Source: Gammaproteobacteria bacterium (lineage in GTDB: Bacteria > Pseudomonadota > Gammaproteobacteria > PS1 > Pseudothioglobaceae). From it: a DNA stretch of 64,000 nucleotides. Positions 1-64,000 of this stretch are shown here, in pieces. The translations under genes and the position numbers were made by a program. The stretch is taken from contig OZ244244.1 in assembly GCA_965217125.1 (NCBI GenBank), forward strand, positions 719,358 to 783,357, given 5' to 3'. How positions within the stretch are numbered: position 1 is the stretch's first letter; each line of letters begins with the position of its first letter. The notes beneath the pieces are model-generated. The model did no database searches. It was not told where the DNA came from and worked only from the letters and a program-made list of their open reading frames with translations.

Positions 1-2
1 CT

Positions 3-833
3 TATAGTTTTATTGCGCAACAGTATCAAGATTTAATTGATGCAGATGCTCAGAAAATTACCCTTAAAAATCCAATTTCAGCCGATATGTCAATTATGCG
101 CTCATCATTATGGGCAGGATTATTACAAACTGTCGAATCCAATCAAAGGCGCGGTCATAACAATGCCAGATTTTTTGAATTAGGCTTGTGTTTTGCAGGC
201 CTTAAAGCCAATCAACAAATACAAAAAATTGCCGGCATTATCAGCGGCAATCGTTACCATCAGCAGTGGTCAGGTGAGGCTCGGGCAGTTGATTTTTATG
301 ATATTAAATCCGATGTTGAATCCTTGTTGTTACTAAGCGGCAAAGTGGCTGAGTTTGAGATAGCGCAGCATCCAGCATTGCAAAAAGGTCAAACTGCTAA
401 AATCCTATTGGATGGCAAGCAGATTGGCTGGGTTGGCACTTTATCACCAATAGCACAACAGCAATTATCTTTAGCAAAATGCTACCTGTTTGAGCTTGAT
501 TTAGCCAGTTTGCAACAAGGCAGTATTGCTCAATATCAGCCATTTTCTGCATATCAAAAAACAACTCGTGATATTGCTTTAATAGTTGATGAGCATATTC
601 CAGCAGCTGATTTGATTAGCAGCATTAAAAGCTTGACACAAAATTATTTAGTAGATATTAACCTATTTGATGTGTATATAGGCGATAATATTGGAGTCGG
701 CAAAAAGAGTTTGGCACTTAATTTAATTTACCAATCAAACAGCGCAACACTCAGCGACGAACAAGTAGAACAACAAGTAGAACAAGTATTAACATTGATG
801 CAAACACAATTTTCAGCAACACAGAGGGTATAA
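3..833 (+). CDS. pheT: Phenylalanine--tRNA ligase beta subunit, C-terminal part (5' end lies upstream of the window)
   Basis: The frame of ORF 87..833 stays open back to nt 3 (YSFIAQQYQDLIDADAQKITLKNPISADMSIMRSSLWAGLL). The NPxSxxxSxMRxSL motif and C-terminal FDVYxG...KSLAxxL end are typical of PheT. It is followed by ihfA, as in many proteobacteria. Confidence 0.9.
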   Translation, partial: YSFIAQQYQDLIDADAQKITLKNPISADMSIMRSSLWAGLLQTVESNQRRGHNNARFFELGLCFAGLKANQQIQKIAGIISGNRYHQQWSGEARAVDFYDIKSDVESLLLLSGKVAEFEIAQHPALQKGQTAKILLDGKQIGWVGTLSPIAQQQLSLAKCYLFELDLASLQQGSIAQYQPFSAYQKTTRDIALIVDEHIPAADLISSIKSLTQNYLVDINLFDVYIGDNIGVGKKSLALNLIYQSNSATLSDEQVEQQVEQVLTLMQTQFSATQRV

Positions 834-838
834 ATATT

Positions 839-1126
839 ATGTCATTAACTAAAAAAGATATCGCCGATAAACTATATGAGGCGATTGATATTAATCAAAC
901 TAAGGCCATGTCAATCACCAAATATTTTTTCAAAAGTATTAAAAACAGTCTAGCAAATGGCGAGACGGTTAAATTATCTGGTTTTGGTAATTTTGTCGTT
1001 AAAGAAAAATCATCCAGAGTCGGTAGAAACCCAAAAACAGGCGAGCCTGTAACCGTTTCAGCCAGAAAGGTGGTAAGCTTTAAAGCCGGACCAAAACTTA
1101 AAAAAATAATTCTAGAAAGCGTTTAG
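839..1126 (+). CDS. ihfA: Integration host factor alpha subunit
   Basis: 95 aa HU/IHF fold: LSGFGNFVVKEK..RVGRNPKTGEPV..ARKVVSFKAGPKLK. Located immediately downstream of pheT. Confidence 0.9.
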   Translation: MSLTKKDIADKLYEAIDINQTKAMSITKYFFKSIKNSLANGETVKLSGFGNFVVKEKSSRVGRNPKTGEPVTVSARKVVSFKAGPKLKKIILESV

Positions 1127-1153
1127 GCCGAGCGCAGTTTTGTTATTTGTTAA

Positions 1154-1624
1154 TTAACTTATAGCCAACATAAAACCTTTAAGCACAGGCATAACTTTAT
1201 CAATAAGTTGTTGATTTTGCTCTTCATTTCTTAGCTGACCTGCTAATAATTTATTAGTTTCTTTTAAACTAACCTGATAATCATCATCAAACTCAAAGGC
1301 AATAAAATAAAAGCCTTTGCCTTTATTTCTGGTTGAATGGATAGCAAGAAAATCTGTTTCCCACGCAAGTTCAGCCTGATAAATCGCTGCTGAGTTGCTT
1401 TTGTCTTTTTGTAGCAAAATCATAGTATTGCCAAAATGAAAAATAAAATGCTCAGCAGCGCAACTTGAAGCCGGTTTGCCTTGCAGCTCGCCAGCACGCA
1501 AGGCATCAGCGATTTGTTTAAGTTTTTCATCATCTATTTGAATGTATTTAGCATCTAAATAATCATCAATATTGCTATCAGGGTAATTATTTTCTAAGAA
1601 TTTAATCAGTTTTTTTAACATCAA
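1154..1624 (-). CDS. Hypothetical protein (156 aa)
   Basis: Clean ORF filling the intergenic space. No motif recognised. Confidence 0.5.
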   Translation of the reverse strand: MMLKKLIKFLENNYPDSNIDDYLDAKYIQIDDEKLKQIADALRAGELQGKPASSCAAEHFIFHFGNTMILLQKDKSNSAAIYQAELAWETDFLAIHSTRNKGKGFYFIAFEFDDDYQVSLKETNKLLAGQLRNEEQNQQLIDKVMPVLKGFMLAIS

Positions 1625-1665
1625 GCCGCCTTTAATAAAAAACCCCTATTATAATTGCAAAACTT

Positions 1666-2568
1666 ATGGACAGCACCCAACAAAATCTCTATTTAGGCAT
1701 ATTATTGGCATTTTTGGCCACATTTTTATTTGCCTTAAAATCTATATTTATTAAGTTAGCTTATTTTGAGGGGCTAAATAGTGATGTTGTTTTGATGTTG
1801 CGTATGGCAATTTCTCTGCCTATTTATTTTGCTATATTAAGTTATATTTTTTGGAAAAGAAGTAAATCTATAATACTGACTCAAAAAACAATTTTTAGCA
1901 TTACTGGACTGGGCTTTATTGGATATTTTCTAGCATCTTTATTGGATTTAAAAGGTCTTGAGTATATTTCTGCTGGTTTGGAAAGATTGACTTTATTTAG
2001 CTATCCTATTTTTATCGCTATTTTAGGTGCAATTTTCTTTTCTACACCATTAACTAAGCGCATTATCGTTGTATTAGTTACAACTTATTTAGGGCTATGG
2101 TTAATGTTTAATCAAGAAAGCTTATCAAGTAACAGTAATAATATCGGAACTGGCGTTACGCTAGTATTGTTCTCAGCATTAAGTTACGCGTTTTATGTAT
2201 TGTTTAGCAAGAAAATTATCAGTAGTATTGGTTCTGTTTTGTTTACCGCAATTGCTATGAGTGCCTCCAGTATATTTGTGTTGTTTTTTTATTTTTTATT
2301 GTTTGATTTGTCTCAGCTGTCAATTAGTTACAACGCATGGCTTTGGGTGTTTTTATTGGCGATACTAAGCACAGTTATCCCCAGTTTTTTAATCAATGAG
2401 GCAATTCACAGGATTTCACCTTTGCAAACAAGTGTTGTGGGAATGCTGGGGCCTGTTGTTACAATAATATTGGCGATATTCATACTCAACGAACCATTTG
2501 GAATTTATCAGTTTTTAGGTGTTAGTTTAGTTATGTTAGGTGTAGGGCTTTTGACTTTTAGACGATAG
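1666..2568 (+). CDS. EamA/DMT-family permease
   Basis: 300 aa with about 10 hydrophobic helices in two similar halves, the usual length and organisation of EamA-domain transporters. Confidence 0.65.
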   Translation: MDSTQQNLYLGILLAFLATFLFALKSIFIKLAYFEGLNSDVVLMLRMAISLPIYFAILSYIFWKRSKSIILTQKTIFSITGLGFIGYFLASLLDLKGLEYISAGLERLTLFSYPIFIAILGAIFFSTPLTKRIIVVLVTTYLGLWLMFNQESLSSNSNNIGTGVTLVLFSALSYAFYVLFSKKIISSIGSVLFTAIAMSASSIFVLFFYFLLFDLSQLSISYNAWLWVFLLAILSTVIPSFLINEAIHRISPLQTSVVGMLGPVVTIILAIFILNEPFGIYQFLGVSLVMLGVGLLTFRR

Positions 2569-2581
2569 ATAGCAATTAGAT

Positions 2582-3220
2582 TTATGCCTGTTTTTGTTTC
2601 CATTCAATAAAGGAAATTAAGCTGTTATTTGGCTCTTGGTTTAAAATTTCCGCCATACTTTTTGTTCCCATTGATAATAAATAATTAAGATTGTCATTAA
2701 ATTTTGCCCCCTCTATAACCAAAATATCATCTTGATGAACCTCAAACATAAAGCCACCATTTGGAATTGGACTCATTGAGAGGGTAACTGTGTAATGGTT
2801 TTTAATAATACTTTCTTTGGTGGAATACATAAGTCCGATATTGTAGCCCGATTGAGTAAAACCTTTAATTGCCACGACTAAAACCTCATTTTTACCTTTT
2901 TTTGAGGAATTGAAAATAGCTACAATATCTTTAATTGTGGAATAAAATGGTATTTTTTTGACAAGCATCTCAACAATAGATGCAATCCGTGTGGTGGCGA
3001 TACTACCGATAATAAATAGTGCTAATAGGGTAATAATAACCCCCATAATTACCCATAAAAGAAAATATTCATTAGTATTAACGCCCAATCCAGTAAATAA
3101 AATATGCGTTAATATTGAGGCTTTTGCAAATAACCAATTTGCAATAAAAACAATTAGTAGGATTGGTAAAATCCAAAAAAAACCTTGTAATGCAGTGTTA
3201 AATATCTTTTTAAATATCAT
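2582..3220 (-). CDS. DUF502-family membrane protein
   Basis: 212 aa with N-terminal TM helices, then a soluble part with an SPIPNGGF motif resembling the conserved P-x-P-x-x-G of DUF502. Confidence 0.55.
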   Translation of the reverse strand: MIFKKIFNTALQGFFWILPILLIVFIANWLFAKASILTHILFTGLGVNTNEYFLLWVIMGVIITLLALFIIGSIATTRIASIVEMLVKKIPFYSTIKDIVAIFNSSKKGKNEVLVVAIKGFTQSGYNIGLMYSTKESIIKNHYTVTLSMSPIPNGGFMFEVHQDDILVIEGAKFNDNLNYLLSMGTKSMAEILNQEPNNSLISFIEWKQKQA

Positions 3221-3540
3221 AAATTTTCCATTTTTATTACGCTAAACGCCACTTCTTCGTAAGGGTGAGATAATTTCATCGCCTCAATTACCAAATCAAG
3301 ATTATCATCCGCACAAACCATTTCAACCTTATATTCATCAATCACTTCAAGCTTATCCAGCTTGCCAATGCTCGGATTAGCGCCGCTAACTGCTTTAAAC
3401 TGACCGATGCCAACTGTTTGCCAAGCACAATTTTTATAGTTATTAAATTTCCCTGCACCTGCTGCAAACATAGCGTTTTTAACAATTTCTAAATCGTCTT
3501 TGGCCACATAAAAACTAATTTGATACATTTGCACACTCAA
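3217..3540 (-). CDS. Small PII-like protein of the NIF3/YqfO insert-domain type (COG3323-like)
   Basis: 107 aa: YQISFYV..DLEIVKNAMFAAGAGK..NYKNCAWQT.G.GQF....ANP.IG......V.EYKVEMVC. Overlaps the downstream gene by 4 nt. Confidence 0.45.
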   Translation of the reverse strand: MSVQMYQISFYVAKDDLEIVKNAMFAAGAGKFNNYKNCAWQTVGIGQFKAVSGANPSIGKLDKLEVIDEYKVEMVCADDNLDLVIEAMKLSHPYEEVAFSVIKMENL

Positions 3541-3586
3541 AAAAATAATAGATTATACTGTTATTTTTATATTGAGTAAATTAACT

Positions 3587-4078
3587 ATGCAAACAGCGTA
3601 TTTTGCTGGCGGATGTTTTTGGTGTGTTGAGGCGATTTTCCAGCGCGTAAAAGGCGTTAATAGTGTTGTCTCTGGTTATTGTAACGGCACCGGCGCTAAC
3701 CCAACTTATCAAGATATTTGCACAGGAACAACCGGGCATGCAGAGGCAATCAAAATTGAATTTGATGAATCTCAAACCTCTTTTGCCGCGTTATTAGCCG
3801 TGTTTTTTGCCACCCATGATGCCACAACACTTAATCAGCAAGGTAATGACCGCGGCACACAATACCGTTCTGCGGTGTTTTATGTAAATGCTGAGCAACA
3901 ACAGCAAGCCGCGCAATTTATACAAAAATCCGGCGGCAAGATTGTAACCGAACTAACAAAACTTGATGTGTTTTATCCAGCTGAAGACTACCATCAAAAT
4001 TACTTTAACAACAACAAAAATCAGCCATATTGCCAGCTATTAATCGCACCAAAATTGGCTAAATACTTCCATGAATGA
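3587..4078 (+). CDS. msrA: Peptide-methionine (S)-S-oxide reductase
   Basis: GGCFWCVEAIFQRVKGV active-site motif and HAEAIKIEFD. ATG at 3587 is preferred over the TTG at 3572 used by the ORF track. Confidence 0.9.
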   Translation: MQTAYFAGGCFWCVEAIFQRVKGVNSVVSGYCNGTGANPTYQDICTGTTGHAEAIKIEFDESQTSFAALLAVFFATHDATTLNQQGNDRGTQYRSAVFYVNAEQQQQAAQFIQKSGGKIVTELTKLDVFYPAEDYHQNYFNNNKNQPYCQLLIAPKLAKYFHE

Positions 4079-4814
4079 CCAAGATTTACTTAGGTATTCA
4101 CGCCAAATTTTATTGCCAGAAATCGGCATAGAAGGGCAGCAATCTTTGCTTGATTCAACTATGTTGCTAATCGGCATCGGCGGGCTTGGCTCGCCCTCGG
4201 CTATGTATCTTGCCGCCGCTGGGGTTGGTCATCTGCTTATTGCTGATTTTGACCAAGTCGAATTGTCCAATTTACAACGACAAATTATTCACTACACGGA
4301 TGATATTGGCACGGATAAGGTTAATTCTGCTAAAGATAAATTATTGGCAATTAACCCTAATATTCAAATCAGCACTATAAAAAACTTAGATGAAAACATC
4401 AATTCATTTGTAAAAAAAGCTGATGTAGTATTAGATGGCACTGATAATTTTGAATCGCGTTTTAACATCAATCAAGCCTGTGTGTTAGCAAAAACCCCAT
4501 TAGTTTCAGCTGCTGTTATCCGTTTTGAAGGTCAATTATCGGTTTTTAAAGGCTATCAGGCAAACCATGCCTGTTATCAATGTTTATATCCAAAAGTCGG
4601 CAATAGCCATGAAAACTGTAGTGAAAATGGCATATTAGCCCCAGTAGCAGGGTTGTTAGGCACATTACAAGCACTGCAAGCAATAAAAGTCGCACTAAAT
4701 TTAGGCGAGCAATTAGTCGGCAAACTAATGATTATTGATGCACTAAATTTAAGCTTTAGAAATGTCAAAATTAGCAAAGACAAATCTTGTAAAATTTGCG
4801 CTAACGGGGCGTAG
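4071..4814 (+). CDS. moeB: MoeB/ThiF-family adenylyltransferase (molybdopterin-synthase adenylyltransferase-like)
   Basis: [16 protein letters not shown], the [19 protein letters not shown] nucleotide loop, [13 protein letters not shown], and CxxC pairs (CYQC, CKIC). Overlaps the msrA stop by 8 nt. Confidence 0.75.
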
Positions 4815-4881
4815 CGCAGTTTGGTAGCGCACTTGACTGGGGGTCAAGTGGTCGGAGGTTCAAATCCTCTCGTCCCGACCA
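4805..4881 (+). tRNA. tRNA-Pro, anticodon GGG
   Basis: Hand-folded cloverleaf. Acceptor CGGGGCG/CGTCCCG (one G-U), D arm GCGC-AGTTTGGTA-GCGC, anticodon arm CTTGA-CTGGGGG-TCAAG (GGG at 4839-4841), T arm GGAGG-TTCAAAT-CCTCT, encoded ACCA end. Confidence 0.85.
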
Positions 4882-5011
4882 CTTAATAACATTTTTAATT
4901 GGTTTTTATAGGCTATGACTAATAAATTTGTGTTAAAAATATTTTATTTAATATTGTTTTTAAGATACATATCTTTATAATCACATAGTTTTTACTTACT
5001 AAGGAATAAAT

Positions 5012-5476
5012 ATGAATAATGAAGAATACGAATACGCGGGTTTTTGGATTAGAGTTGGTGCGGCGCTAATTGATATGCTATTAATTTTAATAATTACTGC
5101 TCCATTAACAATGATGATATATGGAATCTCAGTATGGGAAGGTGAAACAACATTTTTAGGTCCAGCTGATTTTTTAATCAACTACACATTACCATTTTTT
5201 GCTACTGTATTATTTTGGTATTATAAATCTGCTACTCCCGGAAAAATGGCATTGAAAATAAAAATAGTTAATGCCGATGATGGCGGCAAATTAAGCGTAG
5301 GACAAAGCATAGGCAGATATTTTGCATATATTCCAGCTATGTTAGTTTTATTTATTGGCATATTTTGGGTAGCATTTGATAGTAGAAAACAAGGTTGGCA
5401 TGACAAATTAGCAAAAACAGTAGTAATTAGAAAGAAAAATACGAATTTTACTAAAAAAGTAGAATTTAAAAGCTAA
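5012..5476 (+). CDS. RDD-family membrane protein
   Basis: 154 aa. YAGFWIRVGAALIDMLLI opening, three TM helices, and a C-terminal R..GWHDKLAKTVV motif typical of RDD domains. Confidence 0.7.
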   Translation: MNNEEYEYAGFWIRVGAALIDMLLILIITAPLTMMIYGISVWEGETTFLGPADFLINYTLPFFATVLFWYYKSATPGKMALKIKIVNADDGGKLSVGQSIGRYFAYIPAMLVLFIGIFWVAFDSRKQGWHDKLAKTVVIRKKNTNFTKKVEFKS

Positions 5477-5526
5477 CAAAAACACTCTGCCTGACTTTGG
5501 CGCTTTTTTGGCAAAGGATATAAACA

Positions 5527-5745
5527 ATGAAACTAAATTATTACAACGATACCGATTCTTTATATATTGATTTATCGCTGAGCAAAAGTGTTGAGAGTAA
5601 AGAAATCTCAGATGGTGTTATTATTGATTATGATAGTTTTGGAAATGTTACCGGAATTGATATTGATAACGCAAGCAAAATTCTTGATTTGAAAGAATTT
5701 ACAATGAGCCATCTTCCTTTTCAAAAACAAGCGATATTAGCATAA
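5527..5745 (+). CDS. DUF2283-family small protein
   Basis: 72 aa. Y.ND.DSLYIDLS......SKEISDGVIIDYDSFGNVTGIDIDNAS matches the DUF2283 pattern. Confidence 0.7.
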   Translation: MKLNYYNDTDSLYIDLSLSKSVESKEISDGVIIDYDSFGNVTGIDIDNASKILDLKEFTMSHLPFQKQAILA

Positions 5746-5900
5746 CAAATCATTCCTACTCAAAGATACAAGAGGATTGCAGTTGGTTTTTAGATAGTTT
5801 TATGCAAAATATAGCAAGGCTTAATGTCATATTTGCAATTATTATCTTTGGATTAGGAAAATATGGTTAAATACAAGTCTTTAACATTTAAAAGGTAATT

Positions 5901-6704
5901 ATGAAATATTTATTTATTATTTTAGCAATGTTTTTGCTAAGTAGCTGTGGAGACGGCAGTGGCAGTGCTGGCAATAATGCTGGCGACACTTCTGGTGATA
6001 GTTCTGGCGACACTTCTGGTGACACTTCTGGTGATAATGCTGGCGACACTTCTGGAGATAATGCTGGCGACAGTGCTGGCGGTAGTAACAATAATGTTCA
6101 AACTACAGCAACCTATACAATAACTTTTCAGGCAAGTTGGACAAGTGAAAAATTTCCAACTAATTTTCCAGGAGGCGACCATTTTTCTGGTTTAATTGGC
6201 GCAACACATAATGAATCAGTGGTTTTTTGGCAACGAGATAGCAGTGCTACTGCAGGCATTGAAAGTATGGCAGAAGTAGGCTCAAAAAGTTTATTAACAG
6301 CAGAAATTGAGACAGCAAGAAACGCTGGCAATGCGCAATTTACATTAAGTGGTGGTGGATTAGGTTCAGGCATTAGTAGCACGGCACTTCAGTTTAATAT
6401 CAGTCAAGAGTATTCCTTAGTTACATTAGTGAGTATGATTGCCCCTAGCCCTGATTGGTTTGTCGGGGTTAATGGTGTTGATTTATTTGTTAATGGAGAT
6501 TGGGTAGATTCTATGGTAATAAATTTATTCTTATATGATGCTGGCACTGATGGAGGAGAGACTTTTGTTGCTGCTAACAGCAATACTACTGGCGAAACCA
6601 TTACTCGTTTAACAACTGATGCTGCAAATACAGATTTTAATGACGGCATTCATCGCACATCTGGCGATTATGTTGGACAATTTACTTTTCAAAAAACTGA
6701 ATAA
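5901..6704 (+). CDS. Spondin-N-domain lipoprotein with a G-D-x-S/A repeat linker
   Basis: Lipobox LLSSC, then a (GDTS/GDNA/GDSS)n linker. The body carries YTITFQASWTSEKFPTNFPGGDHFSGLIGATHN and APSPDWFVGVNGVDLF, which I recognise as spondin N-terminal domain signatures. Confidence 0.7.
   Translation: MKYLFIILAMFLLSSCGDGSGSAGNNAGDTSGDSSGDTSGDTSGDNAGDTSGDNAGDSAGGSNNNVQTTATYTITFQASWTSEKFPTNFPGGDHFSGLIGATHNESVVFWQRDSSATAGIESMAEVGSKSLLTAEIETARNAGNAQFTLSGGGLGSGISSTALQFNISQEYSLVTLVSMIAPSPDWFVGVNGVDLFVNGDWVDSMVINLFLYDAGTDGGETFVAANSNTTGETITRLTTDAANTDFNDGIHRTSGDYVGQFTFQKTE
5982..6077 (+). repeat. 12-nt tandem repeat, 8 units (GGYGAYASTKCT-like), inside the spondin-like gene
   Basis: Read directly: ggcgacacttct ggtgatagttct ggcgacacttct ggtgacacttct ggtgataatgct ggcgacacttct ggagataatgct ggcgacagtgct. 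All frames on both strands are open. Confidence 0.9.
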
Positions 6705-6716
6705 AACACCTGAAAC

Positions 6717-6835
6717 AACAAATAAAATGAAAAATAACAATAAAAGGGCAACGCCGCCATTATTTTAAAAAAAACTTTTTTATTTATAAATAATGCTATA
6801 AAATAAAAATTTATATTAACCACTAATAATTTATT
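6717..6835 (+). repeat. Intergenic family unit, copy 0 (upstream of paralogue A)
   Basis: aacaaataaaatgaaaaataacaataaaaggg..gcc..ttatttt-A(n)-c-T(n)-atttataaataatgNtataaaat-leader. The same unit recurs at 10273-, 14945-, 18055- and 22760-. Confidence 0.85.
6794..6802 (+). promoter_or_regulatory. Putative extended -10 promoter element (TGcTATAAA) for paralogue A
   Basis: A conserved TGnTATAAA/TATAAT lies about 35-45 nt upstream of the ATG in all four family units. No transcript data. Confidence 0.3.
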
Positions 6836-9800
6836 ATGAAAAAAATAATCCTAACACTACTATTAACCCTCTCAGCCTTAATTAATGTTAATGCTGCTAC
6901 AGCTTTTTCCTTAGATATTGATGGCAATGGGACTATTAATGCCTCTAATGATGGATTAGTTATCTTTAAATATTTACTAAACTCTAATGCTAACAATTTA
7001 CATACTACTATTTCTAGTAATGCTGCTGATGACAGAAAAACAACCGCACAGTTGAAGGCTTATTTAGATAGTGCAGGAGGTATTTTAGATATTGATGGCA
7101 ATGGGAGTACTAATGCCTCTAATGATGGCTTGATTATCTTTAAATATTTACTAAACTCTAATGCTAACAATTTACATACTACTATTGCTAGTAATGCAGT
7201 TGGTAGCAAAACAACAACCGTAGATTTGAAGGCTTATTTAGACCAATATATTGGCTCCGTTGTAATTACTACTGGAACTGCTACTGTAACTGGAACTTTT
7301 AAGGAATCTGATCTTGATGCTGGTGCTGAATATACAAACAATGATAATGATGACTTAGATAGCGGAACTTATGTTGATACTTTTATTACAGAATTAGAAG
7401 ATGGAGTTGAAGTTGATATATCTAAAAGAACACTTACTGGAACTATCTACACTGTTACCCGTGATGTTAACACTGGAACTGCTACTGTAACTGCAACATT
7501 CTTTGAGTCTGATGTTGGAGATAAAAACAAGGATACTGATACCTTAGATAATGGAACTTATATTGAGACTTTTACTACAGAATTTATTAATGGAGTTGAA
7601 GATACATCTAAAAGAACACTTACTATAACTACCTACACTGTTACCAGTGATATTAACACTGGAACTGCTACTGAAATTGGAACTTTTAGTGAATCTGACC
7701 CTGCTATTGGAAATCAAAACAATGATAATGATGACTTAGATAGTGGAACTTATGTTAAGATTTTTGCTACAGAATTTATTAATGGAGTTGAAGATACATC
7801 TAAAAGAACACTTACTATAACTACCTACACCGTTACCAGCGATGTTAACACTGGAACTGCTACTGCAACTGGAACTTTTAGTGAATCTGATCTTGAAGCT
7901 GGTGATGAATATACAAACAATGATAATGATGACTTAGATAGTGGAACTTATGTTAGGACTTTTACTACAGAATTTATTAATGGAGTTGAAGATACATCTA
8001 AAAGAATACTTATTGAAACTATCTACACTATTACCAATGATGTTACTCCTGTTGAAAGTGAATTAACTGCTATTTATGCTGCTGATACTCCTCCAACTGC
8101 ATTTATCAGTGGTGGTGCTATCGATACTGTGGCATTAGCAATACCAACTGGTGCTGGAAATGCTCAAAGTAGAGTTGATTTTCTATCATTATTAGATTCA
8201 GGATCAACTGCTACAATACAACAAGTACACTCTGGTGATACTAACAATCCTTCATACATTGTATTTCAACAAAATCAAGGAACTGTTAATGCTCTTGTGA
8301 ATGGAACTTATAGTGATATAGCTACAACAGATTTTAGAGATTGGGCTTTAGAAGTTGTAAAAGCAATTTGGCATTTAGAACACCCTAATTATGCTAGAGC
8401 GAAGCAACTTTCTGAGTTAATAGGCCAACACGGTATTACTGCCGGTCAAGTGAATTATAGTGGTGGCATGCAAATCTGGAATTATACTCAAAACGGAACT
8501 GATTATAATTTTTCATTCGGAACAGCCAGTTCTTTAATTGAAATAACTGATTGGGATACTAAATTTCAGGAATTATTATATACAGTAAATCCTAATTCTC
8601 ACGCAGCAAGAAAAGCTGTTTTAGAATCTTATAATTCTATTGACGGCATTTCTAATCTTGAAGTGAAAACAACTGGAACTATTACTATTACTTATTTAAC
8701 ATGGGATTTGAATGGAACTTTACAACCTAACTATTATTTTAGCGCTACTAATCCAACTATAAATGCACAAGGAGATACTGATGGTGATCTTTCAGCTCTT
8801 TCTACACAACAATTTGAGCAATATAGAGAGAGATTGTATAATAAATTAATTGATCATTTTCCAACTCCTGCTGAAATTAGAGCTATTAGAATAGCTGACA
8901 TTGCAGATTTAGATGATGCTGCTACTGATGTAACAATCACTAATAGTTTCTCCAATACTGTTGGAGATACATTTCAAATAAATGTAGTAGGTGATCCTGT
9001 TTATCAATCTGAATTTTCCACAAATACTTATGAAAATGGAATTTTATTATTTGAAAATTTAGGAGATACCCAATGGATTAATATGAAGCAAGCAATTTCT
9101 GATGAAATTGGTAACATTGATGATGATATTACAGAAAGAAACATAAGAATTGCTGTATTAATTCAAAATGCAAATAATGATGTAACTGTAGATGCTCTAT
9201 ATAATGCTGTTCGTGGTGATCTTTTTGAATTAGATAATGGCACTACAAAAGCACAGATCTATGTTAATGATTATGATCTTCCGCTTGTATCAGGTGGATA
9301 TACAAGGTTAGAAAATTTAGAATCAACAAGTGAGTATAGCGCACTGGACACAGCGATAGCCGCAAAAGCCACTGAATTGCAAAATGAAATCTTTGAAGTA
9401 GCATTTCAAGCTTTTTATGATTTAGATACACTTCCAGCCACACTTCCAAGTGTTATTGATGTTGCTGCTCAAGCAGTAAGCACTAGTGGTTCTAGCGGTC
9501 TTCCCAGAAAGGATTTTATGAAGTTGTTAGGAAAATTTGGAGTTACAATAGTTAATGTAATTGATGTCTCTTCCAATGATAAATCTTATGTTGAATTATC
9601 TAGTAATGTTAATGTTTATGCTCTTGTTAATGGTTTTACTTATCAATTAGATCCAAGTGATTTTAGTGATTGGGTTTTTGAAGTTATGAAAGAAGTTTGG
9701 GATCACGGACATACTACTAATGAGCAAAGAGGTGGAATCATAAATGGTGCTTTTGATACAGATACTCTTGATGTTAAAATATTAACATTTACAGAACCAC

Positions 9801-10237
9801 AATCACTTCATGATTGGTGGGTTCATTTCAATGATATCCTAATACTATCTGGTGGCACATCTGCTGACCCAATGTATAACAATGAATATACTGCAAACAT
9901 TCATGTTGAAAGTATGACTGAAGCAGTTTATCAAAGACTTCTTGTATTTATTCAATACATGGTTGATAATCAAGCAAGATTAAAACTTATTACTGGTTAT
10001 AATGATAGAGAACAAGAAATACAAGATTTAACAACCGAATTTGGTGCTAGTGTTAGCATATCTTTATCTGTTAATAATGAAAATCATTTTACATTTTCAA
10101 AGAATAATGAAAGTAGTCTTCCAGTTCAATCTAATTGGACTCATTCTGTAGGAGTAACTCTTGAACAATTAAGTGCTGATAATTGGGTAAAATTCTATGC
10201 AAAATGTAGAGGTATCCTAATTGGATTAGGTAACTAA
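6836..10237 (+). CDS. Giant secreted mosaic protein, family member A (1133 aa): signal peptide, 2 dockerin/EF-hand-like repeats, 4 tandem repeats of 62-67 aa, shuffled modules
   Basis: 3.4-kb uninterrupted ORF. MKKIILTLLLTLSALINVNA signal peptide, then two copies of LDIDGNG.(I/T)NASNDGL(I/V)IFKYLLNSNANNLHTTI. The N-terminal 140 aa is nearly identical to B, C and D. The C-terminal ~150 aa is shared with D. Confidence 0.9.
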   Translation: MKKIILTLLLTLSALINVNAATAFSLDIDGNGTINASNDGLVIFKYLLNSNANNLHTTISSNAADDRKTTAQLKAYLDSAGGILDIDGNGSTNASNDGLIIFKYLLNSNANNLHTTIASNAVGSKTTTVDLKAYLDQYIGSVVITTGTATVTGTFKESDLDAGAEYTNNDNDDLDSGTYVDTFITELEDGVEVDISKRTLTGTIYTVTRDVNTGTATVTATFFESDVGDKNKDTDTLDNGTYIETFTTEFINGVEDTSKRTLTITTYTVTSDINTGTATEIGTFSESDPAIGNQNNDNDDLDSGTYVKIFATEFINGVEDTSKRTLTITTYTVTSDVNTGTATATGTFSESDLEAGDEYTNNDNDDLDSGTYVRTFTTEFINGVEDTSKRILIETIYTITNDVTPVESELTAIYAADTPPTAFISGGAIDTVALAIPTGAGNAQSRVDFLSLLDSGSTATIQQVHSGDTNNPSYIVFQQNQGTVNALVNGTYSDIATTDFRDWALEVVKAIWHLEHPNYARAKQLSELIGQHGITAGQVNYSGGMQIWNYTQNGTDYNFSFGTASSLIEITDWDTKFQELLYTVNPNSHAARKAVLESYNSIDGISNLEVKTTGTITITYLTWDLNGTLQPNYYFSATNPTINAQGDTDGDLSALSTQQFEQYRERLYNKLIDHFPTPAEIRAIRIADIADLDDAATDVTITNSFSNTVGDTFQINVVGDPVYQSEFSTNTYENGILLFENLGDTQWINMKQAISDEIGNIDDDITERNIRIAVLIQNANNDVTVDALYNAVRGDLFELDNGTTKAQIYVNDYDLPLVSGGYTRLENLESTSEYSALDTAIAAKATELQNEIFEVAFQAFYDLDTLPATLPSVIDVAAQAVSTSGSSGLPRKDFMKLLGKFGVTIVNVIDVSSNDKSYVELSSNVNVYALVNGFTYQLDPSDFSDWVFEVMKEVWDHGHTTNEQRGGIINGAFDTDTLDVKILTFTEPQSLHDWWVHFNDILILSGGTSADPMYNNEYTANIHVESMTEAVYQRLLVFIQYMVDNQARLKLITGYNDREQEIQDLTTEFGASVSISLSVNNENHFTFSKNNESSLPVQSNWTHSVGVTLEQLSADNWVKFYAKCRGILIGLGN
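7271..8046 (+). repeat. Four in-frame tandem repeats (201, 186, 192 and about 192 nt) inside paralogue A
   Basis: Units start with actggaactgctact (TGTAT) at 7271, 7472, 7658 and 7850. Each encodes TGTAT..GTF.ESD......D.D.LD(S/N)GTY...F.TE(F/L).(N/D)GVE..SKRTL...(T/I)YT(V/I)T.D(V/I)N. Confidence 0.9.
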
Positions 10238-10247
10238 ACAATGTTAT

Positions 10248-10265
10248 TCCCGTCTTCGGGCGGGA
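10248..10265 (+). terminator. Hairpin TCCCGTC-TTCG-GGCGGGA followed by TTT (3' of paralogue A)
   Basis: 7-bp stem (one G-U) with a UUCG tetraloop. The identical element follows paralogue D at 22737-22754. Confidence 0.6.
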
Positions 10266-10343
10266 TTTAACTTAAATAAAATGAAAAATAACAATAAAAG
10301 GGCAGTGCCGCTTATTTAAAAAAACTTTTTTATCTATAAATAA

Positions 10344-10352
10344 TGGTATAAA
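10344..10352 (+). promoter_or_regulatory. Putative extended -10 (TGgTATAAA) for paralogue B
   Basis: Conserved position in the family unit, identical to the D copy at 18134-18142. Confidence 0.3.
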
Positions 10353-10385
10353 ATAGAAAGTTATCTTAACTACCACTAACTTATC

Positions 10386-13300
10386 ATGAAAAAAATAATC
10401 CTAACACTACTATTAACCCTCTCAGCCTTAGTTAATGTTAATGCTGTTGCAGCTTTTTCCTTAGATATTGATGGCAACGGGACTATTAACGCCTCTAACG
10501 ATGGCTTGATTATCTTTAAATATTTACTAAACTCTAATGCTAACAATTTACATACTACCATTTCTAGTAATGCAGCTGATGACAGAAAAACAACCGCACA
10601 GTTGAAAGCTTATTTAGATAATTCAGGAGATATTTTAGATGTTGATGGCAACGGGACTACTAATGCCTCTAATGATGGCTTGATTGTCTTTAAATATTTA
10701 CTAAACTCTAATGCTAACAATTTACATACTACTATTGCTAGTAATGCACCTGGTAGCAAAACAACAACCATAAATTTGAAGGCTTATTTAGACCAATATA
10801 CTAACACTGATGTTTCTAACATGTATTCAGGGGATAGACCTACTGAACTTACAGCAGAACAAATTGCTGATGCTAATGGAGCTGGAACTGAGCAGGAACA
10901 TCTAGCTGTATTACAAACTGCGGGATTTTCTAATTATCGAATTTCCTTTGATTACGAAGCTATACAAGTGTGGGTTCTTGATACAGATTTGAGCATAGGA
11001 ACTATTTATGCAAGAATACAACTTCCTAGTGATTTACAACAACTACGCACTTCTTTAGATGATGCTGAATTTCAAGCAATTTTCCTTGAAACTATTCAAG
11101 CAATATGGGATTTAGTAAATCCTATTACTGAAAGGCAAAGTAGATTAAATCAACTTGATGCTTTAGAAACTAAATATAATATACTATCTTCTAGTTTAAC
11201 TGAATCGGGGGAATTTCAAACAACGAATAAATTTGTTACTTATCTTTATCAATTAACTCAAGGAACGGATGAGACTTACCAATTTGGTGAGTTTGATTAT
11301 ATTGAAGATGTAACTGATTGGGATACTAAACTTCAAGAATTAGAGGATCAAGTAAATCCTCCTACTACTGCCACTTATCAAACTGATCTAGCAGCGATAT
11401 TCGCTAATGATACTGCTCCAACGGAGCTTACTCCTTTATTAACTGCTGAAGCTAATAGGGTTGCTAATACAACAAGCTCACAAGATAAGAAAAATCTATT
11501 TGAAAATCTGACAGGAGATGGTGTTACTGTAACTTATGGTTTCGATAGTACTGATGAATTCTTTACTGTATCTTCTAACGGAAATTCTATTTCAAATAAT
11601 GTTATAGCTAATTTTATAGTTACTGTTAATCCAGATGAAGCTGATTTAAGATCAGTATTCTTTAATGTTATATTAGAGAAATGGAATCAATTATATCCTG
11701 CTCCTCTTACAGCAGCTGAAGAGCTTGTTGCTATATTTGCTTTAGGAACTTCTCCAACTGCTTTTGTTGATTATCCTGCATTAGATGCAGAAGCAGATGG
11801 TATTTTACAAGCTGCAAGAGCACAACATATTGTCAATTCATTAACAAATCTTAACGGAGTTACAGTAACTTACACAATTAACACTACTCCTAAATCATTT
11901 AATGTAGCAAAAGCAGGTGAAACTACTATTAATGTTCTTCAAGATTCATCAAGTGGAAGTGCTGTTTCGCTTGATACTCTTTCCGTTTTTAAAGATATTT
12001 ATTTCCAAACTATTCAAGCAAAATGGGATATATTACATCCTGCTGTTACTGAAAGGCAAAGTAGGCTCAATCAACTTGATGCTTTAGGAACTAAATATGA
12101 AGTACTATCTTCTAATTTGTTGGAATCTGGAAATGAACCAGAAGGAACAAGTAAATATGTTGTTTATAGTTATCAATTAATCCACGGTACAACTGAGAGT
12201 TACCAATTTGGTGCCTTCGATTTTATTCAAGATGTAACTGATTGGGATACTAAACTTCAAGCATTAGAGGATCAAATAAAAAGAGAAGATAGATTAAATG
12301 ATTTTGCCGGTTTAGTTGGTCAGTATGGTGTTACTTCGATGTCGGCAAACGATGCTGATTCTAATGGTGAACTTTTTGCAGCTTACATACAAGATGGGGG
12401 TTCTGTAACAGGTTTCTCATTCGGTATATATGCTAATTTTGGTGTAATTCCACAATCAATATTTGATACTAAATTCGATGAACTCGTAGCTAAATTAATA
12501 GCTGATGAAGTAACTGGACCCACTGTTGAAAGTGAGGCTGAAGATTTTTATGCTTCAACTGAACCTCCGACAGGATTTGTTGCTAACAGCCTTATTGATG
12601 CTGAAGCACAATCATTTAGAGATGATCAATCTAGCTCAAGATCAGTGTTTTTAGAAAGACTCTCTTCTTCAACTTATCGTCTCAGTTCAGCGTCTGCTGT
12701 TGATGGGTATGTAACGTATGATATAATTACTTTTACCTCAAATACTGCTATTGAAACAATTTCTGCTGATGTTAGTGGTGCTTTGACTAAACAAGAATTC
12801 AGTGATTTTACTTTTAAGCTTATGTTAGCGGTCTGGCATTTAGAACATCCTAATTATGTTGCACCAACTCCTTTTGAAATTGAGCTTGCGGCTCTTTATG
12901 CTTCTAATACTGCTCCAACAGGATTTGTCAGTGGTGGTGCTATTGAAACTGAAGCATTAGCTTTTCAAAGTCCTTTAGGTTCTGTTATAGAAACTTTCAT
13001 GCAGAAATTAAATTCTGAAAACTATGAAGTATTTTCATTAGGTGCCGTTATACCAGTAAAAGTTACTCTTAAAACTGGTCAATCTATTGATAGTCCTTAC
13101 GATGATATAACTGTAGGAAATCACACTGGAGCACAAATTAGAGATTGGGCTTTAGAAGTTGTAAAAGCAATATATCTTTTAGAAAATCCTCCACTTTCTC
13201 TTGAAGAGGAAATTGCAGCTATGTATGATGCTGCAACACCTCCAACTTCATTTGTTGATACTATTGGTGACGCTGCTATATTAGCTAATCAAAATGCAAC

Positions 13301-14903
13301 AGTCCCACCTCTTCAGCAATCTAGAATCGATTTTATAAGTCTATTTGATAAATATGGACTTGTTTTTACTGGATTTGATGGCTTTACGGCTGAGTATGCT
13401 AATAATAGTGATTTTCCTAGTGTTGCATTACCTGGTGGAAATAATCTTACTGATACTAGCTTCAAAGCGTGGGCATTAGCAATCGCTGAAGCGATATGGC
13501 ATTATGGCCATCCTAATTATGTAGATTATGCTGCATTAAGAGCTGAAAGAATAGCAGAAATCAAAGTTTTAGATGATGCTTCTGTTAATGTAACGATTGC
13601 TAATTTTATCCATCCTACTGATGGGGATACATTCGAAATCAGCATAGCAGATGATACTTTCCTTTTACCTCAATTCTCTACAACTGATTATGAAAGTGGA
13701 GTTTTAGGATTTGCATATTTAGGAGATAATGAATGGGATACTATGAAGTCAGATATTTCTGATAAAATTACTGAAATTGATGATGATATTTCACTGAGAA
13801 ACGATAGGAGAGCTGTATTGATTCAAAATTCAAATGATGATGTAACTGTTGGTACTCGATATGATGGTACTCCTCTTGGAGATGCTGATCCTGGTCGTGG
13901 TGATCTTTTTGAAATATTTAACGCTTCTCTTACAGAGTATGCTTATGTTAATGATTTTGATCTAGACGCAACAGGCGATTACACAAGATTAGAAGATTTA
14001 ACTGATGCTGAGTATAATTCATTAAATGATGCAATTATTGCTAAAGTTGAGGAATTAGATCCTGCTAATACTGTAGCTAATTATGGCTTTATTCCAGCAG
14101 ACTACGCTAATGCTCCTGCAACAGCTAAACGTGATTATTTAGTAAATTGGGGTAATACTAATAGAGTTCTCGCAATCACAAGTTTTGTTGCAGGCGGAGG
14201 TGCTAATATTAATCCTTTCGTGCAATTTAAGTATGGACAATATCCTAAACAATTTGAAGAATCAGTAAGTAATGGTGCTTCATATGCTGATTGGAAAATC
14301 TTTGTAGATAGAGTAAAGTATTTGTTAGCTGCTGGAGATGATTCTGATGAACTGAAAGCTGCTAGAGAAACAGAAGTTGCTGGATTAAGTTCTGGAATTG
14401 TTGATATTGAATTAGGATCTCCTGGTAATAATGATTGGGACATACAATTTAATGGTCTTAATTTCATTTACGGAGGTTTTACGCCAACTGATATTGGTAA
14501 TGCTTTTGCTAATGTATATAATGAAAGTAAAATTGAAAAACTTTCTGGTGCTGGATTTGAAGCTTTACTTGTAGAGATTGTAAGAATTAGAACTCTTGTA
14601 CTTGAAGCTGATGCATTAGAAAGAAATACTGATCAAAGAAAAAATCATTGGACTAATGTTGATAATGCAATATGGTTTGGGAATACTAGTGTAGAGTGGG
14701 TATTAATAGGAACTAATGATCCCTTCTATAGTAATACTAACTATGGTAACCAAGATGGAGCTCAATGTGTTGGATATGCAACCCTCAGTGCTATGGACAA
14801 CTACAATTGGAGATATCTTTATATTATTGCTAAAAATGAGTTGTTAAAACAAGCTGGTACTACATACTATAATCATTTACCACAAAATGAATGCACGCCT
14901 TAA
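10386..14903 (+). CDS. Giant secreted mosaic protein, family member B (1505 aa)
   Basis: 4.5-kb ORF with the same signal peptide and double dockerin-like N-terminus. The body consists of ~100-aa modules, many ending in (A/V)(I/V)W(H/D)(L/Y)(E/G)(H/N)PNY-like helices. The first ~170 aa are almost identical to D. Confidence 0.9.
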   Translation: MKKIILTLLLTLSALVNVNAVAAFSLDIDGNGTINASNDGLIIFKYLLNSNANNLHTTISSNAADDRKTTAQLKAYLDNSGDILDVDGNGTTNASNDGLIVFKYLLNSNANNLHTTIASNAPGSKTTTINLKAYLDQYTNTDVSNMYSGDRPTELTAEQIADANGAGTEQEHLAVLQTAGFSNYRISFDYEAIQVWVLDTDLSIGTIYARIQLPSDLQQLRTSLDDAEFQAIFLETIQAIWDLVNPITERQSRLNQLDALETKYNILSSSLTESGEFQTTNKFVTYLYQLTQGTDETYQFGEFDYIEDVTDWDTKLQELEDQVNPPTTATYQTDLAAIFANDTAPTELTPLLTAEANRVANTTSSQDKKNLFENLTGDGVTVTYGFDSTDEFFTVSSNGNSISNNVIANFIVTVNPDEADLRSVFFNVILEKWNQLYPAPLTAAEELVAIFALGTSPTAFVDYPALDAEADGILQAARAQHIVNSLTNLNGVTVTYTINTTPKSFNVAKAGETTINVLQDSSSGSAVSLDTLSVFKDIYFQTIQAKWDILHPAVTERQSRLNQLDALGTKYEVLSSNLLESGNEPEGTSKYVVYSYQLIHGTTESYQFGAFDFIQDVTDWDTKLQALEDQIKREDRLNDFAGLVGQYGVTSMSANDADSNGELFAAYIQDGGSVTGFSFGIYANFGVIPQSIFDTKFDELVAKLIADEVTGPTVESEAEDFYASTEPPTGFVANSLIDAEAQSFRDDQSSSRSVFLERLSSSTYRLSSASAVDGYVTYDIITFTSNTAIETISADVSGALTKQEFSDFTFKLMLAVWHLEHPNYVAPTPFEIELAALYASNTAPTGFVSGGAIETEALAFQSPLGSVIETFMQKLNSENYEVFSLGAVIPVKVTLKTGQSIDSPYDDITVGNHTGAQIRDWALEVVKAIYLLENPPLSLEEEIAAMYDAATPPTSFVDTIGDAAILANQNATVPPLQQSRIDFISLFDKYGLVFTGFDGFTAEYANNSDFPSVALPGGNNLTDTSFKAWALAIAEAIWHYGHPNYVDYAALRAERIAEIKVLDDASVNVTIANFIHPTDGDTFEISIADDTFLLPQFSTTDYESGVLGFAYLGDNEWDTMKSDISDKITEIDDDISLRNDRRAVLIQNSNDDVTVGTRYDGTPLGDADPGRGDLFEIFNASLTEYAYVNDFDLDATGDYTRLEDLTDAEYNSLNDAIIAKVEELDPANTVANYGFIPADYANAPATAKRDYLVNWGNTNRVLAITSFVAGGGANINPFVQFKYGQYPKQFEESVSNGASYADWKIFVDRVKYLLAAGDDSDELKAARETEVAGLSSGIVDIELGSPGNNDWDIQFNGLNFIYGGFTPTDIGNAFANVYNESKIEKLSGAGFEALLVEIVRIRTLVLEADALERNTDQRKNHWTNVDNAIWFGNTSVEWVLIGTNDPFYSNTNYGNQDGAQCVGYATLSAMDNYNWRYLYIIAKNELLKQAGTTYYNHLPQNECTP

Positions 14904-15061
14904 TTAAATAACGGTTAAACCGGGGTTTGATTCCCCGAGTTTAACTAACAAATAAAATGAAAAATAAGAATAAAATGGTAGCGTTGCCCTTATTTTTAAA
15001 AACTTTTTATTTATAAATAATGGATATAATAGCAGCTTAGATTAATTATTATTAATTTACC
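14904..15061 (+). repeat. Intergenic family unit, copy 2 (B 3' hairpin plus C promoter/leader)
   Basis: aacaaataaaatgaaaaataagaataaaatggtagcgttgcccttattttt-A5-c-T5-atttataaataatggatataat. More diverged than the other copies. Confidence 0.8.
14914..14945 (+). terminator. Long hairpin GTTAAAC-CGGGG-TTTGATT-CCCCG-A-GTTTAAC (3' of paralogue B)
   Basis: 12 paired positions in two helices. The same element, with an imperfect outer arm, follows paralogue C at 18024-18055. Confidence 0.5.
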
Positions 15062-17992
15062 ATGAAAAAAATAATCCTAACACTACTATTAACCCTATCA
15101 ACCTTAGTTAATGTTAATGCTGTTGCAGCTTTTTCCTTAGATATTGATGGCAACGGGACTATTAACGCCTCTAATGATGGCTTGATTATCTTTAAATATT
15201 TACTAAACTCTAATGCTAACAATTTACATACTACTATTTCTAGTAATGCAGCTGATGACAGAAAAACAACCGCACAGTTGAAGGCTTATTTAGATAGTGC
15301 AGGAACTATTTTAGATATTGATGGCAACGGGACTACTAATGCCTCTAATGATGGCTTGATTGTCTTTAAATATTTACTAAACTCTAATGCTAACAATTTA
15401 CATACTACCATTGCTAGTAATGCACCTGGTAGCAAAACAACAACCATAGATTTAAAGACTTATTTAGACCAATATATTAGCACTGATGTTTCTAACATGT
15501 ATTCAGGGGATAGACCTACTGAACTTACAGCAGAACAAATTGCTGATGCTAATGGTGCTGCAAATGATTCTAATGCTCATCTTACTGTTTTACGATATGC
15601 AAACTTTGGAGATTATGTTGTAAATATTCTTAGTGACAAAATCGTAATTAGAGATGAATCAGATAATTATGCAATTGTTTATGAAATCACCTCTTCAGAG
15701 AATAATTTAGCTCAACTTGATGATGCTGAATTTCAAGCACTTTATCTTGAAGTTATTCAAGCAATATGGGATTTAATAAATCCTGTTACTGTTGAAAGTG
15801 AAGTAGCAAAACTATATGCTGCTGAAGATGCTCCAACCTCACTTGGAGATTTTATACAAACTTACTTTGAAAATGAGGAAGTATTTGGAATTCTTGCAGA
15901 TTTCCAAAAATTAGCTAGTGAAAATTATGAAATAACAGGGTATGGTACGACTGTAGTTAACATAAACTTATCCATTGGTTATATTACATTATCTAATGGT
16001 GATGAAGTTCCTTTTCCTGATAAAAATTTTAGCTCACTCAATGGATCAGATCTTGCTGACTGGGCTTTAGCTATTGTACAAGCAATATGGGATTTAGAAA
16101 ATCCTAACGCTGGACCTACTTATCAAGATGACCTGATAGCGATATTCGCTAGTGATACTGCTCCAACGGAGCTTACTCCTTTATTAACTGCTGAAGCTAA
16201 TAGGGTTATTGGTACAGAAACTACAGTAGATAATAAAGAGCTGTTTACTAATCTATCTGGAGATGGTGTTGATGTAACTTATGGAGGAGATGGTAGTGGT
16301 AATGAAATATTCGCTGTATCTTCTTTCATCGATGGAAATTCTATTTCAAATAACATTATAGTTAATCAACTAATTACTTCTTCTCCAAATGAAGCTAATT
16401 TCAGATCAGCATTCTTTGATGCTATATTAGAGAAATGGAATCAACTACATCCTTCTGCTGCTCTTGAAGATGAAATTACAGCTATTTATGAAGCTGATCT
16501 TCCTCCAACTGAACTTACTGATCTTATTAAAGATGCATGTGAAAGTTATGGAAATTGGACTAATAATACACTTCCTGCACTTAATAGGTTTGGAGTTACA
16601 TTTACTAGTTTTGATGGTAGTACTATTGTGTATAATGGAATTGATAATACCAATAATAGTGCTGGTAGTAATACTGCAAGAAGAACTGCAACTTTAGAGA
16701 TTATGACTAAAATATGGCATGTAGGACATCCTAATTATGTGGATCCTACTACTCATGCTGCTAGAGCAGCTGTTTTAACAGCTTACAACTCTATTGATGG
16801 GATTTCTAACATTACTGTAAAACTATCAAATTCAAATAATCTTTCGACTGCTAGTGTTTATTTGACTTGGAAATTGAATGAAGTTGCTCAAGATTTCTGG
16901 TATTTTAGTGCTACTAATCCAACTTCAACCACTGATGGAGAAGTTCGAGGTGATCTTTCATATCTTTCTCCAGAACAGTTTGAGACTTACAGAGAGAGAT
17001 TGTACAATAAATTAACTGATCATATTCAAACTCCTGCTAAATTAAGAGCGGCTAGAATAGTTGAAATCAAAGTTTTAGATGATGCTTCTGATAATGTGAT
17101 AATTACTAATTATATAGATCCTACTGATGGAGATACATTCATAATTGATGTATTAGGCGAACCTAGTCTCCAATCTGAATATTCTACAACTACTTATGAA
17201 AGTGGAGTTCAAGGATTTGGATATTTAGGAACTACTCAATGGGATGCTATGAAGAAAGATATTTCTGATAAGATTGATGAAATTGATATAGCTTTAACAC
17301 CTACTATTACTGATGAACTTGCTGCTTTCTATAGCGGTGAAGCTCCTGATACTATAGCTACAGGTGGTGATGCTTATGGAAATCAACTTCCTCCTGCAAT
17401 TCACACTGCTGCTGTTGCCGCATGGAATACTAATATTCATGATACCATGCTTGCATTCCTTAGAACTCTTTCTCAAGAGGCTACTGGTAATTTTGGTGAT
17501 TCTACTGATCCAGTTACGACTAATGGTATAAGTTATTATGGATCTACTGGATTTGTTGTTGTTAGAAACCTTGATAGAGGACAAGTTAGTGGTACAGTTG
17601 CCCAAGGTGGTGATGGAGGTTATGGTTACCATGATATTGATCTTGGATCCCCTACTCTTTATCTTAATGGTTGGAGTAACTTGAATTTCACACATTTAAG
17701 TGAAACAAACTTTACTACACTTGCTTATCATGTAATGTCTAATTTCTATGATTTACAACAAACAGTTAGGCAAACTAGAATACTTGATCTTTTATCTATA
17801 GATTCTAGATTATACGTTTCTAGAACAGATGATGGTTCAGCAGATTCTGTTAGGCGTGATTCCGGTAGTGGTTATCAAAATATAGGTGTTAACCATTATG
17901 GTAGTACTCAGACAGGTGTAACTACATTTGAAGGATTATCGACCGCACAATATGCTCATTATAGAGCTTATGTAGTAGCACTTCAATTTTAA
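15062..17992 (+). CDS. Giant secreted mosaic protein, family member C (976 aa)
   Basis: 2.9-kb ORF with the same N-terminal cassette. It shares modules with A (HAAR.AVL..YNSIDGISN...YRERLYNKL), B and D (YSGDRPTELTAEQIADANGA; TAPTELTPLLTAEANRV). The C-terminus is unique (...YRAYVVALQF). Confidence 0.9.
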   Translation: MKKIILTLLLTLSTLVNVNAVAAFSLDIDGNGTINASNDGLIIFKYLLNSNANNLHTTISSNAADDRKTTAQLKAYLDSAGTILDIDGNGTTNASNDGLIVFKYLLNSNANNLHTTIASNAPGSKTTTIDLKTYLDQYISTDVSNMYSGDRPTELTAEQIADANGAANDSNAHLTVLRYANFGDYVVNILSDKIVIRDESDNYAIVYEITSSENNLAQLDDAEFQALYLEVIQAIWDLINPVTVESEVAKLYAAEDAPTSLGDFIQTYFENEEVFGILADFQKLASENYEITGYGTTVVNINLSIGYITLSNGDEVPFPDKNFSSLNGSDLADWALAIVQAIWDLENPNAGPTYQDDLIAIFASDTAPTELTPLLTAEANRVIGTETTVDNKELFTNLSGDGVDVTYGGDGSGNEIFAVSSFIDGNSISNNIIVNQLITSSPNEANFRSAFFDAILEKWNQLHPSAALEDEITAIYEADLPPTELTDLIKDACESYGNWTNNTLPALNRFGVTFTSFDGSTIVYNGIDNTNNSAGSNTARRTATLEIMTKIWHVGHPNYVDPTTHAARAAVLTAYNSIDGISNITVKLSNSNNLSTASVYLTWKLNEVAQDFWYFSATNPTSTTDGEVRGDLSYLSPEQFETYRERLYNKLTDHIQTPAKLRAARIVEIKVLDDASDNVIITNYIDPTDGDTFIIDVLGEPSLQSEYSTTTYESGVQGFGYLGTTQWDAMKKDISDKIDEIDIALTPTITDELAAFYSGEAPDTIATGGDAYGNQLPPAIHTAAVAAWNTNIHDTMLAFLRTLSQEATGNFGDSTDPVTTNGISYYGSTGFVVVRNLDRGQVSGTVAQGGDGGYGYHDIDLGSPTLYLNGWSNLNFTHLSETNFTTLAYHVMSNFYDLQQTVRQTRILDLLSIDSRLYVSRTDDGSADSVRRDSGSGYQNIGVNHYGSTQTGVTTFEGLSTAQYAHYRAYVVALQF

Positions 17993-18175
17993 TACATTGT
18001 TGAACTACAATAATTAAGTAACGGTTAAACCGGGGTTTGATTCCCCGAGATTAACTAACAAATAAAACGGAAAATAACAATAAAAGGGCAGTGCCGCCCT
18101 TATTTTAAAAAAAACTTTCTTATCTATAAATAATGGTATAAAATAGAAAGTTATCTTAACTACCACTAACTTATC
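17993..18175 (+). repeat. Intergenic family unit, copy 3 (C 3' hairpin plus D promoter/leader)
   Basis: aacaaataaaacggaaaataacaataaaagggcagtgccgcccttatttt-A8-c-tttctt-atctataaataatggtataaaatagaaagttatcttaactaccactaacttatc. Confidence 0.85.
18024..18055 (+). terminator. Hairpin GTTAAAC-CGGGG-TTTGATT-CCCCG-A-GATTAAC (3' of paralogue C)
   Basis: Copy of the element at 14914-14945 with one mismatch in the outer arm. Confidence 0.45.
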
Positions 18176-21100
18176 ATGAAAAAAATAATCCTAACACTAC
18201 TATTAACCCTCTCAGCCTTAGTTAATGTTAATGCTGTTGCAGCTTTTTCCTTAGATATTGATGGCAATGGGACTATTAACGCCTCTAACGATGGCTTGAT
18301 TATCTTTAAATATTTACTAAACTCTAATGCTAACAATTTACATACTACCATTTCTAGTAATGCAGCTGATGACAGAAAAACAACCGCACAGTTGAAGGCT
18401 TATTTAGATAATTCAGGAGATATTTTAGATATTGATGGCAACGGGACTACTAATGCCTCTAATGATGGCTTGATTGTCTTTAAATATTTACTAAACTCTA
18501 ATGCTAACAATTTACATACTACTATTGCTAGTAATGCACCTGGTAGCAAAACAACAACCATAAATTTGAAGGCTTATTTAGACCAATATATTAGCACTGA
18601 TGTTTCTAACTTGTATTCAGGGGATAGACCTACTGAACTTACAGCAGAACAAATTGCTGATGCTAATGGAGCTGGAACTACTACAGAACATTTAGATGTA
18701 TTAAAAACTGCGGAATTTTCAAATTACGGGGTTTATCTAGATTTATCAGAGAAGCAAATATGGATTGTTGATACAGATGGAAATATAGGAACTGTTTATA
18801 CACGAATAGATCTTGGTGATAATTTCCAACAACTACATTCTTCCTTAAATAATGAAGAATTTCAAGCAATTTATCTTGAAACTATTCAAGCAATATGGGA
18901 TTTAGTAAATCCTGCTGTGGAATCTAGGCTAGATGAACTCAAGTCTATACTTATACAGAATGGCGCTACTTTCGTTGAATTCTTTGAACCTGCTAGTTCT
19001 AGTGCAATGGAGGTGACAATAACATGGGTTAGTAAAGATGGAATTACTGATTCTCACAATTTCGGAGAATTCGATACTCTTGATGATGTAGAGCCTTGGG
19101 CTGATAGACTTCAAGCATTTGAGGATCAAGTAAATCCTCCTACTACTGCCACTTATCAAACTGATCTAGCAGCGATATTTGCTAATGATACTGCTCCAAC
19201 GGAGCTTACTCCTTTATTAACTGCTGAAGCTAATAGAGTTGCTAATATCACAAATTCTTCAATAGCTAAGAGTGAGTTGTTTACTAATCTATCAGGAGAT
19301 GGTGTTACTGTAGTTTATGGAGCAGCAGATGGTAATGAAGTATTCACAGTATCTTCTAACGGAGGTTCTATTTCAAACAATATCATAGCTAATGGAATAA
19401 TTACTATTCCTGCTGTAGATGAAGCTGACGTAAGATCAATATTCTTTGATGTTATATTAGAGAAATGGAATCAACTATATCCTAATGCTGATTTATATTC
19501 AGGGGATAGACCTACTGAACTTACAGCGGAACAAATTGCTGCTGCTAATGGAGCTGTAACTGAGCAGGAACATATAGAGGTATTACAAACTGCGAAATTT
19601 TCTAACTATCGAATTGGATATAGTGCGGGAGAGAGACAAATATGGGTTCTTGATACAGATCTTACGATAGGAACTGTTTATGCAATAATACAACTCCCTA
19701 GTACTTTACAATCATTACGTACTTCTCTAGATCATGCTGAATTTCAAGGATATTTCCTGGAAACTATTCAAGCAATATGGGATTTAATAAATCCTACTAC
19801 TGTTGAAAGTGAAGTAGCAAAACTATATGCTGCTGAAAATGCTCCAACTGAGCTTGGAAGTTTCTTACAAACTTACTTTGAAGCTGAGTCTTTAACTGGA
19901 ATTATTGAAGATTTTGAAAAATTAACTGGTGAGAATTTTACAATAATTGAGTTAGGTTCGAAAGCAGCAACTGGAAACATTTCCATTGGCTATGTTGAAT
20001 TATCTAATAATGATATAATTGATGATCCTAGTGGTACAAACTTTATTGCACTCGATGGACCAAAACTTGCTAACTGGGCTTTAGCTATTGTACAAGCAAT
20101 ATGGGATTTAGAAAATCCTCCAACTCCTGCTGAAATTAAAGCAGCTAATGAATTAAAAATTACTAATCTTGTTGGTTCTTATAGTGTTACTGCTATAACC
20201 ATTTCAGATTCAAATGGTTTATATGCAGATTATGAGCAAACAGGTGTTACTAATTCAGCTGGTGGATCTATAATATCTTTCCACTTTGGGAGCTTTGCTA
20301 ATTTTGGTGTAATAGATCAAGTAACTTATGATACTAAATTCGATGAACTCGTAGCTAAATTGATAGCTGATGAAGTAACTGGACCCACTGTTGAAAGTGA
20401 AATTGCAACTCTTTATGCTGCTGATACTCCTCCAGAGGCTCTTGGTGATCTTATTACTGCTCAAACTGTAACTTTTAATGATTTTACTAATTTACTTGCA
20501 AAATTTAATAAATTTGGAGCTGAATATTCTAGTTTAAGTAATGATACTTTTACATATACTGGAATTGATCCTATATCTCACGCTTCTGGTGATGCAGCTC
20601 AACGAAAAGCTGTATCATTATTGATTGTTACTGCAATATGGCATTTAGGCCATCCTAATTATGTTGCACCAACTCCTTTTGAAATTGAGCTTGCGGCTGT
20701 TTATGATGCACCTAGCCCACCAACTTCGCTTGGAAGTGTTGTTAATGGTGCTGCATTAGCAGTAGAATTTGGTATTGCAGGAATTGCTCCAAGAACTAAT
20801 TTCATTAAATCATTAGCTCATTTTGGTGTTAGTGTAACTTCAGTTCATGATTCTAGTGGTAAACCATCTGAAGCACATTTATCTAATGGTAGTATTATTC
20901 CTAATATTGGAACTAATGATAACATGAATGATATGAGTCCTGCTCAATTTGCAGTTTTCGCTTTTGAAGTTGTTAAAGCATTCTGGCATATAGGAAATCC
21001 TAATTATGTAGACATTAATACTGTTGAAGGTGCACTTATAGCTCTTTATAACGCTGATACTCATCCAACTGAACTTGGAAGTGTTATCAATGATGCTGCT

Positions 21101-22720
21101 GGAGTTGCTTATGATAATCGTAGTGATAACGCAAATGATCCTAGACTAGCATTTATATCTAAACTTAATAAATTCGGTGTTGTATTTGAAGGATTTAATA
21201 ATAGCAATGGTAATCGATATGTTACTTTTGTTGATGATACTATTGATCCAATACAATCTCCTGTTGATGGAATTAATGTTACTACAGCACAATTCCAAGA
21301 ATGGATGTTAAATATTGCTAGAAATATATGGTTATATGGTCATCAAGATTACATATATGAACAAAGAGAAATTGATAGAATAGCTGAAATTTTAGCTATT
21401 GATACTGTTGCTGGCATTTCTATTAATTATGAAGCTCCGACATTTACTATTTCTAATGGTGATAAAGATAATATATCTCAGATAGATATTTCTTATGCTA
21501 TATTGAATGCTTATGATGATACTGATTTTCTTGCTAAGAAAGTTGAAGTACAAACAGCTTACGGTGTTCAATCTACTAATCTTGCTACAAGAACTTCTAG
21601 AAGTAGTGCATTGATAAACGGAAATAAAACTGGTTATGTATCTATTGCTGCTAATTATGATGATAGTAGAGGTGATCTTTTCAATATATCTTATGGAGGC
21701 ACTACACTGCACGAATATGCTGATACGCATTCTGGTGGATACATAAGATTAGAGAATTTAACTAACGATCAATATAGTGCTTTAGATGCTGCAATTACTG
21801 TAAAAGTAGTTGAATTAACTCCTACTGTTGCAAAAGAACTTGCTGCTTGGTTTGCTGATACTGATACTGCTCCGGTAGGATCTGCTCCAGAATGGCTTCC
21901 AACTGCATTGTATGCTAAAGCTAATACACTTAGTAATGGAACTGAAAGATTTGCTCTTATTACAGATGGATTACTTTCAGCTTATGGTGTTACTATAACT
22001 AGAGGAGGTGCAGGTGGAACTGGTGCCACAGTAACAACATTTATATTATCAAAAGGTGATGGATATGATGTTACTTTCGATTGGGGAGCTTATTCTGCTA
22101 ATGGTTTCAATGGTAGCAATGCATCTCCTGAACTATATAGAAATTTAGTATTTGATGTTATTTTAGCTGGATGGAAATTAGTAAATGAGACTAATAACAC
22201 TAAAAGAAGTGATATGTTAGATCAAGATTTAGATATAACTGGTAATGATGTTGAATTAATAACATATGGACAACCAAATTATGATTGGTGGATTTATTTT
22301 AATGTTGATGGACTTCAAATTCCAATATTATCTGGTGGTATAGCTAGTGATCCAATGTATTACAATAAGTACACTGTTAATCCTCATGATACTTACATGA
22401 CGGAAGTAGAATTCCAGAGATTAGTTGTATTTGTTACATTTATGAGAGATAATTTCACAAACTTAAAAGCTATAACTGGTGTACAAAATAGAAGTATTGA
22501 AATACAACAGATGGCTAATGATTTCGGAACTCATGCTACTATATCTGTCCAAAGTGATGGATCACACCATGTTACTTTTGCAAAAAATAACGGTGATACT
22601 CATCTTTATCCAGTTCAATCTAATTGGACTCATGCCGCAGGAACAGGTCTTGAAGACTTAAACCCTGATAGTTGGGTAAAATTCTATGCTAAATGTAGAG
22701 GTATAGCATTAGGAATATAG
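18176..22720 (+). CDS. Giant secreted mosaic protein, family member D (1514 aa)
   Basis: 4.5-kb ORF with the same N-terminal cassette. It has an internal duplication of the YSGDRPTELTAEQIA...IQAIWDL(V/I)NP module (about aa 146-246 and 440-540). The C-terminal domain is shared with A (...SGG.A.DPMY...QSNWTH..G..LE.L..D.WVKFYAKCRGI). Confidence 0.9.
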   Translation: MKKIILTLLLTLSALVNVNAVAAFSLDIDGNGTINASNDGLIIFKYLLNSNANNLHTTISSNAADDRKTTAQLKAYLDNSGDILDIDGNGTTNASNDGLIVFKYLLNSNANNLHTTIASNAPGSKTTTINLKAYLDQYISTDVSNLYSGDRPTELTAEQIADANGAGTTTEHLDVLKTAEFSNYGVYLDLSEKQIWIVDTDGNIGTVYTRIDLGDNFQQLHSSLNNEEFQAIYLETIQAIWDLVNPAVESRLDELKSILIQNGATFVEFFEPASSSAMEVTITWVSKDGITDSHNFGEFDTLDDVEPWADRLQAFEDQVNPPTTATYQTDLAAIFANDTAPTELTPLLTAEANRVANITNSSIAKSELFTNLSGDGVTVVYGAADGNEVFTVSSNGGSISNNIIANGIITIPAVDEADVRSIFFDVILEKWNQLYPNADLYSGDRPTELTAEQIAAANGAVTEQEHIEVLQTAKFSNYRIGYSAGERQIWVLDTDLTIGTVYAIIQLPSTLQSLRTSLDHAEFQGYFLETIQAIWDLINPTTVESEVAKLYAAENAPTELGSFLQTYFEAESLTGIIEDFEKLTGENFTIIELGSKAATGNISIGYVELSNNDIIDDPSGTNFIALDGPKLANWALAIVQAIWDLENPPTPAEIKAANELKITNLVGSYSVTAITISDSNGLYADYEQTGVTNSAGGSIISFHFGSFANFGVIDQVTYDTKFDELVAKLIADEVTGPTVESEIATLYAADTPPEALGDLITAQTVTFNDFTNLLAKFNKFGAEYSSLSNDTFTYTGIDPISHASGDAAQRKAVSLLIVTAIWHLGHPNYVAPTPFEIELAAVYDAPSPPTSLGSVVNGAALAVEFGIAGIAPRTNFIKSLAHFGVSVTSVHDSSGKPSEAHLSNGSIIPNIGTNDNMNDMSPAQFAVFAFEVVKAFWHIGNPNYVDINTVEGALIALYNADTHPTELGSVINDAAGVAYDNRSDNANDPRLAFISKLNKFGVVFEGFNNSNGNRYVTFVDDTIDPIQSPVDGINVTTAQFQEWMLNIARNIWLYGHQDYIYEQREIDRIAEILAIDTVAGISINYEAPTFTISNGDKDNISQIDISYAILNAYDDTDFLAKKVEVQTAYGVQSTNLATRTSRSSALINGNKTGYVSIAANYDDSRGDLFNISYGGTTLHEYADTHSGGYIRLENLTNDQYSALDAAITVKVVELTPTVAKELAAWFADTDTAPVGSAPEWLPTALYAKANTLSNGTERFALITDGLLSAYGVTITRGGAGGTGATVTTFILSKGDGYDVTFDWGAYSANGFNGSNASPELYRNLVFDVILAGWKLVNETNNTKRSDMLDQDLDITGNDVELITYGQPNYDWWIYFNVDGLQIPILSGGIASDPMYYNKYTVNPHDTYMTEVEFQRLVVFVTFMRDNFTNLKAITGVQNRSIEIQQMANDFGTHATISVQSDGSHHVTFAKNNGDTHLYPVQSNWTHAAGTGLEDLNPDSWVKFYAKCRGIALGI

Positions 22721-22820
22721 AATAAACAATGTTATTCCCGTCTTCGGGCGGGATTTAACTTAAATCAAATGGAAAATAAGAATAAAAGGGCAGTGCCACC
22801 TTTATTTTAAAAAAACTTTT
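22721..22820 (+). repeat. Intergenic family unit, copy 4, truncated (no gene follows)
   Basis: UUCG hairpin, then cttaaatcaaatggaaaataagaataaaagggcagtgccacctttatttt-A7-c-tttt. The sequence then switches abruptly into a NERD gene fragment. Confidence 0.8.
22737..22754 (+). terminator. Hairpin TCCCGTC-TTCG-GGCGGGA followed by TTT (3' of paralogue D)
   Basis: Identical to 10248-10265. Confidence 0.6.
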
Positions 22821-23008
22821 ACTCTCTAATATGGCAATTTCAACACAGCTGATAAAAATATGGTCAAATTGTGCCGTAATTCCGCTATGTTCTAAGCGAA
22901 TATCGTGCAAAATAACTGAATTTTCAGAGTTTTTATAATAGGTTTTAATATAGTAAGCATGGTCTTTTTCAGCCTTATACCCATTTTTCAAGTTTTGCAA
23001 TATCCTGT
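22812..23008 (-). pseudogene. Internal fragment (~195 nt) of a NERD-domain gene, frameshifted duplicate of 23966-24161
   Basis: Direct nucleotide alignment with the intact gene downstream (ctaatatggcaatttcaaca...gtaagcatggtctttttcagcc...caagttttgcaatatc). It has a 1-nt indel (cccattttt vs cccatttt) and lacks both gene ends. Confidence 0.85.
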
Positions 23009-23039
23009 ATTAAATTGAGTAACAAAGTAAAGGAGGATA

Positions 23040-23261
23040 ATGATGGCTAGTGATAGAGATACTTACAAATATCATTTAAAAAGAGGCAATAAAATCTTAC
23101 ATACAGGCATTACTAATGACTTACAACGCCGTGAATATGAGCATCAACAAAATTATGGAAACGCAGTTCATATTAAGCAAGTAGGCTATCGCACCACTCG
23201 CGAAGCCGGCTTTCAATGGGAAAAAGAACAAAGAAAAAATGGCAAGCCCGTAGGCCCATAA
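23040..23261 (+). CDS. Small free-standing GIY-YIG-like nuclease-family protein (73 aa)
   Basis: YKYHL.RGNKILHTGITNDLQRREYEH fits GIY..(10-11)..YxGxT.dL..R...H. A strong RBS (aaggagg) lies 6 nt upstream. Confidence 0.55.
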   Translation: MMASDRDTYKYHLKRGNKILHTGITNDLQRREYEHQQNYGNAVHIKQVGYRTTREAGFQWEKEQRKNGKPVGP

Positions 23262-23363
23262 AACATACTATTTTTATAAATATCTACCAATAGTTAAATT
23301 CTCAGTATTTCATAATTTATTTTTGATTTTGGGTCTTAACTATCTAAGGCCCATCTATTTTAT

Positions 23364-24266
23364 TCAATCCACTTCTTTTTTAAATTTGCAATTTGGATAT
23401 CTGCTACAGCCAAAAAATTCATTTGATTTATATTTATCAGGTTTTTTGCTTGCTTTTCTTAATACTAATTTTCCTTGCCTACATCTGGGGCAATCCTGTT
23501 CTAATTTAGGGCTGGAATCCGACTCTTTTTTAAGTTTGGTGGGCATTTTGTATTTTTGAGTGTAGTCAAATATTTTTGGACTATGATTATTGATTAAAAG
23601 ATTGCCGATGTCTTTGATAGTATCCCTTGACACCACTTTGAATAACAGTTTAACTGCTTTAAAAAATCCAATATCATCCGCTTCTTTAACCCATTGGCTA
23701 ACAAAAGCATCTCCTCTAACAAAGCCATCAGGCATTTTTTTATTAGATACAGTAGTTTCAGGATGGATTAACACTTTATGAGTTATTGAAAAACCGCCTA
23801 ATAATTCTATTCTATTGCCAAAAATTTTGCTGTCTTTCAAGAAAGATTTTAATAGCTCTTTATGGCGTTTATTTTGCTCAATTGGATTATGAAATGTTTT
23901 TATTGATTTTTTATATGAAACTTCTAAAGAATTATCATCTTTTATTTCTAAAACGGCGTTTTTATTAAAACTTTTACTTTCTAATATGGCAATTTCAACA
24001 CGGTTGATTAAAATATGGTCAAATTGTGCCGTAATTCCGTTATGTTCTAAGCGAATATCGTGCAAAATAACTGAATTTTCAGAGTCTTTTAAGTAGATGT
24101 CAATATAGTAAGCATGGTCTTTTTCAGCCTTATGCCCATTTTCAAGTTTTGCAATATCTTGTGAGATTAAGGCTTTTTGCTTATCACTTGTGCTATTTTT
24201 AAGTAAGTTATTAAGCACTCGGATGTCGCTTTTATGAGCATCGCTATCAATTTCTTTTAAAATCAT
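23364..24266 (-). CDS. NERD-domain protein with a C-terminal topoisomerase-type C4 zinc finger
   Basis: GHKAEKDHAYYI.....SVILHDIRLE.NG.TAQFDHILINRVEIAILESKSF (NERD core). C-terminal CPRCRQGKLVLRKA.....FFGCSRYPNCKF. Confidence 0.8.
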   Translation of the reverse strand: MILKEIDSDAHKSDIRVLNNLLKNSTSDKQKALISQDIAKLENGHKAEKDHAYYIDIYLKDSENSVILHDIRLEHNGITAQFDHILINRVEIAILESKSFNKNAVLEIKDDNSLEVSYKKSIKTFHNPIEQNKRHKELLKSFLKDSKIFGNRIELLGGFSITHKVLIHPETTVSNKKMPDGFVRGDAFVSQWVKEADDIGFFKAVKLLFKVVSRDTIKDIGNLLINNHSPKIFDYTQKYKMPTKLKKESDSSPKLEQDCPRCRQGKLVLRKASKKPDKYKSNEFFGCSRYPNCKFKKEVD

Positions 24267-24450
24267 AATTTTATAAATACCTCATAATAGTTAGATTGTC
24301 AGTGTTATATTTAACTGCTAATGTTACGCCATAATTCCAACTGATTGTTTAATTAAAAAAACAGCAATATTTTCAGAGTAATTGTATTATAATTTACAGG
24401 GATGGTTTCAGTTTTTTTGATAGTATTTTTAAACAAGCGAGGTTGGAAAA

Positions 24451-24669
24451 ATGAAGTATTTAATCGTAATCGAACAAACTAAAACAGGGTTTTCTGCTTA
24501 TTCTCCTGATGTAGATGGTTGCATTGCTACGGGGAAAACCAAGCAAGAAGTAGAAAATAATATGCAAGAAGCAATGGAATTTCATTTAGAAGGTTTGTTA
24601 ATGGAAAAACAAGAAATTCCACATTCGCATACTTATTCAAACTATTTAGAGGTTGAGGCTACAGCATAA
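24451..24669 (+). CDS. hicB: HicB-family antitoxin-like protein (orphan; no hicA found)
   Basis: 72 aa. MKYLIVIEQTKTGFSAYSPDVDGCIATGKTKQEVENNMQEAMEFHLEGLL matches the HicB N-terminal fold pattern. Confidence 0.7.
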   Translation: MKYLIVIEQTKTGFSAYSPDVDGCIATGKTKQEVENNMQEAMEFHLEGLLMEKQEIPHSHTYSNYLEVEATA

Positions 24670-24685
24670 CAAATTGAAGTTCCGC

Positions 24686-24856
24686 AATTGATATTTTATT
24701 TGCATTTGTGCCTTAAAATAAATCTTTTTTAGTCTTAAATTTCTATGTTCAAAAAATCTCAAACTTTAGTTTAGCAAAAATAGATATTCAAATCGCTGAT
24801 GCAATTATTGCGGAACAGGGCGGCGGAGGCGCATATTGAGTTGCCAGTAAAAATAT
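24686..24856 (+). pseudogene. Degenerate duplicate of the glyA promoter region plus the first ~100 nt of glyA
   Basis: Aligns with 25593-25768: aattgatattttatttgcatttgtgc.ttaaaataaatctttttta.tcttaa...atgttcaaaaaatctcaaactttag...gatattcaaatc..tgatgcaattattgcggaacaggg.cggc.ggaggcgcatattgagttg. The RBS is lost and indels break the frame. Confidence 0.85.
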
Positions 24857-24863
24857 AATTTAA

Positions 24864-24895
24864 CCTGCAAGTGAAAATATAACTTAACTTGCAGG
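24864..24895 (-). terminator. Intrinsic terminator for the 175-aa gene (CCTGCAAGT ... ACTTGCAGG)
   Basis: 9-bp stem just 3' of the minus-strand stop at 24907, followed on the minus strand by a T-rich run (ttaaattatattttt). Confidence 0.6.
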
Positions 24896-24906
24896 GAAAG
24901 CAAGGT

Positions 24907-25434
24907 TTATTTTAAACCTTTGACATGAATATATTGGTCGTCATTGTCAAAATCAAAAGCTTTAACATCATGCGTTTTACCATCAGGTGAAACTATTTTT
25001 ATCGGCCAATATTCGCCATTAGCTGCAACTACTTTAACATCTAAATGGTTGGCATCGCTTATTATTGCGCTAACATCATGATGTTTACCGTTTTTATCAA
25101 TTGCCTTAATGTCTAAATGTTTTTTATCATCAGAAACAGCCATAATAGCATGATGTTTTTTATGACCTGAATCAACTGCCTTAACATGATACTTTACATT
25201 ATCTAAACCATCATTTAACACTTTAATATCTAAAATGTGATTATTCTCATCAAAAAATGCCTTAACATTATGAAGCCTGCCTTTGCTATCAACGGCTTTA
25301 ATTGCTATCAACTCTTCACCGTTTGGGTGAATTCCTTTGACATGCCAAGCAGTCATTTCTGCTTGAGAAGCTACCGTTACTGCCATAATACTAACAAATA
25401 TTGATGGAATTACTAATTTTGAAAAAATATTCAT
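24907..25434 (-). CDS. Exported His-rich repeat protein (175 aa), function unknown
   Basis: Signal peptide MNIFSKLVIPSIFVSIMAVTVASQA. It then has about 7 degenerate units of ~20-22 aa of the type (L/H)(D/H)(V/I)KA(V/I/F)D..G..H.V. Confidence 0.7.
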   Translation of the reverse strand: MNIFSKLVIPSIFVSIMAVTVASQAEMTAWHVKGIHPNGEELIAIKAVDSKGRLHNVKAFFDENNHILDIKVLNDGLDNVKYHVKAVDSGHKKHHAIMAVSDDKKHLDIKAIDKNGKHHDVSAIISDANHLDVKVVAANGEYWPIKIVSPDGKTHDVKAFDFDNDDQYIHVKGLK

Positions 25435-25656
25435 AATAAAAATCCTTAAAATTGATTAAAAAAATATAACACTATGCTTTGTTATCCAAACCTATTAAAA
25501 AACAGCTAACAAAAACACGATGAACATTTTAACCGATATTCGACACTATAGTGTCAAGTATTTGTATAAAAAACAGCAATATTTTAAGTGATAATTGATA
25601 TTTTATTTGCATTTGTGCGTTAAAATAAATCTTTTTTAATCTTAAGCAGGAGTTAT

Positions 25657-26910
25657 ATGTTCAAAAAATCTCAAACTTTAGCCAAAGTAGATATTCAAAT
25701 CAATGATGCAATTATTGCGGAACAGGGGCGGCAGGAGGCGCATATTGAGTTGATTGCCAGTGAAAACTATAGCTCTGTGGCAGTGATGGAAGCGCAAGGC
25801 TCACAATTGACCAATAAATATGCAGAAGGTTATCCTAAAAAGCGATACTATGGAGGTTGTGAGCATGTTGATGTGGTAGAACAATTAGCCATTGAGCGTG
25901 CGAAAAAAATATTTAATGCGGATTATGCTAATGTGCAGCCGCATTCTGGCTCGCAGGCAAATGCGGCGGTTTTTCAGGCTTTATTGCTACCGGGCGATAC
26001 AATTTTAGGGATGAGTTTGGCGCATGGCGGGCATTTAACGCATGGTGCTGCGCCCTCATTTTCAGGTAAAAATTTTAATGCTGTGCAATATGGCTTAAAT
26101 ACGCAAACTGGAAAAATTGATTATGATGAAGTGGCACATTTGGCAAAAACCCATAAGCCTAAAATGATTATTGCTGGTTTTTCTGCTTATTCACGCGTGA
26201 TTGATTGGCAGCGTTTTAAAGATATTGCTGATGAAGTTGGGGCTTATTTAATGGTAGATATGGCGCATGTGGCAGGTTTGGTTGCGGTGGGCGAATATCC
26301 AAGCCCTGTTAATATTGCCGATGTTACTACTACTACTACACATAAAACTTTACGAGGTCCTAGAGGCGGTTTGATTTTGGCTAAGGCGAATCAAACAATC
26401 GAGAAAAAACTTAATTCTGCGATTTTCCCCGGCATTCAGGGCGGTCCGTTGATGCATGTTATTGCGGCTAAAGCAGTGGCTTTTAAAGAGGCGATGAGTG
26501 CTGACTACAAGGTTTATCAACAACAAGTTATAGTGAATGCAAAAGCGATGGCAAATACTTTTATTCAGCGCGGTTTTGATGTGGTTTCAGGTGGGACCGA
26601 TAATCATTTATTTTTAGTTAGTTTTATTGCACAGGGCTTAACTGGCAAGGCAGTGGATGCAGCATTAGGCGCTGCACATATTACGGTTAATATGAATGCA
26701 GTGCCGAATGACCCGCAATCGCCTTTTATTACCAGCGGTATTCGTATAGGCACACCAGCTGTAACTACGCGTGGTTTTAGCGCGGCTGAGTGTAGTGAAT
26801 TAGCATCGTGGATCTGTGATATTTGTGATGATTTAGATAATCAAACAATGATTAACCAAGTACAAGCAAAGGTTGCACAACTTTGTGCTAAATATCCAGT
26901 TTATCGCTAA
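25657..26910 (+). CDS. glyA: Serine hydroxymethyltransferase
   Basis: [22 protein letters not shown], the [17 protein letters not shown]-lysine region, 417 aa. Confidence 0.95.
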
Positions 26911-26912
26911 AA

Positions 26913-27365
26913 ATGCGCTGTCCATTTTGTCAATCTGATGATACTAAAGTATTAGACACGCGTTTGATTGATGAAGGTTCTGCGGTGCGTAGAAGGCGTG
27001 AATGCACCTCTTGTAATGCGCGTTATTCGACTTGCGAGACGGTTGATTTGAATTTACCGCGTTTGATTAAAAATGATAATTCTCGTGAAGCTTTTGATGA
27101 GGCTAAATTGCGTTCTGGCTTGCTCAAAGCTTTAGAAAAACGACCAGTAAAAACGGCTGAAATTGAAAGTTCAATTCAGCGTATTGAGCGCAAACTAATG
27201 ACTCAGGCTGAGCGTGAAGTGTCAGTTACTAAGATTGGTGAATGGGTTATGCAAGAGCTTAAAACACTTGATGAAGTGGCTTATATTCGCTTTGCCTCGG
27301 TGTATCGCCAATTCCAAGATATTGAAGCTTTTAAAAACGAAATTGACAAATTAATGCATAAATAA
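26913..27365 (+). CDS. nrdR: Transcriptional repressor NrdR
   Basis: MRCPFC..DDTKVLDTR zinc ribbon plus an ATP-cone, 150 aa, downstream of glyA. Confidence 0.95.
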   Translation: MRCPFCQSDDTKVLDTRLIDEGSAVRRRRECTSCNARYSTCETVDLNLPRLIKNDNSREAFDEAKLRSGLLKALEKRPVKTAEIESSIQRIERKLMTQAEREVSVTKIGEWVMQELKTLDEVAYIRFASVYRQFQDIEAFKNEIDKLMHK

Positions 27366-27367
27366 AC

Positions 27368-28726
27368 ATGGCAAAAGATAAGGTTGAATTTATTTGTAAA
27401 GAATGCGGCGCATCACACCATCAATGGGCTGGACAGTGCTTAGATTGCAAAAGCTGGAATACTTTAGAAGAAATTATTACTCCAAGCAGCAGCTCAAAAC
27501 CCATTAGTTTGCAAGGCTTGCCTGAATCCAAGATTCAAGATTTATCGCAGCTAAGTAGTGTAAAAATTCCCAGGCTTGCTACTGGGTTTAAAGAGCTTGA
27601 CCGCACACTCGGCGGCGGTTTGGTGGACGGCTCTGTTTTGTTGATTGGCGGCGACCCTGGCATTGGTAAATCCACCCTAATTTTACAAGTTACGGCAGCG
27701 CTTAATAAAAATCACACAACTTTGTATGTGAGCGGTGAAGAATCAGCCGAGCAGATTAGCGATAGGGCAACGCGTTTAGGTATTAATCAGGATATTTTGT
27801 TATTGAGCGAGACCCATTTGGAAAAAATTATCCAGTTAGCCAAGCAAATACAGCCAAAAATGATAGTGATTGATTCGATTCAAACTATGGTAAGCGATGT
27901 GTCATCTTCTGCCCCCGGTTCGGTCTCGCAAGTGCGTGATTGTGCCGCACAACTCACTCAGTTTGCCAAGCAGATGAATGTGATTTTACTTATGATCGGT
28001 CATGTTACTAAAGACGGCGCATTAGCAGGGCCGCGTATTTTAGAGCATATGGTGGATACGGTATTATATTTTGAGGGCGATGCGCGTGGGCGTTATCGCC
28101 TTATTCGTGCAGTTAAAAATCGTTTTGGTGCGGTCAATGAAATCAGTGTGTTTGCGATGGACGAACGCGGTTTACAACAAGTGCAGAATCCATCAGCTAT
28201 TTTTTTGTCCAATCAAGCTAAAGCGGCGCCGGGCTCGATGGTGATGGTAACGCGTGAAGCAACTCGCCCGCTGATGGTTGAGGTGCAAGCTTTGGTGGAT
28301 GGTGCTACCGGTAATCCTAAACGCGTGTGCGTGGGTTTGGAGCAAAATCGCCTGGCTTTGCAACTGGCTATTTTGCATAAACATGGCGGTATTGCCACGC
28401 ATGACCAAGATGTTTTTGTGAATGTGGTCGGCGGTATTAGGGTTAATGAAACTGCCTCTGATTTGGTGGTAATGCTGGCGATTATCTCAAGTTTGAGAGA
28501 TAAAATCATTGCTAAAAATTGGATTGGATTTGGCGAAGTGGGCTTAACTGGCGAAGTGCGCCCGGTTTACAACGCGATTGAGCGCCTGTCTGAAGCGCAA
28601 AAACACGGTTTTAAGGTGGCAATTATCCCCAAGGGCAATATGCCAAAAAAAGCACCTAAAGACTTAAAAATTGTGCCGGTAGAATACCTGCATCAGGCTT
28701 TGCAATATATGTTGGAAAATACTTAA
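27368..28726 (+). CDS. radA: DNA repair protein RadA/Sms
   Basis: N-terminal CxxC..CxxC zinc finger, Walker A GGDPGIGKST, KNRFG motif, Lon-like C-terminus. Confidence 0.95.
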   Translation: MAKDKVEFICKECGASHHQWAGQCLDCKSWNTLEEIITPSSSSKPISLQGLPESKIQDLSQLSSVKIPRLATGFKELDRTLGGGLVDGSVLLIGGDPGIGKSTLILQVTAALNKNHTTLYVSGEESAEQISDRATRLGINQDILLLSETHLEKIIQLAKQIQPKMIVIDSIQTMVSDVSSSAPGSVSQVRDCAAQLTQFAKQMNVILLMIGHVTKDGALAGPRILEHMVDTVLYFEGDARGRYRLIRAVKNRFGAVNEISVFAMDERGLQQVQNPSAIFLSNQAKAAPGSMVMVTREATRPLMVEVQALVDGATGNPKRVCVGLEQNRLALQLAILHKHGGIATHDQDVFVNVVGGIRVNETASDLVVMLAIISSLRDKIIAKNWIGFGEVGLTGEVRPVYNAIERLSEAQKHGFKVAIIPKGNMPKKAPKDLKIVPVEYLHQALQYMLENT

Positions 28727-28738
28727 ACCCTTAAAATA

Positions 28739-29332
28739 TTAAATATCTATGCCTTTTTGCGCTTTGATATTGGCATCAAAGGCGTGTTTGATATTTTTAA
28801 TTTCACTAACAGTATCTGCTATTTCAACCAAACTTTGAGGGGCCGCCCTGCCAGTAATCACTATGTGTTGATTTTTAGGGCGATTTTTTAAGGCGTTGAG
28901 AATTTGTTGTTCATCAAGGTATTTGTAGTTTAGCATATAGCTGAGCTCGTCTAAAACCACTAAATCAATTGAGCTGTCTGTTAGATATTTTGCAGCCTTG
29001 TCCCAAGTTTCAACTGCCATTTTAGTGTCAAATTTACGGTCTTGCGTGTCCCAAGTAAATCCTGTTTTCATCAACGCCATTTGCACATTAGTTTGTTTAG
29101 ATAAAAACACATCTTCGCCAGTGTCTTGCACACCTTTTAAAAACTTGGCAATGCCGATTTTCATGCCATAGCCCAGCGCCCGACAAACCATACCCCATGC
29201 TGATGAAGATTTTCCCTTACCGTTGCCGGTGAGTAAAACGATAATGCCTTTGTTAATATTAGCTTGTTGTATGCGGTTGTCAATATGGGCTTTTTTGCGT
29301 TGCATCCGCTGCACATAGTTATCAGCCGACAT
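28739..29332 (-). CDS. cobO: Cob(I)yrinic acid a,c-diamide adenosyltransferase
   Basis: TGNGKGKSSSAWG P-loop, VVLDELSYML, HIVITGR. The internal ATG at 29332 (MSADNY...) is preferred; the longer ORF start at 29380 would overlap the upstream gene by 59 nt. Confidence 0.85.
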   Translation of the reverse strand: MSADNYVQRMQRKKAHIDNRIQQANINKGIIVLLTGNGKGKSSSAWGMVCRALGYGMKIGIAKFLKGVQDTGEDVFLSKQTNVQMALMKTGFTWDTQDRKFDTKMAVETWDKAAKYLTDSSIDLVVLDELSYMLNYKYLDEQQILNALKNRPKNQHIVITGRAAPQSLVEIADTVSEIKNIKHAFDANIKAQKGIDI

Positions 29333-29867
29333 CCTTTTGCATGCTCCAAACAGGCATGCGCGCAGCAAGCGTAAAAACAATCATCAGCGCTATCATCCAA
29401 TACAACACTAATGGAATTTCCACAATTGACCAATGCTGTGCATAAGCAGGAAATTCCCTCCAAGCTAAGGCGCTAAAGGTGTAATAACTGACGCTAGCCA
29501 TAAGCCATTGCACACTGACAGTGCTGATAATAATAGCTGCATTTTTTAAGATATTTTCCTCAATTTTCAGTGTATTGAGGTATTTTCCCATCCAAAAAAC
29601 ACCGTAATAAGTCAGTGGCAAAATGCTATAAGCAGGGGTGATACAGTTAGCACCAACTCCTTGATGCACAATGGCGTAATTATCAATCGCAATAGCGCTG
29701 ATAATAATCGACAAAGCCACCCAAAACTGGCGAAAATACACCCCAGCGATAAATAAAGCAGGAATGGTGAAATCAGGCAAATGCACCACAGATGCCAGCC
29801 AGTTGTCATGCCCACGAGTGGCAATCATTAAAATAATAGCAATGCTTAAAAATAGTATATTTTTCAT
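29322..29867 (-). CDS. Six-TM membrane protein, putative BtuM-like cobalamin transporter (context-based)
   Basis: 181 aa with about 6 hydrophobic helices and a single Cys in GANCITPAY. It sits between a TonB-dependent receptor and cobO in a riboswitch-controlled operon. The family assignment was not verified. Confidence 0.4.
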   Translation of the reverse strand: MKNILFLSIAIILMIATRGHDNWLASVVHLPDFTIPALFIAGVYFRQFWVALSIIISAIAIDNYAIVHQGVGANCITPAYSILPLTYYGVFWMGKYLNTLKIEENILKNAAIIISTVSVQWLMASVSYYTFSALAWREFPAYAQHWSIVEIPLVLYWMIALMIVFTLAARMPVWSMQKDVG

Positions 29868-30631
29868 AGTTTTACCTCGGTTTTACAAAAGTTAATAAAG
29901 CGTTGCGCATCTGCAACGATATAGGGGGTTAATTTATTGAGTTGATTAAAATGTTCGGCAATTTGCAAATAATCAACTTTGTATTCGTGTGCTGCTAAAT
30001 TTCTGACATGGCGGTATTTTTCCCATCTTTGCGTGCTTTCGATAACGCCATTTTTTTCAAAAAAAGCTAATATTTTTAAAAAATATTCATCTTTTTGCTT
30101 TAAGGCAAAGGCACAATGACGCATAGCACTTGCCAAAACATCTTGCAATTTTGAAAATTTTTCATTTAGTGCTGATAATTTTGTAAATAAATCAATATTG
30201 TTTTTATTTTTTGACAAAAATCCATCATCAAGTGGAAAATTTAGGTTTTTTATGACAGCTGTTAAAAAATAAATATTGCGTTCAATGGCTTCTAATTTTT
30301 CAACTAAATGCTGTTTTTTTAAGGCTTCTTTGGTTTTTTCCATATTTAACTCCACGGCATCAAATTTTGCCAACTGTTCAAAAGTGCTTAATTTTTTGCC
30401 ACTCACAACATACAAAATATCAAAAGGCAAATACAAAACTTGTTCTAATTTGTCTTTAATTTGCGATTGAATTATAGAGTCAATCTGTTTATCAGACTCA
30501 ATAATTAAATCAATATCGCCACCTTTTTTATCATCCTCAAGGCGCGAGCCAAACAAATAAACTCTTGCTTCACGGCTGTTTGCTGTAACCGTTTGAAGAA
30601 TTACTTTTATTTGTTCAGCAGTTAGTCTCAT
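29864..30631 (-). CDS. Fused minimal nucleotidyltransferase (MNT) plus HEPN(DUF86-like) protein
   Basis: N-terminal LFGSRLEDDKKGGDIDLII (GS...DxD Pol-beta NTase signature). C-terminal HVRNLAAHEY (R-x4-H HEPN motif). 4-nt overlap with the downstream gene. Confidence 0.7.
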   Translation of the reverse strand: MRLTAEQIKVILQTVTANSREARVYLFGSRLEDDKKGGDIDLIIESDKQIDSIIQSQIKDKLEQVLYLPFDILYVVSGKKLSTFEQLAKFDAVELNMEKTKEALKKQHLVEKLEAIERNIYFLTAVIKNLNFPLDDGFLSKNKNNIDLFTKLSALNEKFSKLQDVLASAMRHCAFALKQKDEYFLKILAFFEKNGVIESTQRWEKYRHVRNLAAHEYKVDYLQIAEHFNQLNKLTPYIVADAQRFINFCKTEVKL

Positions 30632-30669
30632 AGCAGATTATTTTAACCGATTATAATGTCTCAGGTAGC

Positions 30670-32466
30670 TTAGAATTTATAATTCAGCCCTAAATTCACC
30701 GTTCTGCCAAGTTGATTATAGCCTTTTGCTAGCGTATAATTTTTATTAAAAGCATTGTTAATATTTAAAAATATTTTAGTTTTATTATTATAGTTATAGT
30801 TGCTTGATAAATTAACCAAAGTATAACCACCCAAATTACTTCCATCATTATCAATAGTAGATGATTTTTTAACAACTTGCAAACGCGAATTAAATTTATT
30901 ATAGGCTTTACTAATGCTTAAATCGCTGGTGTTTTTTGCTCGTCTGGCTGATTGAGTATTTGCATTATTTAACTTGCTATTAACATAATTATGGCTAAAA
31001 TTAATGTCATAGTTTTTGATTTTGGTAGAAATCTCTAATTCAATGCCTTTAATATTTAATTTATCTTCATTAAAATAAAAATCATCACTTTGCTCATAAG
31101 CAGGGGCGTTACTATCATTATTTGGGTCGCTATAAGTAATTAAATTTTTAATATTATTTTTATAAAATTTAATACTTGATAATCCCCAATTATGCTGTTT
31201 TTCTATGCCTATTTCTGTGTTTTTTGAGCTTTCTGGTTGTAAGTTTGTTGTAAGTGCAAAATTAACCTCATAAATAGTCGGCGACCTAAATGCCGTGCCA
31301 TAACTGCCTGTTAATTTAACGCCATTATTTAATTGTTTAGCAATGCCAATGTTATAAACTGTTTCCTTGCCAAAATCACTATGATTGATAAATCGCACCC
31401 CTGTATTGACATCAAAATTAGCAATATTTTTCTGCCACTGAGCAAAAATATCCTTGCTGGACAAAGATTTTTCAGTAGAAAAATTAGAGTTTGTAGTGTC
31501 ATCAACTTTTGAAAAACCTATATTTAATAAAGCATTTGATAAATTTATAGCATTTAATAAAGATATGTCTTTTGTTTTATATTCTGGCTTATATCCAGCA
31601 TCATCTCTATCTTGATTGATTTCACTAAAATTAAGGCTTGCACTCCAATTATCTTGAATTTTTTGATTAATTTTAAGAGTAAATTTATCAAGATTTTTAA
31701 CACTCAAACAATTATTACTGCTAAAACAATCATCATATTCAGTATTTGCTTTTGCAGATAAAAAATCAATAATAAAATCAATTTTAGCATTCAAATTGTA
31801 AGCAATTTTAAAGCCAGCTGACTGATTATCTGTTTCATCTTTTTCGGTATTATCGGTTCTGGCTGATATGCCATTAGTTTGGTATTTACTTAAATTAAAG
31901 TTAATAAAACCTTTGTCGCCCTTGCTACTGCTAGAAAAATTAATTTTTTTACTATTGTTGCTACCTATTGAAACACCAATATTATTATAGCCGCTGCCTT
32001 TTTTGGTAAAAATTTGAATAATACCACCAATAGCACCCGAGCCATACAGTGAGGAATAAGGTCCTTTGACAATCTCAATACGCTCAATTTGTGCAAGCGG
32101 TATTGCCTCTAATGCGTTACCAGCCGCGCCATTAGTGCTGGATATATCATGCACTTTTACCCCATCAATTAAAACCAAAGTATGCTCAGAATTAGTGCCA
32201 CGCAAAAATAGCGCAGCAACATTACCCTGAGGATATACAAAACCAACTGACGGAATAGTCGCCAACAATTCCACAAAACTATTCGCCCCGGTAGCTTCAA
32301 TATCTGCCCTATCCAATTTAATAGTAGAGCCAATCGAGCCAATAACCGGGCTCTCGGTGCGGTATTCGGTGTTGAGGTAAATGGGAATAGGCCCTAAAAC
32401 GGAATTTGCATTAAGACTAACAACAAGACTGACTACCAGCGTTACTACAGCTAAAATTTTATTCAT
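30670..32466 (-). CDS. btuB: TonB-dependent outer-membrane receptor, probably vitamin B12 (BtuB-like)
   Basis: Signal peptide, a plug domain (FLRGTNSEHTLVLIDGV, GPYSSLYGSGAIGGII), a beta-barrel ending in ...LGLNYKF. Preceded by a cobalamin riboswitch. Confidence 0.75.
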   Translation of the reverse strand: MNKILAVVTLVVSLVVSLNANSVLGPIPIYLNTEYRTESPVIGSIGSTIKLDRADIEATGANSFVELLATIPSVGFVYPQGNVAALFLRGTNSEHTLVLIDGVKVHDISSTNGAAGNALEAIPLAQIERIEIVKGPYSSLYGSGAIGGIIQIFTKKGSGYNNIGVSIGSNNSKKINFSSSSKGDKGFINFNLSKYQTNGISARTDNTEKDETDNQSAGFKIAYNLNAKIDFIIDFLSAKANTEYDDCFSSNNCLSVKNLDKFTLKINQKIQDNWSASLNFSEINQDRDDAGYKPEYKTKDISLLNAINLSNALLNIGFSKVDDTTNSNFSTEKSLSSKDIFAQWQKNIANFDVNTGVRFINHSDFGKETVYNIGIAKQLNNGVKLTGSYGTAFRSPTIYEVNFALTTNLQPESSKNTEIGIEKQHNWGLSSIKFYKNNIKNLITYSDPNNDSNAPAYEQSDDFYFNEDKLNIKGIELEISTKIKNYDINFSHNYVNSKLNNANTQSARRAKNTSDLSISKAYNKFNSRLQVVKKSSTIDNDGSNLGGYTLVNLSSNYNYNNKTKIFLNINNAFNKNYTLAKGYNQLGRTVNLGLNYKF

Positions 32467-32477
32467 AATATCATCCT

Positions 32478-32612
32478 TCGTGAAGTTTAAAAAAAATTAT
32501 TATGTGTCGGACTAATTTAAAAAAAACTTTAAAAACACCGTTGCGAGGACAGTGTGGGATTTGTTGATTGACAGCGCACCCACTTCCATAATTTACAGTT
32601 AGTAAATTATAT
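32478..32612 (-). ncRNA. Cobalamin riboswitch (short/variant-type) in the btuB leader
   Basis: The minus-strand RNA reads ...AUGGAAGUGGGUGCGCUGUCAAUCAACAAAUCCCACACUGUCCUCGCAACGGUG...UUAGUCCGACAC.... This matches the GGAA..GGUG...AAxUCC....CUG.CC.GCAAC.GU core and a B12-box-like AGUCCGAC, upstream of the SD AAGGAU and the ATG. Confidence 0.65.
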
Positions 32613-32686
32613 ATTAAATAAATTTAAAAATAGCCGAGTTCTGATAAAATAGTTTATTTTTTACAATTTGTAGTAGGAACGAATAA

Positions 32687-33766
32687 ATGAGCCAAGTGTA
32701 TAACTTTAGTGCGGGGCCCGCTATGTTGCCAGCGCAGGTGTTAAAACAAATGCAAGCCGAATTATTGCAATACGGCAATGCTAAAGCCTCAGTGATGGAA
32801 ATATCCCACCGTGGCGCTGATTTTATGGAGTTAGCGCAAAAATCAGAGCAAGATTTGCGTGATTTAATGAGCATTCCTGATGATTATAAAGTGTTGTTTT
32901 TGCAAGGCGGCGCCTCGGCGCAATTCTCAATGCTGCCAATTAACCTACTTCGTGGCAAAAGCAAGGCTAACTATGCGCATACCGGGCATTGGTCTAAAAA
33001 GGCGATTGCCGAGGCACAGCGTTATTGTGATGTAAATATTTGCACCGATAGCACTAATAATAAATACACTGATATTAGCGATTTTTCTGATTGGCGGATT
33101 GACGAGGCAGGTGCTTATTTGCATTACACCCCAAACGAAACCATTGCTGGCTTAGAATTTGACTACATACCACAAATTGAAATGCCATTAGTAGCGGATA
33201 TGTCATCGAGCATTTTATCGTGTGAGATTGATGTTGCAAAATATGGCGTTATTTACGCAAGCGCGCAAAAAAACATCGGCATTGCTGGGCTGACTATTGT
33301 TATCATCAGAGATGATTTAGTTGGTCGTGTGTTGCCAAACCAGCCAATTTTATTTAATTATACAACGCAGATAAACAACGATTCTATGTATAACACCCCT
33401 CCAACTTACGCTTGGTATGTGGCAAGTCGCGTATTTGAATGGCTAAAAGCGCATGGCGGCGTCAAAGCAATGGGCAAAATCAATCAAACTAAGTCAAAAA
33501 CGCTTTATGATGCGATTGATAATTCTGATTTTTATTCAAATTCTGTGGCACAAAAATACCGCTCACGGATGAATGTGCCATTTTTGTTGGCAGATGAGAG
33601 TTTGAACAGCTTATTTTTAGAAAAAGCAGCAGCAAATAATCTAATCACCCTCAAAGGGCATCGCTCGGTAGGCGGTATGCGCGCTAGTATTTACAATGCG
33701 ATGCCACAAGCAGGCGTTGATTCCTTAGTAAGTTTTATGAAAACATTTGCCAAGGAGAACGCGTAA
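32687..33766 (+). CDS. serC: Phosphoserine aminotransferase
   Basis: YNFSAGPAMLP, ISHRG.DF, the SAQKNIG PLP-lysine region, 359 aa. Confidence 0.95.
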   Translation: MSQVYNFSAGPAMLPAQVLKQMQAELLQYGNAKASVMEISHRGADFMELAQKSEQDLRDLMSIPDDYKVLFLQGGASAQFSMLPINLLRGKSKANYAHTGHWSKKAIAEAQRYCDVNICTDSTNNKYTDISDFSDWRIDEAGAYLHYTPNETIAGLEFDYIPQIEMPLVADMSSSILSCEIDVAKYGVIYASAQKNIGIAGLTIVIIRDDLVGRVLPNQPILFNYTTQINNDSMYNTPPTYAWYVASRVFEWLKAHGGVKAMGKINQTKSKTLYDAIDNSDFYSNSVAQKYRSRMNVPFLLADESLNSLFLEKAAANNLITLKGHRSVGGMRASIYNAMPQAGVDSLVSFMKTFAKENA

Positions 33767-34936
33767 ATGGGCAAGGCAATTATTAAAGTGCAAACACTTA
33801 ATAATATCTCAGCGGTTGGTTTAGAAAAACTGCCAACACAGCGCTATCAGCTCGCCAATGAAGTAACAAACCCAGATGCAATTTTGCTGCGTAGTGCAAA
33901 GATGCACGATATGGAAATTGGCGATAATTTAAAAGCAGTAGGGCGCGCTGGTGCTGGCGTTAATAACATTCCACTGAATAAAATGAGCGCTAAAGGCGTG
34001 GTCGTGTTTAATACGCCGGGCGCCAATGCCAATGCGGTAAAAGAGTTGGTTATTGGCTCAATATTGCTTGCCAGTCGCAATATTTGTCAGGCCTGGGATT
34101 ATGTCAAAAATTTGCCACTTGATAACCTGAAAACCTCAATAGAAGACGGCAAGAAAAACTATGCAGGCACAGAATTACCGGGCAAAACCTTAGGCATTGT
34201 AGGTCTGGGCGCTATTGGTGTGCAAATTGCCAATGCGGCACATGCGCTGGGTATGAAAGTAATTGGTTTTGATCCAAGTATTACCATTAAAAGTGCTTGG
34301 AAATTATCAGCTGGGGTTGAACAAGCACTGAGTGCGGATGAATTATTTGCACAAAGTGATTTTGTCTCCTTTCATGTGCCGCTGGCTGACGGCACTAAGA
34401 ATTTACTTAATCAACGGCGCATTGCATTATTGCCAAAAGGTGCAACTATTTTAAATTTTGCCCGTGACGGCATTATTGACGAAGATGCACTAATCAGCGC
34501 ACTTGATGCTGGTAGAGTCAAATATTATGTAACGGATTTTCCGATTGATGATAAAAAAAATCACCAGCGGGTGATTGCACTGCCACACCTCGGCGCATCT
34601 ACTGCTGAGGCAGAGGATAATTGTGCGATTATGGTGGCAAATCAAATTAAAGACTATTTGGAAAATGGCAATATTAGCAATTCAGTCAATTTTCCTGAAG
34701 CCAAAATGCCCAAAGCCGGCAAAGAGCGTTTAGCGATTACCCATAAAAATATTCCAAATATGGTAGCTCAAATCTCAACAGCTATTGCTGACGCAGGTGC
34801 AAATATTGTTGATATGCTGAATAAATCAAAAAATGAGCTTGCCTATACTTTAATTGACTTAGAGAGCGAGATTTCTGATACAGTAATTGATAATTTAAAA
34901 CAAATTGAAGGCATTTTGACAGTAAGAGGTCTTTAA
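33767..34936 (+). CDS. serA: D-3-phosphoglycerate dehydrogenase (with a C-terminal ACT-like domain)
   Basis: GKTLGIVGLGAIGVQIA NAD loop, 2-hydroxyacid dehydrogenase signatures, an ACT-like tail. Start is adjacent to the serC stop. Confidence 0.85.
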   Translation: MGKAIIKVQTLNNISAVGLEKLPTQRYQLANEVTNPDAILLRSAKMHDMEIGDNLKAVGRAGAGVNNIPLNKMSAKGVVVFNTPGANANAVKELVIGSILLASRNICQAWDYVKNLPLDNLKTSIEDGKKNYAGTELPGKTLGIVGLGAIGVQIANAAHALGMKVIGFDPSITIKSAWKLSAGVEQALSADELFAQSDFVSFHVPLADGTKNLLNQRRIALLPKGATILNFARDGIIDEDALISALDAGRVKYYVTDFPIDDKKNHQRVIALPHLGASTAEAEDNCAIMVANQIKDYLENGNISNSVNFPEAKMPKAGKERLAITHKNIPNMVAQISTAIADAGANIVDMLNKSKNELAYTLIDLESEISDTVIDNLKQIEGILTVRGL

Positions 34937-35050
34937 ATAACAGGTTTAGTGATGCCAATTTGTTTTATAGATTGACTTTGAAATATTAAAATATAAGCGT
35001 AAAGCATATATAAAATTTGACTATTTTTTATTATACTAAGGAGAAAAAAT

Positions 35051-35572
35051 ATGACTATTATGGGCTATGAACATATTGAAGTAATTTGGGATTTAGCAAC
35101 ATCAATTACTATTATAGGTGCTGCAATATCTTTCTTGATTTCTCAAAGAAAATCAAGAAAACAACACAAGGATACTTTTGCTTTTGAAAAAGTGCAAGAA
35201 GTAATATCACTATTCTCGGACGCTGGAATAGAAAATGACATTTTAGTAGGAAGGAGAGAATATAATGAAGATAAATTAGAGGAGGCAAAAAAGGCAAAAG
35301 ATGAATTAGAGATAGCAAAAATTAGTAATGATATTAAAGACGGTTTGGATAAAACAAACTATATATTTAGTGATTTATACGCTAAACTTATGATTAAAAG
35401 ACATATTTTTAAAATATTTGCCACTGAAGAAGAGTTAGTTGTTTTAAAGGATTCAATTGTTTTTGCAGAATTATTAAAGGAAGATATGGACAAGCATCTT
35501 GGCGATTTTCCCGAGAAAATAGAAAAATTAGTTGAGATATTAAAACCAAGATATGAAGCAATGAAAGGATAA
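35051..35572 (+). CDS. Hypothetical protein with one N-terminal TM helix (173 aa)
   Basis: ORF with an RBS (aaggagaa). K/E-rich helical body. No motif recognised. Confidence 0.5.
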   Translation: MTIMGYEHIEVIWDLATSITIIGAAISFLISQRKSRKQHKDTFAFEKVQEVISLFSDAGIENDILVGRREYNEDKLEEAKKAKDELEIAKISNDIKDGLDKTNYIFSDLYAKLMIKRHIFKIFATEEELVVLKDSIVFAELLKEDMDKHLGDFPEKIEKLVEILKPRYEAMKG

Positions 35573-35593
35573 AACCACCTAACAAATTATCAT

Positions 35594-35610
35594 GGCCCCG
35601 CAAAGGGGCC
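35594..35610 (+). terminator. GC-rich hairpin GGCCCC-GCAAA-GGGGCC
   Basis: A perfect 6-bp GC stem conspicuous in AT-rich DNA, 22 nt after the stop at 35572. No clear T-tract follows, so terminator function is uncertain. Confidence 0.35.
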
Positions 35611-35746
35611 TAAAGTTGAGCGTGTTACGCATCTAAAAAACAAACTAATTTTTTATCCTCCCTCTAATAAATAAAATTACTATTTTTCATTACGATTAAT
35701 TATTAAAGGATTTATAATATATAAATTTAAAACTCAATTCTGCGGC

Positions 35747-36838
35747 ATGCAAAAATTAAAACAACTCAGAGACAAAATCGATGCAATAGACAGGCAAATT
35801 CAGTCGCTGATTGCTAAGCGTGCTGAGCTTGTATCAGTGGTAGCAGAAGTTAAAAATACCCAAAAGGCAGACTCAGCCGCAACAGCTCAAAGTGTTTTCT
35901 ACCGCCCTGAACGCGAGGCGCAAGTGTTACGCTGTATTATTGAGCGTAATAATAGCCTACTTAAAGACCAAGATATGGCGCATATTTTCCGTGAAATTAT
36001 GTCCGCCTGCTTAGCACTTGAACAGCCACTTAATGTTGCCTACTTAGGCCCTGAAGGCACTTACACCCAAGAAGCGGCACTCAAACATTTTGGCCATGCA
36101 GTCTCAACACTGGATTGCGGCAGTATTGATGATATTTTTTCTGCCGTTGATAAAGGCAATGCGCATTATGGCATGGTGCCGGTCGAAAACTCTTCAAATG
36201 GCGTGGTTGGCGGCACGATAGATATGCTTTACAGCACTGATTTGAATATTTGTGGCGAGGTTGAGGTTAGCATTCGTCATCAACTAATGATGTTAGATGC
36301 TCAAGCTAAAATCAAAACTATTTATGCCCATCAACAAGCCTTAGACCAATGCAGACGCTACTTAGAAAATCATTATCCTAAGGCGGCACTAAAAGCAGTT
36401 TCTTCAAATGCTTTGGCAGCAAAACTTTGTCAAGACGAGCCAAACGCCGCCGCTATCGCCTCAGAAAGTGCCTTAGGCATTTACAATCTGCAAAAAGTTG
36501 ATTGCAATATCGAAGACAAAGCCGGCAATACCACACGCTTTTTAGTTATCGGCAAAGACACTATTTTGCCATCCGCTAAGGATAAAACTTCATTATTGAT
36601 TACCGTAAAACACCAATCAGGCAGCTTATTTGACCTATTAGAACCCTTCAAACGCGCAAACATTAATTTACTCCAACTCGCCAAACACCCAATCCCAGGC
36701 GTTAAATGGGAATACATATTCCTCATCGACATCGAAGGTCACCAAGACGACACCCTAGTCAAAAACGCCATAAACACCGTCAAACAAAAATCCCTCAAAC
36801 TCAAAATCCTCGGCTCCTATCCTGTTGCAGTTTTGTAG
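35747..36838 (+). CDS. pheA: Bifunctional chorismate mutase / prephenate dehydratase (P-protein)
   Basis: N-terminal CM helix (LRDKIDAIDRQI..LI.KRAEL), the PDT domain (VAYLGPEGTYTQEAA, TRFLVIG) and a C-terminal ACT domain. Confidence 0.9.
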   Translation: MQKLKQLRDKIDAIDRQIQSLIAKRAELVSVVAEVKNTQKADSAATAQSVFYRPEREAQVLRCIIERNNSLLKDQDMAHIFREIMSACLALEQPLNVAYLGPEGTYTQEAALKHFGHAVSTLDCGSIDDIFSAVDKGNAHYGMVPVENSSNGVVGGTIDMLYSTDLNICGEVEVSIRHQLMMLDAQAKIKTIYAHQQALDQCRRYLENHYPKAALKAVSSNALAAKLCQDEPNAAAIASESALGIYNLQKVDCNIEDKAGNTTRFLVIGKDTILPSAKDKTSLLITVKHQSGSLFDLLEPFKRANINLLQLAKHPIPGVKWEYIFLIDIEGHQDDTLVKNAINTVKQKSLKLKILGSYPVAVL

Positions 36839-36947
36839 TTTTATTAAATTCTGCTTAGCTGTTGAGATTGTAGCGTTTTTTGGTGGTAAAATTGAGTATT
36901 TAAAAGCACTTGCACAGTTGAAGTGATATTTATAATGGAGTAGGTTA

Positions 36948-39581
36948 ATGAGCACAACAATAGATGAGTATTCAATTTTTGCCAATGGCTCATGTTGGCT
37001 AAAAACTGATTTTCACCTTCATACTAAAGCAGATAAAGAATTTAAGTATTCTGGGGATGATAATTCTTTTAGCAGTGATTATGTTAATAAATTAAAACAG
37101 CAGAGTATTAATATTGGCATAATTACCAATCACAATAAATTTGATTGGAATGAGTATAAAGCACTGAAAAAGAAAGCAAAAAGAGAAGAAATATTGTTAT
37201 TGCCAGGTGTTGAATTGTCAGTTAATGATGGTGCAAATGGCATCCATACATTAGTAGTTTTTTCTGAGCAATGGCTAGAAAATGGCAATGATTATATCAA
37301 TCAATTTTTGGGTGTAGTCTTTGAAGGGAAAACACCTGCTCAATATGAACAAGAAAATGGACGAAGTTCTTACAACCTTATAGATACTATTAAAAAATTG
37401 AATGGCTATCATAAAGATTATTTTCTTGTTTTTGCCCATGTAGAGCAAAATAGTGGCTTATGGCATGAGCTTGATGGGGGACGTATTGAGGAACTTGCTA
37501 CAAATAAATACTTCAAACAGCGCACACTAGGTTTTCAAAAAGTACGCACTAACGATAAACGAACTAAAGTTAAAGAATGGTTTAAAGACTGGTATCCTGC
37601 CGAATTAGAAGGCTCGGACAATAAATCAATAGAGCAAATCGGCAAGAATGCTAAAGAAACTTGGTTAAAAATAGGTGATTTTACCTTTGAGGCTATCAAA
37701 TACGCTTTAGCTGACCATGCTAGCCGCGTTGCTAATGAACAGCCACAAAACTGCCAGCATTCGCACATTAAAAGCATCTCATTTGAAGGCGGTGTTTTAG
37801 ATAAACAACAAATTGATTTTTCCCCTGAATTGAATTCATTAATCGGCATTCGCGGTAGCGGTAAATCTTCTATTGTTGAGGCAATTCGTTATTTACTTAA
37901 CATATCTTTTGGCGATAAAACCATCGATAAAGAATATAAAGATTCATTAGTTGCACATACACTAGGCAGTGGAGGCAAGGTTATCATAGCAGCAGTGGAC
38001 AAGCATGGGCAGGATTATAATATTAGCCGCATATTAAATGAGCAGCCAGAAGTATTTATTGATGGTGAATTGCAGATTGGTATTTCTATTCGGGAAACTA
38101 TTATCCATAAACCTATTTATTTTGGACAAAAAGACCTTTCCAGATCTGGTGAGGGCTTTGAAAAAGATTTGGTAGAAAAATTATTAGGTGATAAATTAAC
38201 TGATATTAGGCGGCAGATAAACAATCAAAAAGCAGTCATTAGTCAGCAATGCGACAAATTAAACTCGCTAAGCAATATTGATGAAAAAATCACAGAAAAT
38301 ATAGACAAGCAAAAAGATGCGCAATATAGGCTGAAAATATTTCAAGACAATGGCATTGAAGATAAATTACAAAAACAAACTGATTTTAATACAGATGATA
38401 AAAAAATAAAAATTATTATCAATAGTATTAATGAGTATAAAAACGCCTTAACAGAAGTGATTAACCAGTATGAAGATGAGTTAAAAAACCATTGCTCCTA
38501 TCAATCAAAACAAAATAAAGCCTTCTTTTCCAAATTTTTTGATATTTATCAGATTGAATTAAAAGCCTTTGATAATATCAAGATAGAGGTTACTAAAATA
38601 AGAGAGCAATTGGCTAAGTTGCAAGATAAATCAACAGTGTTTTCTAACTTAAAAAAAGAGCAATTAAACCAATTTGCACAGGTGCGTAGAGAATTAGAGG
38701 CTGATTTAAAAACACAAGGCAAACAGTTAAATTTAGAAGAGTTTCCTAAATTGCAAAGAACTATTGAAACCACTAAACAATTGTTAGAGTCATTGAGTAA
38801 AGAAAGCAAAAAAACCACTGTCATCAAATATAATCTAATTATAAACTTGTCTAAACTTAATGATCTTTGGCGCCAAGAATATAAACTCATTGAAGCAGAA
38901 CTTGTACAAATTAATCAGAACCATACTGCATTACAAATCAGTAGCGAATACAAAGGGGATAAGGACGCATTTTTAGAGTATTTTAAAAGGATTTTCAGAG
39001 GTAGTCATATTCGAGAAAATAATTTGCAAAAGATAGTCAGCGATTATGCCGATTTTACCGCTATTTATCAGGACTTAAATAATGTTAAAGCACTGGCAAA
39101 GGTAGAAATCTTTGAACAATATTTTACTGATAATATAAAAAAGTTATTAAATTGGCAGGTGCCTAACAAGTTTGTTATTAAATATCACGGGAAAGAATTG
39201 CAAAATCACTCTTTAGGGCAAAGAGCATCGGCTTTAATTTTATTTGTTTTGAGTCAAAAAGAAAATCATTTAGTGATGATTGACCAACCTGAAGATGATT
39301 TGGATAATCAAACCATTTATGAGGATGTTATTAAACTAGTGCGCAAACTAAAACCAAAAACTCAATTTATTTTTGCAACCCATAATGCCAATTTTCCCGT
39401 ATTAGGTGATTCAGAACAAATTCATGCTTGTGAATATTCAGACGAGTCTATGAAAATAAAAAGCGGCAGTATAGATTCTCCTATTATTCAACAAGAGATA
39501 GTCAATATTATGGAAGGCGGCGAAGATGCTTTTAACAAACGAAAGGAAATTTACCAGATATGGAAACCTCAGAACTCTTAG
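36948..39581 (+). CDS. PHP-domain phosphoesterase fused to an ABC/SMC-type ATPase (architecture like the single-gene defence system Ppl)
   Basis: PHP motifs DFHLHT, ITNHN, PGVELS, FAHVE. Walker A GIRGSGKSSIVEAIRYLL, a long K/E/Q-rich coiled-coil-like insert, signature-like HSLGQRASAL, Walker B HLVMIDQPEDDLD, H-loop FIFATHNAN. Confidence 0.6.
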   Translation: MSTTIDEYSIFANGSCWLKTDFHLHTKADKEFKYSGDDNSFSSDYVNKLKQQSINIGIITNHNKFDWNEYKALKKKAKREEILLLPGVELSVNDGANGIHTLVVFSEQWLENGNDYINQFLGVVFEGKTPAQYEQENGRSSYNLIDTIKKLNGYHKDYFLVFAHVEQNSGLWHELDGGRIEELATNKYFKQRTLGFQKVRTNDKRTKVKEWFKDWYPAELEGSDNKSIEQIGKNAKETWLKIGDFTFEAIKYALADHASRVANEQPQNCQHSHIKSISFEGGVLDKQQIDFSPELNSLIGIRGSGKSSIVEAIRYLLNISFGDKTIDKEYKDSLVAHTLGSGGKVIIAAVDKHGQDYNISRILNEQPEVFIDGELQIGISIRETIIHKPIYFGQKDLSRSGEGFEKDLVEKLLGDKLTDIRRQINNQKAVISQQCDKLNSLSNIDEKITENIDKQKDAQYRLKIFQDNGIEDKLQKQTDFNTDDKKIKIIINSINEYKNALTEVINQYEDELKNHCSYQSKQNKAFFSKFFDIYQIELKAFDNIKIEVTKIREQLAKLQDKSTVFSNLKKEQLNQFAQVRRELEADLKTQGKQLNLEEFPKLQRTIETTKQLLESLSKESKKTTVIKYNLIINLSKLNDLWRQEYKLIEAELVQINQNHTALQISSEYKGDKDAFLEYFKRIFRGSHIRENNLQKIVSDYADFTAIYQDLNNVKALAKVEIFEQYFTDNIKKLLNWQVPNKFVIKYHGKELQNHSLGQRASALILFVLSQKENHLVMIDQPEDDLDNQTIYEDVIKLVRKLKPKTQFIFATHNANFPVLGDSEQIHACEYSDESMKIKSGSIDSPIIQQEIVNIMEGGEDAFNKRKEIYQIWKPQNS

Positions 39582-40705
39582 AAATTATCGCCAGAGGCGA
39601 AGATAGCAAGCATCAATTTAAAGCTAACATTACTAATGAAACCTCATTAGCTCAAGAAATGATAGCCTTTAGTAATACGCTTGGTGGCATGATGATAATA
39701 GGCATATCAGATGATGGTGCGGTATCAGGCTTAACTCCTGAAAGTATAAAAAAACTAGACAATACTATTTCTAACGCAGCATCACAACAGATAAAACCAG
39801 CAATTAACCCTATAACTGAAAATATTGCATTAAATGACAGTTTAGTAACAGTGATACATATATTTAAAGGAATATCCAAGCCTTATATGGATAAAAACGG
39901 CGTAATTTGGGTAAAAAGCGGTGCCGATAAAAGGAAAGCCACTGCCAGAGAAGAAATTCAGCGTATGTATCAAAGTGCTGGCTTATTGCATGGTGATGAA
40001 ATTTTAGTACCCACTATGACAGTGGCTAATTTAGATGATAATGCTTTTTCTGACTTTTATGAAATACAATATGAAGAAAAATTAGAACAAAATTTACCCT
40101 TTAAGCAACTATTAGATAATTTGAATTTAAGTAGAGATGGCACACTTAATGTTGCAGGAGCTTTACTTTTTGGTAAAGATGTGGCATTAAAATTACCCGC
40201 TTTTATTGTTAAATGTGTTACTTATCCAAATGCTGATATTGATGAAGATAATTATATTGATAGTCAAGATATGACAGGAATATTAGAAAAAGTTTTTGAC
40301 GATACACTTGGATTTATATTAAGGAATGTAGAAAGGAAGCAGCAAAATCAAGGTGTAAATTCACTGGGTAAATTGGCTATTCCAGAAATAGTTTTTGAGG
40401 AGTTGATTGTAAATGCCTTAATTCATCGTGATTATTTTATTTCTGCACCTGTAAGGGTGTTTATTTTTAGCGATCGTATTGAGATTATTAGTCCAGGACA
40501 CCTTCCAAATAACTTGACAATTGAAAATATAAAACAAGGAAATTCAAATATAAGAAACCCAATTTTAGCATCATTTGCCACTAAAATTCTTCCGTATAGA
40601 GGCTTAGGCAATGGAATTAGAAGAGCTATAAAAGCTTATGAAAAAATTGAATTTATTGAAGACCGAGATGGAAATAGCCTAAAAGTTGTTATTTACAAAC
40701 AATAA
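39560..40705 (+). CDS. Schlafen/AlbA_2 domain plus RecG-like ATP-binding (HATPase_c_4-type) protein
   Basis: N-terminal GEDSKHQFKAN......EMIAFSNTLGGMMIIGISDDG (AlbA_2 pattern). C-terminal ELIVNALIHRDY...PGHLPN. Start overlaps the upstream gene by 22 nt. Confidence 0.65.
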   Translation: METSELLEIIARGEDSKHQFKANITNETSLAQEMIAFSNTLGGMMIIGISDDGAVSGLTPESIKKLDNTISNAASQQIKPAINPITENIALNDSLVTVIHIFKGISKPYMDKNGVIWVKSGADKRKATAREEIQRMYQSAGLLHGDEILVPTMTVANLDDNAFSDFYEIQYEEKLEQNLPFKQLLDNLNLSRDGTLNVAGALLFGKDVALKLPAFIVKCVTYPNADIDEDNYIDSQDMTGILEKVFDDTLGFILRNVERKQQNQGVNSLGKLAIPEIVFEELIVNALIHRDYFISAPVRVFIFSDRIEIISPGHLPNNLTIENIKQGNSNIRNPILASFATKILPYRGLGNGIRRAIKAYEKIEFIEDRDGNSLKVVIYKQ

Positions 40706-40909
40706 ACCAATAACCAACATATCAGCATAGTCAAACAAACACTCAAAAGACAAAAAATTAGCTGATTATACTTCGCTTATTACTCATTGAGGCGATTAAA
40801 AGCAGGGTGGAATGAGTAAAGTTAACTTTGCAACCAGTGCATATTTTTGATATTTAGATGGCTTGGACAGGTTAAAATAAATATATTTTATAATTTAGTT
40901 ATATTTACA

Positions 40910-42937
40910 ATGGGCTTTAACCAACAATTAGAAAATCTACTAAAGACTTGCGATAAGTTTATTGATTCAGAAAGTGGTAATTTACTAAAACAAAATATCA
41001 GGCACAGTGCCGAGCAATTTGATGATGAATTGATTGCACTATTGTTTAAAAATCAAGCAACTAAAAGCCATTTTTTTAAGGCTGTGGGCAAGACAACGGT
41101 TTTTAATTATCGCAAATTTGTTGATTATATTGATGATAAAAACTTTTTGTTAGATAGTTACACCAAATTTTCTAATAAAGTCGGTTTAACCATTAGCAAT
41201 AAACACATCAAAGCCGTTGATAAAGTGGCACTTGATTTTCCTTTTAAGGATTGCATTTTAGAGGGCGGACAAAGCAAAGACTGCGAAAAACGCAAAGAGA
41301 TATTTTTTAATGAAGTTTTAGCAAAAGATGAAATTAACCGCTTATTGGATAAAAAAGTTATTACAAATGCTACAAAATACACTCAAAAAAGCATTAGCAA
41401 TAAAGTCCGTTTTAATCGTGATGAAAACGGCATAATTAAAGACAATCTCATCATTAAAGGCAATAATCTTTTAGCGCTACACAGCCTAAAAAGCAACTTT
41501 GCTGGCAAAGTCAAACTAATTTATATTGACCCGCCGTATAACACCGGCAACGATAGTTTTAATTACAACGATAATTTTAATCATTCAACTTGGTTGGTTT
41601 TTATGAAAAATCGCTTGGAAGTAGCAAAGGATTTGTTAAGTGATGACGGAGTTATTTTTGTGCAGTGTGATGATAACGAACAGGCTTATTTGAAGGTGTT
41701 GATGGATGAGGTTTTTGGAAAAGATAAGTTTTTATCAACTGTTTATATTCAAGTTAGATATGAAGGAAAAACATTGGTTGAGGATATGGATTTTCAAAAA
41801 CTTATCGAGAGTATCCATATGTACAAAAAAGGAGTATCAGCAAAGTTAAACAAAGACACGGAACAATATAATTATGATAAATTTGTTTGGGACATACAGG
41901 AAATTGGCGACCATACGACCTTAGAAATGAGCGGGAAAAAAGTTGAAATTTTCAAGAAAGGTAATTACAAAATAATAAAGAAAAAATCTAATAAAGACCT
42001 TTTAAAAGAAATCTGGGCTTCTGGAAAAATATTAGACGGAAACTCTTCTGGTAGATTTTTTAGAGATAATATTGTTGGTAGAGATGTAGACGGACTAGAG
42101 ACTTTATATAAGGTATATGGCATTGGTGATGATAAATTTAATTTTAGATACTTTACTGGTCCAAAAAAGGCAAGTGCAACTAAAGGAAAATATTATCAAG
42201 GCGTTCCTCTTAATAAACTTGATAAAAGTAATACAATAAAATTCCTGCCCATCTCTAATTTTTATAATTTTTCTGGCTCTTTTGGTAACTGTAGAAATGA
42301 AGGAGAGGTTAATTTTAGATCTGGAAAAAAACCAGAAAAACTAATCCAAAGAATAATAGAATTAGCCACCAAAAAAGGCGATATAGTTCTTGATTATCAC
42401 TTAGGCAGTGGCACAACTTGTGCAGTAGCCCATAAAATGGAACGGCAATATATCGGCATTGAACAAATGGATTATATTGAGGATATTGCTGTCAAGCGAA
42501 TGCAAAAAGTCATCGGCAAAACCATTAAAAAAGACGGTGAATTATTGGAATCTGTAGATTTTGATACTGGCGGCATCTCTAAAAGCGTTGATTGGCAGGG
42601 CGGCGGTGAATTTATCTATTTTGAATTAGATAAATACAACCAAACATACATTGACAAGCTAAACGCCATTAAATCAGGGCATGCAAGCAGCAAGACCATC
42701 GAGCAGTTATATGATGAAATAGCCAAACACGCTTTTTTAAATTATGATGTCCAAAGCAACAAACTTTTAGCCAATAAAGCCGATTTTGAAGCATTAAGTC
42801 TAAATAAACAATTAGAATTTTTATTCTCAATCCTCAACAAAAACCAACTATACAAAAACTTATCAGAGATTGACGATAAAGATTTAAGCGTGGATGATAA
42901 AACTAAAGCACTAAACAAAGGATTTTACAAGGAGTAA
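40910..42937 (+). CDS. mod: Type III R-M Mod-like N6/N4 DNA methyltransferase (beta class)
   Basis: Motif IV LIYIDPPYNTGND precedes motif I DIVLDYHLGSGTTCAVAHKMERQYIGIE, with a variable middle region. ATG 40910 is preferred over the TTG 40847 of the ORF track. Confidence 0.8.
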   Translation: MGFNQQLENLLKTCDKFIDSESGNLLKQNIRHSAEQFDDELIALLFKNQATKSHFFKAVGKTTVFNYRKFVDYIDDKNFLLDSYTKFSNKVGLTISNKHIKAVDKVALDFPFKDCILEGGQSKDCEKRKEIFFNEVLAKDEINRLLDKKVITNATKYTQKSISNKVRFNRDENGIIKDNLIIKGNNLLALHSLKSNFAGKVKLIYIDPPYNTGNDSFNYNDNFNHSTWLVFMKNRLEVAKDLLSDDGVIFVQCDDNEQAYLKVLMDEVFGKDKFLSTVYIQVRYEGKTLVEDMDFQKLIESIHMYKKGVSAKLNKDTEQYNYDKFVWDIQEIGDHTTLEMSGKKVEIFKKGNYKIIKKKSNKDLLKEIWASGKILDGNSSGRFFRDNIVGRDVDGLETLYKVYGIGDDKFNFRYFTGPKKASATKGKYYQGVPLNKLDKSNTIKFLPISNFYNFSGSFGNCRNEGEVNFRSGKKPEKLIQRIIELATKKGDIVLDYHLGSGTTCAVAHKMERQYIGIEQMDYIEDIAVKRMQKVIGKTIKKDGELLESVDFDTGGISKSVDWQGGGEFIYFELDKYNQTYIDKLNAIKSGHASSKTIEQLYDEIAKHAFLNYDVQSNKLLANKADFEALSLNKQLEFLFSILNKNQLYKNLSEIDDKDLSVDDKTKALNKGFYKE

Positions 42938-42942
42938 CAATT

Positions 42943-43593
42943 ATGAAATATTCAGATACAATATCTCTAGATTGTCCGCATTGTCAAAGTAAGTGCCAAT
43001 TCATCATAGAAAATCAGGCTTATAGTACTTGTAAATCTGATGGTTTAATTCATTCAAGTTATGCTTGTACAAATTGTTTAGGAAAAGTCGTAACAAAATG
43101 GGGAAGGGCTAAAGATGAAACAACAATATTGTATAGTTGCATTCCACTTTCTGTAAAATATAAGCCAAGAATAGATTTGAATACCATTACCAATGAACAA
43201 GTTAAAAAAGATTTTCAAGAGGCTATATCTTGTTATAACAACGATTTACATAATGCCTGTATGATAATGGCACGGCGTGCTATTCAACAAGAAATGATGA
43301 CGATTAGCGAGGTTAAGGACGATGATAATTTATATAAACAAATAGAGTCAATGGGTATCTCGCAACAATTAAAAAATCTGTTAAAAAAGATTAAAAATTT
43401 TGGTAATTATGGTGCTCATCCTGATTTTTGTTTATTTGATGAAAATAAAGAAATTATTGAAGATGAGCAATTGTTTTCAAAATTAAGTTTAGAGTTTTTG
43501 GATAGATATTTTTCCGACCAATATGAAATTAATGCTTTGGTTAATTCTGCCCCTAAAAGCCAAAAAGAATCAGAAGCCACAAATAAAAAGTAA
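42943..43593 (+). CDS. DUF4145-domain protein with an N-terminal Cys-rich (zinc-ribbon-like) region
   Basis: CPHCQSKC...CTNC. Then FQEAISCYNNDLHNACMIMARRAIQQE...LLKKIKNFGNYGAHPD, the DUF4145 pattern commonly embedded in R-M loci. Confidence 0.65.
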   Translation: MKYSDTISLDCPHCQSKCQFIIENQAYSTCKSDGLIHSSYACTNCLGKVVTKWGRAKDETTILYSCIPLSVKYKPRIDLNTITNEQVKKDFQEAISCYNNDLHNACMIMARRAIQQEMMTISEVKDDDNLYKQIESMGISQQLKNLLKKIKNFGNYGAHPDFCLFDENKEIIEDEQLFSKLSLEFLDRYFSDQYEINALVNSAPKSQKESEATNKK

Positions 43594-43619
43594 AAAATGA
43601 GCGATAAATTTTTATTTGA
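43593..43619 (+). repeat. 27-nt direct repeat (copy 1) equal to the res start region
   Basis: aaaaatgagcgataaatttttatttga occurs at 43593-43619 and at 44328-44354. Copy 1 opens only a 19-codon ORF (MSDKFLFDSIKEEFGRVAS*). Confidence 0.9.
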
Positions 43620-43698
43620 TAGCATAAAAGAAGAGTTTGGCAGAGTTGCGAGCTGATATTGATTATCAGTATATTTCTTCAATTAAACAAAGATTTTT

Positions 43699-43968
43699 AT
43701 GAAAACTGAAATTATCAAAACCCTAACGACTGACTTTGAAAGCTCATCTTATAAAACAGATGAGGGGATGGAATTTTGGCTGGCAAGGGATTTACAGCAT
43801 TTATTGGGTTATAGTAAATGGGACAATTTTAAGAATGTTATTTCAAAAGCAAAAACAGCTTGTGAAGTGAGTGGGCATAATATTTCTGAACATTTTCCCG
43901 ATGTCGGGAAAACGATTAGAATGCCTAATGGGGCAGAAAAAGAAATCATTGCTTTTGCCCAGACTTAA
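43699..43968 (+). pseudogene. N-terminal fragment of a DinD-like (DNA-damage-inducible protein D) gene
   Basis: FWLARDLQHLLGYSKWDNFKNVISKAKTACEVSGHNISEHF resembles the DinD N-terminus. It is only 89 aa where full-length DinD-like proteins are ~270 aa. Confidence 0.6.
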
Positions 43969-43988
43969 CAATATGATGATGGGAATCC

Positions 43989-44342
43989 ATGAAGATTAAA
44001 TTAGAAACTACTGAATTAACTAAGTTTGCAAACTTTGTGATGTTTCAAACGGCTACTGGTAAGGCTAATATTGATGTTTTTTTTGCTGATGAGACACTGT
44101 GGCTAACGCAAAAAAAGATAGCATTATTGTTTGAAACGACACCGCAAAATATTACCATACATCTTAAAAATATTTTTATGACAACAGAGCTACTTGAAAA
44201 AGCAACTTGTAAGGATTTCTTACAAGTTCAACAAGAAGGTAATAGAGAGGTTTCACGGCAGTTTAAATATTACAATCTATCGGATTATGTTTCTGATTTT
44301 GATAAACAAATTAAACAAATAAGCAAGAAAAATGAGCGATAA
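43989..44342 (+). pseudogene. Diverged N-terminal fragment of a RhuM-family gene
   Basis: IDVFFADETLWLTQKKIALLFETTPQNITIHLKNIF...EGNREVSRQFKYYNL parallels aa 20-95 of the full RhuM copy at 55151, then breaks off. Its tail overlaps the res start. Confidence 0.65.
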
Positions 44343-44354
44343 ATTTTTATTTGA
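44328..44354 (+). repeat. 27-nt direct repeat (copy 2) at the true res start
   Basis: Identical to 43593-43619. Confidence 0.9.
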
Positions 44355-46866
44355 AGAATTAAATACGCTGGCTGAATACGGTGCAATAGTTGATAAAAAA
44401 TATCCTTTTATTGATGATAATCTTAATCCAAAATTAGCATTAAGAGATTATCAAAAACAAGCCTTTAATCGCTTTTATTTTTATTTTGAAAGCGATAAAA
44501 AACCTAATAGCAATGTCCACTTAGCTTATCACATGGCAACAGGTAGCGGTAAAACTGTAGTGATGGCAGGGCTTATTCTTTATCTTTATGAACATGGTTA
44601 TCGTAATTTTTTGTTTTTTGTTAATCGTGGGCAAATTGTTGAAAAAACCAAAGATAACTTCATCAATCAACAATCTAATAAATATCTTTTTAACGATAAA
44701 ATTATTATTGATAATAAGCAAGTAGAGCTTAGGGCGGTTGATAATTTTTCTTATTCTTCGGGCGATGATATAAACATTTGTTTTACCACTATTCAAGAGC
44801 TTTTTAGTGATTTTCATAATGAAAAAGAAAACTCATTAACACTTGAAGATTTTAAAGAAAATAAAATAGCCTTAATTGCTGATGAGGCTCATCATATTAG
44901 TGCTAGCACTAAAAAACAAATTGATTGGTTAAAACCCAGCTGGGAAAATACCGTAGAAAAAATCTTTAAAGAACACCGCCAAGACAATATTTTATTAGAA
45001 TTTAGTGCCACCATAGAATTAGATAACAGAGCCGTAAAAGAAAAATACTTAGACAAGATTATTTACCAATATGATTTACAAAGTTTTGTTAAAGATGGTT
45101 TTAGTAAAAAAATTGATTTATTCAAAAGCGATACCAACAAAAAAACACGCATTGGACAGGCGTTAATTGCCTCAATTTATCGCGAGCAGGTGGCAATTAA
45201 ATATGGCTTAAATATCAAGCCTGTGGTTTTATTTAAGTCTGCAAAAATAGCACAAAGCATACAAAACCAAGTTGATTTTCATAAGCAGATTGAAAATTTA
45301 TCGGCAGCAGATTTAGCAAGCATTAAAGACAATAGCAATATTGAGGTTTTGCAAAATGCGTTTAAATTTTTCATTAAGCAAGAAATCAGCCTTAATGCCT
45401 TAGCGGATAAAATAAAACACGCTTTTGATGAGAAAAAATGCTTATGCACCAATAATGATAAGGAATTAGAGTTGAATCAAAAACGCCTCAATAATTTAGA
45501 AGATAATAATAATGCCATCAGGGCGATATTTAGCGTTGACAAGCTCAATGAGGGCTGGGATGTGTTAAATTTGTTTGATATTGTGCGATTATATGAAGGG
45601 CAGAGTCGTGGCGGCTCACAAGGCAGAAAAATAAGCAATAAAACTGTTAGCGAGGCACAATTAGTGGGTAGAGGGGCGAGATACTGCCCATTTATAATAA
45701 AATTTGACGATGACAAGTATAGGCGCAAGTTTGATGACGATATTAAAAATGAATTAAGAATATTAGAGGAATTGTATTTTCACAGTAGCAATGAAAGCCA
45801 ATATATTAGTGAAATTAAGCAAGCATTAATAGAGCAAGGCTTAATGGATGAAAAAGGCAAAGAGCCTGTTAAATTACCCCTTAAATTAAAAGACAAACCC
45901 AAGTTAGCCAATAAATTAATTTTTAAGAATCAGCGCAGGGAAAAATCTTACAAACATATTAAAAATTTTGCAGATTTTGGCATGGTTAAGACTAATTTTA
46001 ATTATGATGTTCATAGTGGCAAAGGTGCATTGATTGATGTTTTTGATAATCAAGAAGATAGGCAAAAAACCTGTAAAAATGATGAAAATTTTATTAATTT
46101 TGTTGGGGTAAATATCGTTAAAAATGCGATATTAAGCAATGATTTTTTTAGCTTTGCTAATCTTAAAAAATCTTTCCCTAATTTGTCATCTATCAATGAA
46201 TTTATAAGCAGTAATGATTATATGGCGCAGTTAGGCATAACCATTAGCAATAAAACTGATGATTTGCAGCCTAAAATTAAACTTAATGTCGCTTTATCAG
46301 TGCTGAATATACTGCAACAAGAAATTAAAGGCAACATTACTAATTATCAAGGCACAAAAGAGTTTGATGGCTTTAATGTTGGCAAGATATTTAATGAAAA
46401 AACGCTATTAATTCCACGCGACAAACAAAAAACAATATTAGATATTCCTCATGATTGGTTTGTATTTGAAAAGTTTTACGGCACCAGTGAAGAAAAATCT
46501 CTTATTGAGTTAATTGCTAGATTGATAAAAGATGTGCAAAGCCAATATAGCGATATTTATTTAATGAGGAATGAGCGACATTTTGCCTTATATGATTTTG
46601 AACAAGGCAGGCGATTTGAGCCAGATTTTGTTTTGTTAGCAAAAAGCAATAAGAGTATTAATTATCAATTTTTTATAGAGCCAAAAGGCAGGTATTTACA
46701 AGCACAAGACAAATGGAAGCAGGATTTTTTACTGGATATTAAGCAAAAAGCCAAGACAACATTAGAATACACTAATCAAAATTATAAAATTATCGGATTA
46801 GAGTTTTATAATAAAGAGGATGAGAATATCTTTAAATCTAAGCTTTCTGCGGAATTAAGCATTTAA
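44332..46866 (+). CDS. res: Type III restriction enzyme Res-like helicase-nuclease
   Basis: Walker A HMATGSGKTVVMAG, DEAH box LIADEAHHIS, helicase C motifs (VDKLNEGWDV, VGRGAR), and a C-terminal PD-(D/E)xK-like FEPDFVLL...FFIEPKG. Confidence 0.8.
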   Translation: MSDKFLFEELNTLAEYGAIVDKKYPFIDDNLNPKLALRDYQKQAFNRFYFYFESDKKPNSNVHLAYHMATGSGKTVVMAGLILYLYEHGYRNFLFFVNRGQIVEKTKDNFINQQSNKYLFNDKIIIDNKQVELRAVDNFSYSSGDDINICFTTIQELFSDFHNEKENSLTLEDFKENKIALIADEAHHISASTKKQIDWLKPSWENTVEKIFKEHRQDNILLEFSATIELDNRAVKEKYLDKIIYQYDLQSFVKDGFSKKIDLFKSDTNKKTRIGQALIASIYREQVAIKYGLNIKPVVLFKSAKIAQSIQNQVDFHKQIENLSAADLASIKDNSNIEVLQNAFKFFIKQEISLNALADKIKHAFDEKKCLCTNNDKELELNQKRLNNLEDNNNAIRAIFSVDKLNEGWDVLNLFDIVRLYEGQSRGGSQGRKISNKTVSEAQLVGRGARYCPFIIKFDDDKYRRKFDDDIKNELRILEELYFHSSNESQYISEIKQALIEQGLMDEKGKEPVKLPLKLKDKPKLANKLIFKNQRREKSYKHIKNFADFGMVKTNFNYDVHSGKGALIDVFDNQEDRQKTCKNDENFINFVGVNIVKNAILSNDFFSFANLKKSFPNLSSINEFISSNDYMAQLGITISNKTDDLQPKIKLNVALSVLNILQQEIKGNITNYQGTKEFDGFNVGKIFNEKTLLIPRDKQKTILDIPHDWFVFEKFYGTSEEKSLIELIARLIKDVQSQYSDIYLMRNERHFALYDFEQGRRFEPDFVLLAKSNKSINYQFFIEPKGRYLQAQDKWKQDFLLDIKQKAKTTLEYTNQNYKIIGLEFYNKEDENIFKSKLSAELSI

Positions 46867-46911
46867 TAAAAAATTCAATTAAAATCACATAATCTAACAC
46901 ACAAACTTTAA

Positions 46912-47376
46912 ATATTCAGAAAAGAGCCGTTTAAGTTGTCATGACCCAAGGTTTTTATGGAAAATAAACTAACTTTAAAAGATGAGTTAACAGAATTTTT
47001 ACTTTACAACACTCCTAACGGTGAGGTGAGGGTAGAAATACTGTTGCATAATGAAACAATATGGCTGCCACAAAAACGCATCGCGCAGCTTTTTAATGTT
47101 GCTACTAATACGGTAAATGAGCACTTAAAAAATATTTATCAATCACAAGAATTGACGCAAGATTCAACTATTCGGAAATTCCGAATAGTTGGACAAGAAG
47201 GCGACAGAGAAGTAGTTAGATTAACTAAATTTTATAACTTAGATGCGATTTTATCAGTTGGCTATCGGGTAAATTCGCAGCAAGCAACTCAATTTAGAAT
47301 TTGGGCGACTAAAACCTTAAAAGAATACATTATTAAAGGTTTTGCGATGGATGATGAGCGTCTTAAAAATGGGCGT
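46912..47376 (+). repeat. ~465-nt direct repeat, left copy (rhuM upstream region plus first 140 codons)
   Basis: Near-identical to 55094-55570. The protein level shows 1 aa difference in 138 (T69 vs K69). Confidence 0.9.
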
Positions 47377-47427
47377 ATTTATGTAAAAGGCAATTTAAGT
47401 CGTTATTTGATTCCTAATGTTTTTTAA
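46957..47427 (+). pseudogene. Truncated RhuM-family gene (5' duplicate of 55151..56170)
   Basis: The first 138 aa are essentially identical to the full copy. It diverges after ...DDERLKNGR into a 17-aa unrelated tail. Confidence 0.85.
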
Positions 47428-47432
47428 GAATA

Positions 47433-49706
47433 ATGAAAACAAATATTAGCCTTTATTTAGACAAAGTTATTGAAAAATCAAACAATAAAATCAATCGTGA
47501 TTTTGATTTTTTAAATATTGACAGGGTTAATATTTTTCTGACTAAACAGGTATTAGAAAGAGAATGTAACTTATGGTTTAAGGTTAATAACGAGTATTTG
47601 AACAAATTTTATGAAGCTATTATTTTTGCCACTTCTGTCTATTTTTTTGAAAAAAATTATTGTGAAGACAAAGAAACAAAACCAAAAAAAGGCGATAAAT
47701 ATAAAAACAAAAGAAGGCAATTTAAGGTATTAAGCATTGAATATGATGATAGCCGTCAGTGCGAGATCGTTAAATTACAGGGAATAAGCAGGGGGAATTC
47801 TGCAATAGTATCTCTTAATCTCAAAGATTTAGATGATAGTTATACAAAATTATCTGATAAGGCGACAAAAAACACCAAAATACCAATCAAATCGATGCTC
47901 AATTTTTTTAAAAAAACATTAAATATAACAGAACAAATACCGTCTTTTCCTCATAAATTCGCCATTGTTACTCAAAAAAATGATTTTGAAAATTGTTTTA
48001 GGATATTAGATAAAAAAATATTTCCTTATATTTATATTGCAGATAGCGGGCATGAAACACCTAATTTACCTTTAGCAGATTGTATGTTTTATGTAGCATT
48101 AAGTTATGAAACTATTAAAACATATATTTTTGATGAGGATATTAAAGTAGAAAGTCTTATTTTTATTGGCAATAAATACAATCATCAAATCCAACAAGAT
48201 ATTAATAGAGAATATTTTAAACGAGCAATTTTCGTTGGCGAACAAGAACCAGATGTGGAATGTTTGAAATGGTGCTGGACTTTACCAGAATATCAATATT
48301 TTGAGAATTTAATACAAGGTGAAGTTAAAATTACTGAAGTCAAGAATGCAGAATTAACACAATTAACCCAAGGTTTTACAAATTATCTTCAAACATTAGA
48401 AAAAGATTATTATGTTGATTTAAAAAGATTATTTACCTATATTTCCTATACTTATCCCTTGGTTGTTTTGACAGATGATAGTCGCTTGCAAAATAGAGTA
48501 GAGGATTTATTACATAGTTTTAAAATAAAATCAGAGCAAATATTGGGCGAAAAATTTAGTAGTACTGGCGAGGATTGCACAGAAATTCATCAACAATTAG
48601 TTAGGGATTATGGTGTTATTTTAAAGCAATTTAATTGGGCCAATAATGCCAAGACTAAAGCCCTGAAACAACAAAAAGAAACTGATTATTTATTAGTGCC
48701 AGAACGCCAAACCTTAGAGGTTTGGAAAAGTGAAATTAAAAAACTTAACTGGCAAAAAGTAAAAATTATCTCCTTTCGCAGCTTAAAAATAATACCAAAA
48801 CAAAGCAATATTACCGTTTTATCAATCAAAGATTATGATTTTTATTGCCATTTAAAAAATAGTAATCATCATATTTATTGGCTGCTTTATGACCAAGAAC
48901 AACGATGCTATGATAATTTTACTAAACGATACGATAATGAATTAACCCAAGAACTTAACTCAAAAGATAGGAAGAAATTAACAGGTATAGAGTATCCTAA
49001 TGAAATTAAAACAGAAGGAATTGATGATTTAATAGGCAGGATTTGGGGCAATGAAACGCATGCAAGAGAACATACAATTACTTATCAAGATCATATTGAT
49101 AAAAAGATTGTTTTTACTGATAATACGGCAGTAGAATTATCAGCAAATAGTAGTGTTATATGGATTAACAATAAAAATAAACCTCGAAAGTATAAAGTAG
49201 CTGATTTAACTATTGGCGATAAAATAAGAATTTATGAAAATCAACACAAGGAAGTTTTATTTGATTCTATTATCCAAAATGACACAAATGGTAAATTTAA
49301 TAAAATTTTAGAGTGTTCTAAATTATGGAAAAAAATTCTAACTGATTATTGTGCTGATGATAAAACAGGCAAAATAAATGAAATTGCTGATTTATGCGAT
49401 GTTGTATTTTTAACGGCTGAGGGTTGGTTAAAAAAATCAAAAACTAAATTCCCTAAAAACATCAAGCCATTAAGAAATATTTTAGGTGCAAATTATGGTG
49501 AAATTTATCAAAATAACAAGCACTATAATAGTATTATGATTGCATTAGGTAGAGATTTAAGCGATGAAGTATCTGATTATATTATTAGAAAGCAAAAAGG
49601 TGAGTTATTGAGTAAATTTGATGATGTTTTAATTAACAAAATTTCAGAACACAATATGCCAATTAAAACTATTAAAAAAATAGAAATTATAGATAGAGAC
49701 AGATAA
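47433..49706 (+). CDS. Large protein of unknown function (757 aa); DrmE-like by position and size only
   Basis: No motif recognised by eye. Stop overlaps the drmA-like ATG by 1 nt (TAATG). Class 2 DISARM loci carry a domain-less drmE directly upstream of drmA. Confidence 0.35.
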   Translation: MKTNISLYLDKVIEKSNNKINRDFDFLNIDRVNIFLTKQVLERECNLWFKVNNEYLNKFYEAIIFATSVYFFEKNYCEDKETKPKKGDKYKNKRRQFKVLSIEYDDSRQCEIVKLQGISRGNSAIVSLNLKDLDDSYTKLSDKATKNTKIPIKSMLNFFKKTLNITEQIPSFPHKFAIVTQKNDFENCFRILDKKIFPYIYIADSGHETPNLPLADCMFYVALSYETIKTYIFDEDIKVESLIFIGNKYNHQIQQDINREYFKRAIFVGEQEPDVECLKWCWTLPEYQYFENLIQGEVKITEVKNAELTQLTQGFTNYLQTLEKDYYVDLKRLFTYISYTYPLVVLTDDSRLQNRVEDLLHSFKIKSEQILGEKFSSTGEDCTEIHQQLVRDYGVILKQFNWANNAKTKALKQQKETDYLLVPERQTLEVWKSEIKKLNWQKVKIISFRSLKIIPKQSNITVLSIKDYDFYCHLKNSNHHIYWLLYDQEQRCYDNFTKRYDNELTQELNSKDRKKLTGIEYPNEIKTEGIDDLIGRIWGNETHAREHTITYQDHIDKKIVFTDNTAVELSANSSVIWINNKNKPRKYKVADLTIGDKIRIYENQHKEVLFDSIIQNDTNGKFNKILECSKLWKKILTDYCADDKTGKINEIADLCDVVFLTAEGWLKKSKTKFPKNIKPLRNILGANYGEIYQNNKHYNSIMIALGRDLSDEVSDYIIRKQKGELLSKFDDVLINKISEHNMPIKTIKKIEIIDRDR

Positions 49707-52700
49707 TGGCAAAAGAACAGATAGAGATATTTACAAAGACTATTACAGAACAATTATTAGGACCTGGGTCTGATGTGTTTTATGGTGATAATGAGCATGA
49801 AATTATTGGCGAGTTTCCACTTAGAAGATACTATACAGGTGTTTTATTTCCTAACAAAATAACAAATAACCAAGAGGAAAAAGACACAAATATAGCAGAG
49901 GATTCTGGTGAAAACTTAGCAATTTATGAAACTCAAGACGATAACGAAACTGAACAAGGAGACGAGCAAGAACCAAAAAAAGATATAAAAGATGATGAAA
50001 AAGAAGACACTGGCTTGTATAATCATTTTCACCCATCCGATATGGGCATTAGTTTTTGCGTGGATAAACAAGTTGAAACTTTAGCGGTTAATTTTTCTTT
50101 TGCAACTTATAAACAAGCCAAACAAACTGAAGTTAAAGTTAATATGGCAGTAAATGCTTATCATACTTTGATAGATGATAAATATAGTTTTCCTTTTAAA
50201 GATATTTTGCAATATGAAAAGATTGACGAGCAAAACGGTCATTTATCATTAGCAAGGAAATTGAAAGGAGATAAAAAAGGTAAGGCGAGAACCAAAGAAT
50301 ATCAAATATTTGATGATTGGCAAAAATCAATAGATACAGAACATAGAGAAATTCTACGCCCATTATATGAGAAATTTAATAAAATTATTGGCAGATTGTG
50401 GCAAAGAACAGCCGTCACTATTACTGAAAATATTAAATTAGAGGCTAATAATGAACCTACATTATTTGCTGATTTTCAAAAAGCAGGTTGGACACTTAAA
50501 ACTTACCAAAAAGATAAGCAAAAATATATTAAAGTCCAATTAGTAAACTTATTTGAAGCCATTCCTAATAATCAATTTTCTAATAGCAAAGAGCAGTTAA
50601 ATGAATCATGTTTATTCCAAGCAGAAATTAGCATTCATTCTGATAAATTGTTATCTTATAAGCCTTATGACAGCAATCAAAATGATTTTGATAAAGAAAA
50701 ACAAACGCTAGATTTTCTATATAGGGAAGTTAAGCATTTTGCCATAGGTCACCATTGTAGCGCACTCTGGGAGCCGTTAGAAAAACCCGATAAAGTAATA
50801 ACATCTTTTCTGCCTACCTATGATTTAAAAAGTACCGAAACCAAAATTAAAAATTTTGTTAATATTCCATTATTTGATTTATCTATTTGGGGCAAAAATC
50901 AAACAGAAATCATCCAAGGTTTAGATAGTTTTATTAATAAATACCTTGGTTGGATTAAAAAACAAAAGCAAGACAATGATGCTAATACTGATATTGGCAA
51001 AAATATTATTAGCAATTTAGAGACAACTGCTAATAGGTTAAAAGAGGGAGTGCAATTATTAGCCAACAATCAGCAATTATTTAAAGCCTTTCAATATGCT
51101 AATACAGCGATGTTATTGCAATTTTCACTAAAAGATGATTTTTACCAAAACATACAAAAAGCAGAAAAAACACAATGCCCTTGTAGTGAAGAGCAAAAGC
51201 AAAAAATAACTTATCATCCCTTTCAATTGGCTTTTTTCCTGCTAAGTTTAGAGAGCAGTATTAACCCCCAATCAAACCACCGGACGGAAGCAGTTGATTT
51301 AATTTGGTTTCCAACAGGCGGTGGTAAAACCGAAGCCTATTTAGCGGTGGCTGCTTTGACTGTTATCTGGCGAAGAATGACTAATGAAAAATATCAAGGC
51401 GTATCCGTTATTATGCGTTACACTTTGCGATTATTAACCGCACAGCAATTTGAAAGAGCAACCAAACTCATTACCGTTTTAGAATATTTACGACAACAAT
51501 TTGAGAGTGATTTAAAGTCTGAAAAAATTAGTATTGGTTTATGGATTGGTAGCTTATCAACACCTAATAAGCTTGAAGATGCTAAAAAAGCAACAAAACA
51601 AATAACCGAAAAAGGCAGTGACGCTAATAAATTTCAAATTGACAACTGTCCATGGTGTAATGAAAAATTAATCAAAGAAAATGGGACAACCCACACACAT
51701 GCTTTTGACGCAAGAAGTCGAGATTTAAAAATAAAATGTCTTAATAAGGGCTGTTGTTTTTCTAAAAGTAGTGGCTTGCCTGTGCAAGTTGTTGATGAGG
51801 TTTTATATAATCAACCACCGACTTTATTATTTGCGACTGTTGATAAGATAGCAAGGTTAAGTTGGCAAGAAAAAGGGCATCAATTTTTTAATAGTTTGGG
51901 CGATGAAAACGATTTACCGCCTGATTTAATTATCCAAGATGAATTGCACTTATTAACAGGCCCCTTAGGCTCAATTGTGGGTTTATTTGAAGCGGTCATT
52001 GAGGATTTATGCACTAAAAATAACAGCAGCCCTAAAATTATTGCCTCTACTGCGACTACTCGCAATACATCAGAACAAGTTAAACAATTATATGGTAATA
52101 GGGCGGTCAATATTTTTCCACCATCTGGACTAACCTATGATAATAGTTTTTTCTTTAAAGAATCCAAAGACAGCAACCGTCAATATTTGGGTTTTATGCC
52201 CACAGGTAAAACAGGAATAGATACTCAAATCCACTTATTAACTGTATTGTTTATTGCTCGGCTAAAAACTTATCTAAAAAATGAAGAACAAAATGACCCT
52301 TATTGGACTTTGGTGTCTTATTATAATAGTTTAAGAAGCGTGGGTAGGATGTCTAATAAAGTTGGCGATGAAATACAAACACTTATTAAGCAAACCCAAA
52401 AGCGCTTACAACTAGCTCAGTATGGTTTTAATTATTTTGGTTTAAAAGGCAGAACTAGAGAATTAACCTCTAGGATTGACAGTGCAAAAATCAAACAAAA
52501 TTTAGACCAATTGGAACAAAATTTTGCACTAGATAAGCCCAATGATAATGGTTATCAGAATGTTAAAAAAGAAGTTGTGGATTTAGTATTAGCAACTAAT
52601 ATGCTCTCGGTAGGCATTGATATAGATAGATTAAATATGATGATGATTAATGGTATGCCCAGAAATACCGCAGAATATATTCAAGCTTCATCACGGGTGG

Positions 52701-53215
52701 GCAGGAAAGATAAAGGTTTAGTATTAGCATTTTTTGATGCAAATCGTGCTCGGGATAAATCTTATTTTGAGCATTTTTTATCATTTCATCAATCACTTTA
52801 TAAACAAATTGAACCATTAAGCATTACCCCATTTACCCAAAATACTATTGATAAAATGATAGCCAGTTTGATGGTAACTTATGTGCGTCACAAACAAAAC
52901 CTTAATAAAAATAAGGATATTGAACATTTTACTCAAGACCATATCAAAGATTTAAAAATATTACTTAAAAGGCGTTTTCCTGATAATGAGAATATGCAAT
53001 TTTGTATTGACAAATTAGACAGATTAACCAATGATTGGCTGGAAAAAATACAACAAGAAGACCCATATAAACAATATTCTGGTAAAGATAGTGCGTTGTT
53101 AGCAAAACCAGATAGTAAAGATTCATTAGCCGACACTAAATGGGTAGTTATGCAATCAATGCGTGATATTGATAGTAGCAGTTTTATTCAAATACAACAA
53201 AATTATGAGCAGTAA
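49706..53215 (+). CDS. drmA: DISARM DrmA-like superfamily-2 helicase
   Basis: Motif I WFPTGGGKTEAYL, motif II IIQDELHLLTGPLG, ASTAT, motif VI YIQASSRVGRKDKG, and a Zn-ribbon CPWCNEKL...CLNKGCC. Followed by a separate DUF1998 gene. Confidence 0.65.
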   Translation: MAKEQIEIFTKTITEQLLGPGSDVFYGDNEHEIIGEFPLRRYYTGVLFPNKITNNQEEKDTNIAEDSGENLAIYETQDDNETEQGDEQEPKKDIKDDEKEDTGLYNHFHPSDMGISFCVDKQVETLAVNFSFATYKQAKQTEVKVNMAVNAYHTLIDDKYSFPFKDILQYEKIDEQNGHLSLARKLKGDKKGKARTKEYQIFDDWQKSIDTEHREILRPLYEKFNKIIGRLWQRTAVTITENIKLEANNEPTLFADFQKAGWTLKTYQKDKQKYIKVQLVNLFEAIPNNQFSNSKEQLNESCLFQAEISIHSDKLLSYKPYDSNQNDFDKEKQTLDFLYREVKHFAIGHHCSALWEPLEKPDKVITSFLPTYDLKSTETKIKNFVNIPLFDLSIWGKNQTEIIQGLDSFINKYLGWIKKQKQDNDANTDIGKNIISNLETTANRLKEGVQLLANNQQLFKAFQYANTAMLLQFSLKDDFYQNIQKAEKTQCPCSEEQKQKITYHPFQLAFFLLSLESSINPQSNHRTEAVDLIWFPTGGGKTEAYLAVAALTVIWRRMTNEKYQGVSVIMRYTLRLLTAQQFERATKLITVLEYLRQQFESDLKSEKISIGLWIGSLSTPNKLEDAKKATKQITEKGSDANKFQIDNCPWCNEKLIKENGTTHTHAFDARSRDLKIKCLNKGCCFSKSSGLPVQVVDEVLYNQPPTLLFATVDKIARLSWQEKGHQFFNSLGDENDLPPDLIIQDELHLLTGPLGSIVGLFEAVIEDLCTKNNSSPKIIASTATTRNTSEQVKQLYGNRAVNIFPPSGLTYDNSFFFKESKDSNRQYLGFMPTGKTGIDTQIHLLTVLFIARLKTYLKNEEQNDPYWTLVSYYNSLRSVGRMSNKVGDEIQTLIKQTQKRLQLAQYGFNYFGLKGRTRELTSRIDSAKIKQNLDQLEQNFALDKPNDNGYQNVKKEVVDLVLATNMLSVGIDIDRLNMMMINGMPRNTAEYIQASSRVGRKDKGLVLAFFDANRARDKSYFEHFLSFHQSLYKQIEPLSITPFTQNTIDKMIASLMVTYVRHKQNLNKNKDIEHFTQDHIKDLKILLKRRFPDNENMQFCIDKLDRLTNDWLEKIQQEDPYKQYSGKDSALLAKPDSKDSLADTKWVVMQSMRDIDSSSFIQIQQNYEQ

Positions 53216-55031
53216 ATTTATTCAAACATCAAGCAGAAAAATGATTAATGTTTTTGCTGGTGTTGGTGCTTTAGTGGAAGATATAAAAGGTGTTGTCAAG
53301 GTTTTACCCATTAATAGGTGGATATTTTTTACAAAAAATAAACATTCAGAAGAACAATACCACATTAATGATTATCGTTTATTGCAGCGTTTAAAAGATG
53401 ATAAAGGCTTCCCTAAGTTAAAGGCTTTAGTAAAAGCACCAACTAACACAACAAAAAGTTACACTGACCAGCAATACGCACAACCTACTGATTGGGAAAT
53501 AGTAGCGACCGCTGAATATTTTCCAAAATGGATGTTTTGCAGTAAATGTAGTCGCTTTAAGCATCTAAAAGATTGGTGGCAAAAGTGGGATAAAGCAATC
53601 AAACAATATGATAATAATAATACTAACAAAGCAAAAGATTTTTTTACGCCACCCAAATGTGGTCATTGTTATGAACAAGCAAAAAAGAATAGAAAAGGGC
53701 GGTGGTATCAAGAATTAACTCAAGTGCGATTTATTATGATTAGTTCCGATGGCAAAATTAGTGATGTGCCTTGGGGTAAGTGGCTTACTTTTACAAAACA
53801 AGCCAAACACGAAGAAGATAAAACCATAGATTTTAGTAGCTGGCAACCTTGTTGTGATAATCAAGATTTATATTATAAGCAAGGCGATTTTGAAGATTTA
53901 GCTGGTATCAATATTAGTTGTAAAAAATGTAATAAACGCTCAACGCTAACTGGTTTGTATGATTTGAGTTATTTTTCTGATAAAGAAAAGCAACATAGAT
54001 ACAAAATGGTTGTTCGTGCTAGTAATAGCGTTTATTATCCAATTTTGGTGCATAGTTTATATTTGCCTAGTGATAGCAGTATTAGTGATACTGACCAAGC
54101 AAAAATAGATAGATGGCTTGATAAAAACAAAACTATTGATTTTATGTTTGATGCTTTAGAAGAGCGTTACCCAAAATCTGAAATACAGAGTTATATGGAC
54201 ACAAAAGACAGCCAAAACTTTCAAAAAGAATTAGTTTATCGGCAAAAAGAGTACCAATTTATTTTAGAAAATACAGATTATAAACAAGATAATCTGACTT
54301 TTAGCCATCAAGAAGTAAATTTAACAAAAATTAGTCATTTAGTCAAAATATCTCGTTTAAAAATTACCACAGTACAAACAGGCTATACTCGACAACAGCC
54401 CTTAGATATTGATTTATTTTTAAATAATGAAATTGATACAATAAAGCCAAAATACACATCAGATAAAGCTGATAAAGCTGAATATTTATTAGGTATTGAG
54501 AATTTTGGTGAGGGTATTTTTATTGCCTTTAATGAAAATATTGCACAAAACTATTTAGCGGATAATCAAGAAAAAATACAAGCTGTTTTTAATAAAAGTA
54601 AAAAAAGTATCTTATTTAAGAATCATTTTAAAAATATAGAGCATTTGGCAAAATTTATGACTGTGCATACGATGTCGCATTTACTAATGAAAGAATTAGA
54701 ATTTTCTTGTGGCTATCCAACCGTTTCTTTAAGTGAGCGCTTATTTATTAATGATGAAAATATGCAGGGTGTTCTTATTTATACCGTAGGAGGCATGGAA
54801 GGCAGTTATGGTGGTTTAGCCTCACAAGCACAACCTGATAAATTTAAACAATTATTAGACAACGCTTTAGAACGAGCAAAAGATTGTGCTTCTGACCCAA
54901 TTTGCTACCACTCAGAAGGGCAAGGCGTTGGGGAAATGAATTTAGCCGCCTGTTATTCTTGTGCTTTAGTTGCTGAAAATGCCTGTGAGTTGTTTAATTC
55001 TTTTTTAGATAGAAGAAGTATTGCAAAATAA
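53205..55031 (+). CDS. drmB: DUF1998-domain protein (DISARM DrmB-like)
   Basis: C-terminal HTMSHLLMKELEFSCGYP...GGMEGSYGGL...DPICYHSEGQG..NLAACYSCAL, the DUF1998 signature with a Cys cluster. ATG 53205 overlaps the drmA-like stop by 11 nt and is preferred over the GTG at 53163. Confidence 0.7.
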   Translation: MSSKFIQTSSRKMINVFAGVGALVEDIKGVVKVLPINRWIFFTKNKHSEEQYHINDYRLLQRLKDDKGFPKLKALVKAPTNTTKSYTDQQYAQPTDWEIVATAEYFPKWMFCSKCSRFKHLKDWWQKWDKAIKQYDNNNTNKAKDFFTPPKCGHCYEQAKKNRKGRWYQELTQVRFIMISSDGKISDVPWGKWLTFTKQAKHEEDKTIDFSSWQPCCDNQDLYYKQGDFEDLAGINISCKKCNKRSTLTGLYDLSYFSDKEKQHRYKMVVRASNSVYYPILVHSLYLPSDSSISDTDQAKIDRWLDKNKTIDFMFDALEERYPKSEIQSYMDTKDSQNFQKELVYRQKEYQFILENTDYKQDNLTFSHQEVNLTKISHLVKISRLKITTVQTGYTRQQPLDIDLFLNNEIDTIKPKYTSDKADKAEYLLGIENFGEGIFIAFNENIAQNYLADNQEKIQAVFNKSKKSILFKNHFKNIEHLAKFMTVHTMSHLLMKELEFSCGYPTVSLSERLFINDENMQGVLIYTVGGMEGSYGGLASQAQPDKFKQLLDNALERAKDCASDPICYHSEGQGVGEMNLAACYSCALVAENACELFNSFLDRRSIAK

Positions 55032-55093
55032 TCAATAATTCACAACCCAATAACAGCCAAAATCAAGTATATATAAGAACGCACAGATTTGAG

Positions 55094-55570
55094 ATATTCA
55101 GAAAAAGAGAGAGCTAAACTGTCATGACCCAACATTAAACAAAGATTTTTATGGAAAATAAACTAACTTTAAAAGATGAATTAACAGAATTTTTACTTTA
55201 CAACACTCCTAACGGTGAGGTGAGGGTAGAAATACTGTTGCATAATGAAACAATATGGCTGCCACAAAAACGCATCGCACAGCTTTTTAATGTTGCTACT
55301 AATACGGTAAATGAGCATTTAAAAAATATTTATCAATCACAAGAATTAAAGCAAGATTCAACTATTCGGAAATTCCGAATAGTTGGACAAGAAGGCGACA
55401 GAGAAGTAGTTAGATTAACTAAATTTTACAATTTAGATGCGATTTTATCAGTTGGCTATCGGGTAAATTCGCAGCAAGCAACTCAATTTAGAATTTGGGC
55501 GACTAAAACTTTAAAAGAATACATTATTAAAGGTTTTGCGATGGATGATGAGCGTCTTAAAAATGGGCGT
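55094..55570 (+). repeat. ~465-nt direct repeat, right copy (start of the intact rhuM)
   Basis: See 46912-47376. The upstream parts share atattcagaaaa(a)gag...gtcatgacccaa...tttttatggaaaataaac. Confidence 0.9.
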
Positions 55571-56170
55571 TATTTTGGCAAGGATTATTTTAAAGAACTT
55601 TTAGAACGGGTTCGTTCAATTAGGGCAAGCGAGAGGCAAATTTACCAGCAAATTACTGATATTTTTGCTGAATGTTGTATTGATTATGACAACAAATCAG
55701 CAATAACTAAAAACTTTTATGCTAGCGTGCAAAATAAATTCCACTATGCAATAGCAAGGCAAACCGCAGCAGAGATTATTAGTAGCCATAGCGATAAAAG
55801 CCTACTCAATGCAGGCTTGCAAACTTGGAAAAATGCCCCTGATGGCAGAATATTAAAATCTGATGTAGTGATAGCAAAAAACTATTTAAAAGAGGATGAA
55901 ATTAAAAAATTAGAGCGCACTATCGCCAGTTATTTTGACTATATTGAAAATCAAATTGAGCAAAGAAAAGAATTAACTATGCAAGCTTTAAGTCAGTCTG
56001 TGGATAAATTCCTTACTTTTAATGATTTTAAGATACTCGATGGACTTGGTTCTATCTCACACCAAAAAGCTAAAGAAAAAGCCTATTTGGAATATGAGGC
56101 GTTTAACAAAACGCAAAAAATTAACTCTGATTTTGACAAACATATCAGAACAAAAGGCGGGCTTGAGTGA
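55151..56170 (+). CDS. rhuM: RhuM-family protein (full length, 339 aa)
   Basis: VRVEILLHNETIWLPQKRIAQLF....NTVNEHLKNIY...YNLDAILSVGYRVNSQQATQFRIWATKTLKEYIIKGF..DDERLKNG, the typical RhuM pattern. Confidence 0.8.
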   Translation: MENKLTLKDELTEFLLYNTPNGEVRVEILLHNETIWLPQKRIAQLFNVATNTVNEHLKNIYQSQELKQDSTIRKFRIVGQEGDREVVRLTKFYNLDAILSVGYRVNSQQATQFRIWATKTLKEYIIKGFAMDDERLKNGRYFGKDYFKELLERVRSIRASERQIYQQITDIFAECCIDYDNKSAITKNFYASVQNKFHYAIARQTAAEIISSHSDKSLLNAGLQTWKNAPDGRILKSDVVIAKNYLKEDEIKKLERTIASYFDYIENQIEQRKELTMQALSQSVDKFLTFNDFKILDGLGSISHQKAKEKAYLEYEAFNKTQKINSDFDKHIRTKGGLE

Positions 56171-56229
56171 TGGTGGTTTGGGTGTTGTTTATGCTAAAAT
56201 GCAGATTTTGCCGAATTGTTTAGTTAAAT

Positions 56230-57294
56230 ATGAGTGTTTGCCCTGCTGTTAAAAAAATAAGTCCATATCAAGGCGGCAAGCCGATTAGTGAATTGCAACG
56301 AGAGTTGGGGCTTGATGAGGTGATTAAGCTTGCTAGTAATGAAAATCCACTGCCGATTAGTGATAAGGTTTCTCGGGCTATTATACGAGCGATGAGCGAG
56401 ATAAATCGTTATCCTGATGGCAATGGTTTTGAGTTGAAGCGAGCAATTAGTGAGCATTTTCAACTAAATGCTGAGCAGATTACTTTGGGCAATGGCTCAA
56501 ATGATTTGTTGGAATTAATTGCGCGTTTGTTTGTTTGTAGGGCTGGCGATGAGGTGATTTTTTCACAATATGCTTTTGTGGTTTATCCCTTAGTAACACA
56601 GGCCTTAGGGGCAAAGGCGGTGGTAACGCCGGCGCATAATTTTGCACATGATTTGCAGGCGATGTTAAGTGCAATTAGTGGCAAAACCAAGCTGATTTTT
56701 ATTGCTAATCCAAATAATCCAACTGGCACAGTGCTGAGTGATGAGGCGCTTTATGCTTTTTTGTCAAAAGTGCCAAAATCGGTGATTGTGGTGTTAGACC
56801 AAGCTTATTTTGAGTATTTACAGGTGGCTGATAATGCGCTTGCTTGGTTAAAAGAATTTGATAATTTGGTGATTACTCGAACTTTTTCTAAGGCTTATGG
56901 TTTGGCTGGATTGAGGGTGGGTTATGCAATTTCTAATGCGCAAATTGGCGATTATTTGAATCGTATTCGCCAGCCCTTTAATGTTAATCATATTGCTCAA
57001 ACGGCGGCAATAGCGGCCTTAGCGGATGTGAATTTTTTACAAACTGCTGTTAGGGCTAATAAAAGTGGCTTATTGCAGCTTTCACAAGGTTTTGAAAAAT
57101 TAGGTTTATCGTATATTCCATCAAGTGCAAATTTTGTGGCAGTTAAGGTGGATAATGCGACTGAGATATATCAAAAATTATTAGCCAAAGGTTTTATTGT
57201 GCGCCCAGTTGAAATGCCGCATTATTTACGCGTATCTGTGGGGACAATCAAACAGAATCAGCGCTTTATTAAGGCCTTAAAATTAGTGCTATGA
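56230..57294 (+). CDS. hisC: Histidinol-phosphate / aromatic aminotransferase
   Basis: LASNENPLP, IANPNNPTG, the FSKAYGLAGLRVGY PLP-lysine motif. Part of the pheA-hisC-tyrA-aroA cluster. Confidence 0.9.
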   Translation: MSVCPAVKKISPYQGGKPISELQRELGLDEVIKLASNENPLPISDKVSRAIIRAMSEINRYPDGNGFELKRAISEHFQLNAEQITLGNGSNDLLELIARLFVCRAGDEVIFSQYAFVVYPLVTQALGAKAVVTPAHNFAHDLQAMLSAISGKTKLIFIANPNNPTGTVLSDEALYAFLSKVPKSVIVVLDQAYFEYLQVADNALAWLKEFDNLVITRTFSKAYGLAGLRVGYAISNAQIGDYLNRIRQPFNVNHIAQTAAIAALADVNFLQTAVRANKSGLLQLSQGFEKLGLSYIPSSANFVAVKVDNATEIYQKLLAKGFIVRPVEMPHYLRVSVGTIKQNQRFIKALKLVL

Positions 57295-58145
57295 TAAATA
57301 AAATTTGCATTATTGGTGTTGGGTTGATTGGCGGCTCGTTTGCTGCTGGGCTTAAACAAGCCAATCAGGTTAAAACCATTGTCGGGTTTGGCAGAAACCA
57401 AGCCAACTTGTCTAAGGCTAAATCATTAGGGCTGATTGATGAATACAGTTTGGATATTGCTACTGCATTAAAAAATACAAATTTGATACTGATTGCCACG
57501 CCGGTAGATAGTTTTGGCGATATTTTAGCGTTAATTAAACCACATATTGACGATACAGTCATCATTTCAGATGTTGGTAGCACTAAAGGCAGTGTGGTGG
57601 CAGTTGCTAAAGCAATATTTACTGAAATGCCGGCAAAATTTATTCCCGCACATCCAATTGCCGGTAAGGAAAAAAGTGGGGTAGGGGCAAGTGATGCGGG
57701 CTTGTTTAATAACAAACGGGTGATTTTAACGCCGCAGCCTAATGCACACGGTGAGGCGCTTACAACAATAACAAAATTATGGCAAAGTTTAGGAGCACAA
57801 GTAGAGATTATGACACATCAAAAACATGACGATTTATTAGCAATGACTTCACATTTGCCGCATATACTGGCTTTTGGATTGATGGATTATTTAATCGCTA
57901 ATAATCCTGATGCTTGCGATTATGCGGCAGGCGGCTTTAAAGATTTTTCGCGTATTGCCTCCTCAGATTCGCTGATGTGGCGCGATATTTGCTTGAACAA
58001 CTCTGGCGAGATTGTTAAACATATTAAAGGCTACCAGCAAACTTTAGATAAGTTATCTGCCTTGATTGAAGCTCATCAGGCAGAACAATTAGAGCGCTTA
58101 TTCGCACAGGCAAAATCTGCACGAGAAAACTGGATTAAAGACTAA
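57291..58145 (+). CDS. tyrA: Prephenate dehydrogenase
   Basis: ICIIGVGLIGGSFA Rossmann loop, HPIAGKEKSG, SHLPH. 4-nt overlap with hisC. Confidence 0.85.
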   Translation: MINKICIIGVGLIGGSFAAGLKQANQVKTIVGFGRNQANLSKAKSLGLIDEYSLDIATALKNTNLILIATPVDSFGDILALIKPHIDDTVIISDVGSTKGSVVAVAKAIFTEMPAKFIPAHPIAGKEKSGVGASDAGLFNNKRVILTPQPNAHGEALTTITKLWQSLGAQVEIMTHQKHDDLLAMTSHLPHILAFGLMDYLIANNPDACDYAAGGFKDFSRIASSDSLMWRDICLNNSGEIVKHIKGYQQTLDKLSALIEAHQAEQLERLFAQAKSARENWIKD

Positions 58146-58148
58146 ATT

Positions 58149-59453
58149 ATGAGCAAATTTATTGCCAAATCGATACAGGTATTATCAGGTAATTTAAAAG
58201 TACCAGGCGATAAATCCATTTCACATCGCGCTATTATGCTGGCTTCGCTGGCAGATGGAATCACAAAAATTAGCGGTTTTTTACAAGGGGAAGATGCGCT
58301 TGCTACCTTAAAAGCCTTCCAAGCAATGGGTGTGAAAATTGAGCGTGATAATGATAATGTAGTAATTTACGGTGTTGGCATAAGTGGTCTTAAAAAGCCG
58401 CCAAAGCCGCTTAATTTAGGCAATTCAGGCACTGCTATTCGCCTGATGTCAGGGCTGCTTGCAGCACAGTTATTTGATTGTGAGCTCAGCGGCGATGAAT
58501 CACTATCTGTGCGTCCAATGAATAGGGTGATTAAGCCTTTGCGTGAGATGGGTGCAAACATTCAGAGTAATAACGGCAAACCGCCGCTAAAAATCACTGG
58601 CGGACAAACACTCAAGGGCATTTATTATGATTTACCAGTGGCATCAGCGCAGGTGAAATCTTGCGTATTATTGGCGGCACTATATGCCGACGGCGAGACT
58701 TGTGTGCGCCAGCCAGCACCAACACGCGACCATACAGAGCGAATGTTAAAAAGTTTTGGCTATCAGTTGAATATTAAGGACAATCAAATCTGCCTTAGCG
58801 GCGGCGGCAGATTGAGGGCAACTGATATTCAAGTGCCTAGCGATATATCTTCAGCTGCCTTTTTTATGGTAGCAGCGGTAATTGCACCACAGGCAGATAT
58901 TATTTTGGAAGGTGTGAATATCAACCCGACACGCACTGGCGTGATTGATATTTTGAAATTAATGGGCGGCAATCTTAACTTGTTAAATGAGCGCGAAATT
59001 GGCGGCGAATTGTTGGCTGATATTCGCGTTCAGTCTTCACAACTTAAAGGCATTGATATTCCACAGGCTTTGGTGGCATTGGCGATTGATGAATTTCCTG
59101 CGATTTTTATTGCAGCTGCTTGTGCGCAAGGGGAAACCATTTTGAGCGGCGCTAAAGAGCTTAGAGTAAAAGAATCAGACCGCATTCAGGCGATGGCAGA
59201 TGGTTTGAATATTTTAGCTATTAAAAATGAAGTGCTTGCAGACGGTATTAAAATTGAGGGCGGTGAATTTCAAAAACCAACAAAAGTAATTAAATCGCAT
59301 CATGATCATAGAATTTCAATGTCATTTGCTATTGCCTCGCTGAGGTGTAAGCATACGATTGAGATTGACGGCGTGGATAATGTTGCTACTTCGTTTCCAA
59401 ATTTTGTTGAATTAGCAAATTCTATTGGGATGAATATTTCTGCAATAAACTAA
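58149..59453 (+). CDS. aroA: 3-phosphoshikimate 1-carboxyvinyltransferase (EPSP synthase)
   Basis: PGDKSISHRAIMLASLA, LGNSGTAIRL, KESDRI, 434 aa. Confidence 0.95.
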   Translation: MSKFIAKSIQVLSGNLKVPGDKSISHRAIMLASLADGITKISGFLQGEDALATLKAFQAMGVKIERDNDNVVIYGVGISGLKKPPKPLNLGNSGTAIRLMSGLLAAQLFDCELSGDESLSVRPMNRVIKPLREMGANIQSNNGKPPLKITGGQTLKGIYYDLPVASAQVKSCVLLAALYADGETCVRQPAPTRDHTERMLKSFGYQLNIKDNQICLSGGGRLRATDIQVPSDISSAAFFMVAAVIAPQADIILEGVNINPTRTGVIDILKLMGGNLNLLNEREIGGELLADIRVQSSQLKGIDIPQALVALAIDEFPAIFIAAACAQGETILSGAKELRVKESDRIQAMADGLNILAIKNEVLADGIKIEGGEFQKPTKVIKSHHDHRISMSFAIASLRCKHTIEIDGVDNVATSFPNFVELANSIGMNISAIN

Positions 59454-59583
59454 TAGTAGATTGCGAGCAACAAAAAAGCACTGATTAGCCTTTTTTAATC
59501 TTAACAGCCGCCTTTGTATTTTCTCTAAATGTTAAAAGTAATTATTATATAATGACTTTTTTATTCTTACACTATTTTTTATT

Positions 59584-60528
59584 ATGACTATTGAAAATGC
59601 AGCAGGTTTTTTAGCATGGGATGTTTCTGCTTTTTTAGGCTTGTTTTTATCGCTTGCATTTATTATTGTTGTTATTGATAAATTACTTTTTGCTAAGGCG
59701 GGAAAGTCGGTTGAAAATGTAGAAAACATATTTATCGAAAAAAAACAAAAATCATTCTTCGCAAAATGGTTGTATTTTATTTGTTTTTTAAAATTTGATA
59801 AATCAGAAAAATATCAAAATCGCCCTAAAATAGTGCAGTGGTCGGCTGATTTTTTCCCGGTGCTTTTACTGGTATTTTTAATCAGAGGCTTTGTGGCTGA
59901 GCCGTTTAGAATCCCTTCTAATTCAATGATGCCAACCTTTTTGACTTATGATTTTTTGTTGGTTGATAAGTTTTCTTATGGCATTCACTTGCCGATTACT
60001 AATACAGAATTATTAGATTTTGGCGACCCAGAAAGAGGTGATGTGGTAGTATTTAGATACCCTAATTATGAGAAAAAATTGGATTACAAGGGCGCTGATT
60101 TTATTAAACGCGTAATTGGCTTGCCGGGCGACAAGATTGAATATATTAATGACCAACTTATTGTGAATGAGCAGCTAATTAAGTATGAAGAAATTGGCAC
60201 TTATACAGGCATTGAAAAGGGTATTGAAATGAGCGGCTATAGGCATTATCGAGAATTATTAAAAACTAATCCACATAATATTTTGCTGCATCCTAATAGA
60301 AATTCAGCTAGTGTTGAATTGCTGGTGCCTCAGGGGCATTATTTTGTGATGGGTGACAATCGTATCAATAGTAGTGATAGCCGATTTTGGGGCTTTGTGC
60401 CGCAGCAATATATTGTTGGCAAAGCCTTTTATATTTGGGCGCATGGCGATATTGGCGGGGTGTTTTCTACTGACATTATAAAGGCGTTGAAAACTTTTAC
60501 ATTTAGCAGAAATGGTCTGATTGACTAA
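59584..60528 (+). CDS. lepB: Signal peptidase I
   Basis: IPSNSMMPTF (catalytic Ser), FIKRVIGLPGD (Lys box), GDNRINSSDSRFWGFVP. Confidence 0.85.
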   Translation: MTIENAAGFLAWDVSAFLGLFLSLAFIIVVIDKLLFAKAGKSVENVENIFIEKKQKSFFAKWLYFICFLKFDKSEKYQNRPKIVQWSADFFPVLLLVFLIRGFVAEPFRIPSNSMMPTFLTYDFLLVDKFSYGIHLPITNTELLDFGDPERGDVVVFRYPNYEKKLDYKGADFIKRVIGLPGDKIEYINDQLIVNEQLIKYEEIGTYTGIEKGIEMSGYRHYRELLKTNPHNILLHPNRNSASVELLVPQGHYFVMGDNRINSSDSRFWGFVPQQYIVGKAFYIWAHGDIGGVFSTDIIKALKTFTFSRNGLID

Positions 60529-61382
60529 GAAAAGATATGCTTTAAAATGTTTTCCAACTCGTTTTTTGAGCCGTAATGTAGAACAATTTTTCCCTTATCG
60601 CCATTTGCTTTAATCTCAGCCTTAGACTCTAATTTTTGATTTAGAGTTTTCATCAATGCATCAATGTGTGGGTCTGTCATTGGCTGGATTTTTTTAGGTT
60701 TTGGGTTGAGTATATTTTTCACTAAATTCTCAGTTTGACGAACTGACAGCGCTTTTTTAATGACTTGAGTAGCGCTATCAAATTGCTGCTCTGTTTTAAG
60801 CGATAATAATGCACGCGCATGACCCATTTCTAACTTGCCATCGCTGAGTAATTGTTTAACAGAATTGTTGAGTTGTAACAGGCGAATAAGGTTGCTTACT
60901 GCCGAGCGAGAACGCCCAACTACATTGGAAATTTCTTCATGTGTCATTTTAAAATCGCTAATTAGTTGTTGTAGCGCTTTTGCTTCTTCAAGTGGAGTGA
61001 GTGATTCGCGTTGGATGTTTTCAATTAGACCAATTGCTAAGGCGACTTGATCATCAATTTCACGAATGATGACCGGCACTTCCTTTAGCCCAGCAATTTT
61101 AGATGCACGCCAGCGGCGTTCTCCAGCGATTATTTCATATTTTTTATAGCTAACTTTACGCACCACCAAAGGTTGGATAACCCCCTGTGAGGTGATGGAA
61201 TCGGCCAGCTCGTTAAGCATATCATGGTCAATATCATCTCTGGGTTGGAATTTACCGCGTTGCAGTGCATTGACATTTAACATTGTTAGCTTGTTGTTAT
61301 TAGCGTTGCTTTGCTCGCTTGTAGTAGGTACTTGACCTAATAATACATCTAATCCACGCCCTAATTTTAAAGCTTTTGTCAT
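60525..61382 (-). CDS. parB: Chromosome partitioning protein ParB
   Basis: IIAGERRWRASKIAG, an HTH region, 285 aa, downstream of parA. Confidence 0.9.
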   Translation of the reverse strand: MTKALKLGRGLDVLLGQVPTTSEQSNANNNKLTMLNVNALQRGKFQPRDDIDHDMLNELADSITSQGVIQPLVVRKVSYKKYEIIAGERRWRASKIAGLKEVPVIIREIDDQVALAIGLIENIQRESLTPLEEAKALQQLISDFKMTHEEISNVVGRSRSAVSNLIRLLQLNNSVKQLLSDGKLEMGHARALLSLKTEQQFDSATQVIKKALSVRQTENLVKNILNPKPKKIQPMTDPHIDALMKTLNQKLESKAEIKANGDKGKIVLHYGSKNELENILKHIFS

Positions 61383-61404
61383 TGTTTTAGAATTCTCCCA
61401 TTTT

Positions 61405-62178
61405 TTATTGTGTTTTTCTTAGCACTTCGCTGGCTAAGGATATATACGAAATTGCACCCTTAGATGATTTAGCATAGTTAATTACCGCCTGACCAAAACT
61501 GGGCGCTTCTGCTAATTTTACATTTCTAGGAATGATGGTTTTAAAAACTTTGTGAGAAAAATGTTGCAGTAGTTGAATTGAGACCTCGTTGGATAAATTA
61601 TTACGCGCATCAAACATGGTGCGAATCAGTCCAGTGATTTCTAAGTTAGAATTAGTGGTAGTTTGAATTTTTTTAATGGTTTGCATCAATGAACTCAAGC
61701 CTTCTAAGGCATAATATTCGCATTGCATAGGGATAATAACACCGTTTGCTGCAGTAAAAGCATTAATGGTGAGCATATTTAACGAAGGCGGACAATCGAT
61801 AATAATGTAGTCGTATTGATTTTCAACTTTGGCAATAGCTTGTTTAAGTTTGTATTCAGCATTATTACTATTTAGTAGCTCGATTTCAGCAACAATCAAG
61901 TCTGTATTAGCTGGTAATATATCAATCTCAACAGCAGGCGCATACACAATTGCCTCAGTAATACTGCATTCATCTAATAGTAGCTCGCATATTGAGTTTT
62001 CTAAATTGTATTTGTCAATGCCACAGCCCATAGTAGCATTGCCTTGCGGGTCAATATCAACTAATAATACCCGTTTTTTGATAATCTTTAAGGCGGCACC
62101 TAAATTAACTGCGGTAGTGGTTTTACCGACTCCACCTTTTTGATTTGCAACTGCAAGGATAACTGCCATATTATTCAT
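61405..62178 (-). CDS. parA: Chromosome partitioning ATPase ParA/Soj
   Basis: Deviant Walker A NQKGGVGKTTTAVNL, DCPPS. The start could be either ATG at 62178 or 62169. Confidence 0.9.
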   Translation of the reverse strand: MNNMAVILAVANQKGGVGKTTTAVNLGAALKIIKKRVLLVDIDPQGNATMGCGIDKYNLENSICELLLDECSITEAIVYAPAVEIDILPANTDLIVAEIELLNSNNAEYKLKQAIAKVENQYDYIIIDCPPSLNMLTINAFTAANGVIIPMQCEYYALEGLSSLMQTIKKIQTTTNSNLEITGLIRTMFDARNNLSNEVSIQLLQHFSHKVFKTIIPRNVKLAEAPSFGQAVINYAKSSKGAISYISLASEVLRKTQ

Positions 62179-62192
62179 ATTTATGTAAGGCT

Positions 62193-63521
62193 CTATTTAT
62201 CATCAAGCACACTCAATGCTTTAAGTAAATTGCTGGCCTCGTGTACAAAATAATCTTTTTTGAGTTTTTCAATGGTTTGTTTATCCTGCTCAAGGTCTTT
62301 ATCCTTTTGTGCTGTTAAAATTTCTTCAGCAGATAACTTAGATGGATCTTCAACTTCTAAATGACCTTTCAAGTCGCTTTCTTTGGCATCAACTAAATTT
62401 TCTTCTGCTTCATTTTCAAGGCTGATGTTTTTTAAAACAATATCCGGCTCAATGCCTTTGGCCTGAATAGAACGCCCTGATGGCGTGTAATAGCGTGCTG
62501 TGGTTACTTTTATGCCATACCCTTCTGCTGATTGAATAACGCTCTGAACCGAGCCTTTACCAAACGAAGTGCCGCCCATGACAATAGCGCGTTTATGGTC
62601 TTGCAATGCACCGGCGACAATTTCTGAGGCTGAAGCAGAGCCTTCGTTGATTAAAACAACTATCCGTGCGCCCAACATAATATCCCCATACTTGGTTCTA
62701 AATTTAACATTTGAGCTTGGAATACGCCCTTCGGTATAAACCACTAAGCCTGGTTTATTAATAAATAAGTTTGACACATCTACAGCGCTATTCAAAACCC
62801 CGCCTGGATTGTTTCTTAAATCAAGAATCAGTGATTTTAGGTATTGTCCATTTTCTGTGACTAATTGCTCAAGTGTTTCTTTTAATAGATCTGCAGTTGG
62901 GCTTTGAAAACTAGAAATACGAATATAACCCATATTTTCTTCTAATAAATGCCCTTTAACGGAAGTAATAGTGATAATTTGACGAGTGATATTGACTACA
63001 AATGGTTTTTTGTTTTTACGCACAATAGTAAGTTCAATACTGCTATCTGGCTCGCCACGCATCAGCCCAACCCCATCTTCTAATGTCATACCACGAACTG
63101 GTTTGTCATCAATTTTAATAATCAAATCACCCGCTTGAATACCAGCCCTATAGGCGGGCGTATCATCAATTGGAGAAATTACTTGAATTAGACTATCTTT
63201 CATACTAACCACAATGCCTAATCCAGCAAATTTACCAGAAGCGGTTTCAAGTAGGCTTTTCTGTTCTTTGGGTTTAAGATAGTCTGAATGTGGGTCAAGC
63301 CCATTTAACATACCCTTAATTGCATGTTCAAATAATTCTTTGTTAGTGGTTTCGTCAACATAGATTTGTTTAATGTTGTTAAAAACTTCGCTAAAAGATT
63401 CTAATTGAGACCAAAATTCTTGATTTTCAGCCTCAGTTTCTGCATAAGCAGATGAAAAAACTAAGCAGCTGTAAAAAAGCATTAAAAGAGATAGATGTTT
63501 AAAAAAGTTAAAGAAAATCAT
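62193..63521 (-). CDS. ctpA: S41-family carboxy-terminal processing protease
   Basis: PDZ domain (GIQAGDLIIKIDDKPV), catalytic region NEGSASASEI...GGTSFGKGSVQ. The start at 63521 (MIFFNFFKHLSLLMLF... signal peptide) is preferred over the ORF start at 63572. Confidence 0.85.
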   Translation of the reverse strand: MIFFNFFKHLSLLMLFYSCLVFSSAYAETEAENQEFWSQLESFSEVFNNIKQIYVDETTNKELFEHAIKGMLNGLDPHSDYLKPKEQKSLLETASGKFAGLGIVVSMKDSLIQVISPIDDTPAYRAGIQAGDLIIKIDDKPVRGMTLEDGVGLMRGEPDSSIELTIVRKNKKPFVVNITRQIITITSVKGHLLEENMGYIRISSFQSPTADLLKETLEQLVTENGQYLKSLILDLRNNPGGVLNSAVDVSNLFINKPGLVVYTEGRIPSSNVKFRTKYGDIMLGARIVVLINEGSASASEIVAGALQDHKRAIVMGGTSFGKGSVQSVIQSAEGYGIKVTTARYYTPSGRSIQAKGIEPDIVLKNISLENEAEENLVDAKESDLKGHLEVEDPSKLSAEEILTAQKDKDLEQDKQTIEKLKKDYFVHEASNLLKALSVLDDK

Positions 63522-63621
63522 AATATAATTGTTTAGTTGTGAAAAGATTAAATATAATACTGTGAAACGCATAAAGATTTATAAATTTTACTTGTTTTTG
63601 TTTTTGTATAGACGGAGAAAA

Positions 63622-64000
63622 AATGAAAAGATTCAATCTAATTTTGTTAACACTAAGTTTGTTAGCCTCATCAGCTGCAATATCAGCTGCATTAAAATCA
63701 GATAAAACACAGACAGAGCAAGCAAAACAGACAATAAAAACAACAAAGCAAGGCTATGTTGAGGTTATTCAATCTGCTATTATTAAACTTAATCAACTAA
63801 CCGTGAGCAACGCTTATTCCCCGCAAATGGCTAGCGTTTTGGTGAATGAGGAAATCAGCCCTTTATTTGATTTTAACTATATTGCTAATGAAGTGCTATC
63901 GGTGATTAATGCAAATTTAACTAAGGGCGAGATCCAATTCTTTGCAGATAAGTTAAAGAAAAACATCGTTGCAATACTATTAGCAAAACTATCGCAGGCA
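63622..64000 (+). CDS. MlaC/Ttg2D-like periplasmic lipid-binding protein, N-terminal part (runs off the window)
   Basis: Absent from the ORF track because it is open-ended. ATG 63622, signal peptide MKRFNLILLTLSLLASSAAISAA, then ...ISPLFDFNYIANEVLSV, resembling the MlaC P..DF..(M/I)...VLG region. Confidence 0.5.

What the first reader, a model, noticed from the sequence alone, without database searches (positions are those of the whole stretch)
6717..22820. Tandem array of four giant secreted mosaic proteins sharing a promoter, signal peptide and double dockerin-like N-terminal cassette
Seen in sequence: four same-strand ORFs lie at 6836-10237, 10386-14903, 15062-17992 and 18176-22720. They encode 1133, 1505, 976 and 1514 aa and occupy about a quarter of the window. 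Each opens with an almost invariant ~140-aa block. That block is a Sec signal peptide, MKKIILTLLLTLSAL(I/V)NVNA, followed by two copies of LDIDGNG.(I/T)NASNDGL(I/V)(I/V)FKYLLNSNANNLHTTI(S/A)SNA...LK(A/T)YLD. Each gene is preceded by a copy of the same ~115-nt intergenic unit (hairpin, A/T tracts, TGnTATAAA, conserved leader). A fifth, truncated unit follows the last gene. Established knowledge: D-x-D/N-x-D/N-G-x-(I/V)-N-x-x-D followed by a hydrophobic helix ending in YLL is the Ca-binding loop-helix of dockerin type I / EF-hand pairs, which usually occur as a duplicated segment exactly as here. Downstream of the cassette the proteins are acidic, rich in T/N/D/S and nearly Cys-free. They are built from reshuffled ~90-110-aa modules that I cannot assign to any named domain. 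Inference: this is a multigene family of exported, Ca-dependent, possibly scaffold-docked variable surface or secreted proteins. Possible roles are adhesion, host or phage interaction, or antigenic or functional variation. The N-terminal position of the dockerin-like pair in a Gram-negative-type genome is itself unusual.
Basis: partly seen in the sequence, partly recalled or inferred. Interest (0 to 1): 0.85.

Follow-up and report, generated by a model that had tools for sequence, protein, structure and literature searches.

The report
Strain-variable docked surface-protein gene array
A sulfur-oxidising marine bacterium (SUP05/Thioglobaceae group) carries four tandem genes for giant exported proteins that share a conserved calcium-loop 'docking' tag, while their bodies are reshuffled between co-existing strains and share building blocks with a co-occurring phage.

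Summary

The cassette is a divergent member of a large, mostly unannotated double-repeat family of marine Proteobacteria. The window's own copies miss the Pfam Dockerin_1 threshold (13.4 vs 22.9 bits), but 27 of 62 distant relatives match it. In this lineage the cassette also sits at the exact C-terminus of cadherin, He_PIG and protease proteins. Its sequence type co-varies genome-wide, which argues for one common binding partner.

The bodies are built from orphan modules. Module A occurs in 41 of 1.84 billion representative proteins and has no Pfam or PDB sequence match and no PDB or viral fold match.

Six strain loci, four from one metagenome, have 96-100% identical flanking proteins. Their array genes differ in module order, in copy number (4-5) and in one case in C-terminal domain type. 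Array dN/dS is about 0.6-1.0 against 0.02-0.2 in the flanks.

One gene in each of three co-occurring phage contigs shares modules with the array at up to 88% nucleotide identity.

Function is inferred, not shown: a docked, recombination-diversified surface or secreted protein repertoire. I rate it a new variant of a known kind; interest 0.65.

The parts
6705..6835 (+). Intergenic unit 1: second hairpin (AAGGGCAACGCCGCC), T/A tract, extended -10-like box and conserved leader; it lacks the first hairpin
6836..10237 (+). Gene 1 (W1, 1133 aa): SP - cassette - T x4 - A - B - [about 270 aa incl. D-like] - A - C-terminal domain 'Cw' (about 170 aa)
6836..6895 (+). Sec/SPI-type signal peptide MKKIILTLLLTLSALINVNA (the same in W2-W4 at 10386-10445, 15062-15121 and 18176-18235)
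   Evidence: direct reading; no predictor was available
6896..7252 (+). Double dockerin-like cassette of W1 (aa 21-139); the 174-nt tandem duplication is at 6911-7242
7271..8045 (+). T repeats, 4.0 copies of 192 nt (64 aa), 83% matches; one T module also occurs in a collagen-like phage lipoprotein (L008 3642-5324)
10238..10385 (+). Intergenic unit 2, with the terminator-like hairpin TCCCGTCTTCGGGCGGGA at 10248-10265
10386..14903 (+). Gene 2 (W2, 1505 aa): SP - cassette - A-B-A-A-B-B-A-A-A - D-D - C-terminal domain 'E' (about 305 aa)
10446..10802 (+). Cassette of W2 (duplication at 10461-10792)
10824..11130 (+). First A module of W2; 87% nt identity to the phage contig (L008 9127-9433)
12870..13190 (+). 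Module A instance used for the structure model (W2 aa 829-935): alpha-alpha-alpha-beta-beta-beta-alpha, pLDDT 81.5, no PDB or BFVD neighbour
13522..14101 (+). D region and start of the E domain of W2; 87.8% nt identity over 583 nt to the phage contig (L010 10567-11145)
14904..15061 (+). Intergenic unit 3 (alternative first hairpin CCGGGG..CCCCG)
15062..17992 (+). Gene 3 (W3, 976 aa): SP - cassette - A-A-A-A - [190] - A(with insert) - [77]; cassette at 15122-15478
17993..18175 (+). Intergenic unit 4
18176..22720 (+). Gene 4 (W4, 1514 aa): SP - cassette - A-B-A-A-A-B-A-A-A - D-D - A - Cw; cassette at 18236-18592. It is the most variable position of the array between strains
22721..22815 (+). Truncated fifth intergenic unit (hairpin at 22736-22753, second hairpin, A tract; no -10 box or leader)

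Best explanation
The locus is a recombination-diversified array of independently transcribed genes in a SUP05/Thioglobaceae gammaproteobacterium.

Shown:
- Each gene has its own terminator and promoter unit, a Sec-type signal peptide and a conserved 118-aa duplicated Ca-loop-helix module distantly related to type I dockerins.
- Each gene then has a long acidic body concatenated from a small pool of lineage-restricted modules (A, B, D, T and alternative C-terminal domains).
- Between strains whose neighbouring genes are 96-100% identical, whole modules are replaced, gained or lost. Gene number changes from 4 to 5, and in one strain (L004) the C-terminal domain type of gene 4 is swapped.
- The remaining near-identical tracts accumulate non-synonymous changes at dN/dS of about 0.6, while every ORF stays intact.
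- The cassette, leader and promoter are kept nearly invariant.

Inferred:
1. After Sec export and cleavage behind VNA, the cassette folds around Ca2+. It docks the protein to a common partner at the cell surface, the same partner used by the cadherin, He_PIG and protease proteins that carry the cassette at their C-terminus.
2. The roughly 540-nt conserved 5' block and the repeated modules are the substrates for homologous recombination or gene conversion that shuffles bodies within and between strains.
3. The diversity is kept by frequency-dependent selection from an antagonist or partner that recognises these exposed proteins. The candidates are phage, an animal host or competing strains.
4. 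One gene in co-occurring phage contigs draws on the same module pool. Phage is therefore the most concrete candidate, or at least a vehicle for module exchange.
For: Anatomy.

Cassette and dockerin:
- The top PDB sequence hits of the cassette profile are cellulosomal dockerins, then calmodulins, all sub-significant.
- Dockerin_1 matches 27/62 distant family members, best E 1.9e-6.
- The wider family has 776 hits, mostly C-terminal.

Common-partner argument:
- The cassette sits at the N-terminus in 38 proteins, at the exact C-terminus in 45 and internally in a subtilase. This rules out a strictly terminal secretion signal.
- The cassette is under purifying selection while the bodies are not.
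- Cassette type (YLLNS.. vs YLLNP..) is uniform across unrelated carriers within a genome. It differs between genomes whose flanks are equally close to the window.

Hypervariability:
- Flanking proteins are 96-100% identical; g2 is 89-95%, g3 75-96% and g4 50-57%.
- Module strings differ between strains.
- Tracts of 98-100% nt identity alternate with blocks of 41-70%.
- Pooled omega is 0.64 in near-identical tracts and 0.87 in replaced blocks, against 0.02-0.2 in the flanks.
- N:S is 36:17 and 49:14 in the array against 27.5:74.5 and 22:76 in the flanks, Fisher p = 2e-6 and 5e-12.

Orphan bodies: no Pfam, NCBIfam or PHROG hit. Only 41 of 1.84e9 representatives have module A. There is no PDB sequence hit and no PDB or BFVD fold hit.

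Phage link.

Lineage: RadA is 79-83% identical to Ca. Thioglobus, Ca. Ruthia and a vesicomyid symbiont.
Against: - There is no direct evidence of expression, surface location, Ca binding or docking.
- No cohesin-like partner was identified; only 64 kb of the genome could be read.
- The window's own cassettes are below the Dockerin_1 threshold. The acidic ligand sits at loop position 13, not 12. The cassette model was unusable (pLDDT 60).
- Omega of 0.6-0.9 is also what relaxed constraint would give; positive selection at particular sites was not tested.
- Pairwise comparisons between six strains are not independent.
- Genome-wide cassette co-variation could come from gene conversion among cassettes without any partner.
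- The phages' exported proteins follow the Bacteroidetes Q-rule, and their replication genes are nearest to Flavobacteriia phages. They may therefore not infect this bacterium at all.
Confidence: 0.6

Rival explanations
1. The cassette is not an anchor. It is a Ca-dependent folding, stabilising or outer-membrane-translocation module (for example a conformational signal for type II or another secretion route), and the proteins are released into the medium.
For: All carriers have Sec or lipoprotein leaders and need a second step to cross the outer membrane. The cassette is shared by proteases and adhesin-like proteins. Conformational secretion signals can tolerate different positions. No cohesin was found.
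Against: The strict genome-wide co-variation of cassette type among strains of one species is easier to explain by a co-evolving specific partner than by general folding. Homology points to dockerins, which are docking modules. A secretion machine that recognises the cassette would itself count as a partner, so this rival overlaps with the best explanation.
Confidence: 0.2
2. The bodies are phage-derived receptor-binding or tail-fibre-like modules domesticated by the bacterium, or host modules captured by the phage. The array acts mainly in phage defence, as displayed decoys or a receptor-masking coat, and phage pressure drives the shuffling.
For: One gene in each of three phage contigs from the same sample carries A, B and E modules with 79-88% nt identity to the array. 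A T module sits in a phage collagen-like, tail-fibre-like protein. The phage block is itself hypervariable. GC is the same in both. Strain-level hypervariability of surface genes is the classic outcome of phage pressure (established knowledge for marine bacteria).
Against: The phage proteins carry signal peptides, which virion proteins do not. All 20 SPI-type leaders obey the Bacteroidetes Q-rule, and the replication genes resemble Flavobacteriia phages, so the host may be a different phylum. There is no PHROG hit for the array proteins and no relative in INPHARED or IMG/VR.
Confidence: 0.3
3. They are S-layer-like coat proteins: several alternative subunits with a conserved anchoring domain and variable exposed parts, as in Campylobacter fetus Sap.
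For: The proteins are large, very acidic, Cys-free and T/N/S/A-rich. They have a conserved N-terminal anchor-like domain and a variable remainder, in tandem homologues with conserved 5' regions. They vary between strains.
Against: There is no match to any S-layer family or structure. Four or five genes each have their own promoter, unlike the one expressed copy of the Sap system. The same anchor is on proteases and cadherin-like proteins. Lattice formation cannot be tested here.
Confidence: 0.15
4. They are polymorphic toxins or effectors with a conserved trafficking N-terminus and swappable C-terminal toxin domains.
For: The N-terminus is conserved, there are alternative C-terminal domains (Cw, E and a third in W3), and the C-terminal domain is swapped in L004 gene 4. 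Symbiotic relatives of this group are known for toxin-related genes (my recollection, not checked here).
Against: No toxin domain was detected. There are no small immunity ORFs: the 148-183-nt intergenic regions are filled by the terminator and promoter unit. Variation runs along the whole body and is not concentrated at the C-terminus. There are no RHS, YD or RTX repeats in these proteins.
Confidence: 0.05
5. The genes are functionally decaying or neutral repetitive DNA, or the variation is an assembly artefact of repeats.
For: Omega is close to 1 in the replaced blocks. Repeats are prone to misassembly. No expression data exist.
Against: All 21 array genes compared across the six loci (the window plus five fetched loci from two samples) are intact ORFs of 880-1514 codons in a 34% GC genome (chance about 1e-32). 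Omega in orthologous tracts is 0.64, below 1. The promoter, leader and cassette are conserved. Genes 1-3 keep the same length across strains. The contigs are long (0.1-3 Mb).
Confidence: 0.04

Closest known systems
Type I dockerin modules (Pfam PF00404), including dockerin-like modules outside cellulosomes
   Same: Both are a duplicated segment with an EF-hand-like D-x-D-x-N-G loop followed by a hydrophobic helix ending in Y-L-L. Both are appended to many different secreted proteins of one organism, usually at the C-terminus but functional at either end (PMC12484212). Both show sequence types specific to a genome. Distant family members score against Dockerin_1.
   Different: Each repeat here is 58 aa, against about 22-24 aa. 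The extra part is about 35 aa (NSNANNLHTTISSNA..RKTTAQLKAYLD) and includes another helix. The loop is one residue longer. The window's copies are below the Pfam threshold. No cohesin is known. The organism is a Gram-negative chemoautotroph-type lineage with no cellulosome.
Campylobacter fetus sap S-layer gene family
   Same: Both are clustered homologues sharing a conserved 5' region that encodes the N-terminal cell-surface-binding part. The remainders are divergent, and recombination among copies generates surface variation. The proteins are acidic and Cys-free.
   Different: sap has one invertible promoter serving silent cassettes and uses type I secretion without a signal peptide. Here every copy has its own promoter and a Sec leader, and variation was seen between strains, not as switching within a clone.
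Mycoplasma variable lipoprotein families (vlp/vsa/vsp; from my own knowledge)
   Same: Both are multigene arrays with a near-identical promoter, leader and signal peptide, and bodies made of reiterated units that expand and contract. Both have homopolymer tracts in the promoter region.
   Different: The Mycoplasma proteins are small lipoproteins with short repeats and proven phase variation. Here the proteins are 100-165 kDa, built from folded modules of about 70-110 aa, and have a dockerin-like tag. Promoter tracts of A5-A8 vary between copies, but switching is not shown.
Hypervariable cell-surface gene islands of marine bacteria shaped by phage (e.g. Prochlorococcus; from my own knowledge)
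   Same: Variation is at strain level and confined to an island of surface-related genes inside an otherwise near-identical genome, with co-existing variants in one sample.
   Different: Here the variation is by module shuffling inside a paralogous array with a common anchor, and actual sequence modules are shared with phage genes.

Membership tests
Dockerin type I (PF00404) | Scores above the curated Pfam gathering threshold | tested here: not met
   13.4 bits, E 0.092, against a cutoff of 22.9; the match does span both loops (aa 27-106 to profile 3-57). There is no hit at all on the full-length proteins.
Dockerin type I (PF00404) | Homology traceable through intermediate sequences | tested here: met
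   27 of 62 members of the wider cassette family match Dockerin_1 at E<=0.01, best 1.9e-6. P0133, P0179 and P0194 carry precomputed PF00404 hits.
Dockerin type I (PF00404) | Tandem duplication of a Ca-loop plus helix segment | tested here: met
   A 174-nt x1.9 tandem repeat is present in all four genes; the halves are 41/52 identical; D7, D9, N11, D19, G20 and D65, D67, D77, G78 are invariant.
Dockerin type I (PF00404) | Canonical 12-residue loop with ligands at positions 1, 3, 5, 9 and 12, and segments of about 22 residues | tested here: not met
   D1, D3, N5, G6 and N/D9 are present, but the acidic residue is at position 13; HMMER needs a one-residue gap against dockerins. The repeat unit is 58 aa.
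Dockerin type I (PF00404) | Dockerin fold with two bound Ca2+ | tested here: inconclusive
   The AlphaFold2 model has mean pLDDT 60 with the loop-helix regions below 50.
Dockerin type I (PF00404) | A cognate cohesin (or other partner) encoded in the same genome | not testable with these tools
   Only the 64-kb window and short loci could be read. Indirect support comes from the genome-wide co-variation of cassette type.
EF-hand (PF00036 and relatives) | Profile match | tested here: not met
   EF-hand_1 has E=1, 9.5 bits. Calmodulins appear only at E 0.2-0.6 with the cassette profile.
Sec/SPI-exported protein | n-h-c signal peptide with small residues at -3 and -1 | tested here: met
   Read directly from the sequence: MKK / IILTLLLTLSAL(I/V) / NVNA, then (A/V). 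No dedicated predictor was available.
Variable surface-protein multigene family (contingency locus) | Paralogues with a conserved 5' end and a variable remainder; variation between close strains far above the genomic background | tested here: met
Variable surface-protein multigene family (contingency locus) | Switching of expression or sequence within a clonal lineage; surface exposure | not testable with these tools
   This needs reads, transcriptomes or cells. Promoter homopolymers differ between copies and strains, which is only suggestive.
Polymorphic toxin system | Recognisable C-terminal toxin domain followed by an immunity gene | tested here: not met
   There is no Pfam, NCBIfam or PDB match for the C-terminal domains. 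There are no ORFs in the 148-183-nt intergenic regions.
RTX / type I secreted adhesins | GGxGxD nonapeptide repeats and a C-terminal secretion signal, with no signal peptide | tested here: not met
   There is no such Pfam hit, and the proteins have N-terminal Sec leaders.
Phage tail fibre / receptor-binding proteins | Match to phage structural families | tested here: not met
   There is no PHROG hit for W1-W4, no BFVD fold match and no tblastn hit in 50,697 phage records for the phage-borne homologue. Only the neighbouring phage lipoprotein with one T module hits tail-fibre families, through its collagen-like part.

The most novel reading that the evidence does not exclude
The bacterial array and the phage gene draw on one module pool because the modules recognise each other or a common ligand. 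The phage, or a phage-encoded exported protein, would use host-like modules to bind, mimic or mask the dockerin-tethered coat. That arms race would drive module shuffling on both sides. It may involve DNA exchange across phyla, between a Bacteroidota-type phage and a Thioglobaceae chromosome. Strain-specific cassette types would then define separate docking-compatibility groups inside one species.
Probability: 0.15. Interest if true: 0.85.

Novelty: new variant of a known kind. Interest (0 to 1): 0.65.

Why it matters
SUP05/Thioglobaceae bacteria are major marine sulfur oxidisers, both free-living and as symbionts. How many strains manage to co-exist in one place is an open question.

This locus is a concrete, strongly diversifying cell-envelope candidate that differs between strains co-occurring in a single sample. 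It could therefore serve as a marker and as a mechanistic handle for strain sorting by host, phage or competitors.

The locus also exposes two unannotated protein families. The first is a widespread 58-aa x2 dockerin-like terminal module of Gram-negative marine bacteria, probably a general surface-tethering tag. The second is a set of orphan modules with a confidently predicted fold that has no known neighbour.

The sharing of modules with a phage at 80-88% nucleotide identity makes phage-host or cross-phylum exchange directly testable.

Tried and rejected
- Pfam, NCBIfam and PHROGs on the full proteins found nothing.
- The AlphaFold model of the cassette from a shallow alignment was unusable (pLDDT 60).
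- Foldseek of the module A model against PDB and BFVD gave no hit (best E 0.44 and 0.09, TM <= 0.39).
- Sequence searches against PDB for module A, the T repeats, the C-terminal half of W3 and both C-terminal domains found nothing.
- The exact-sequence look-ups for P0001 and P0015 were not on record, and the sources give no names.
- The genome-contig scan found the cassette only in OZ244239.1, labelled 'Bdellovibrionales'. I first took that as the lineage and rejected it after RadA placed the window in Thioglobaceae.
- The viral-contig scan failed with the alignment and found nothing with single proteins. INPHARED has no module-A homologue.
- Literature searches for dockerin in SUP05/Thioglobaceae and for hypervariable surface proteins of these symbionts found nothing relevant.
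- Whole-gene dN/dS was misleading because of mosaic replacement, so I recomputed it separately for near-identical tracts and replaced blocks.
- A diversity-generating retroelement and an invertible promoter were considered. No reverse transcriptase or invertase lies in or next to the array, and the variation is in module-sized blocks.
- The sigma-70 consensus scan is uninformative in this AT-rich DNA (86 sites found against 90 expected).
Full report
**1. Observation**

At 34% GC a random frame of 976 codons stays open with probability of about 1e-32.

- The first 140 residues are 125-137/140 identical between the paralogues.
- At the DNA level the conserved block runs from about -100 to +410 relative to the ATG, then identity collapses to 33-72%.
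- Inside the block, Tandem Repeats Finder reports a 174-nt (58-aa) unit in 1.9 copies at 88-89% identity in all four genes. It also reports a 4 x 192-nt repeat (the T modules) in gene 1.

The intergenic units align well. Each contains:
- a GC-rich terminator-like hairpin in one of two alternative sequences, both of which fold;
- a second hairpin, AAGGGCAGTGCCGCCCTT, followed by T and A tracts;
- a TGGTATAAAAT box;
- a conserved leader.

A truncated fifth unit follows gene 4.

**2. Organism and context**

The window is ordinary chromosome. It carries pheT, tRNA-Pro, a Spondin_N lipoprotein, the array, glyA, nrdR, radA, a TonB-dependent receptor, serC, serA and aroA, and then a defence island.

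RadA is 79-83% identical to proteins named Ca. Thioglobus, Ca. Ruthia, a vesicomyid-clam symbiont and Ca. Pseudothioglobus. The organism is therefore a SUP05/Thioglobaceae gammaproteobacterium with a Gram-negative envelope.

The only species-representative genome that carries the cassette is labelled 'Bdellovibrionales'. It has a different GC content (39-41%), and I do not rely on that label.

**3. The cassette**

The full proteins hit nothing in Pfam or NCBIfam.

- The isolated cassette gives Dockerin_1 at 13.4 bits (cutoff 22.9), spanning both loops, and EF-hand_1 at E=1.
- A profile of 26 cassettes places cellulosomal dockerins (4uyq, 4uyp, 1ohz, 2ccl) first among PDB sequences, followed by calmodulins. 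All are at E 0.08-0.6 and cover only the loop and the start of the helix, with a one-residue gap.
- The same profile finds 776 proteins in the large database. They come from marine Gamma-, Beta- and Alphaproteobacteria and share the consensus LDIDGNG..DALTDGLLILRYLFG...ATRTT..EIE.YI, twice, usually within a few residues of the C-terminus.
- Dockerin_1 recognises 27 of 62 of these at E<=0.01. No NCBIfam model covers them.

The cassette is therefore a divergent member of a widespread, essentially unannotated, extended dockerin-like family. The window's copies alone would fail a membership test. My structure model of the cassette was too poor to use.

**4. The cassette is a general tag in this lineage**

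Among the proteins sharing it, 38 have it right after the signal peptide (the array family). Another 45 have it at the exact C-terminus, with one residue of tail, on bodies containing cadherin, matrixin, He_PIG, I-set or other domains. One subtilase has it internally. At least ten proteins per genome carry it.

Two sequence types exist, YLLNSNANN and YLLNP(N/D)(A/S)NN with SLSSS. In each genome all cassettes, on array and non-array proteins alike, are of one type.

One NP-type strain (L006) has flanking genes as close to the window as the NS-type strains (dS 0.056-0.083 for L006 against 0.046-0.085 for L003 and L004). Within array genes the cassette evolves at dN/dS of about 0-0.3 while the bodies do not.

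Position independence, constraint and genome-wide concerted change are what a module binding one common partner would show. They are also how species-specific dockerins behave. This is inference; no partner was seen.

**5. The bodies**

Iterative HMM searches resolve the modules: A (107 aa, 163 instances in 37 proteins), B (72 aa), D (103 aa), T (about 64 aa) and alternative C-terminal domains Cw (170 aa) and E (305 aa).

| Gene | Architecture after the signal peptide |
|---|---|
| W1 | cas-T4-A-B-..-A-Cw |
| W2 | cas-A-B-A-A-B-B-A-A-A-D-D-E |
| W3 | cas-A-A-A-A-..-A-.. |
| W4 | cas-A-B-A-A-A-B-A-A-A-D-D-A-Cw |

- An exhaustive profile search of 1.84 billion representatives finds module A in only 41 proteins.
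- With 30 diverse instances, AlphaFold2 gives a confident alpha3-beta3-alpha model (pLDDT 81.5, pTM 0.75).
- That model has no neighbour in the PDB (best E 0.44) or in BFVD (best E 0.09).
- The other parts also have no PDB sequence relatives.

**6. Strain comparison**

Five further loci were recovered, four of them from one metagenome at 6x, 19x, 20x and 39x coverage. All lie in the same chromosomal position.

- Flanking proteins are 96-100% identical. Gene 2 is 89-95%, gene 3 75-96% and gene 4 50-57% identical, with hundreds of gap columns.
- Module strings differ between strains. Gene 4 has at least four architectures, one with its C-terminal domain switched from Cw to E. Gene 2 lacks a B module in one strain. 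Gene 3 has a B module where the others have an A in another strain. One strain has five genes with a different set at the first positions.
- Along the genes, tracts at 98-100% nt identity alternate with module-sized blocks at 41-70%. This is replacement by recombination, not uniform divergence.
- Split accordingly, the near-identical tracts have dN 0.010, dS 0.016 and omega 0.64. The replaced blocks have dN 0.54, dS 0.62 and omega 0.87. The flanks have dS 0.01-0.085 and omega 0.0-0.21.
- For single strain pairs, N:S is 36:17 and 49:14 in the array against 27.5:74.5 and 22:76 in the flanks (p = 2e-6 and 5e-12).
- All 21 array genes compared are intact.

The bodies are thus weakly constrained or diversifying, and they are kept open. 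I cannot separate relaxed from positive selection with these data.

**7. Phage link**

Cassette-less module-A proteins turned out to lie on three related contigs of 41-46 kb from the same sample.

- They share a phage backbone: a sigma-like gene, an Erf-like annealing protein, a DUF3799 (PF12684) protein, primase/helicase, ThyA and RNR (Pfam hits on record; the sigma-like gene, Erf and primase/helicase confirmed by PHROGs).
- The primase/helicase is 30-37% identical to those of Cellulophaga, Tenacibaculum, Riemerella and Flavobacterium phages.
- Between the sigma-like gene and Erf, each contig has a different block of exported proteins. The last and largest (947, 736 or 833 aa) is made of A, B and E modules.
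- These genes share up to 88.2% nt identity over 583 nt and 85.5% over 834 nt with the bacterial array genes. Window segments 13522-14101 and 10824-11130 are among the matches.
- A neighbouring collagen-like lipoprotein hits tail-fibre PHROGs and contains one T module.
- GC matches the window (34.1% vs 34.3%).
- However, all 20 SPI-type leaders in the phage blocks have Gln at +1, against 0 of 11 Thioglobaceae cassette proteins. This is the Bacteroidetes Q-rule (PMC5837995).

The host of these phages is unresolved. Either they infect the Thioglobaceae, or modules have moved between phyla.

**8. Comparison with what is known**

The tag works like a dockerin and is homologous to dockerins through intermediates, but it is a distinct extended subfamily. 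The gene organisation resembles variable surface-protein families such as C. fetus sap and Mycoplasma vlp. The population pattern resembles the phage-shaped hypervariable surface islands of marine bacteria. Those three comparisons rest on my own knowledge.

New here are the orphan modules, the use of a dockerin-like tag as the constant part of a hypervariable array in a Gram-negative chemoautotroph lineage, strain-specific cassette types, and the module pool shared with a phage.

I found no paper describing any of this. Dockerins are known to work at either terminus (PMC12484212), so the N-terminal position is not in itself remarkable.

**9. Verdict**

The feature is real and its anatomy is well resolved. 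Function rests on inference. It is a new variant of a known kind, with moderate to high interest.

Noticed in passing
L008 1893-11883; L009 1851-12211; L010 7479-18829 (phage contigs from sample ERZ25071281): Three related phage contigs each hold a different 10-kb block made only of exported proteins (SPI or lipoprotein leaders). All 20 SPI-type leaders are followed by Gln, and most by a Q(T/S)F(D/N/E)F.C motif. Such a large, hypervariable 'secretome' block in a phage is unusual and unexplained.
   Followed up: partly
window 36948-56170: This is a defence-island-like stretch. It holds a TrlF-family AAA ATPase (36948-39581), a Schlafen/AlbA_2 + HATPase_c_4 protein (39560-40705), a DNA methyltransferase (40847-42937), an 844-aa protein with a weak restriction-enzyme hit, a 1169-aa DEAD/Helicase_C protein followed by an MZB-domain protein (49706-55031), and RhuM (55151-56170). 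The region has lower GC (0.28-0.32) and a strong purine bias on the + strand (AT skew +0.10 to +0.18).
   Followed up: no
window 22816-24266; L003 14407-15179; L005 14163-15674; L006 14181-17843: The junction downstream of the array also varies between strains. The window and L005 have a 300-aa NERD + Zn-ribbon nuclease-like gene (23364-24266, - strand). L003, L004 and L007 have a HicB-like antitoxin gene instead. L006 has extra genes, including a radical SAM protein. A small conserved ORF lies at window 23040-23261 (73 aa as read here; the corresponding gene is called as 59 aa in the relatives and 73 aa in L007).
   Followed up: partly
window 6750-6800, 10300-10350, 14985-15030, 18095-18140 and the same places in L003-L007: The A and T homopolymer tracts just upstream of the -10-like box differ in length between paralogues and between strains for the same gene (A5 to A8, T5 to T6; for example gene 3 is A5/T5 in the window and A7/T6 in L003-L005). 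This could change promoter spacing, as in phase-variable promoters, but the tracts are short and no switching is shown.
   Followed up: partly
window 5901-6704: The gene immediately upstream of the array encodes a lipoprotein with a GD(T/S/N)(S/A)GD repeat linker and a Spondin_N domain (E 4e-45). This domain is best known from animal extracellular matrix proteins. The gene is conserved in the same position in L007 (dS 0.011).
   Followed up: no
window 24907-25434 (- strand): A 175-aa exported DUF7486 protein with a repetitive 'H..VKA(V/F)D..G' pattern is 100% identical in three strains, in sharp contrast to the neighbouring array. It gives a marginal hit to the cassette HMM (E 2.6e-4), probably spurious.
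   Followed up: no
L001, L002 (OZ244239.1, 2.17 Mb): This is the only species-representative genome with the cassette, and it is labelled 'Bdellovibrionales bacterium'. Its cassette proteins (a matrixin and a subtilase) look similar to those of the Thioglobaceae genomes; by eye the N-termini of P0072 and P0045 are roughly 70% identical over about 80 aa. Its GC is 39-41%. The label may be wrong, or the tag may have moved between lineages.
   Followed up: no
sample ERZ25071281: contigs ctg49615_39x, ctg49558_20x, ctg49390_19x, ctg49090_6x: At least four strain variants of one Thioglobaceae species co-exist in a single long-read metagenome at different coverage. The near-identical tracts of the array have lower dS (0.016) than the flanking genes (mostly 0.05-0.08), which suggests recent exchange of array segments between strains.
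   Followed up: partly

Follow-up and report, generated by a model that had tools for sequence, protein, structure and literature searches.

Four neighbouring genes (A to D), arranged in tandem and co-oriented on the + strand, are located in a 64,000-nt stretch of genomic DNA (the window), and each of them codes for a large secreted modular protein. Stretches of nearly identical DNA alternate in these genes with strongly diverged sequence, which raises the question of how this patchwork came about. An earlier note on the same DNA ascribed it to segmental gene conversion or recombination which homogenises the 5' cassette and some of the modules while others diverge, and this proposal survived every test that was run. 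The basis for it is now a mosaic at synonymous sites, shared polymorphism, blocks of sequence found at different gene positions, exchange with a second locus and a tract in the 5'UTR of gene A.

The gene array and its 5' cassette

The host is a sulfur-oxidising marine gammaproteobacterium of the SUP05/Thioglobus clade; GlyA of the window shows 84-85% amino-acid identity to that of Thioglobus and Bathymodiolus-symbiont MAGs. The window was compared with four syntenic arrays, giving five strains of one species in which the flanking genes are 98-98.8% identical. The comparison loci are all metagenome contigs, three of which come from the same sample. A second locus with the same cassette was found approximately 370 kb away in the genome of one strain, and it holds three further family genes in other strains. 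Twenty-two of the 23 family copies are intact, with a promoter-like region and a signal peptide, while the remaining one is disrupted by an IS element.

Each protein is predicted to consist of a signal peptide, a domain of two 58-aa Ca-loop repeats, two to at least nine novel alpha/beta modules and a C-terminal domain, and the family appears to be lineage-restricted, large, Sec-secreted and modular. The type of C-terminal domain is common to A and D. Gene A carries four 64-aa tandem repeats and, based on HMM scans, two to three modules. A protein identical to the gene B product (P0001) was found on a 1.95-Mb contig. The features of the array are listed in the table.

Table. Features of the gene array (positions in the window)
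Feature	Position	Strand	Description
Gene A	6836..10237	+	1133 aa; signal peptide, 2x58-aa Ca-loop repeat domain
Gene B	10386..14903	+	1505 aa; signal peptide, double repeat, at least 9 novel modules
Gene C	15062..17992	+	976 aa; paralogue, at least 4 modules
Gene D	18176..22720	+	1514 aa; paralogue, at least 8 modules
Terminator-like hairpin 3' of A	10248..10265	+	Identical to hairpin after D; surrounding 72 nt 95.8% identical
Terminator-like hairpin 3' of D	22736..22753	+	Intrinsic-terminator-like
5' cassette of A	6720..7250	+	~92% identical to B/C/D
5' cassette of B	10274..10890	+	Ends at max-chi2 breakpoint 10890
5' cassette of C	14940..15567	+	B/D-pool coding part
5' cassette of D	18060..18680	+	Partner of B's 10274-10890
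Promoter-like region of B	10317..10354	+	A-tract (7 A), TGGTATAAAAT at 10344-10354; consensus match only
Promoter-like region of D	18106-18144	+	8 A in A-tract; consensus match only
Ca-loop (DxDGNG...NDG) repeat domain of B, 2x58 aa	10455..10814	+	174-nt period
Ca-loop repeat domain of D, 2x58 aa	18245-18604	+	Equivalent of B's
B island	11358..11457	+	99/100 identical to D 19136-19235; 56-nt core 11405-11460 also in C
D island	19136..19235	+	Inside D +718..+1072, 99% identical to B-type L053_X, L054_B
TAPTELTPLLTAEANRV patch in C	16150..16205	+	55/56 vs B 11405-11460; 54/56 vs D 19183-19238
B island	12440..12535	+	86/96 identical to D 20305-20400
B module-junction island (WHLxHPNYVAPTPFEIELAA)	12837..12893	+	55/57 identical to D 20642-20698
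Two extra modules in D	19496..20119	+	Second YSGDRPTELTAEQIA handle copy at start

Non-coding elements in the 5' cassette of gene B are a hairpin resembling a terminator, an A-tract, an extended -10-like element (TGGTATAAAAT) and the 5'UTR; its coding part comprises the signal peptide, both 58-aa repeats and the initial helix of module 1 (YSGDRPTELTAEQIA). Near-identity of B and D had been described from about 95 nt upstream of the ATG through roughly 500 coding nucleotides. This description is fair. Between -71 and +505 (10315-10890, at an offset of 7790 nt) eight of 576 positions differ (10317, 10329, 10478, 10607, 10641, 10801, 10804 and 10821). The gapped alignment reaches 10274/18060, about 112 nt 5' of the ATG, and the fixed 7790-nt offset fails upstream of 10315 because of a 4-nt indel. 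The single substitution previously seen in the first ~190 nt (C at 10478, T at 18268) is indeed the sole difference there. The antisense ORFs 10376-10561 and 18166-18351 do have identical translations, and are merely shadows of the sense genes.

Near-identity at the 5' end is not special to the B-D pair. The block is 97-100% identical in all B, C and D copies of the five strains and in the second-locus gene; the A cassette has nine fixed differences from B in CDS 1-415 and departs completely past the two repeats. Gene C has a coding cassette from the B/D pool and a promoter-proximal region of its own, its fixed differences from B/D numbering four in -71..-1 and at most one each in CDS 1-415 and 416-505.

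Mosaic structure within and between strains

A collinear B-D alignment of 1314 nt with 229 mismatches was tested against 2000 permutations. The longest identical run was 159 nt (permutation maximum 72), and the max-chi2 value was 149.8 (permutation maximum 26.1) with the breakpoint at 10890. At third codon positions alone max-chi2 was 50.5, compared to 21.3 in the permutations. Synonymous divergence (pS) between B and D is 0-0.04 in codons 1-160 and 0.25-0.65 in codons 161-324, with a dip to 0.055-0.11 in codons 305-364. Both pS and max-chi2 reveal abrupt mosaic blocks, and not the uniform identity which the earlier note had named as evidence against its proposal. Since the mosaic is present at synonymous sites, the identity of B and D is not explained by constraint at the protein level.

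The three internal islands that had been picked out between B and D were all recovered (108/111, 86/96 and 55/57 identical positions), the first of them, 11360-11470 vs 19138-19248, with a 2-nt correction of its coordinates, and the shared patch reported for gene C is present as well (see table). The two extra modules of gene D are collinear with 15500-16105 of gene C (73%), and over the initial 300 nt they share 85% identity with module 1 of gene B. Among the D genes of the four remaining strains, no block that reaches both 96% identity and 80 nt spans this region.

When the B and D cassettes were compared across the five strains, not one difference proved to be fixed and 15 polymorphisms were shared; the four-gamete test failed for 84 of 171 informative site pairs. 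These shared polymorphisms and four-gamete failures show recombination, not constraint. Further downstream, nearly identical blocks that lie in gene B of one strain are found in D (97-100% identity) or C of others. Positions +682..966 of the window's B are 99.3% identical to L057_D, and +1327..1664 are 97-99% identical to the D genes of four strains, at differing offsets, and 96% identical to L057_C. In the window's D, positions +718..1072 are more than 99% identical to L053_X and L054_B, while +1590..1673 match C genes at 96-98%.

The alleles at a given position are patchworks, too. Between strains, fully identical runs (100%) are interspersed with stretches in which identity drops below 80% (the flanks being ~98% identical), and the allele structure of gene B is a mosaic. 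Gene D is both the most mosaic and the most divergent member of the array; in the window it is composed of patches of three strains' D alleles (+1962..2210 resembling L055_D, +2159..3021 L056_D, and +2910..4625 L054_D) together with B-like and C-like modules. Exchange extends to the second locus, where L058_X is 98-99% identical to locus-1 B/D from -74 to +500; L053_X is 98.7% identical to the window's B over 3 kb. Finally, the 5'UTR of gene A (-27..-1) is of the B/D type in L054 and L056 and of the A type in the window and L055. It is a conversion tract which is polymorphic, with the B/D type in two of four strains.

The B and D cassettes differ at 9-23 sites within a genome and at 7-22 sites between genomes. 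Because the within-genome distances are not below those between genomes, these data do not place a conversion event in the window genome in particular. On the same grounds, same-locus exchange among strains matters no less than conversion within a genome, and concerted evolution strictly within the genome was rejected.

Explanations of the mosaic

Since blocks of DNA have been swapped among the four genes and among co-occurring strains, the array is a real and mechanistically ordinary variable gene family driven by recombination. Genes A to D are probably complete, individually promoted genes whose mosaic arose from ordinary homologous recombination between paralogues and between strains, followed by diversifying or balancing selection. 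Non-allelic gene conversion or unequal exchange would take place among the paralogues of the array and with the second locus, anchored in the ~600-nt 5' cassette and in short module-junction motifs conserved at the nucleotide level, and would be accompanied by allelic exchange among co-occurring strains. The cassette for expression, export and anchoring of B, C, D and the locus-2 gene would in this way stay a single sequence pool and whole modules would be shuffled among genes, while this selection, acting on the module part, would preserve very old and very different alleles. The mechanics are presumably of the RecA type, with the junction motifs serving as putative homology handles. A 28-nt junction motif occurs six times in the window with at most two mismatches, and 25% of block ends lie within 15 nt of module ends vs 9% at random, breakpoints inherited by several strains being counted repeatedly. 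RadA is encoded in the window. Homologous recombination has been documented in SUP05-clade symbionts (PMC7473567).

One competing account holds that B, C and D are recent duplicates with undiverged 5' ends and that all mosaicism is allelic, between strains, with no non-allelic conversion. The allelic patchwork is abundant, and the cassette pS of ~0.03 between paralogues resembles the genome-wide interstrain dS of 0.04-0.08. In the remainder of B and D, however, synonymous sites have reached saturation (pS up to 0.65), and a recent duplication of the whole gene is not compatible with this. The account, which we regard as unlikely, also leaves aside the near-identical blocks lying at differing offsets in B of one strain and D or C of another, the B-type gene body that accompanies the cassette ~370 kb away and the polymorphic B/D-type tract upstream of gene A. 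It is extremely improbable that the patches owe their identity to selective constraint, be it at the protein level (signal peptide, anchor domain, junction motifs) or at the nucleotide level (promoter, mRNA signals), rather than to recombination. They do encode the most conserved protein motifs, the promoter and UTR are part of the cassette, and the double-repeat domain is conserved in ~45 other proteins; there, however, it shows only 63-82% protein identity, so its function needs no nucleotide identity. Synonymous and third-position sites are conserved like replacement sites within the patches, with an abrupt change at their ends, and the shared polymorphisms and four-gamete failures require exchange.

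Collapsed repeats or strain-chimeric consensus sequences might also have produced apparent mosaics, given that the sequences are all MAG or metagenome contigs and that several strains share sample ERZ25071281 (coverage tags in the contig names range from 6x to 39x). Such an artefact is very unlikely, as the A-B-C-D order and the cassette recur in an NCBI genome and in five independent contigs, which derive from at least two samples, and as B-type sequence at the D position is impossible to obtain by switching between syntenic strain haplotypes. Private SNPs distinguish the cassette copies, which therefore have not been collapsed, and the contig names suggest long-read assemblies with reads spanning whole genes. 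Programmed antigenic or phase variation, whether by silent donors of the pilE/pilS or vlsE type, by simple-sequence-repeat (SSR) contingency switching, by a DGR or by a shufflon, is highly improbable. It would suit a hypervariable secreted family in which the length of the promoter A-tract ranges over 5-9 A in 22 copies (homopolymer sequencing error may contribute to this) and a run of seven A, itself invariant, is located at codons 2-3. Yet no copy lacks a promoter-like region, an ATG or a signal peptide of its own, and the 64-kb window is free of partial or promoterless module copies: in a six-frame scan the module and repeat HMMs matched only the four complete genes. A system with one expression site and promoterless partial donors was rejected, since all of the copies carry 5' signals. 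Phase variation through coding SSRs was likewise rejected, as TRF showed the 5' coding regions to be free of tandem simple repeats. The genes are all co-oriented, and neither a recombinase nor a reverse transcriptase was found among the immediate neighbours of the array or the scanned subset of the other ORFs in the window. The suggestion in the earlier note of a contingency-type family is not supported: no coding SSRs, frameshifted copies or silent cassettes were found, only a promoter A-tract of 5-9 nt.

Selection, known systems and the protein domains

The dN/dS ratios of genes A to D are elevated, at 0.64-1.17, compared to 0.03-0.28 in six flanking genes; RDD showed no non-synonymous change relative to L054 (dN/dS 0). 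Orthologues of gene A in other strains are mostly 92-100% identical per 200-nt window (dN/dS 0.92-1.17), while gene D has 53-70% amino-acid identity to the D proteins of other strains (dS up to 0.43, dN/dS 0.91-1.0). A ratio near 1 fits relaxed constraint equally well. The signal peptide (read by eye), the domain make-up and the dN/dS near 1 suggest a variable-surface function; the proteins are predicted to be located at the surface or outside the cell, and host, phage or competitor may act as the selective agent.

The recombination mechanism is of a known, textbook kind, comparable to that of the Helicobacter bab paralogues. The babA, babB and babC genes of Helicobacter pylori are full-length paralogues at separate loci with near-identical ends and a divergent middle, and intragenomic homologous recombination between them results in chimeric genes, the assignment of alleles to loci varying by strain (PMC4552749). 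In the array described here the 5' cassette acts as the conserved end, and chimeras of B, D and the locus-2 gene vary among strains. The bab genes are unrelated to A-D in sequence and fold, and encode beta-barrel outer-membrane proteins subject to CT-repeat phase variation, whereas A-D are strings of small novel modules without a coding simple-sequence repeat, are mostly in tandem, and exchange at the level of modules through several internal handles. The opa genes of Neisseria are present as multiple complete copies, each expressed individually under the control of a leader CTCTT repeat. They share with A-D the conserved 5' parts and the hypervariable blocks reassorted within and between strains, but the proteins are unrelated and A-D have no equivalent of the CTCTT repeat. 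Three features of this bab/opa-type class, a mechanistic grouping and not one of homology, are present: at least two complete paralogues per genome, each with a promoter-like region, ATG and signal peptide, near-identical ends which include synonymous sites, and chimeric alleles across positions and loci. Neisseria pilE/pilS, Borrelia vlsE, Anaplasma msp2 and Treponema tprK employ one expression site into which promoterless partial donors are copied unidirectionally. Here, too, segmental gene conversion generates mosaic variable regions between conserved flanks; the copies in A-D, in contrast, are all complete genes, with no partial donors in the window.

Members of the SUP05/Thioglobus clade include major sulfur oxidisers of the ocean and symbionts of deep-sea mussels and clams, and many symbiont strains coexist in a single host animal. 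With flanks 98% identical, proteins down to 53% identity, dN/dS near 1 and shuffled modules, the array is a concrete candidate for the molecules by which hosts, phages or the strains themselves tell one strain from another. A more far-reaching possibility, which we consider rather doubtful, is that the array and the second locus together form a dedicated combinatorial diversification system for the cell-surface coat of SUP05 bacteria, symbiotic or free-living. The cassette (promoter, signal peptide and Ca-dependent anchor) would double as a recombination handle and the junction motifs would be internal handles, so that modules of an unseen fold would be reassorted among genes and strains under frequency-dependent selection by host recognition or phage. 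The anchor would, in addition, tether ~45 other adhesin- or protease-like proteins to a cohesin-like partner.

Two uncharacterised domains, the repeated module and the portable Ca-loop double repeat, are available for structural and biochemical study. With its linker the module measures ~110 aa, and among 1.84 billion representative proteins it is present in only 41. The A-D proteins had no Pfam or NCBIfam match, the best PDB profile E-value for the module was 0.05 and not significant, and its predicted structure (pLDDT 88.5) had no match by Foldseek (best E 3.7 in the PDB and 0.65 in BFVD). The module matches no described domain family; it is previously undescribed, and the gene family is new. 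A literature search on the family, or on dockerin with Thioglobus, returned nothing relevant, Thioglobaceae preprints included.

The double repeat is also found in ~45 other secreted proteins. Its interpretation as a genome-wide N-terminal leader was rejected since it is C-terminal in the non-family proteins. Its similarity to dockerin and EF-hand is weak: Pfam Dockerin_1 (PF00404) matched 10 of 20 copies below threshold (best E 1.2e-4), and the window's double repeat scored 14.5 bits against a gathering cut-off of 22.9, with EF-hand likewise below threshold. AF2 predicts an entirely helical domain built of two symmetric halves, with confidence in only one of five models; a Foldseek search of the PDB with the predicted structure returned no dockerin and nothing with E <= 0.001. 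Like dockerin, the domain is duplicated and located at a protein terminus, and the start of the 58-aa repeat (DxDGNGxxxxxNDGxxxxKYLL) aligns with the Ca-loop and helix (4uyp_B, 2ccl_B; E ~0.05), whereas the repeat period is 58 aa here and ~22-24 in dockerin.

The array and its products

Genes A to D are all co-oriented and are flanked by housekeeping genes (tRNA-Pro, a MoeB/ThiF-family adenylyltransferase gene, glyA, radA and serC). Based on the 84-85% identity of GlyA to homologs in Thioglobus, SUP05 and Bathymodiolus-symbiont genomes, the organism was assigned to the SUP05 clade of the gammaproteobacteria. An identical copy of protein B is encoded on a 1.95-Mb contig (NCBI and ENA). The Spondin_N lipoprotein gene directly 5' of the array contains a 12-nt tandem repeat (5964-6081) which specifies a Gly/Asp/Ser/Thr-rich low-complexity stretch of SGD- and AGD-type units, and its product varies from 255 to 271 aa between strains.

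Features of the array and of the second locus, with amino-acid identity to the window and dN/dS of each gene among strains
Feature	Position	Strand	Product	Identity	dN/dS	Remarks
Spondin_N lipoprotein gene	5901-6704					upstream of array
Gene A	6836-10237	+	1133 aa	93-94%	0.92-1.17	
Gene B	10386-14903	+	1505 aa	76-95%	0.71-0.83	
Gene C	15062-17992	+	976 aa	74-96%	0.64-0.92	
Gene D	18176-22720	+	1514 aa	53-70%	0.91-1.0	
Ca-loop double repeat, 2x58 aa	10455-10814 (B)					equivalents in A, C, D
A-tract, gene A	6766-6775					8 A; directly 5' of extended -10-like element
A-tract, gene B	10317-10325					7 A; as for A
A-tract, gene C	14997-15003					5 A; as for A
A-tract, gene D	18106-18115					8 A; as for A
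Second locus, L058	8001-17671					L057 genome
Second locus, L053	10001-19277					

None of the proteins A-D matched Pfam or NCBIfam. Their N-termini were read by eye as Sec-type signal peptides (MKKIILTLLLTLSALVNVNA), which are followed by two 58-aa repeats (174-nt period), each opening DxDGNGxxNASNDGLIxFKYLL. These repeats weakly resemble dockerin/EF-hand Ca-loop-plus-helix segments (PDB sequence search, E ~0.05), and Pfam Dockerin_1 and EF-hand were sub-threshold in about half of 20 double-repeat copies; a Foldseek search with the double-repeat model, which was confident in only one of five runs, gave no match. The double repeat is N-terminal in the A-D family and forms the extreme C-terminus of some 45 other proteins from the same genomes (P0034-P0078; 63-82% amino-acid identity in the repeat), which contain cadherin, matrixin, He_PIG, Ig and subtilase domains. 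Based on these two placements it is probably a portable binding or anchoring domain and not a secretion signal; the sequences suggest a lineage-specific anchoring domain with a putative partner.

The remainder of each protein consists of small modules strung together. A module HMM built from the copies in B had nine matches in B, eight in D, four in C and two in A; about 100 related proteins gave 276 matches. Some module-bearing relatives have another type of leader and no double repeat. The AlphaFold2 model (alignment of 23 diverse copies) was confident (pLDDT 88.5, pTM 0.83) and predicts three short helices, a beta-hairpin and a long C-terminal helix bearing a conserved Trp. Neither the PDB (best E 3.7) nor BFVD (best E 0.65) contained a match to it, and a profile search returned only 41 of 1.84 billion representative proteins, at least one of the 41 being spurious. 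The module is an undescribed domain of very narrow distribution.

Gene A also carries four tandem 192-nt (64-aa) repeats at 7271-8045, which are 83% identical and Thr-, Gly- and Asp-rich (TGTATVTGTF...NNDNDDLDSGTY...); the same repeat occurs in a gene of the second locus (P0099). A and D have a C-terminal domain type in common (67% nucleotide identity over ~450 nt).

Mosaic identity among paralogues and strains

The earlier note described near-identical 5' ends of B and D at a constant offset of 7790 nt, and this was borne out, with eight differing positions within 10315-10890. The only difference in the first 190 coding nucleotides is the substitution at 10478/18268 which it had reported, the antisense ORFs do translate identically, and the similarity reaches 5' to 10274/18060 once a 4-nt indel is allowed. 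Its three internal islands are real (108/111, 86/96 and 55/57 identical), as is the patch shared with C (55/56). Identity is far from uniform along the collinear B-D alignment: the longest run without a mismatch was 159 nt (maximum of 72 in 2000 permutations), and max-chi2 was 149.8, with a breakpoint at 10890, versus 26.1 in permutations (50.5 versus 21.3 for third codon positions only). Synonymous divergence was 0-0.04 in codons 1-160 and 0.25-0.65 in codons 161-324, dropping to 0.055-0.11 in codons 305-364. Since the mosaic is present at synonymous and third positions, the identity is not a by-product of protein conservation.

Syntenic A-B-C-D arrays were identified by exact look-ups of homologues in four strains, L054-L057, three from one ENA sample and one from another; in L057, A is cut off where the locus ends. 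Their flanking genes are 98-98.8% identical to the window at the nucleotide level (dS 0.04-0.08, dN/dS 0.03-0.28), and all five were therefore considered strains of one species. Between strains dS reached 0.43 in D. In 200-nt windows, runs of 100% identity alternate along the array with stretches below 80%, versus ~98% in the flanks, which is the apparent signature of recent transfers over old, maintained alleles. For two segments, 10886-11036 (B) and 19250-19950 (D), neither the second locus nor any of the other four strains offers a close match (all <90%); if these segments had donors, they lie outside the sampled strains.

The proposal of recombination or gene conversion is supported by polymorphism in the 5' cassette, the ~600 nt with a terminator-like hairpin, the promoter-like region, the signal peptide, the double repeat and the first helix of module 1. 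Across the five strains B and D had no fixed differences and 15 shared polymorphisms (-71 to +505), and the four-gamete test failed for 84 of the 171 informative site pairs. The coding part of the cassette of C belongs to the B/D pool, C keeping its own promoter-proximal 71 nt (four fixed differences), and A retains nine fixed differences in CDS 1-415. Strains also differ in the final 27 nt of the A 5'UTR, which follow the A type in the window and L055 and the B/D type in L054 and L056. They form a short conversion tract, polymorphic in the species, and the exchange is therefore recent.

Blocks shared between different array positions give further support (coordinates from the ATG). In window B, 682-966 resembles D of L057 (99.3%), and 1327-1664 resembles the D genes of four strains (97-99%, offsets -102 to -372) and C of L057 (96%). 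In window D, 718-1072 is >99% identical to B of L054 and a second-locus gene of L053, 1590-1673 is C-like (96-98%), and a patchwork of segments resembles D of L055 (1962-2210), L056 (2159-3021) and L054 (2910-4625). A two-module insert collinear with C (window 19496-20119) is also present in D; it opens with a second copy of the 3' handle of the cassette.

The ends of blocks of >=97% identity fell within 15 nt of module ends in 25% of cases versus 9% at random (134 breakpoints, not independent). At junctions in several paralogues, short motifs recur that are conserved as nucleotide sequence: a 28-nt IQAIWDL motif (six occurrences in the window, <=2 mismatches), a 68-nt YSGDRPTELTAEQIA handle (four occurrences) and a 56-nt TAPTELTPLL patch (in B, C and D). 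These motifs may act as homology handles, or only junction-respecting recombinants may survive. The 72 nt 3' of A and of D (10238-10309 and 22726-22797) are 95.8% identical, with an identical terminator-like hairpin (10248-10265 and 22736-22753).

A second family locus lies between a mobA/mobB-like gene and greA; in the L057 genome its distance from the array is ~370 kb. Three genes are present there in one strain. One strain has a gene there with the B/D cassette (98-99%), and in another the 3-kb body of the first gene is 98.7% identical to window B and the cassette is of a different type. In the latter strain an rve-type IS element precedes the last gene, which has no signal peptide. The flanks of the locus are ~98% identical between these two strains.

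Possible mechanisms and related systems

An assembly artefact is an unlikely source of the mosaic: the same architecture was found in five independent contigs, the cassette copies bear private SNPs, and haplotype switching between syntenic strains cannot place B-type sequence in D. All copies except the IS-fronted last gene of L053 are equipped with a hairpin, an A-tract, an extended -10-like TGGTATAAAAT, an ATG and a signal peptide, and no partial or promoterless copies were present within the 64-kb window, so a pilE/pilS-type mechanism is unsupported. The likeness to contingency families drawn in the earlier note is not supported either, as there were no coding simple-sequence repeats in the 5' regions and no frameshifted copies among those compared. 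A DGR or shufflon is likewise unsupported, since no recombinase or reverse transcriptase adjoins the array, its immediate neighbours being the Spondin_N gene (5') and NERD-nuclease and DUF7486 genes (3'). The length of the A-tract in the promoter ranges from 5 to 9 nt over 22 copies; the tract may be a promoter-strength or phase-variation element, or the differences may be homopolymer sequencing error.

The opa genes of Neisseria are a similar system. The behaviour of the array matches that of the Helicobacter bab paralogues, which have near-identical ends and a divergent middle, form chimeras by intragenomic conversion and differ between strains in locus occupancy (PMC4552749). The A-D family differs from bab and opa in protein type, tandem organisation and module-level shuffling, and, unlike them, has no coding-repeat phase variation. 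SUP05-clade symbionts are known to undergo homologous recombination (PMC7473567). The gene family is new, and the phenomenon, paralogue recombination, belongs to a known kind; further interest comes from the undescribed module, from the portable Ca-loop domain and from how extremely the locus varies between strains.

Other regions of the window

The 3' flank of D (22720-24400) differs between strains. The window and L054 carry a NERD-nuclease/Zn-ribbon gene (23364-24266, minus strand), in place of which L055-L057 have small HicB-like genes; 22805-22987 repeats 23960-24142 in direct orientation (92%) and represents a partial NERD copy. A low-GC (28-32%) defence-type island at 36948-55031 encodes a TrlF-family ATPase, a Schlafen/AlbA_2 protein, type III restriction-modification mod and res subunits, a RhuM-family protein, a large helicase and an MZB-domain protein.

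Follow-up and report, generated by a model that had tools for sequence, protein, structure and literature searches.

A trlF-trlG operon in a defence island of a Pseudothioglobaceae genome, from a two-gene branch of the Ppl superfamily

The window analysed here is a 64,000 nt stretch of the genome of a gammaproteobacterium of the family Pseudothioglobaceae (GCA_965217125.1; contig OZ244244.1, positions 719,358 to 783,357). On its forward strand, an 877 aa ORF with an ATG start, trlF (positions 36948–39581), is followed by a 381 aa ORF that also begins with ATG, trlG (39560–40705). The trlG start lies 22 nt ahead of the end of the trlF stop codon, and the genes overlap by these 22 nt (39560–39581). 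An earlier, sequence-only reading had described a PHP domain fused to an SMC-like ABC ATPase, overlapped by an AlbA_2 gene. The ORF list, translation and sequence bear out this description in all details, and every motif it quoted is present. The TG of the trlG start codon is shared with the codon for Trp872 of TrlF (A-TGG), and W872 is invariant in homologues. In 72 loci the overlap is 13, 19, 22, 28 or 31 nt and in one it is 73 nt, with a constant frame relation. The 110 nt gap between pheA and trlF contains no ORF, and a trlR-like small regulator upstream of trlF is therefore absent from the window.

The PHP domain of TrlF (approximately aa 15–260; 36990–37727, forward strand, as are all features below) was delimited using the translation, invariant columns, model secondary structure and an alignment to true Ppl. 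It includes DFHLHT (21–26), ITNHN (59–63), GVELS (87–91) and FAHVE (162–166), and H23, H25, H62, E89, H100, H164 and D224 are candidate metal ligands. The ABC head is split. Its N-terminal half (approximately aa 273–392; 37764–38123), recognized from the translation, conservation, the model and Foldseek, has the Walker A motif GSGKSS (303–308) and the Q-loop residue Q394. Its C-terminal half (approximately aa 662–868; 38931–39551), recognized from the translation, conservation and the model, has the signature SLGQRA (LGQRA at 756–760), Walker B DQPED within the Walker B/D-loop segment MIDQPEDDLD (777–786), and the H-loop residue H812 in ATHN (810–813). Between the halves is a long antiparallel coiled-coil insert (approximately aa 404–657; 38157–38918), for which the AF2 model has helices at 404–440, 444–467, 471–517, 524–589 and 598–657 and Foldseek returned SMC, MukB, JetC and Rad50. 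The complete predicted structure (pLDDT 81.5) is a PHP barrel with a split ABC head and an antiparallel coiled coil of approximately 250 residues, and its matches also included RecF/RecN. Pfam returned weak ABC/SMC matches alone (AAA_21, SMC_N and AAA_23). More than 5,000 TrlF homologues were found at E ≤ 1e-10, and across 42 homologues of 57–77% identity every PHP and ATPase motif residue is either invariant or conserved at 90% or more.

TrlG is a stand-alone Schlatpase, a Schlafen/AlbA_2 domain with a GHKL ATPase, as judged from Pfam, Foldseek and an architecture that is the same as that of TrlG from Photorhabdus. SLFN_AlbA_2 (PF04326) matched residues 14–127 (39599–39940; E 1.4e-20, 74.4 bits) and HATPase_c_4 (PF13749) matched residues 296–364 (E 4e-16, 59.2 bits), both above the curated cut-offs. 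With the invariant columns included, the GHKL core spans approximately aa 273–364 (40376–40651) and contains the N-box residues E281 and N285, HRDY (in IHRDY, 288–292), SPGHLPNNLT and YRGxGxG. E281 is kept in 70/71 and N285 in 71/71 partners, and the HRDY and Gly-rich boxes are conserved. This C-terminal region had been called RecG-like, a label that has to be replaced by GHKL ATPase.

The Schlafen motif of TrlG is E14-D15-S16-x-x-Q19-x-K21. It does not fit the canonical catalytic E-x4-(D/E)-x-K, as the second acid is replaced by Gln19. Gln occupies this position in 69/71 partners (97% of the clade), and the EDxxxQxK motif is found in 74/77 metagenomic relatives, while five non-partner paralogues within the same loci retain Glu. 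Since the second acid is missing, TrlG may not be a nuclease; with Gln found throughout the clade, the motif leaves room for either cutting or binding alone. The A36-F37-S38-N39 box is kept. Foldseek matched the TrlG model, which is of moderate quality (pLDDT 71.5), to 3lmm, the nuclease domains of human SLFN5/11/13/14 and the tRNase domain of SAMD9.

The large protein had been likened to Ppl, an anti-phage protein that combines PHP and ATPase in a single gene, and the likeness holds for homology and architecture. The two are collinear over their full length (profile positions 1–878 of 882), have PHP motifs I–IV in common, and share an N-terminal PHP domain followed by a split ABC head with a long helical insert. 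However, TrlF is not Ppl. It is a distant relative, 23–28% identical to Ppl, and its score of 166.4 bits against the NCBIfam Ppl model NF042955 is below the curated cut-off of 1000. With the PADLOC Ppl model PDLC02208, the window TrlF scored 123 bits, compared with 1788 for a true plasmid Ppl, matched over its full length. In contrast, residues 13–870 aligned to positions 1–944 of the 944 in NCBIfam NF045780 (TrlF_fam_ATP) with 555.9 bits, where the cut-off is 350. The last PHP motif, D-x-H in Ppl, is D-x-K in TrlF, with K226 occupying the His position. Ppl itself has been reported to be an NTP-inhibited ssDNA 3'–5' exonuclease that senses 3'-OH ends (PMC12904381).

The pair is the trlF-trlG operon, as in Photorhabdus laumondii. 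In strain DJC, trlF and trlG are part of the Temperature Restriction Locus (TRL; trlR-trlF-trlG) described by Hapeshi et al. in 2020 (PMC7554251). The same two proteins are found in the same order, with the Photorhabdus TrlF annotated as a histidinol phosphatase, and the TrlG domains are at equivalent positions (AlbA_2 14–128 and HATPase_c_4 298–365 in Photorhabdus; 14–127 and 296–364 in the window). The window locus differs in that it lacks trlR, is in a low-G+C host and lies in a defence island instead of the polA/dsbA site. Thus, the two-gene form, which the sequence-only reading had presented as a possible variant outside the single-gene description of Ppl, was already known, and NCBI uses the name 'TrlF family AAA-like ATPase' for its larger protein. 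The locus adds a member to a known, under-studied operon family and is not a new kind of system.

In Photorhabdus, growth arrest at 36 °C is relieved by approximately 20 independent trlG mutations, located in both domains, and also by deleting the operon, whose transcription is induced by a shift to this temperature (PMC7554251). TrlG is therefore required for the arrest, which was read as physiology (PMC7554251). As no trlF mutant was recovered among the suppressors (PMC7554251), either TrlF is dispensable for arrest or its loss is not tolerated.

When 77 homologous loci from many phyla were examined, trlF had an overlapping-start partner in 73, and the remaining four were contig ends or tiny fragments. 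The AlbA_2 neighbour is thus conserved beside homologues in 73/73 testable loci. TrlF and TrlG also co-diverge (Mantel r = 0.90; as high in 0/999 permutations), and no third conserved gene was found in the flanks of the 77 loci. The pairing is far beyond chance, and the earlier suggestion that the two genes work together, as one functional unit, is supported. Within the clade, pairing is obligate from the TrlF side. Seen from the TrlG side, TrlF is directly upstream in 61/75 loci and 19% have a TrlG-type gene without TrlF. One TrlG-type protein that is 70% identical and has an extra C-terminal winged-helix domain (Fic-like_C) is encoded alone between pglX and pglZ. TrlF relatives at 45% identity occur without TrlG, and, as these solo forms of both genes exist, either protein may work alone. 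True Ppl and other TrlF relatives are also solo genes, and a true Ppl on a Klebsiella plasmid has no AlbA_2 neighbour. As genomic comparison always finds TrlF of this clade with TrlG, we regard trlFG as a two-gene branch of the Ppl superfamily.

The window pair is in an insert of approximately 19 kb between pheA and hisC-like/tyrA/aroA, with a type III mod gene directly downstream, and adjoins type III mod/res and DrmA/DrmB-like (DISARM-like) genes. At other loci, trlFG separates PglX from PglZ within BREX, or has MTases and DISARM, BrxH, Hma or Dpd-type genes as neighbours. On pNDM102337, an IncC plasmid, the genes run hsdR-trlF-trlG-hsdS-AAA-hsdM, adjoining a Tn7-like transposition gene (TnsD), and hsdR-trlF-trlG-hsdS is present at ≥99% identity in 38/5,426 complete E. 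coli genomes (0.7%). The pair is also annotated on Y. ruckeri and IncC plasmids, and RefSeq plasmid entries label it 'TrlF family AAA-like ATPase' and 'RNA-binding domain-containing protein'. The IncC carriers are conjugative, and some carry NDM. The flanking systems differ from locus to locus, and trlFG is scattered over many phyla at 50–80% identity, in a patchy, horizontal pattern. We conclude that trlFG is a mobile two-gene unit of defence islands.

The best explanation for trlFG is a defence-island module whose targets are most likely phages or other invading DNA, an explanation to which we assign a probability of roughly 0.55. The sole phenotype on record is the temperature-dependent growth arrest in Photorhabdus, and the literature that could be searched yielded no phage assay of TrlFG. 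The PHP ligands and both ATPase sites are conserved. TrlF would be a single-chain nuclease-ATPase, with a PHP head on an SMC/Rad50-like ABC ATPase that has a long coiled coil. Its homology to Ppl leads us to expect that it binds DNA ends or ssDNA and degrades them 3'–5' under nucleotide control, and a DNA end is the trigger we would propose. TrlG, because of its overlapping start, is probably made in step with TrlF and may form a physical complex with it. ATP binding at the GHKL domain of TrlG would then cause oligomerization and switch on the Schlafen domain, which would stop growth via an RNA target, most likely tRNA.

A bolder version we offer only tentatively, with the odds against it. TrlFG would be a widespread, unrecognized two-component immune system, whose SMC-like PHP nuclease would detect or digest the ends of foreign DNA and be coupled to a remodelled, Gln19-variant Schlafen-GHKL switch. 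Arrest would be achieved without the canonical Schlafen triad, via RNA binding or an altered site that uses the invariant Asp15. The temperature restriction in Photorhabdus would be autoimmunity, and insertion into BREX and type I R-M operons would provide a back-up when restriction is blocked.

Among the alternatives, a PARIS-like or toxin-antitoxin-like arrangement survives best, though we consider it unlikely. Here, TrlG would be the sole toxic effector and TrlF chiefly a sensor and restrainer, an ABC scaffold that frees TrlG on a phage cue, with the PHP domain secondary. The concentration of suppressors in trlG, with none in the 2.3-fold larger trlF, agrees with this if cells that lose TrlF die or gain nothing, and the overlapping start suggests a fixed stoichiometry. 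BREX and type I R-M operons house the pair, as they do PARIS and PrrC, and the ATPase part of TrlF matches AriA. However, the AriA matches are weak (E 1e-6 to 1e-10; e.g. 6e-8 and 1.5e-6) and confined to generic ABC regions, and TrlG-type genes that stand alone have no restrainer at all. Across the clade the PHP ligands do not vary, which argues that a nuclease or phosphoesterase activity is under selection.

The first proposal made for the TRL operon was a physiological growth switch that senses heat or stress and halts replication or growth for the benefit of the cell, with no role in defence. It accounts for the only experimental phenotype, in which the operon is induced at 36 °C and the ability to grow at that temperature is gained by trlG or operon mutants. 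However, arrest on heating could just as well be a defence system acting in autoimmunity, and the window locus has no trlR. The patchy horizontal distribution, which extends to 12/1,218 V. cholerae genomes (PMC7554251), the carriage on conjugative IncC plasmids beside Tn7-like transposition genes and the insertion within BREX and R-M operons make this reading improbable.

Equally poor is the prospect that two systems merely travel together, with TrlF as an independent Ppl-like single-gene defence and TrlG binding nucleic acid to regulate or assist the restriction or BREX system next to it. In its favour, AlbA_2 plus HATPase_c_4 proteins are frequently annotated as regulators, the winged-helix relative stands alone between pglX and pglZ, an inactive nuclease is suggested by Gln19 and the window pair directly precedes mod, but the overlap in every testable locus and the strength of the co-divergence are unexpected for independent neighbours, the flanking systems vary, Pfam finds no HTH domain in the window TrlG, and the Photorhabdus operon, located between polA and dsbA with no R-M neighbour mentioned, nonetheless arrests growth (PMC7554251).

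This obligate operon brings together two actively studied immune families, one of Ppl-type PHP nuclease-ATPases and one of Schlafen tRNases. It is common, public data containing thousands of homologues, and the sole description of it to date is as a temperature-restriction locus. To that description our analysis adds the defence-island context, the solo relatives of each gene and the Gln at the second catalytic acid. If trlFG does defend against phages, the temperature phenotype would be reinterpreted as autoimmunity, the Ppl superfamily would gain a two-gene branch, and the Gln-bearing Schlafen domain could be tested as a nuclease or a sensor.

The closest known counterpart of TrlG is the Schlatpase supradomain, Schlafen AlbA_2 plus GHKL (PF13749), of the Schlafen-Argonaute RzAgo, in which the Schlafen and GHKL module cleaves tRNA after ATP-driven tetramerization and E314 and N318, the counterparts of TrlG E281 and N285, bind ATP-Mg (bioRxiv 10.64898/2026.05.29.728809, 2026). 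Bacterial Schlafens defend through tRNA cleavage (PMC13056530). TrlG has both Pfam domains, the A-F-x-N box, the GHKL E/N ligands and an SLFN-like fold. However, it is a stand-alone 381 aa protein partnered with a nuclease-ATPase rather than fused to a sensor, and has E-D-S-x-x-Q-x-K where both of these papers describe the second acid as conserved. When Schlafen fusions were tried in E. coli, only a DUF262 fusion and an Ig-like fusion were reported as protective; Schlafen-histidine-kinase-type constructs were also tested, and these may or may not be TrlG-type or include TrlF (PMC13056530).

PARIS combines the ABC ATPase AriA with the tRNA nuclease AriB. PrrC is an anticodon nuclease of the ABC-like NTPase type, encoded within a type I R-M locus. 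Like both, trlFG joins an ABC-type ATPase to an effector that probably targets RNA and recurs within R-M and BREX operons. However, the effector fold of TrlG, Schlafen plus GHKL, differs from Toprim and from the PrrC nuclease, and TrlF has its own PHP nuclease domain and a long coiled coil. With a partner that is not a Toprim AriB and AriA matches as weak as those above, membership of PARIS was rejected. The best fold matches of TrlF are to SbcCD/Mre11-Rad50 and Wadjet JetC, which likewise combine an SMC/Rad50-like head and coiled coil with a metal-dependent phosphoesterase. In TrlF, however, a single chain carries both nuclease and ATPase, PHP takes the place of Mre11 or Toprim as the nuclease, the coiled coil is far shorter and sequence similarity is limited to the ABC motifs.

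The genes trlF (36948..39581, forward strand, 877 aa) and trlG (39560..40705, same strand, 381 aa) are overlapping ORFs, as claimed in an earlier sequence-only reading of the window, and all of the motifs quoted in that reading were found in the translations. The ATG of trlG lies 22 nt before the end of trlF and has TG in common with the codon for the invariant Trp872 of TrlF. In an alignment of 42 homologues that share 57–77% identity, the TrlF PHP residues H23, H25, H62, E89, H100, H164 and D224 are invariant or nearly so, as are the Walker A (G303–S308), Q-loop (Q394), signature (S755/G757–A760), Walker B and D-loop (D779–D786) and H-loop (H812) residues. Scans for promoters and terminators near trlF-trlG gave no clear signal, with 28 promoter-like sites where 20 were expected. 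The AlphaFold2 model of TrlF (pLDDT 81.5) has a barrel at the N-terminus, together with a split ABC head and an antiparallel coiled coil of approximately 250 residues, and in structure comparison was closest in fold to SMC, MukB, JetC, Rad50 and RecF/RecN heads. TrlG passes the Pfam models SLFN_AlbA_2 (14–127) and HATPase_c_4 (296–364), and its model, which is of moderate quality (pLDDT 71.5), resembles the bacterial AlbA_2/HATPase_c_4 protein 3lmm, the nuclease domains of human SLFN5/11/13/14 and the SAMD9 tRNase domain. A PDB sequence search returned no close match to TrlF or TrlG, and no Ppl structure was among the results.

The 877 aa protein had been likened to Ppl, a single-gene anti-phage protein. 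Ppl is its best PADLOC match, though a weak one (123 bits, split in two pieces). NCBIfam holds three sister families, 'TrlF family AAA-like ATPase', 'anti-phage protein Ppl' and 'Spaf_1101 family'. TrlF passes the first (555.9 bits; cut-off 350) and fails the second (166 bits; cut-off 1000) and third (169 bits; cut-off 475). When the PADLOC Ppl model was run on a plasmid gene annotated ppl as a positive control, it scored 1788 bits, while three TrlF proteins scored approximately 120 bits. These curated cut-offs and the true Ppl control rule out the identification as Ppl. Kinship to Ppl was borne out by matching architecture and a collinear pairwise alignment with the plasmid Ppl. Identity in this alignment is only 23% across the PHP domain plus N-head and 28% across the C-head, and at the final PHP motif TrlF has D-x-K where Ppl has D-x-H. 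TrlF is therefore a Ppl homologue of like architecture, yet not Ppl.

The two-gene form, suggested as a possible undescribed variant, has already been reported as trlF-trlG of the temperature restriction locus (TRL) of Photorhabdus laumondii, and in RefSeq plasmids the same overlapping pair is annotated, with trlF as 'TrlF family AAA-like ATPase' and trlG as 'RNA-binding domain-containing protein'. In P. laumondii, spontaneous mutants that grow at 36 °C were mutated in a 'recG-like' gene, renamed trlG (Hapeshi et al. 2020, PMC7554251), the product of which contains AlbA_2 (14–128) and HATPase_c_4 (298–365) domains. It is part of a putative operon, trlR-trlF-trlG, in which trlF bore the annotation 'histidinol phosphatase'. 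Deletion of the operon produced the same phenotype as the trlG mutants, the operon complemented, and the TRL operon was also noted in Vibrio, Pseudomonas and the Y. ruckeri plasmid pYR3 (PMC7554251). In close relatives, the residue numbers of the Photorhabdus TrlG mutations agree only for S16, V35 and A36. From an apparent shift of approximately 2 residues, we infer that the C-terminal mutations map onto P316, S329, N333 and G352.

A scan at one genome per species identified 77 loci with a TrlF relative (48–77% identity), in hosts that include Methylococcales, Desulfobacterota, Acidobacteriota, Planctomycetota, Chlorobiota, Spirochaetota, Bacillota, Caldisericota, Thermotogota, Omnitrophota and other groups. 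At 73 of the 77, a full-length TrlG relative (48–79% identity) begins within the last trlF codons, and the remaining four are contig ends or fragments. The AlbA_2 neighbour is therefore an overlapping partner at all 73 testable loci. The overlap is 13, 19, 22, 28 or 31 nt, or 73 nt at one locus, with a constant frame relation. Pairwise identities of TrlF and TrlG correlate strongly across 54 complete pairs (Mantel r = 0.90, reached by 0/999 permutations). Chance adjacency of two single-gene systems is ruled out by the 73/73 overlap and this co-divergence. The possibility of a further conserved gene, trlR for example, was also considered; clustering of all flanking ORFs at the 77 loci, using settings (70 aa, E 1e-8) that small proteins could escape, revealed none, and no other gene was present in more than eight loci. 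In the reciprocal test, starting from TrlG in metagenomes, TrlF was directly upstream at 61 of the 75 loci with upstream room and not at the other 14. Partnerless relatives of TrlF include TrlF-family genes of 45% identity in E. coli IncF plasmids and of 22–30% identity in Klebsiella plasmids, and true ppl genes are also found without a TrlG-type partner. As TrlG pairing is conserved and partnerless relatives exist, the TrlF/Ppl superfamily includes solo branches besides a single obligately paired one.

In the window, trlF-trlG opens an insert of approximately 19 kb between pheA and a hisC-like/tyrA/aroA cluster. The island (36839–56229) breaks an aromatic amino-acid cluster, with serC-like and serA-like genes and pheA on the left and a hisC-like aminotransferase gene, tyrA and aroA on the right. 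From 38 kb onward, the G+C content of the insert is approximately 0.28–0.32, compared with 0.36–0.40 in the flanking genes. A type III R-M system (40847–46866) consists of mod (696 aa, TTG start) and res (844 aa), with three small ORFs between them: one for a DUF4145 protein with a weak PADLOC PD-T7-4 match (42943–43593), one for an 89 aa N-terminal DinD fragment matching positions 1–86 of 288 (43699–43968), and a 117 aa ORF without matches that overlaps the start of res (43989–44342). Beyond it (46957–56170), a truncated RhuM gene (46957–47427; Pfam positions 1–70 of 252) and a full-length one (55151–56170) bracket genes for a 757 aa protein with no Pfam or PADLOC match (47433–49706), a DrmA-like helicase (49706–53215) and a DrmB-like DUF1998/MZB protein (53163–55031). 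The arrangement resembles a DISARM-like core, headed by an uncharacterised gene, that was inserted into rhuM or duplicated it; neither DrmC nor a dedicated methylase was seen with these genes within 46957–56170. Elsewhere in the window, a 255 aa ORF on the reverse strand (29864–30631) encodes an NTP_transf_2/Polbeta nucleotidyltransferase domain (11–80) and has a weak HepT-like RNase match (175–233), and could be a fused MNT-HepT toxin-antitoxin.

At other loci, trlF-trlG is flanked by PglX and by PglZ/BrxL in BREX systems or, among the matches listed, lies beside methyltransferases, SNF2 helicases, DISARM, BrxH, Hma or Dpd-type genes; as the tally of flanking-gene families covers the 25 commonest models, the share of defence genes is only partly countable. 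In the E. coli IncC plasmid pNDM102337 (L078, 1134–12181), the pair is part of a type I R-M operon (HTH, hsdR, trlF, trlG, hsdS, AAA ATPase, hsdM), the trlF and trlG boundaries overlap the neighbouring genes, and a Tn7-like TnsD gene is just upstream. Among 5,426 complete E. coli genomes, 38 carry the hsdR-trlF-trlG-hsdS stretch at ≥99% identity, in most cases on a chromosome. A metagenome contig (L083, 6001–7410) encodes a TrlG-type protein that is 70% identical to the window TrlG, keeps the motif E-D-S-K-H-Q-F-K and has an added C-terminal Fic-like_C winged-helix domain. Its gene is solo, without TrlF, between pglX and pglZ in a BREX locus that also has a gene for a small SMC_N/AAA_15 ATPase. 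Upstream of trlG in Candidatus Electrothrix scaldis, the genome record (L085, 5860–8028) has a gene called as 722 aa, whereas a read-based assembly of that locus (L086, 2395–5085) gives 896 aa; a miscalled start site or a trlF truncated at its N-terminus could explain the difference.

The best-supported reading of the domain content, conservation, pairing, co-divergence and context, together with the published growth-arrest phenotype, is that trlF-trlG is a mobile two-gene defence module with a probable anti-phage function, a reading to which we assign a probability of roughly 0.55. TrlF would be the single-chain counterpart of a nuclease combined with an SMC/Rad50 ATPase, expected to act on DNA ends because it is homologous to Ppl, which is reported to be a ssDNA 3'-5' exonuclease inhibited by NTPs and able to sense 3'-OH ends (PMC12904381). 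TrlG would be an ATP-switched Schlafen module that halts growth, presumably with an RNA target; in Photorhabdus it is needed for arrest and both of its domains matter (PMC7554251). The two proteins may form a physical complex, and DNA ends may be the trigger. No trlF mutant was recovered among the Photorhabdus suppressors (PMC7554251), which is consistent with a PARIS-like variant where TrlG is held back by TrlF. Hapeshi et al. proposed a physiological temperature switch (PMC7554251). In the searchable literature, no paper was found to link TRL to phage defence, Ppl or Schlafen. A purely physiological thermoswitch fits poorly with a distribution that is horizontal, plasmid-borne and island-embedded. 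Two independent neighbouring systems fit poorly with the matched divergence of TrlF and TrlG.

The combination of AlbA_2 and PF13749 has been named the 'Schlatpase' supradomain (bioRxiv 10.64898/2026.05.29.728809). In a Schlafen-Argonaute, ATP on the GHKL domain (ligands E314 and N318) leads to tetramerisation, and the Schlafen domains form a mammalian-like nuclease that cleaves tRNA; its motif is E-x4-(D/E)-x-K, with an S-A-F-A-N box after it (bioRxiv 10.64898/2026.05.29.728809). A second study found the identical motif conserved across 5,930 prokaryotic Schlafens and showed that Schlafens fused to a DUF262 domain or to an Ig-like domain defend by cleaving tRNA; histidine-kinase-type Schlafen constructs, possibly of TrlG type, were also tested and were not among the two protective systems reported (PMC13056530). 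Searches of phage genomes found no TrlG-clade gene, only distant AlbA_2 proteins (24–29%). TrlG keeps the GHKL ligands (E281 and N285), HRDY, the glycine boxes and an A-F-S-N box, but where canonical Schlafens have E-x4-(D/E)-x-K it has E14-D15-S16-x-x-Q19-x-K21. Gln19 is present in 69/71 TrlG partners and 74/77 metagenomic relatives, whereas five non-partner AlbA_2 paralogues at the same loci have the canonical Glu. Asp15 is invariant and may compensate. Three features merit experiment: the likely defence role, the embedding within R-M and BREX operons, and the Gln shared across the clade at a Schlafen catalytic position. The sequence-only reading was partly right, as the two genes do form a unit with kinship to Ppl, but this unit is not Ppl and had been described before: the window locus is a further member of the known TrlF-TrlG family, not a new kind of system.
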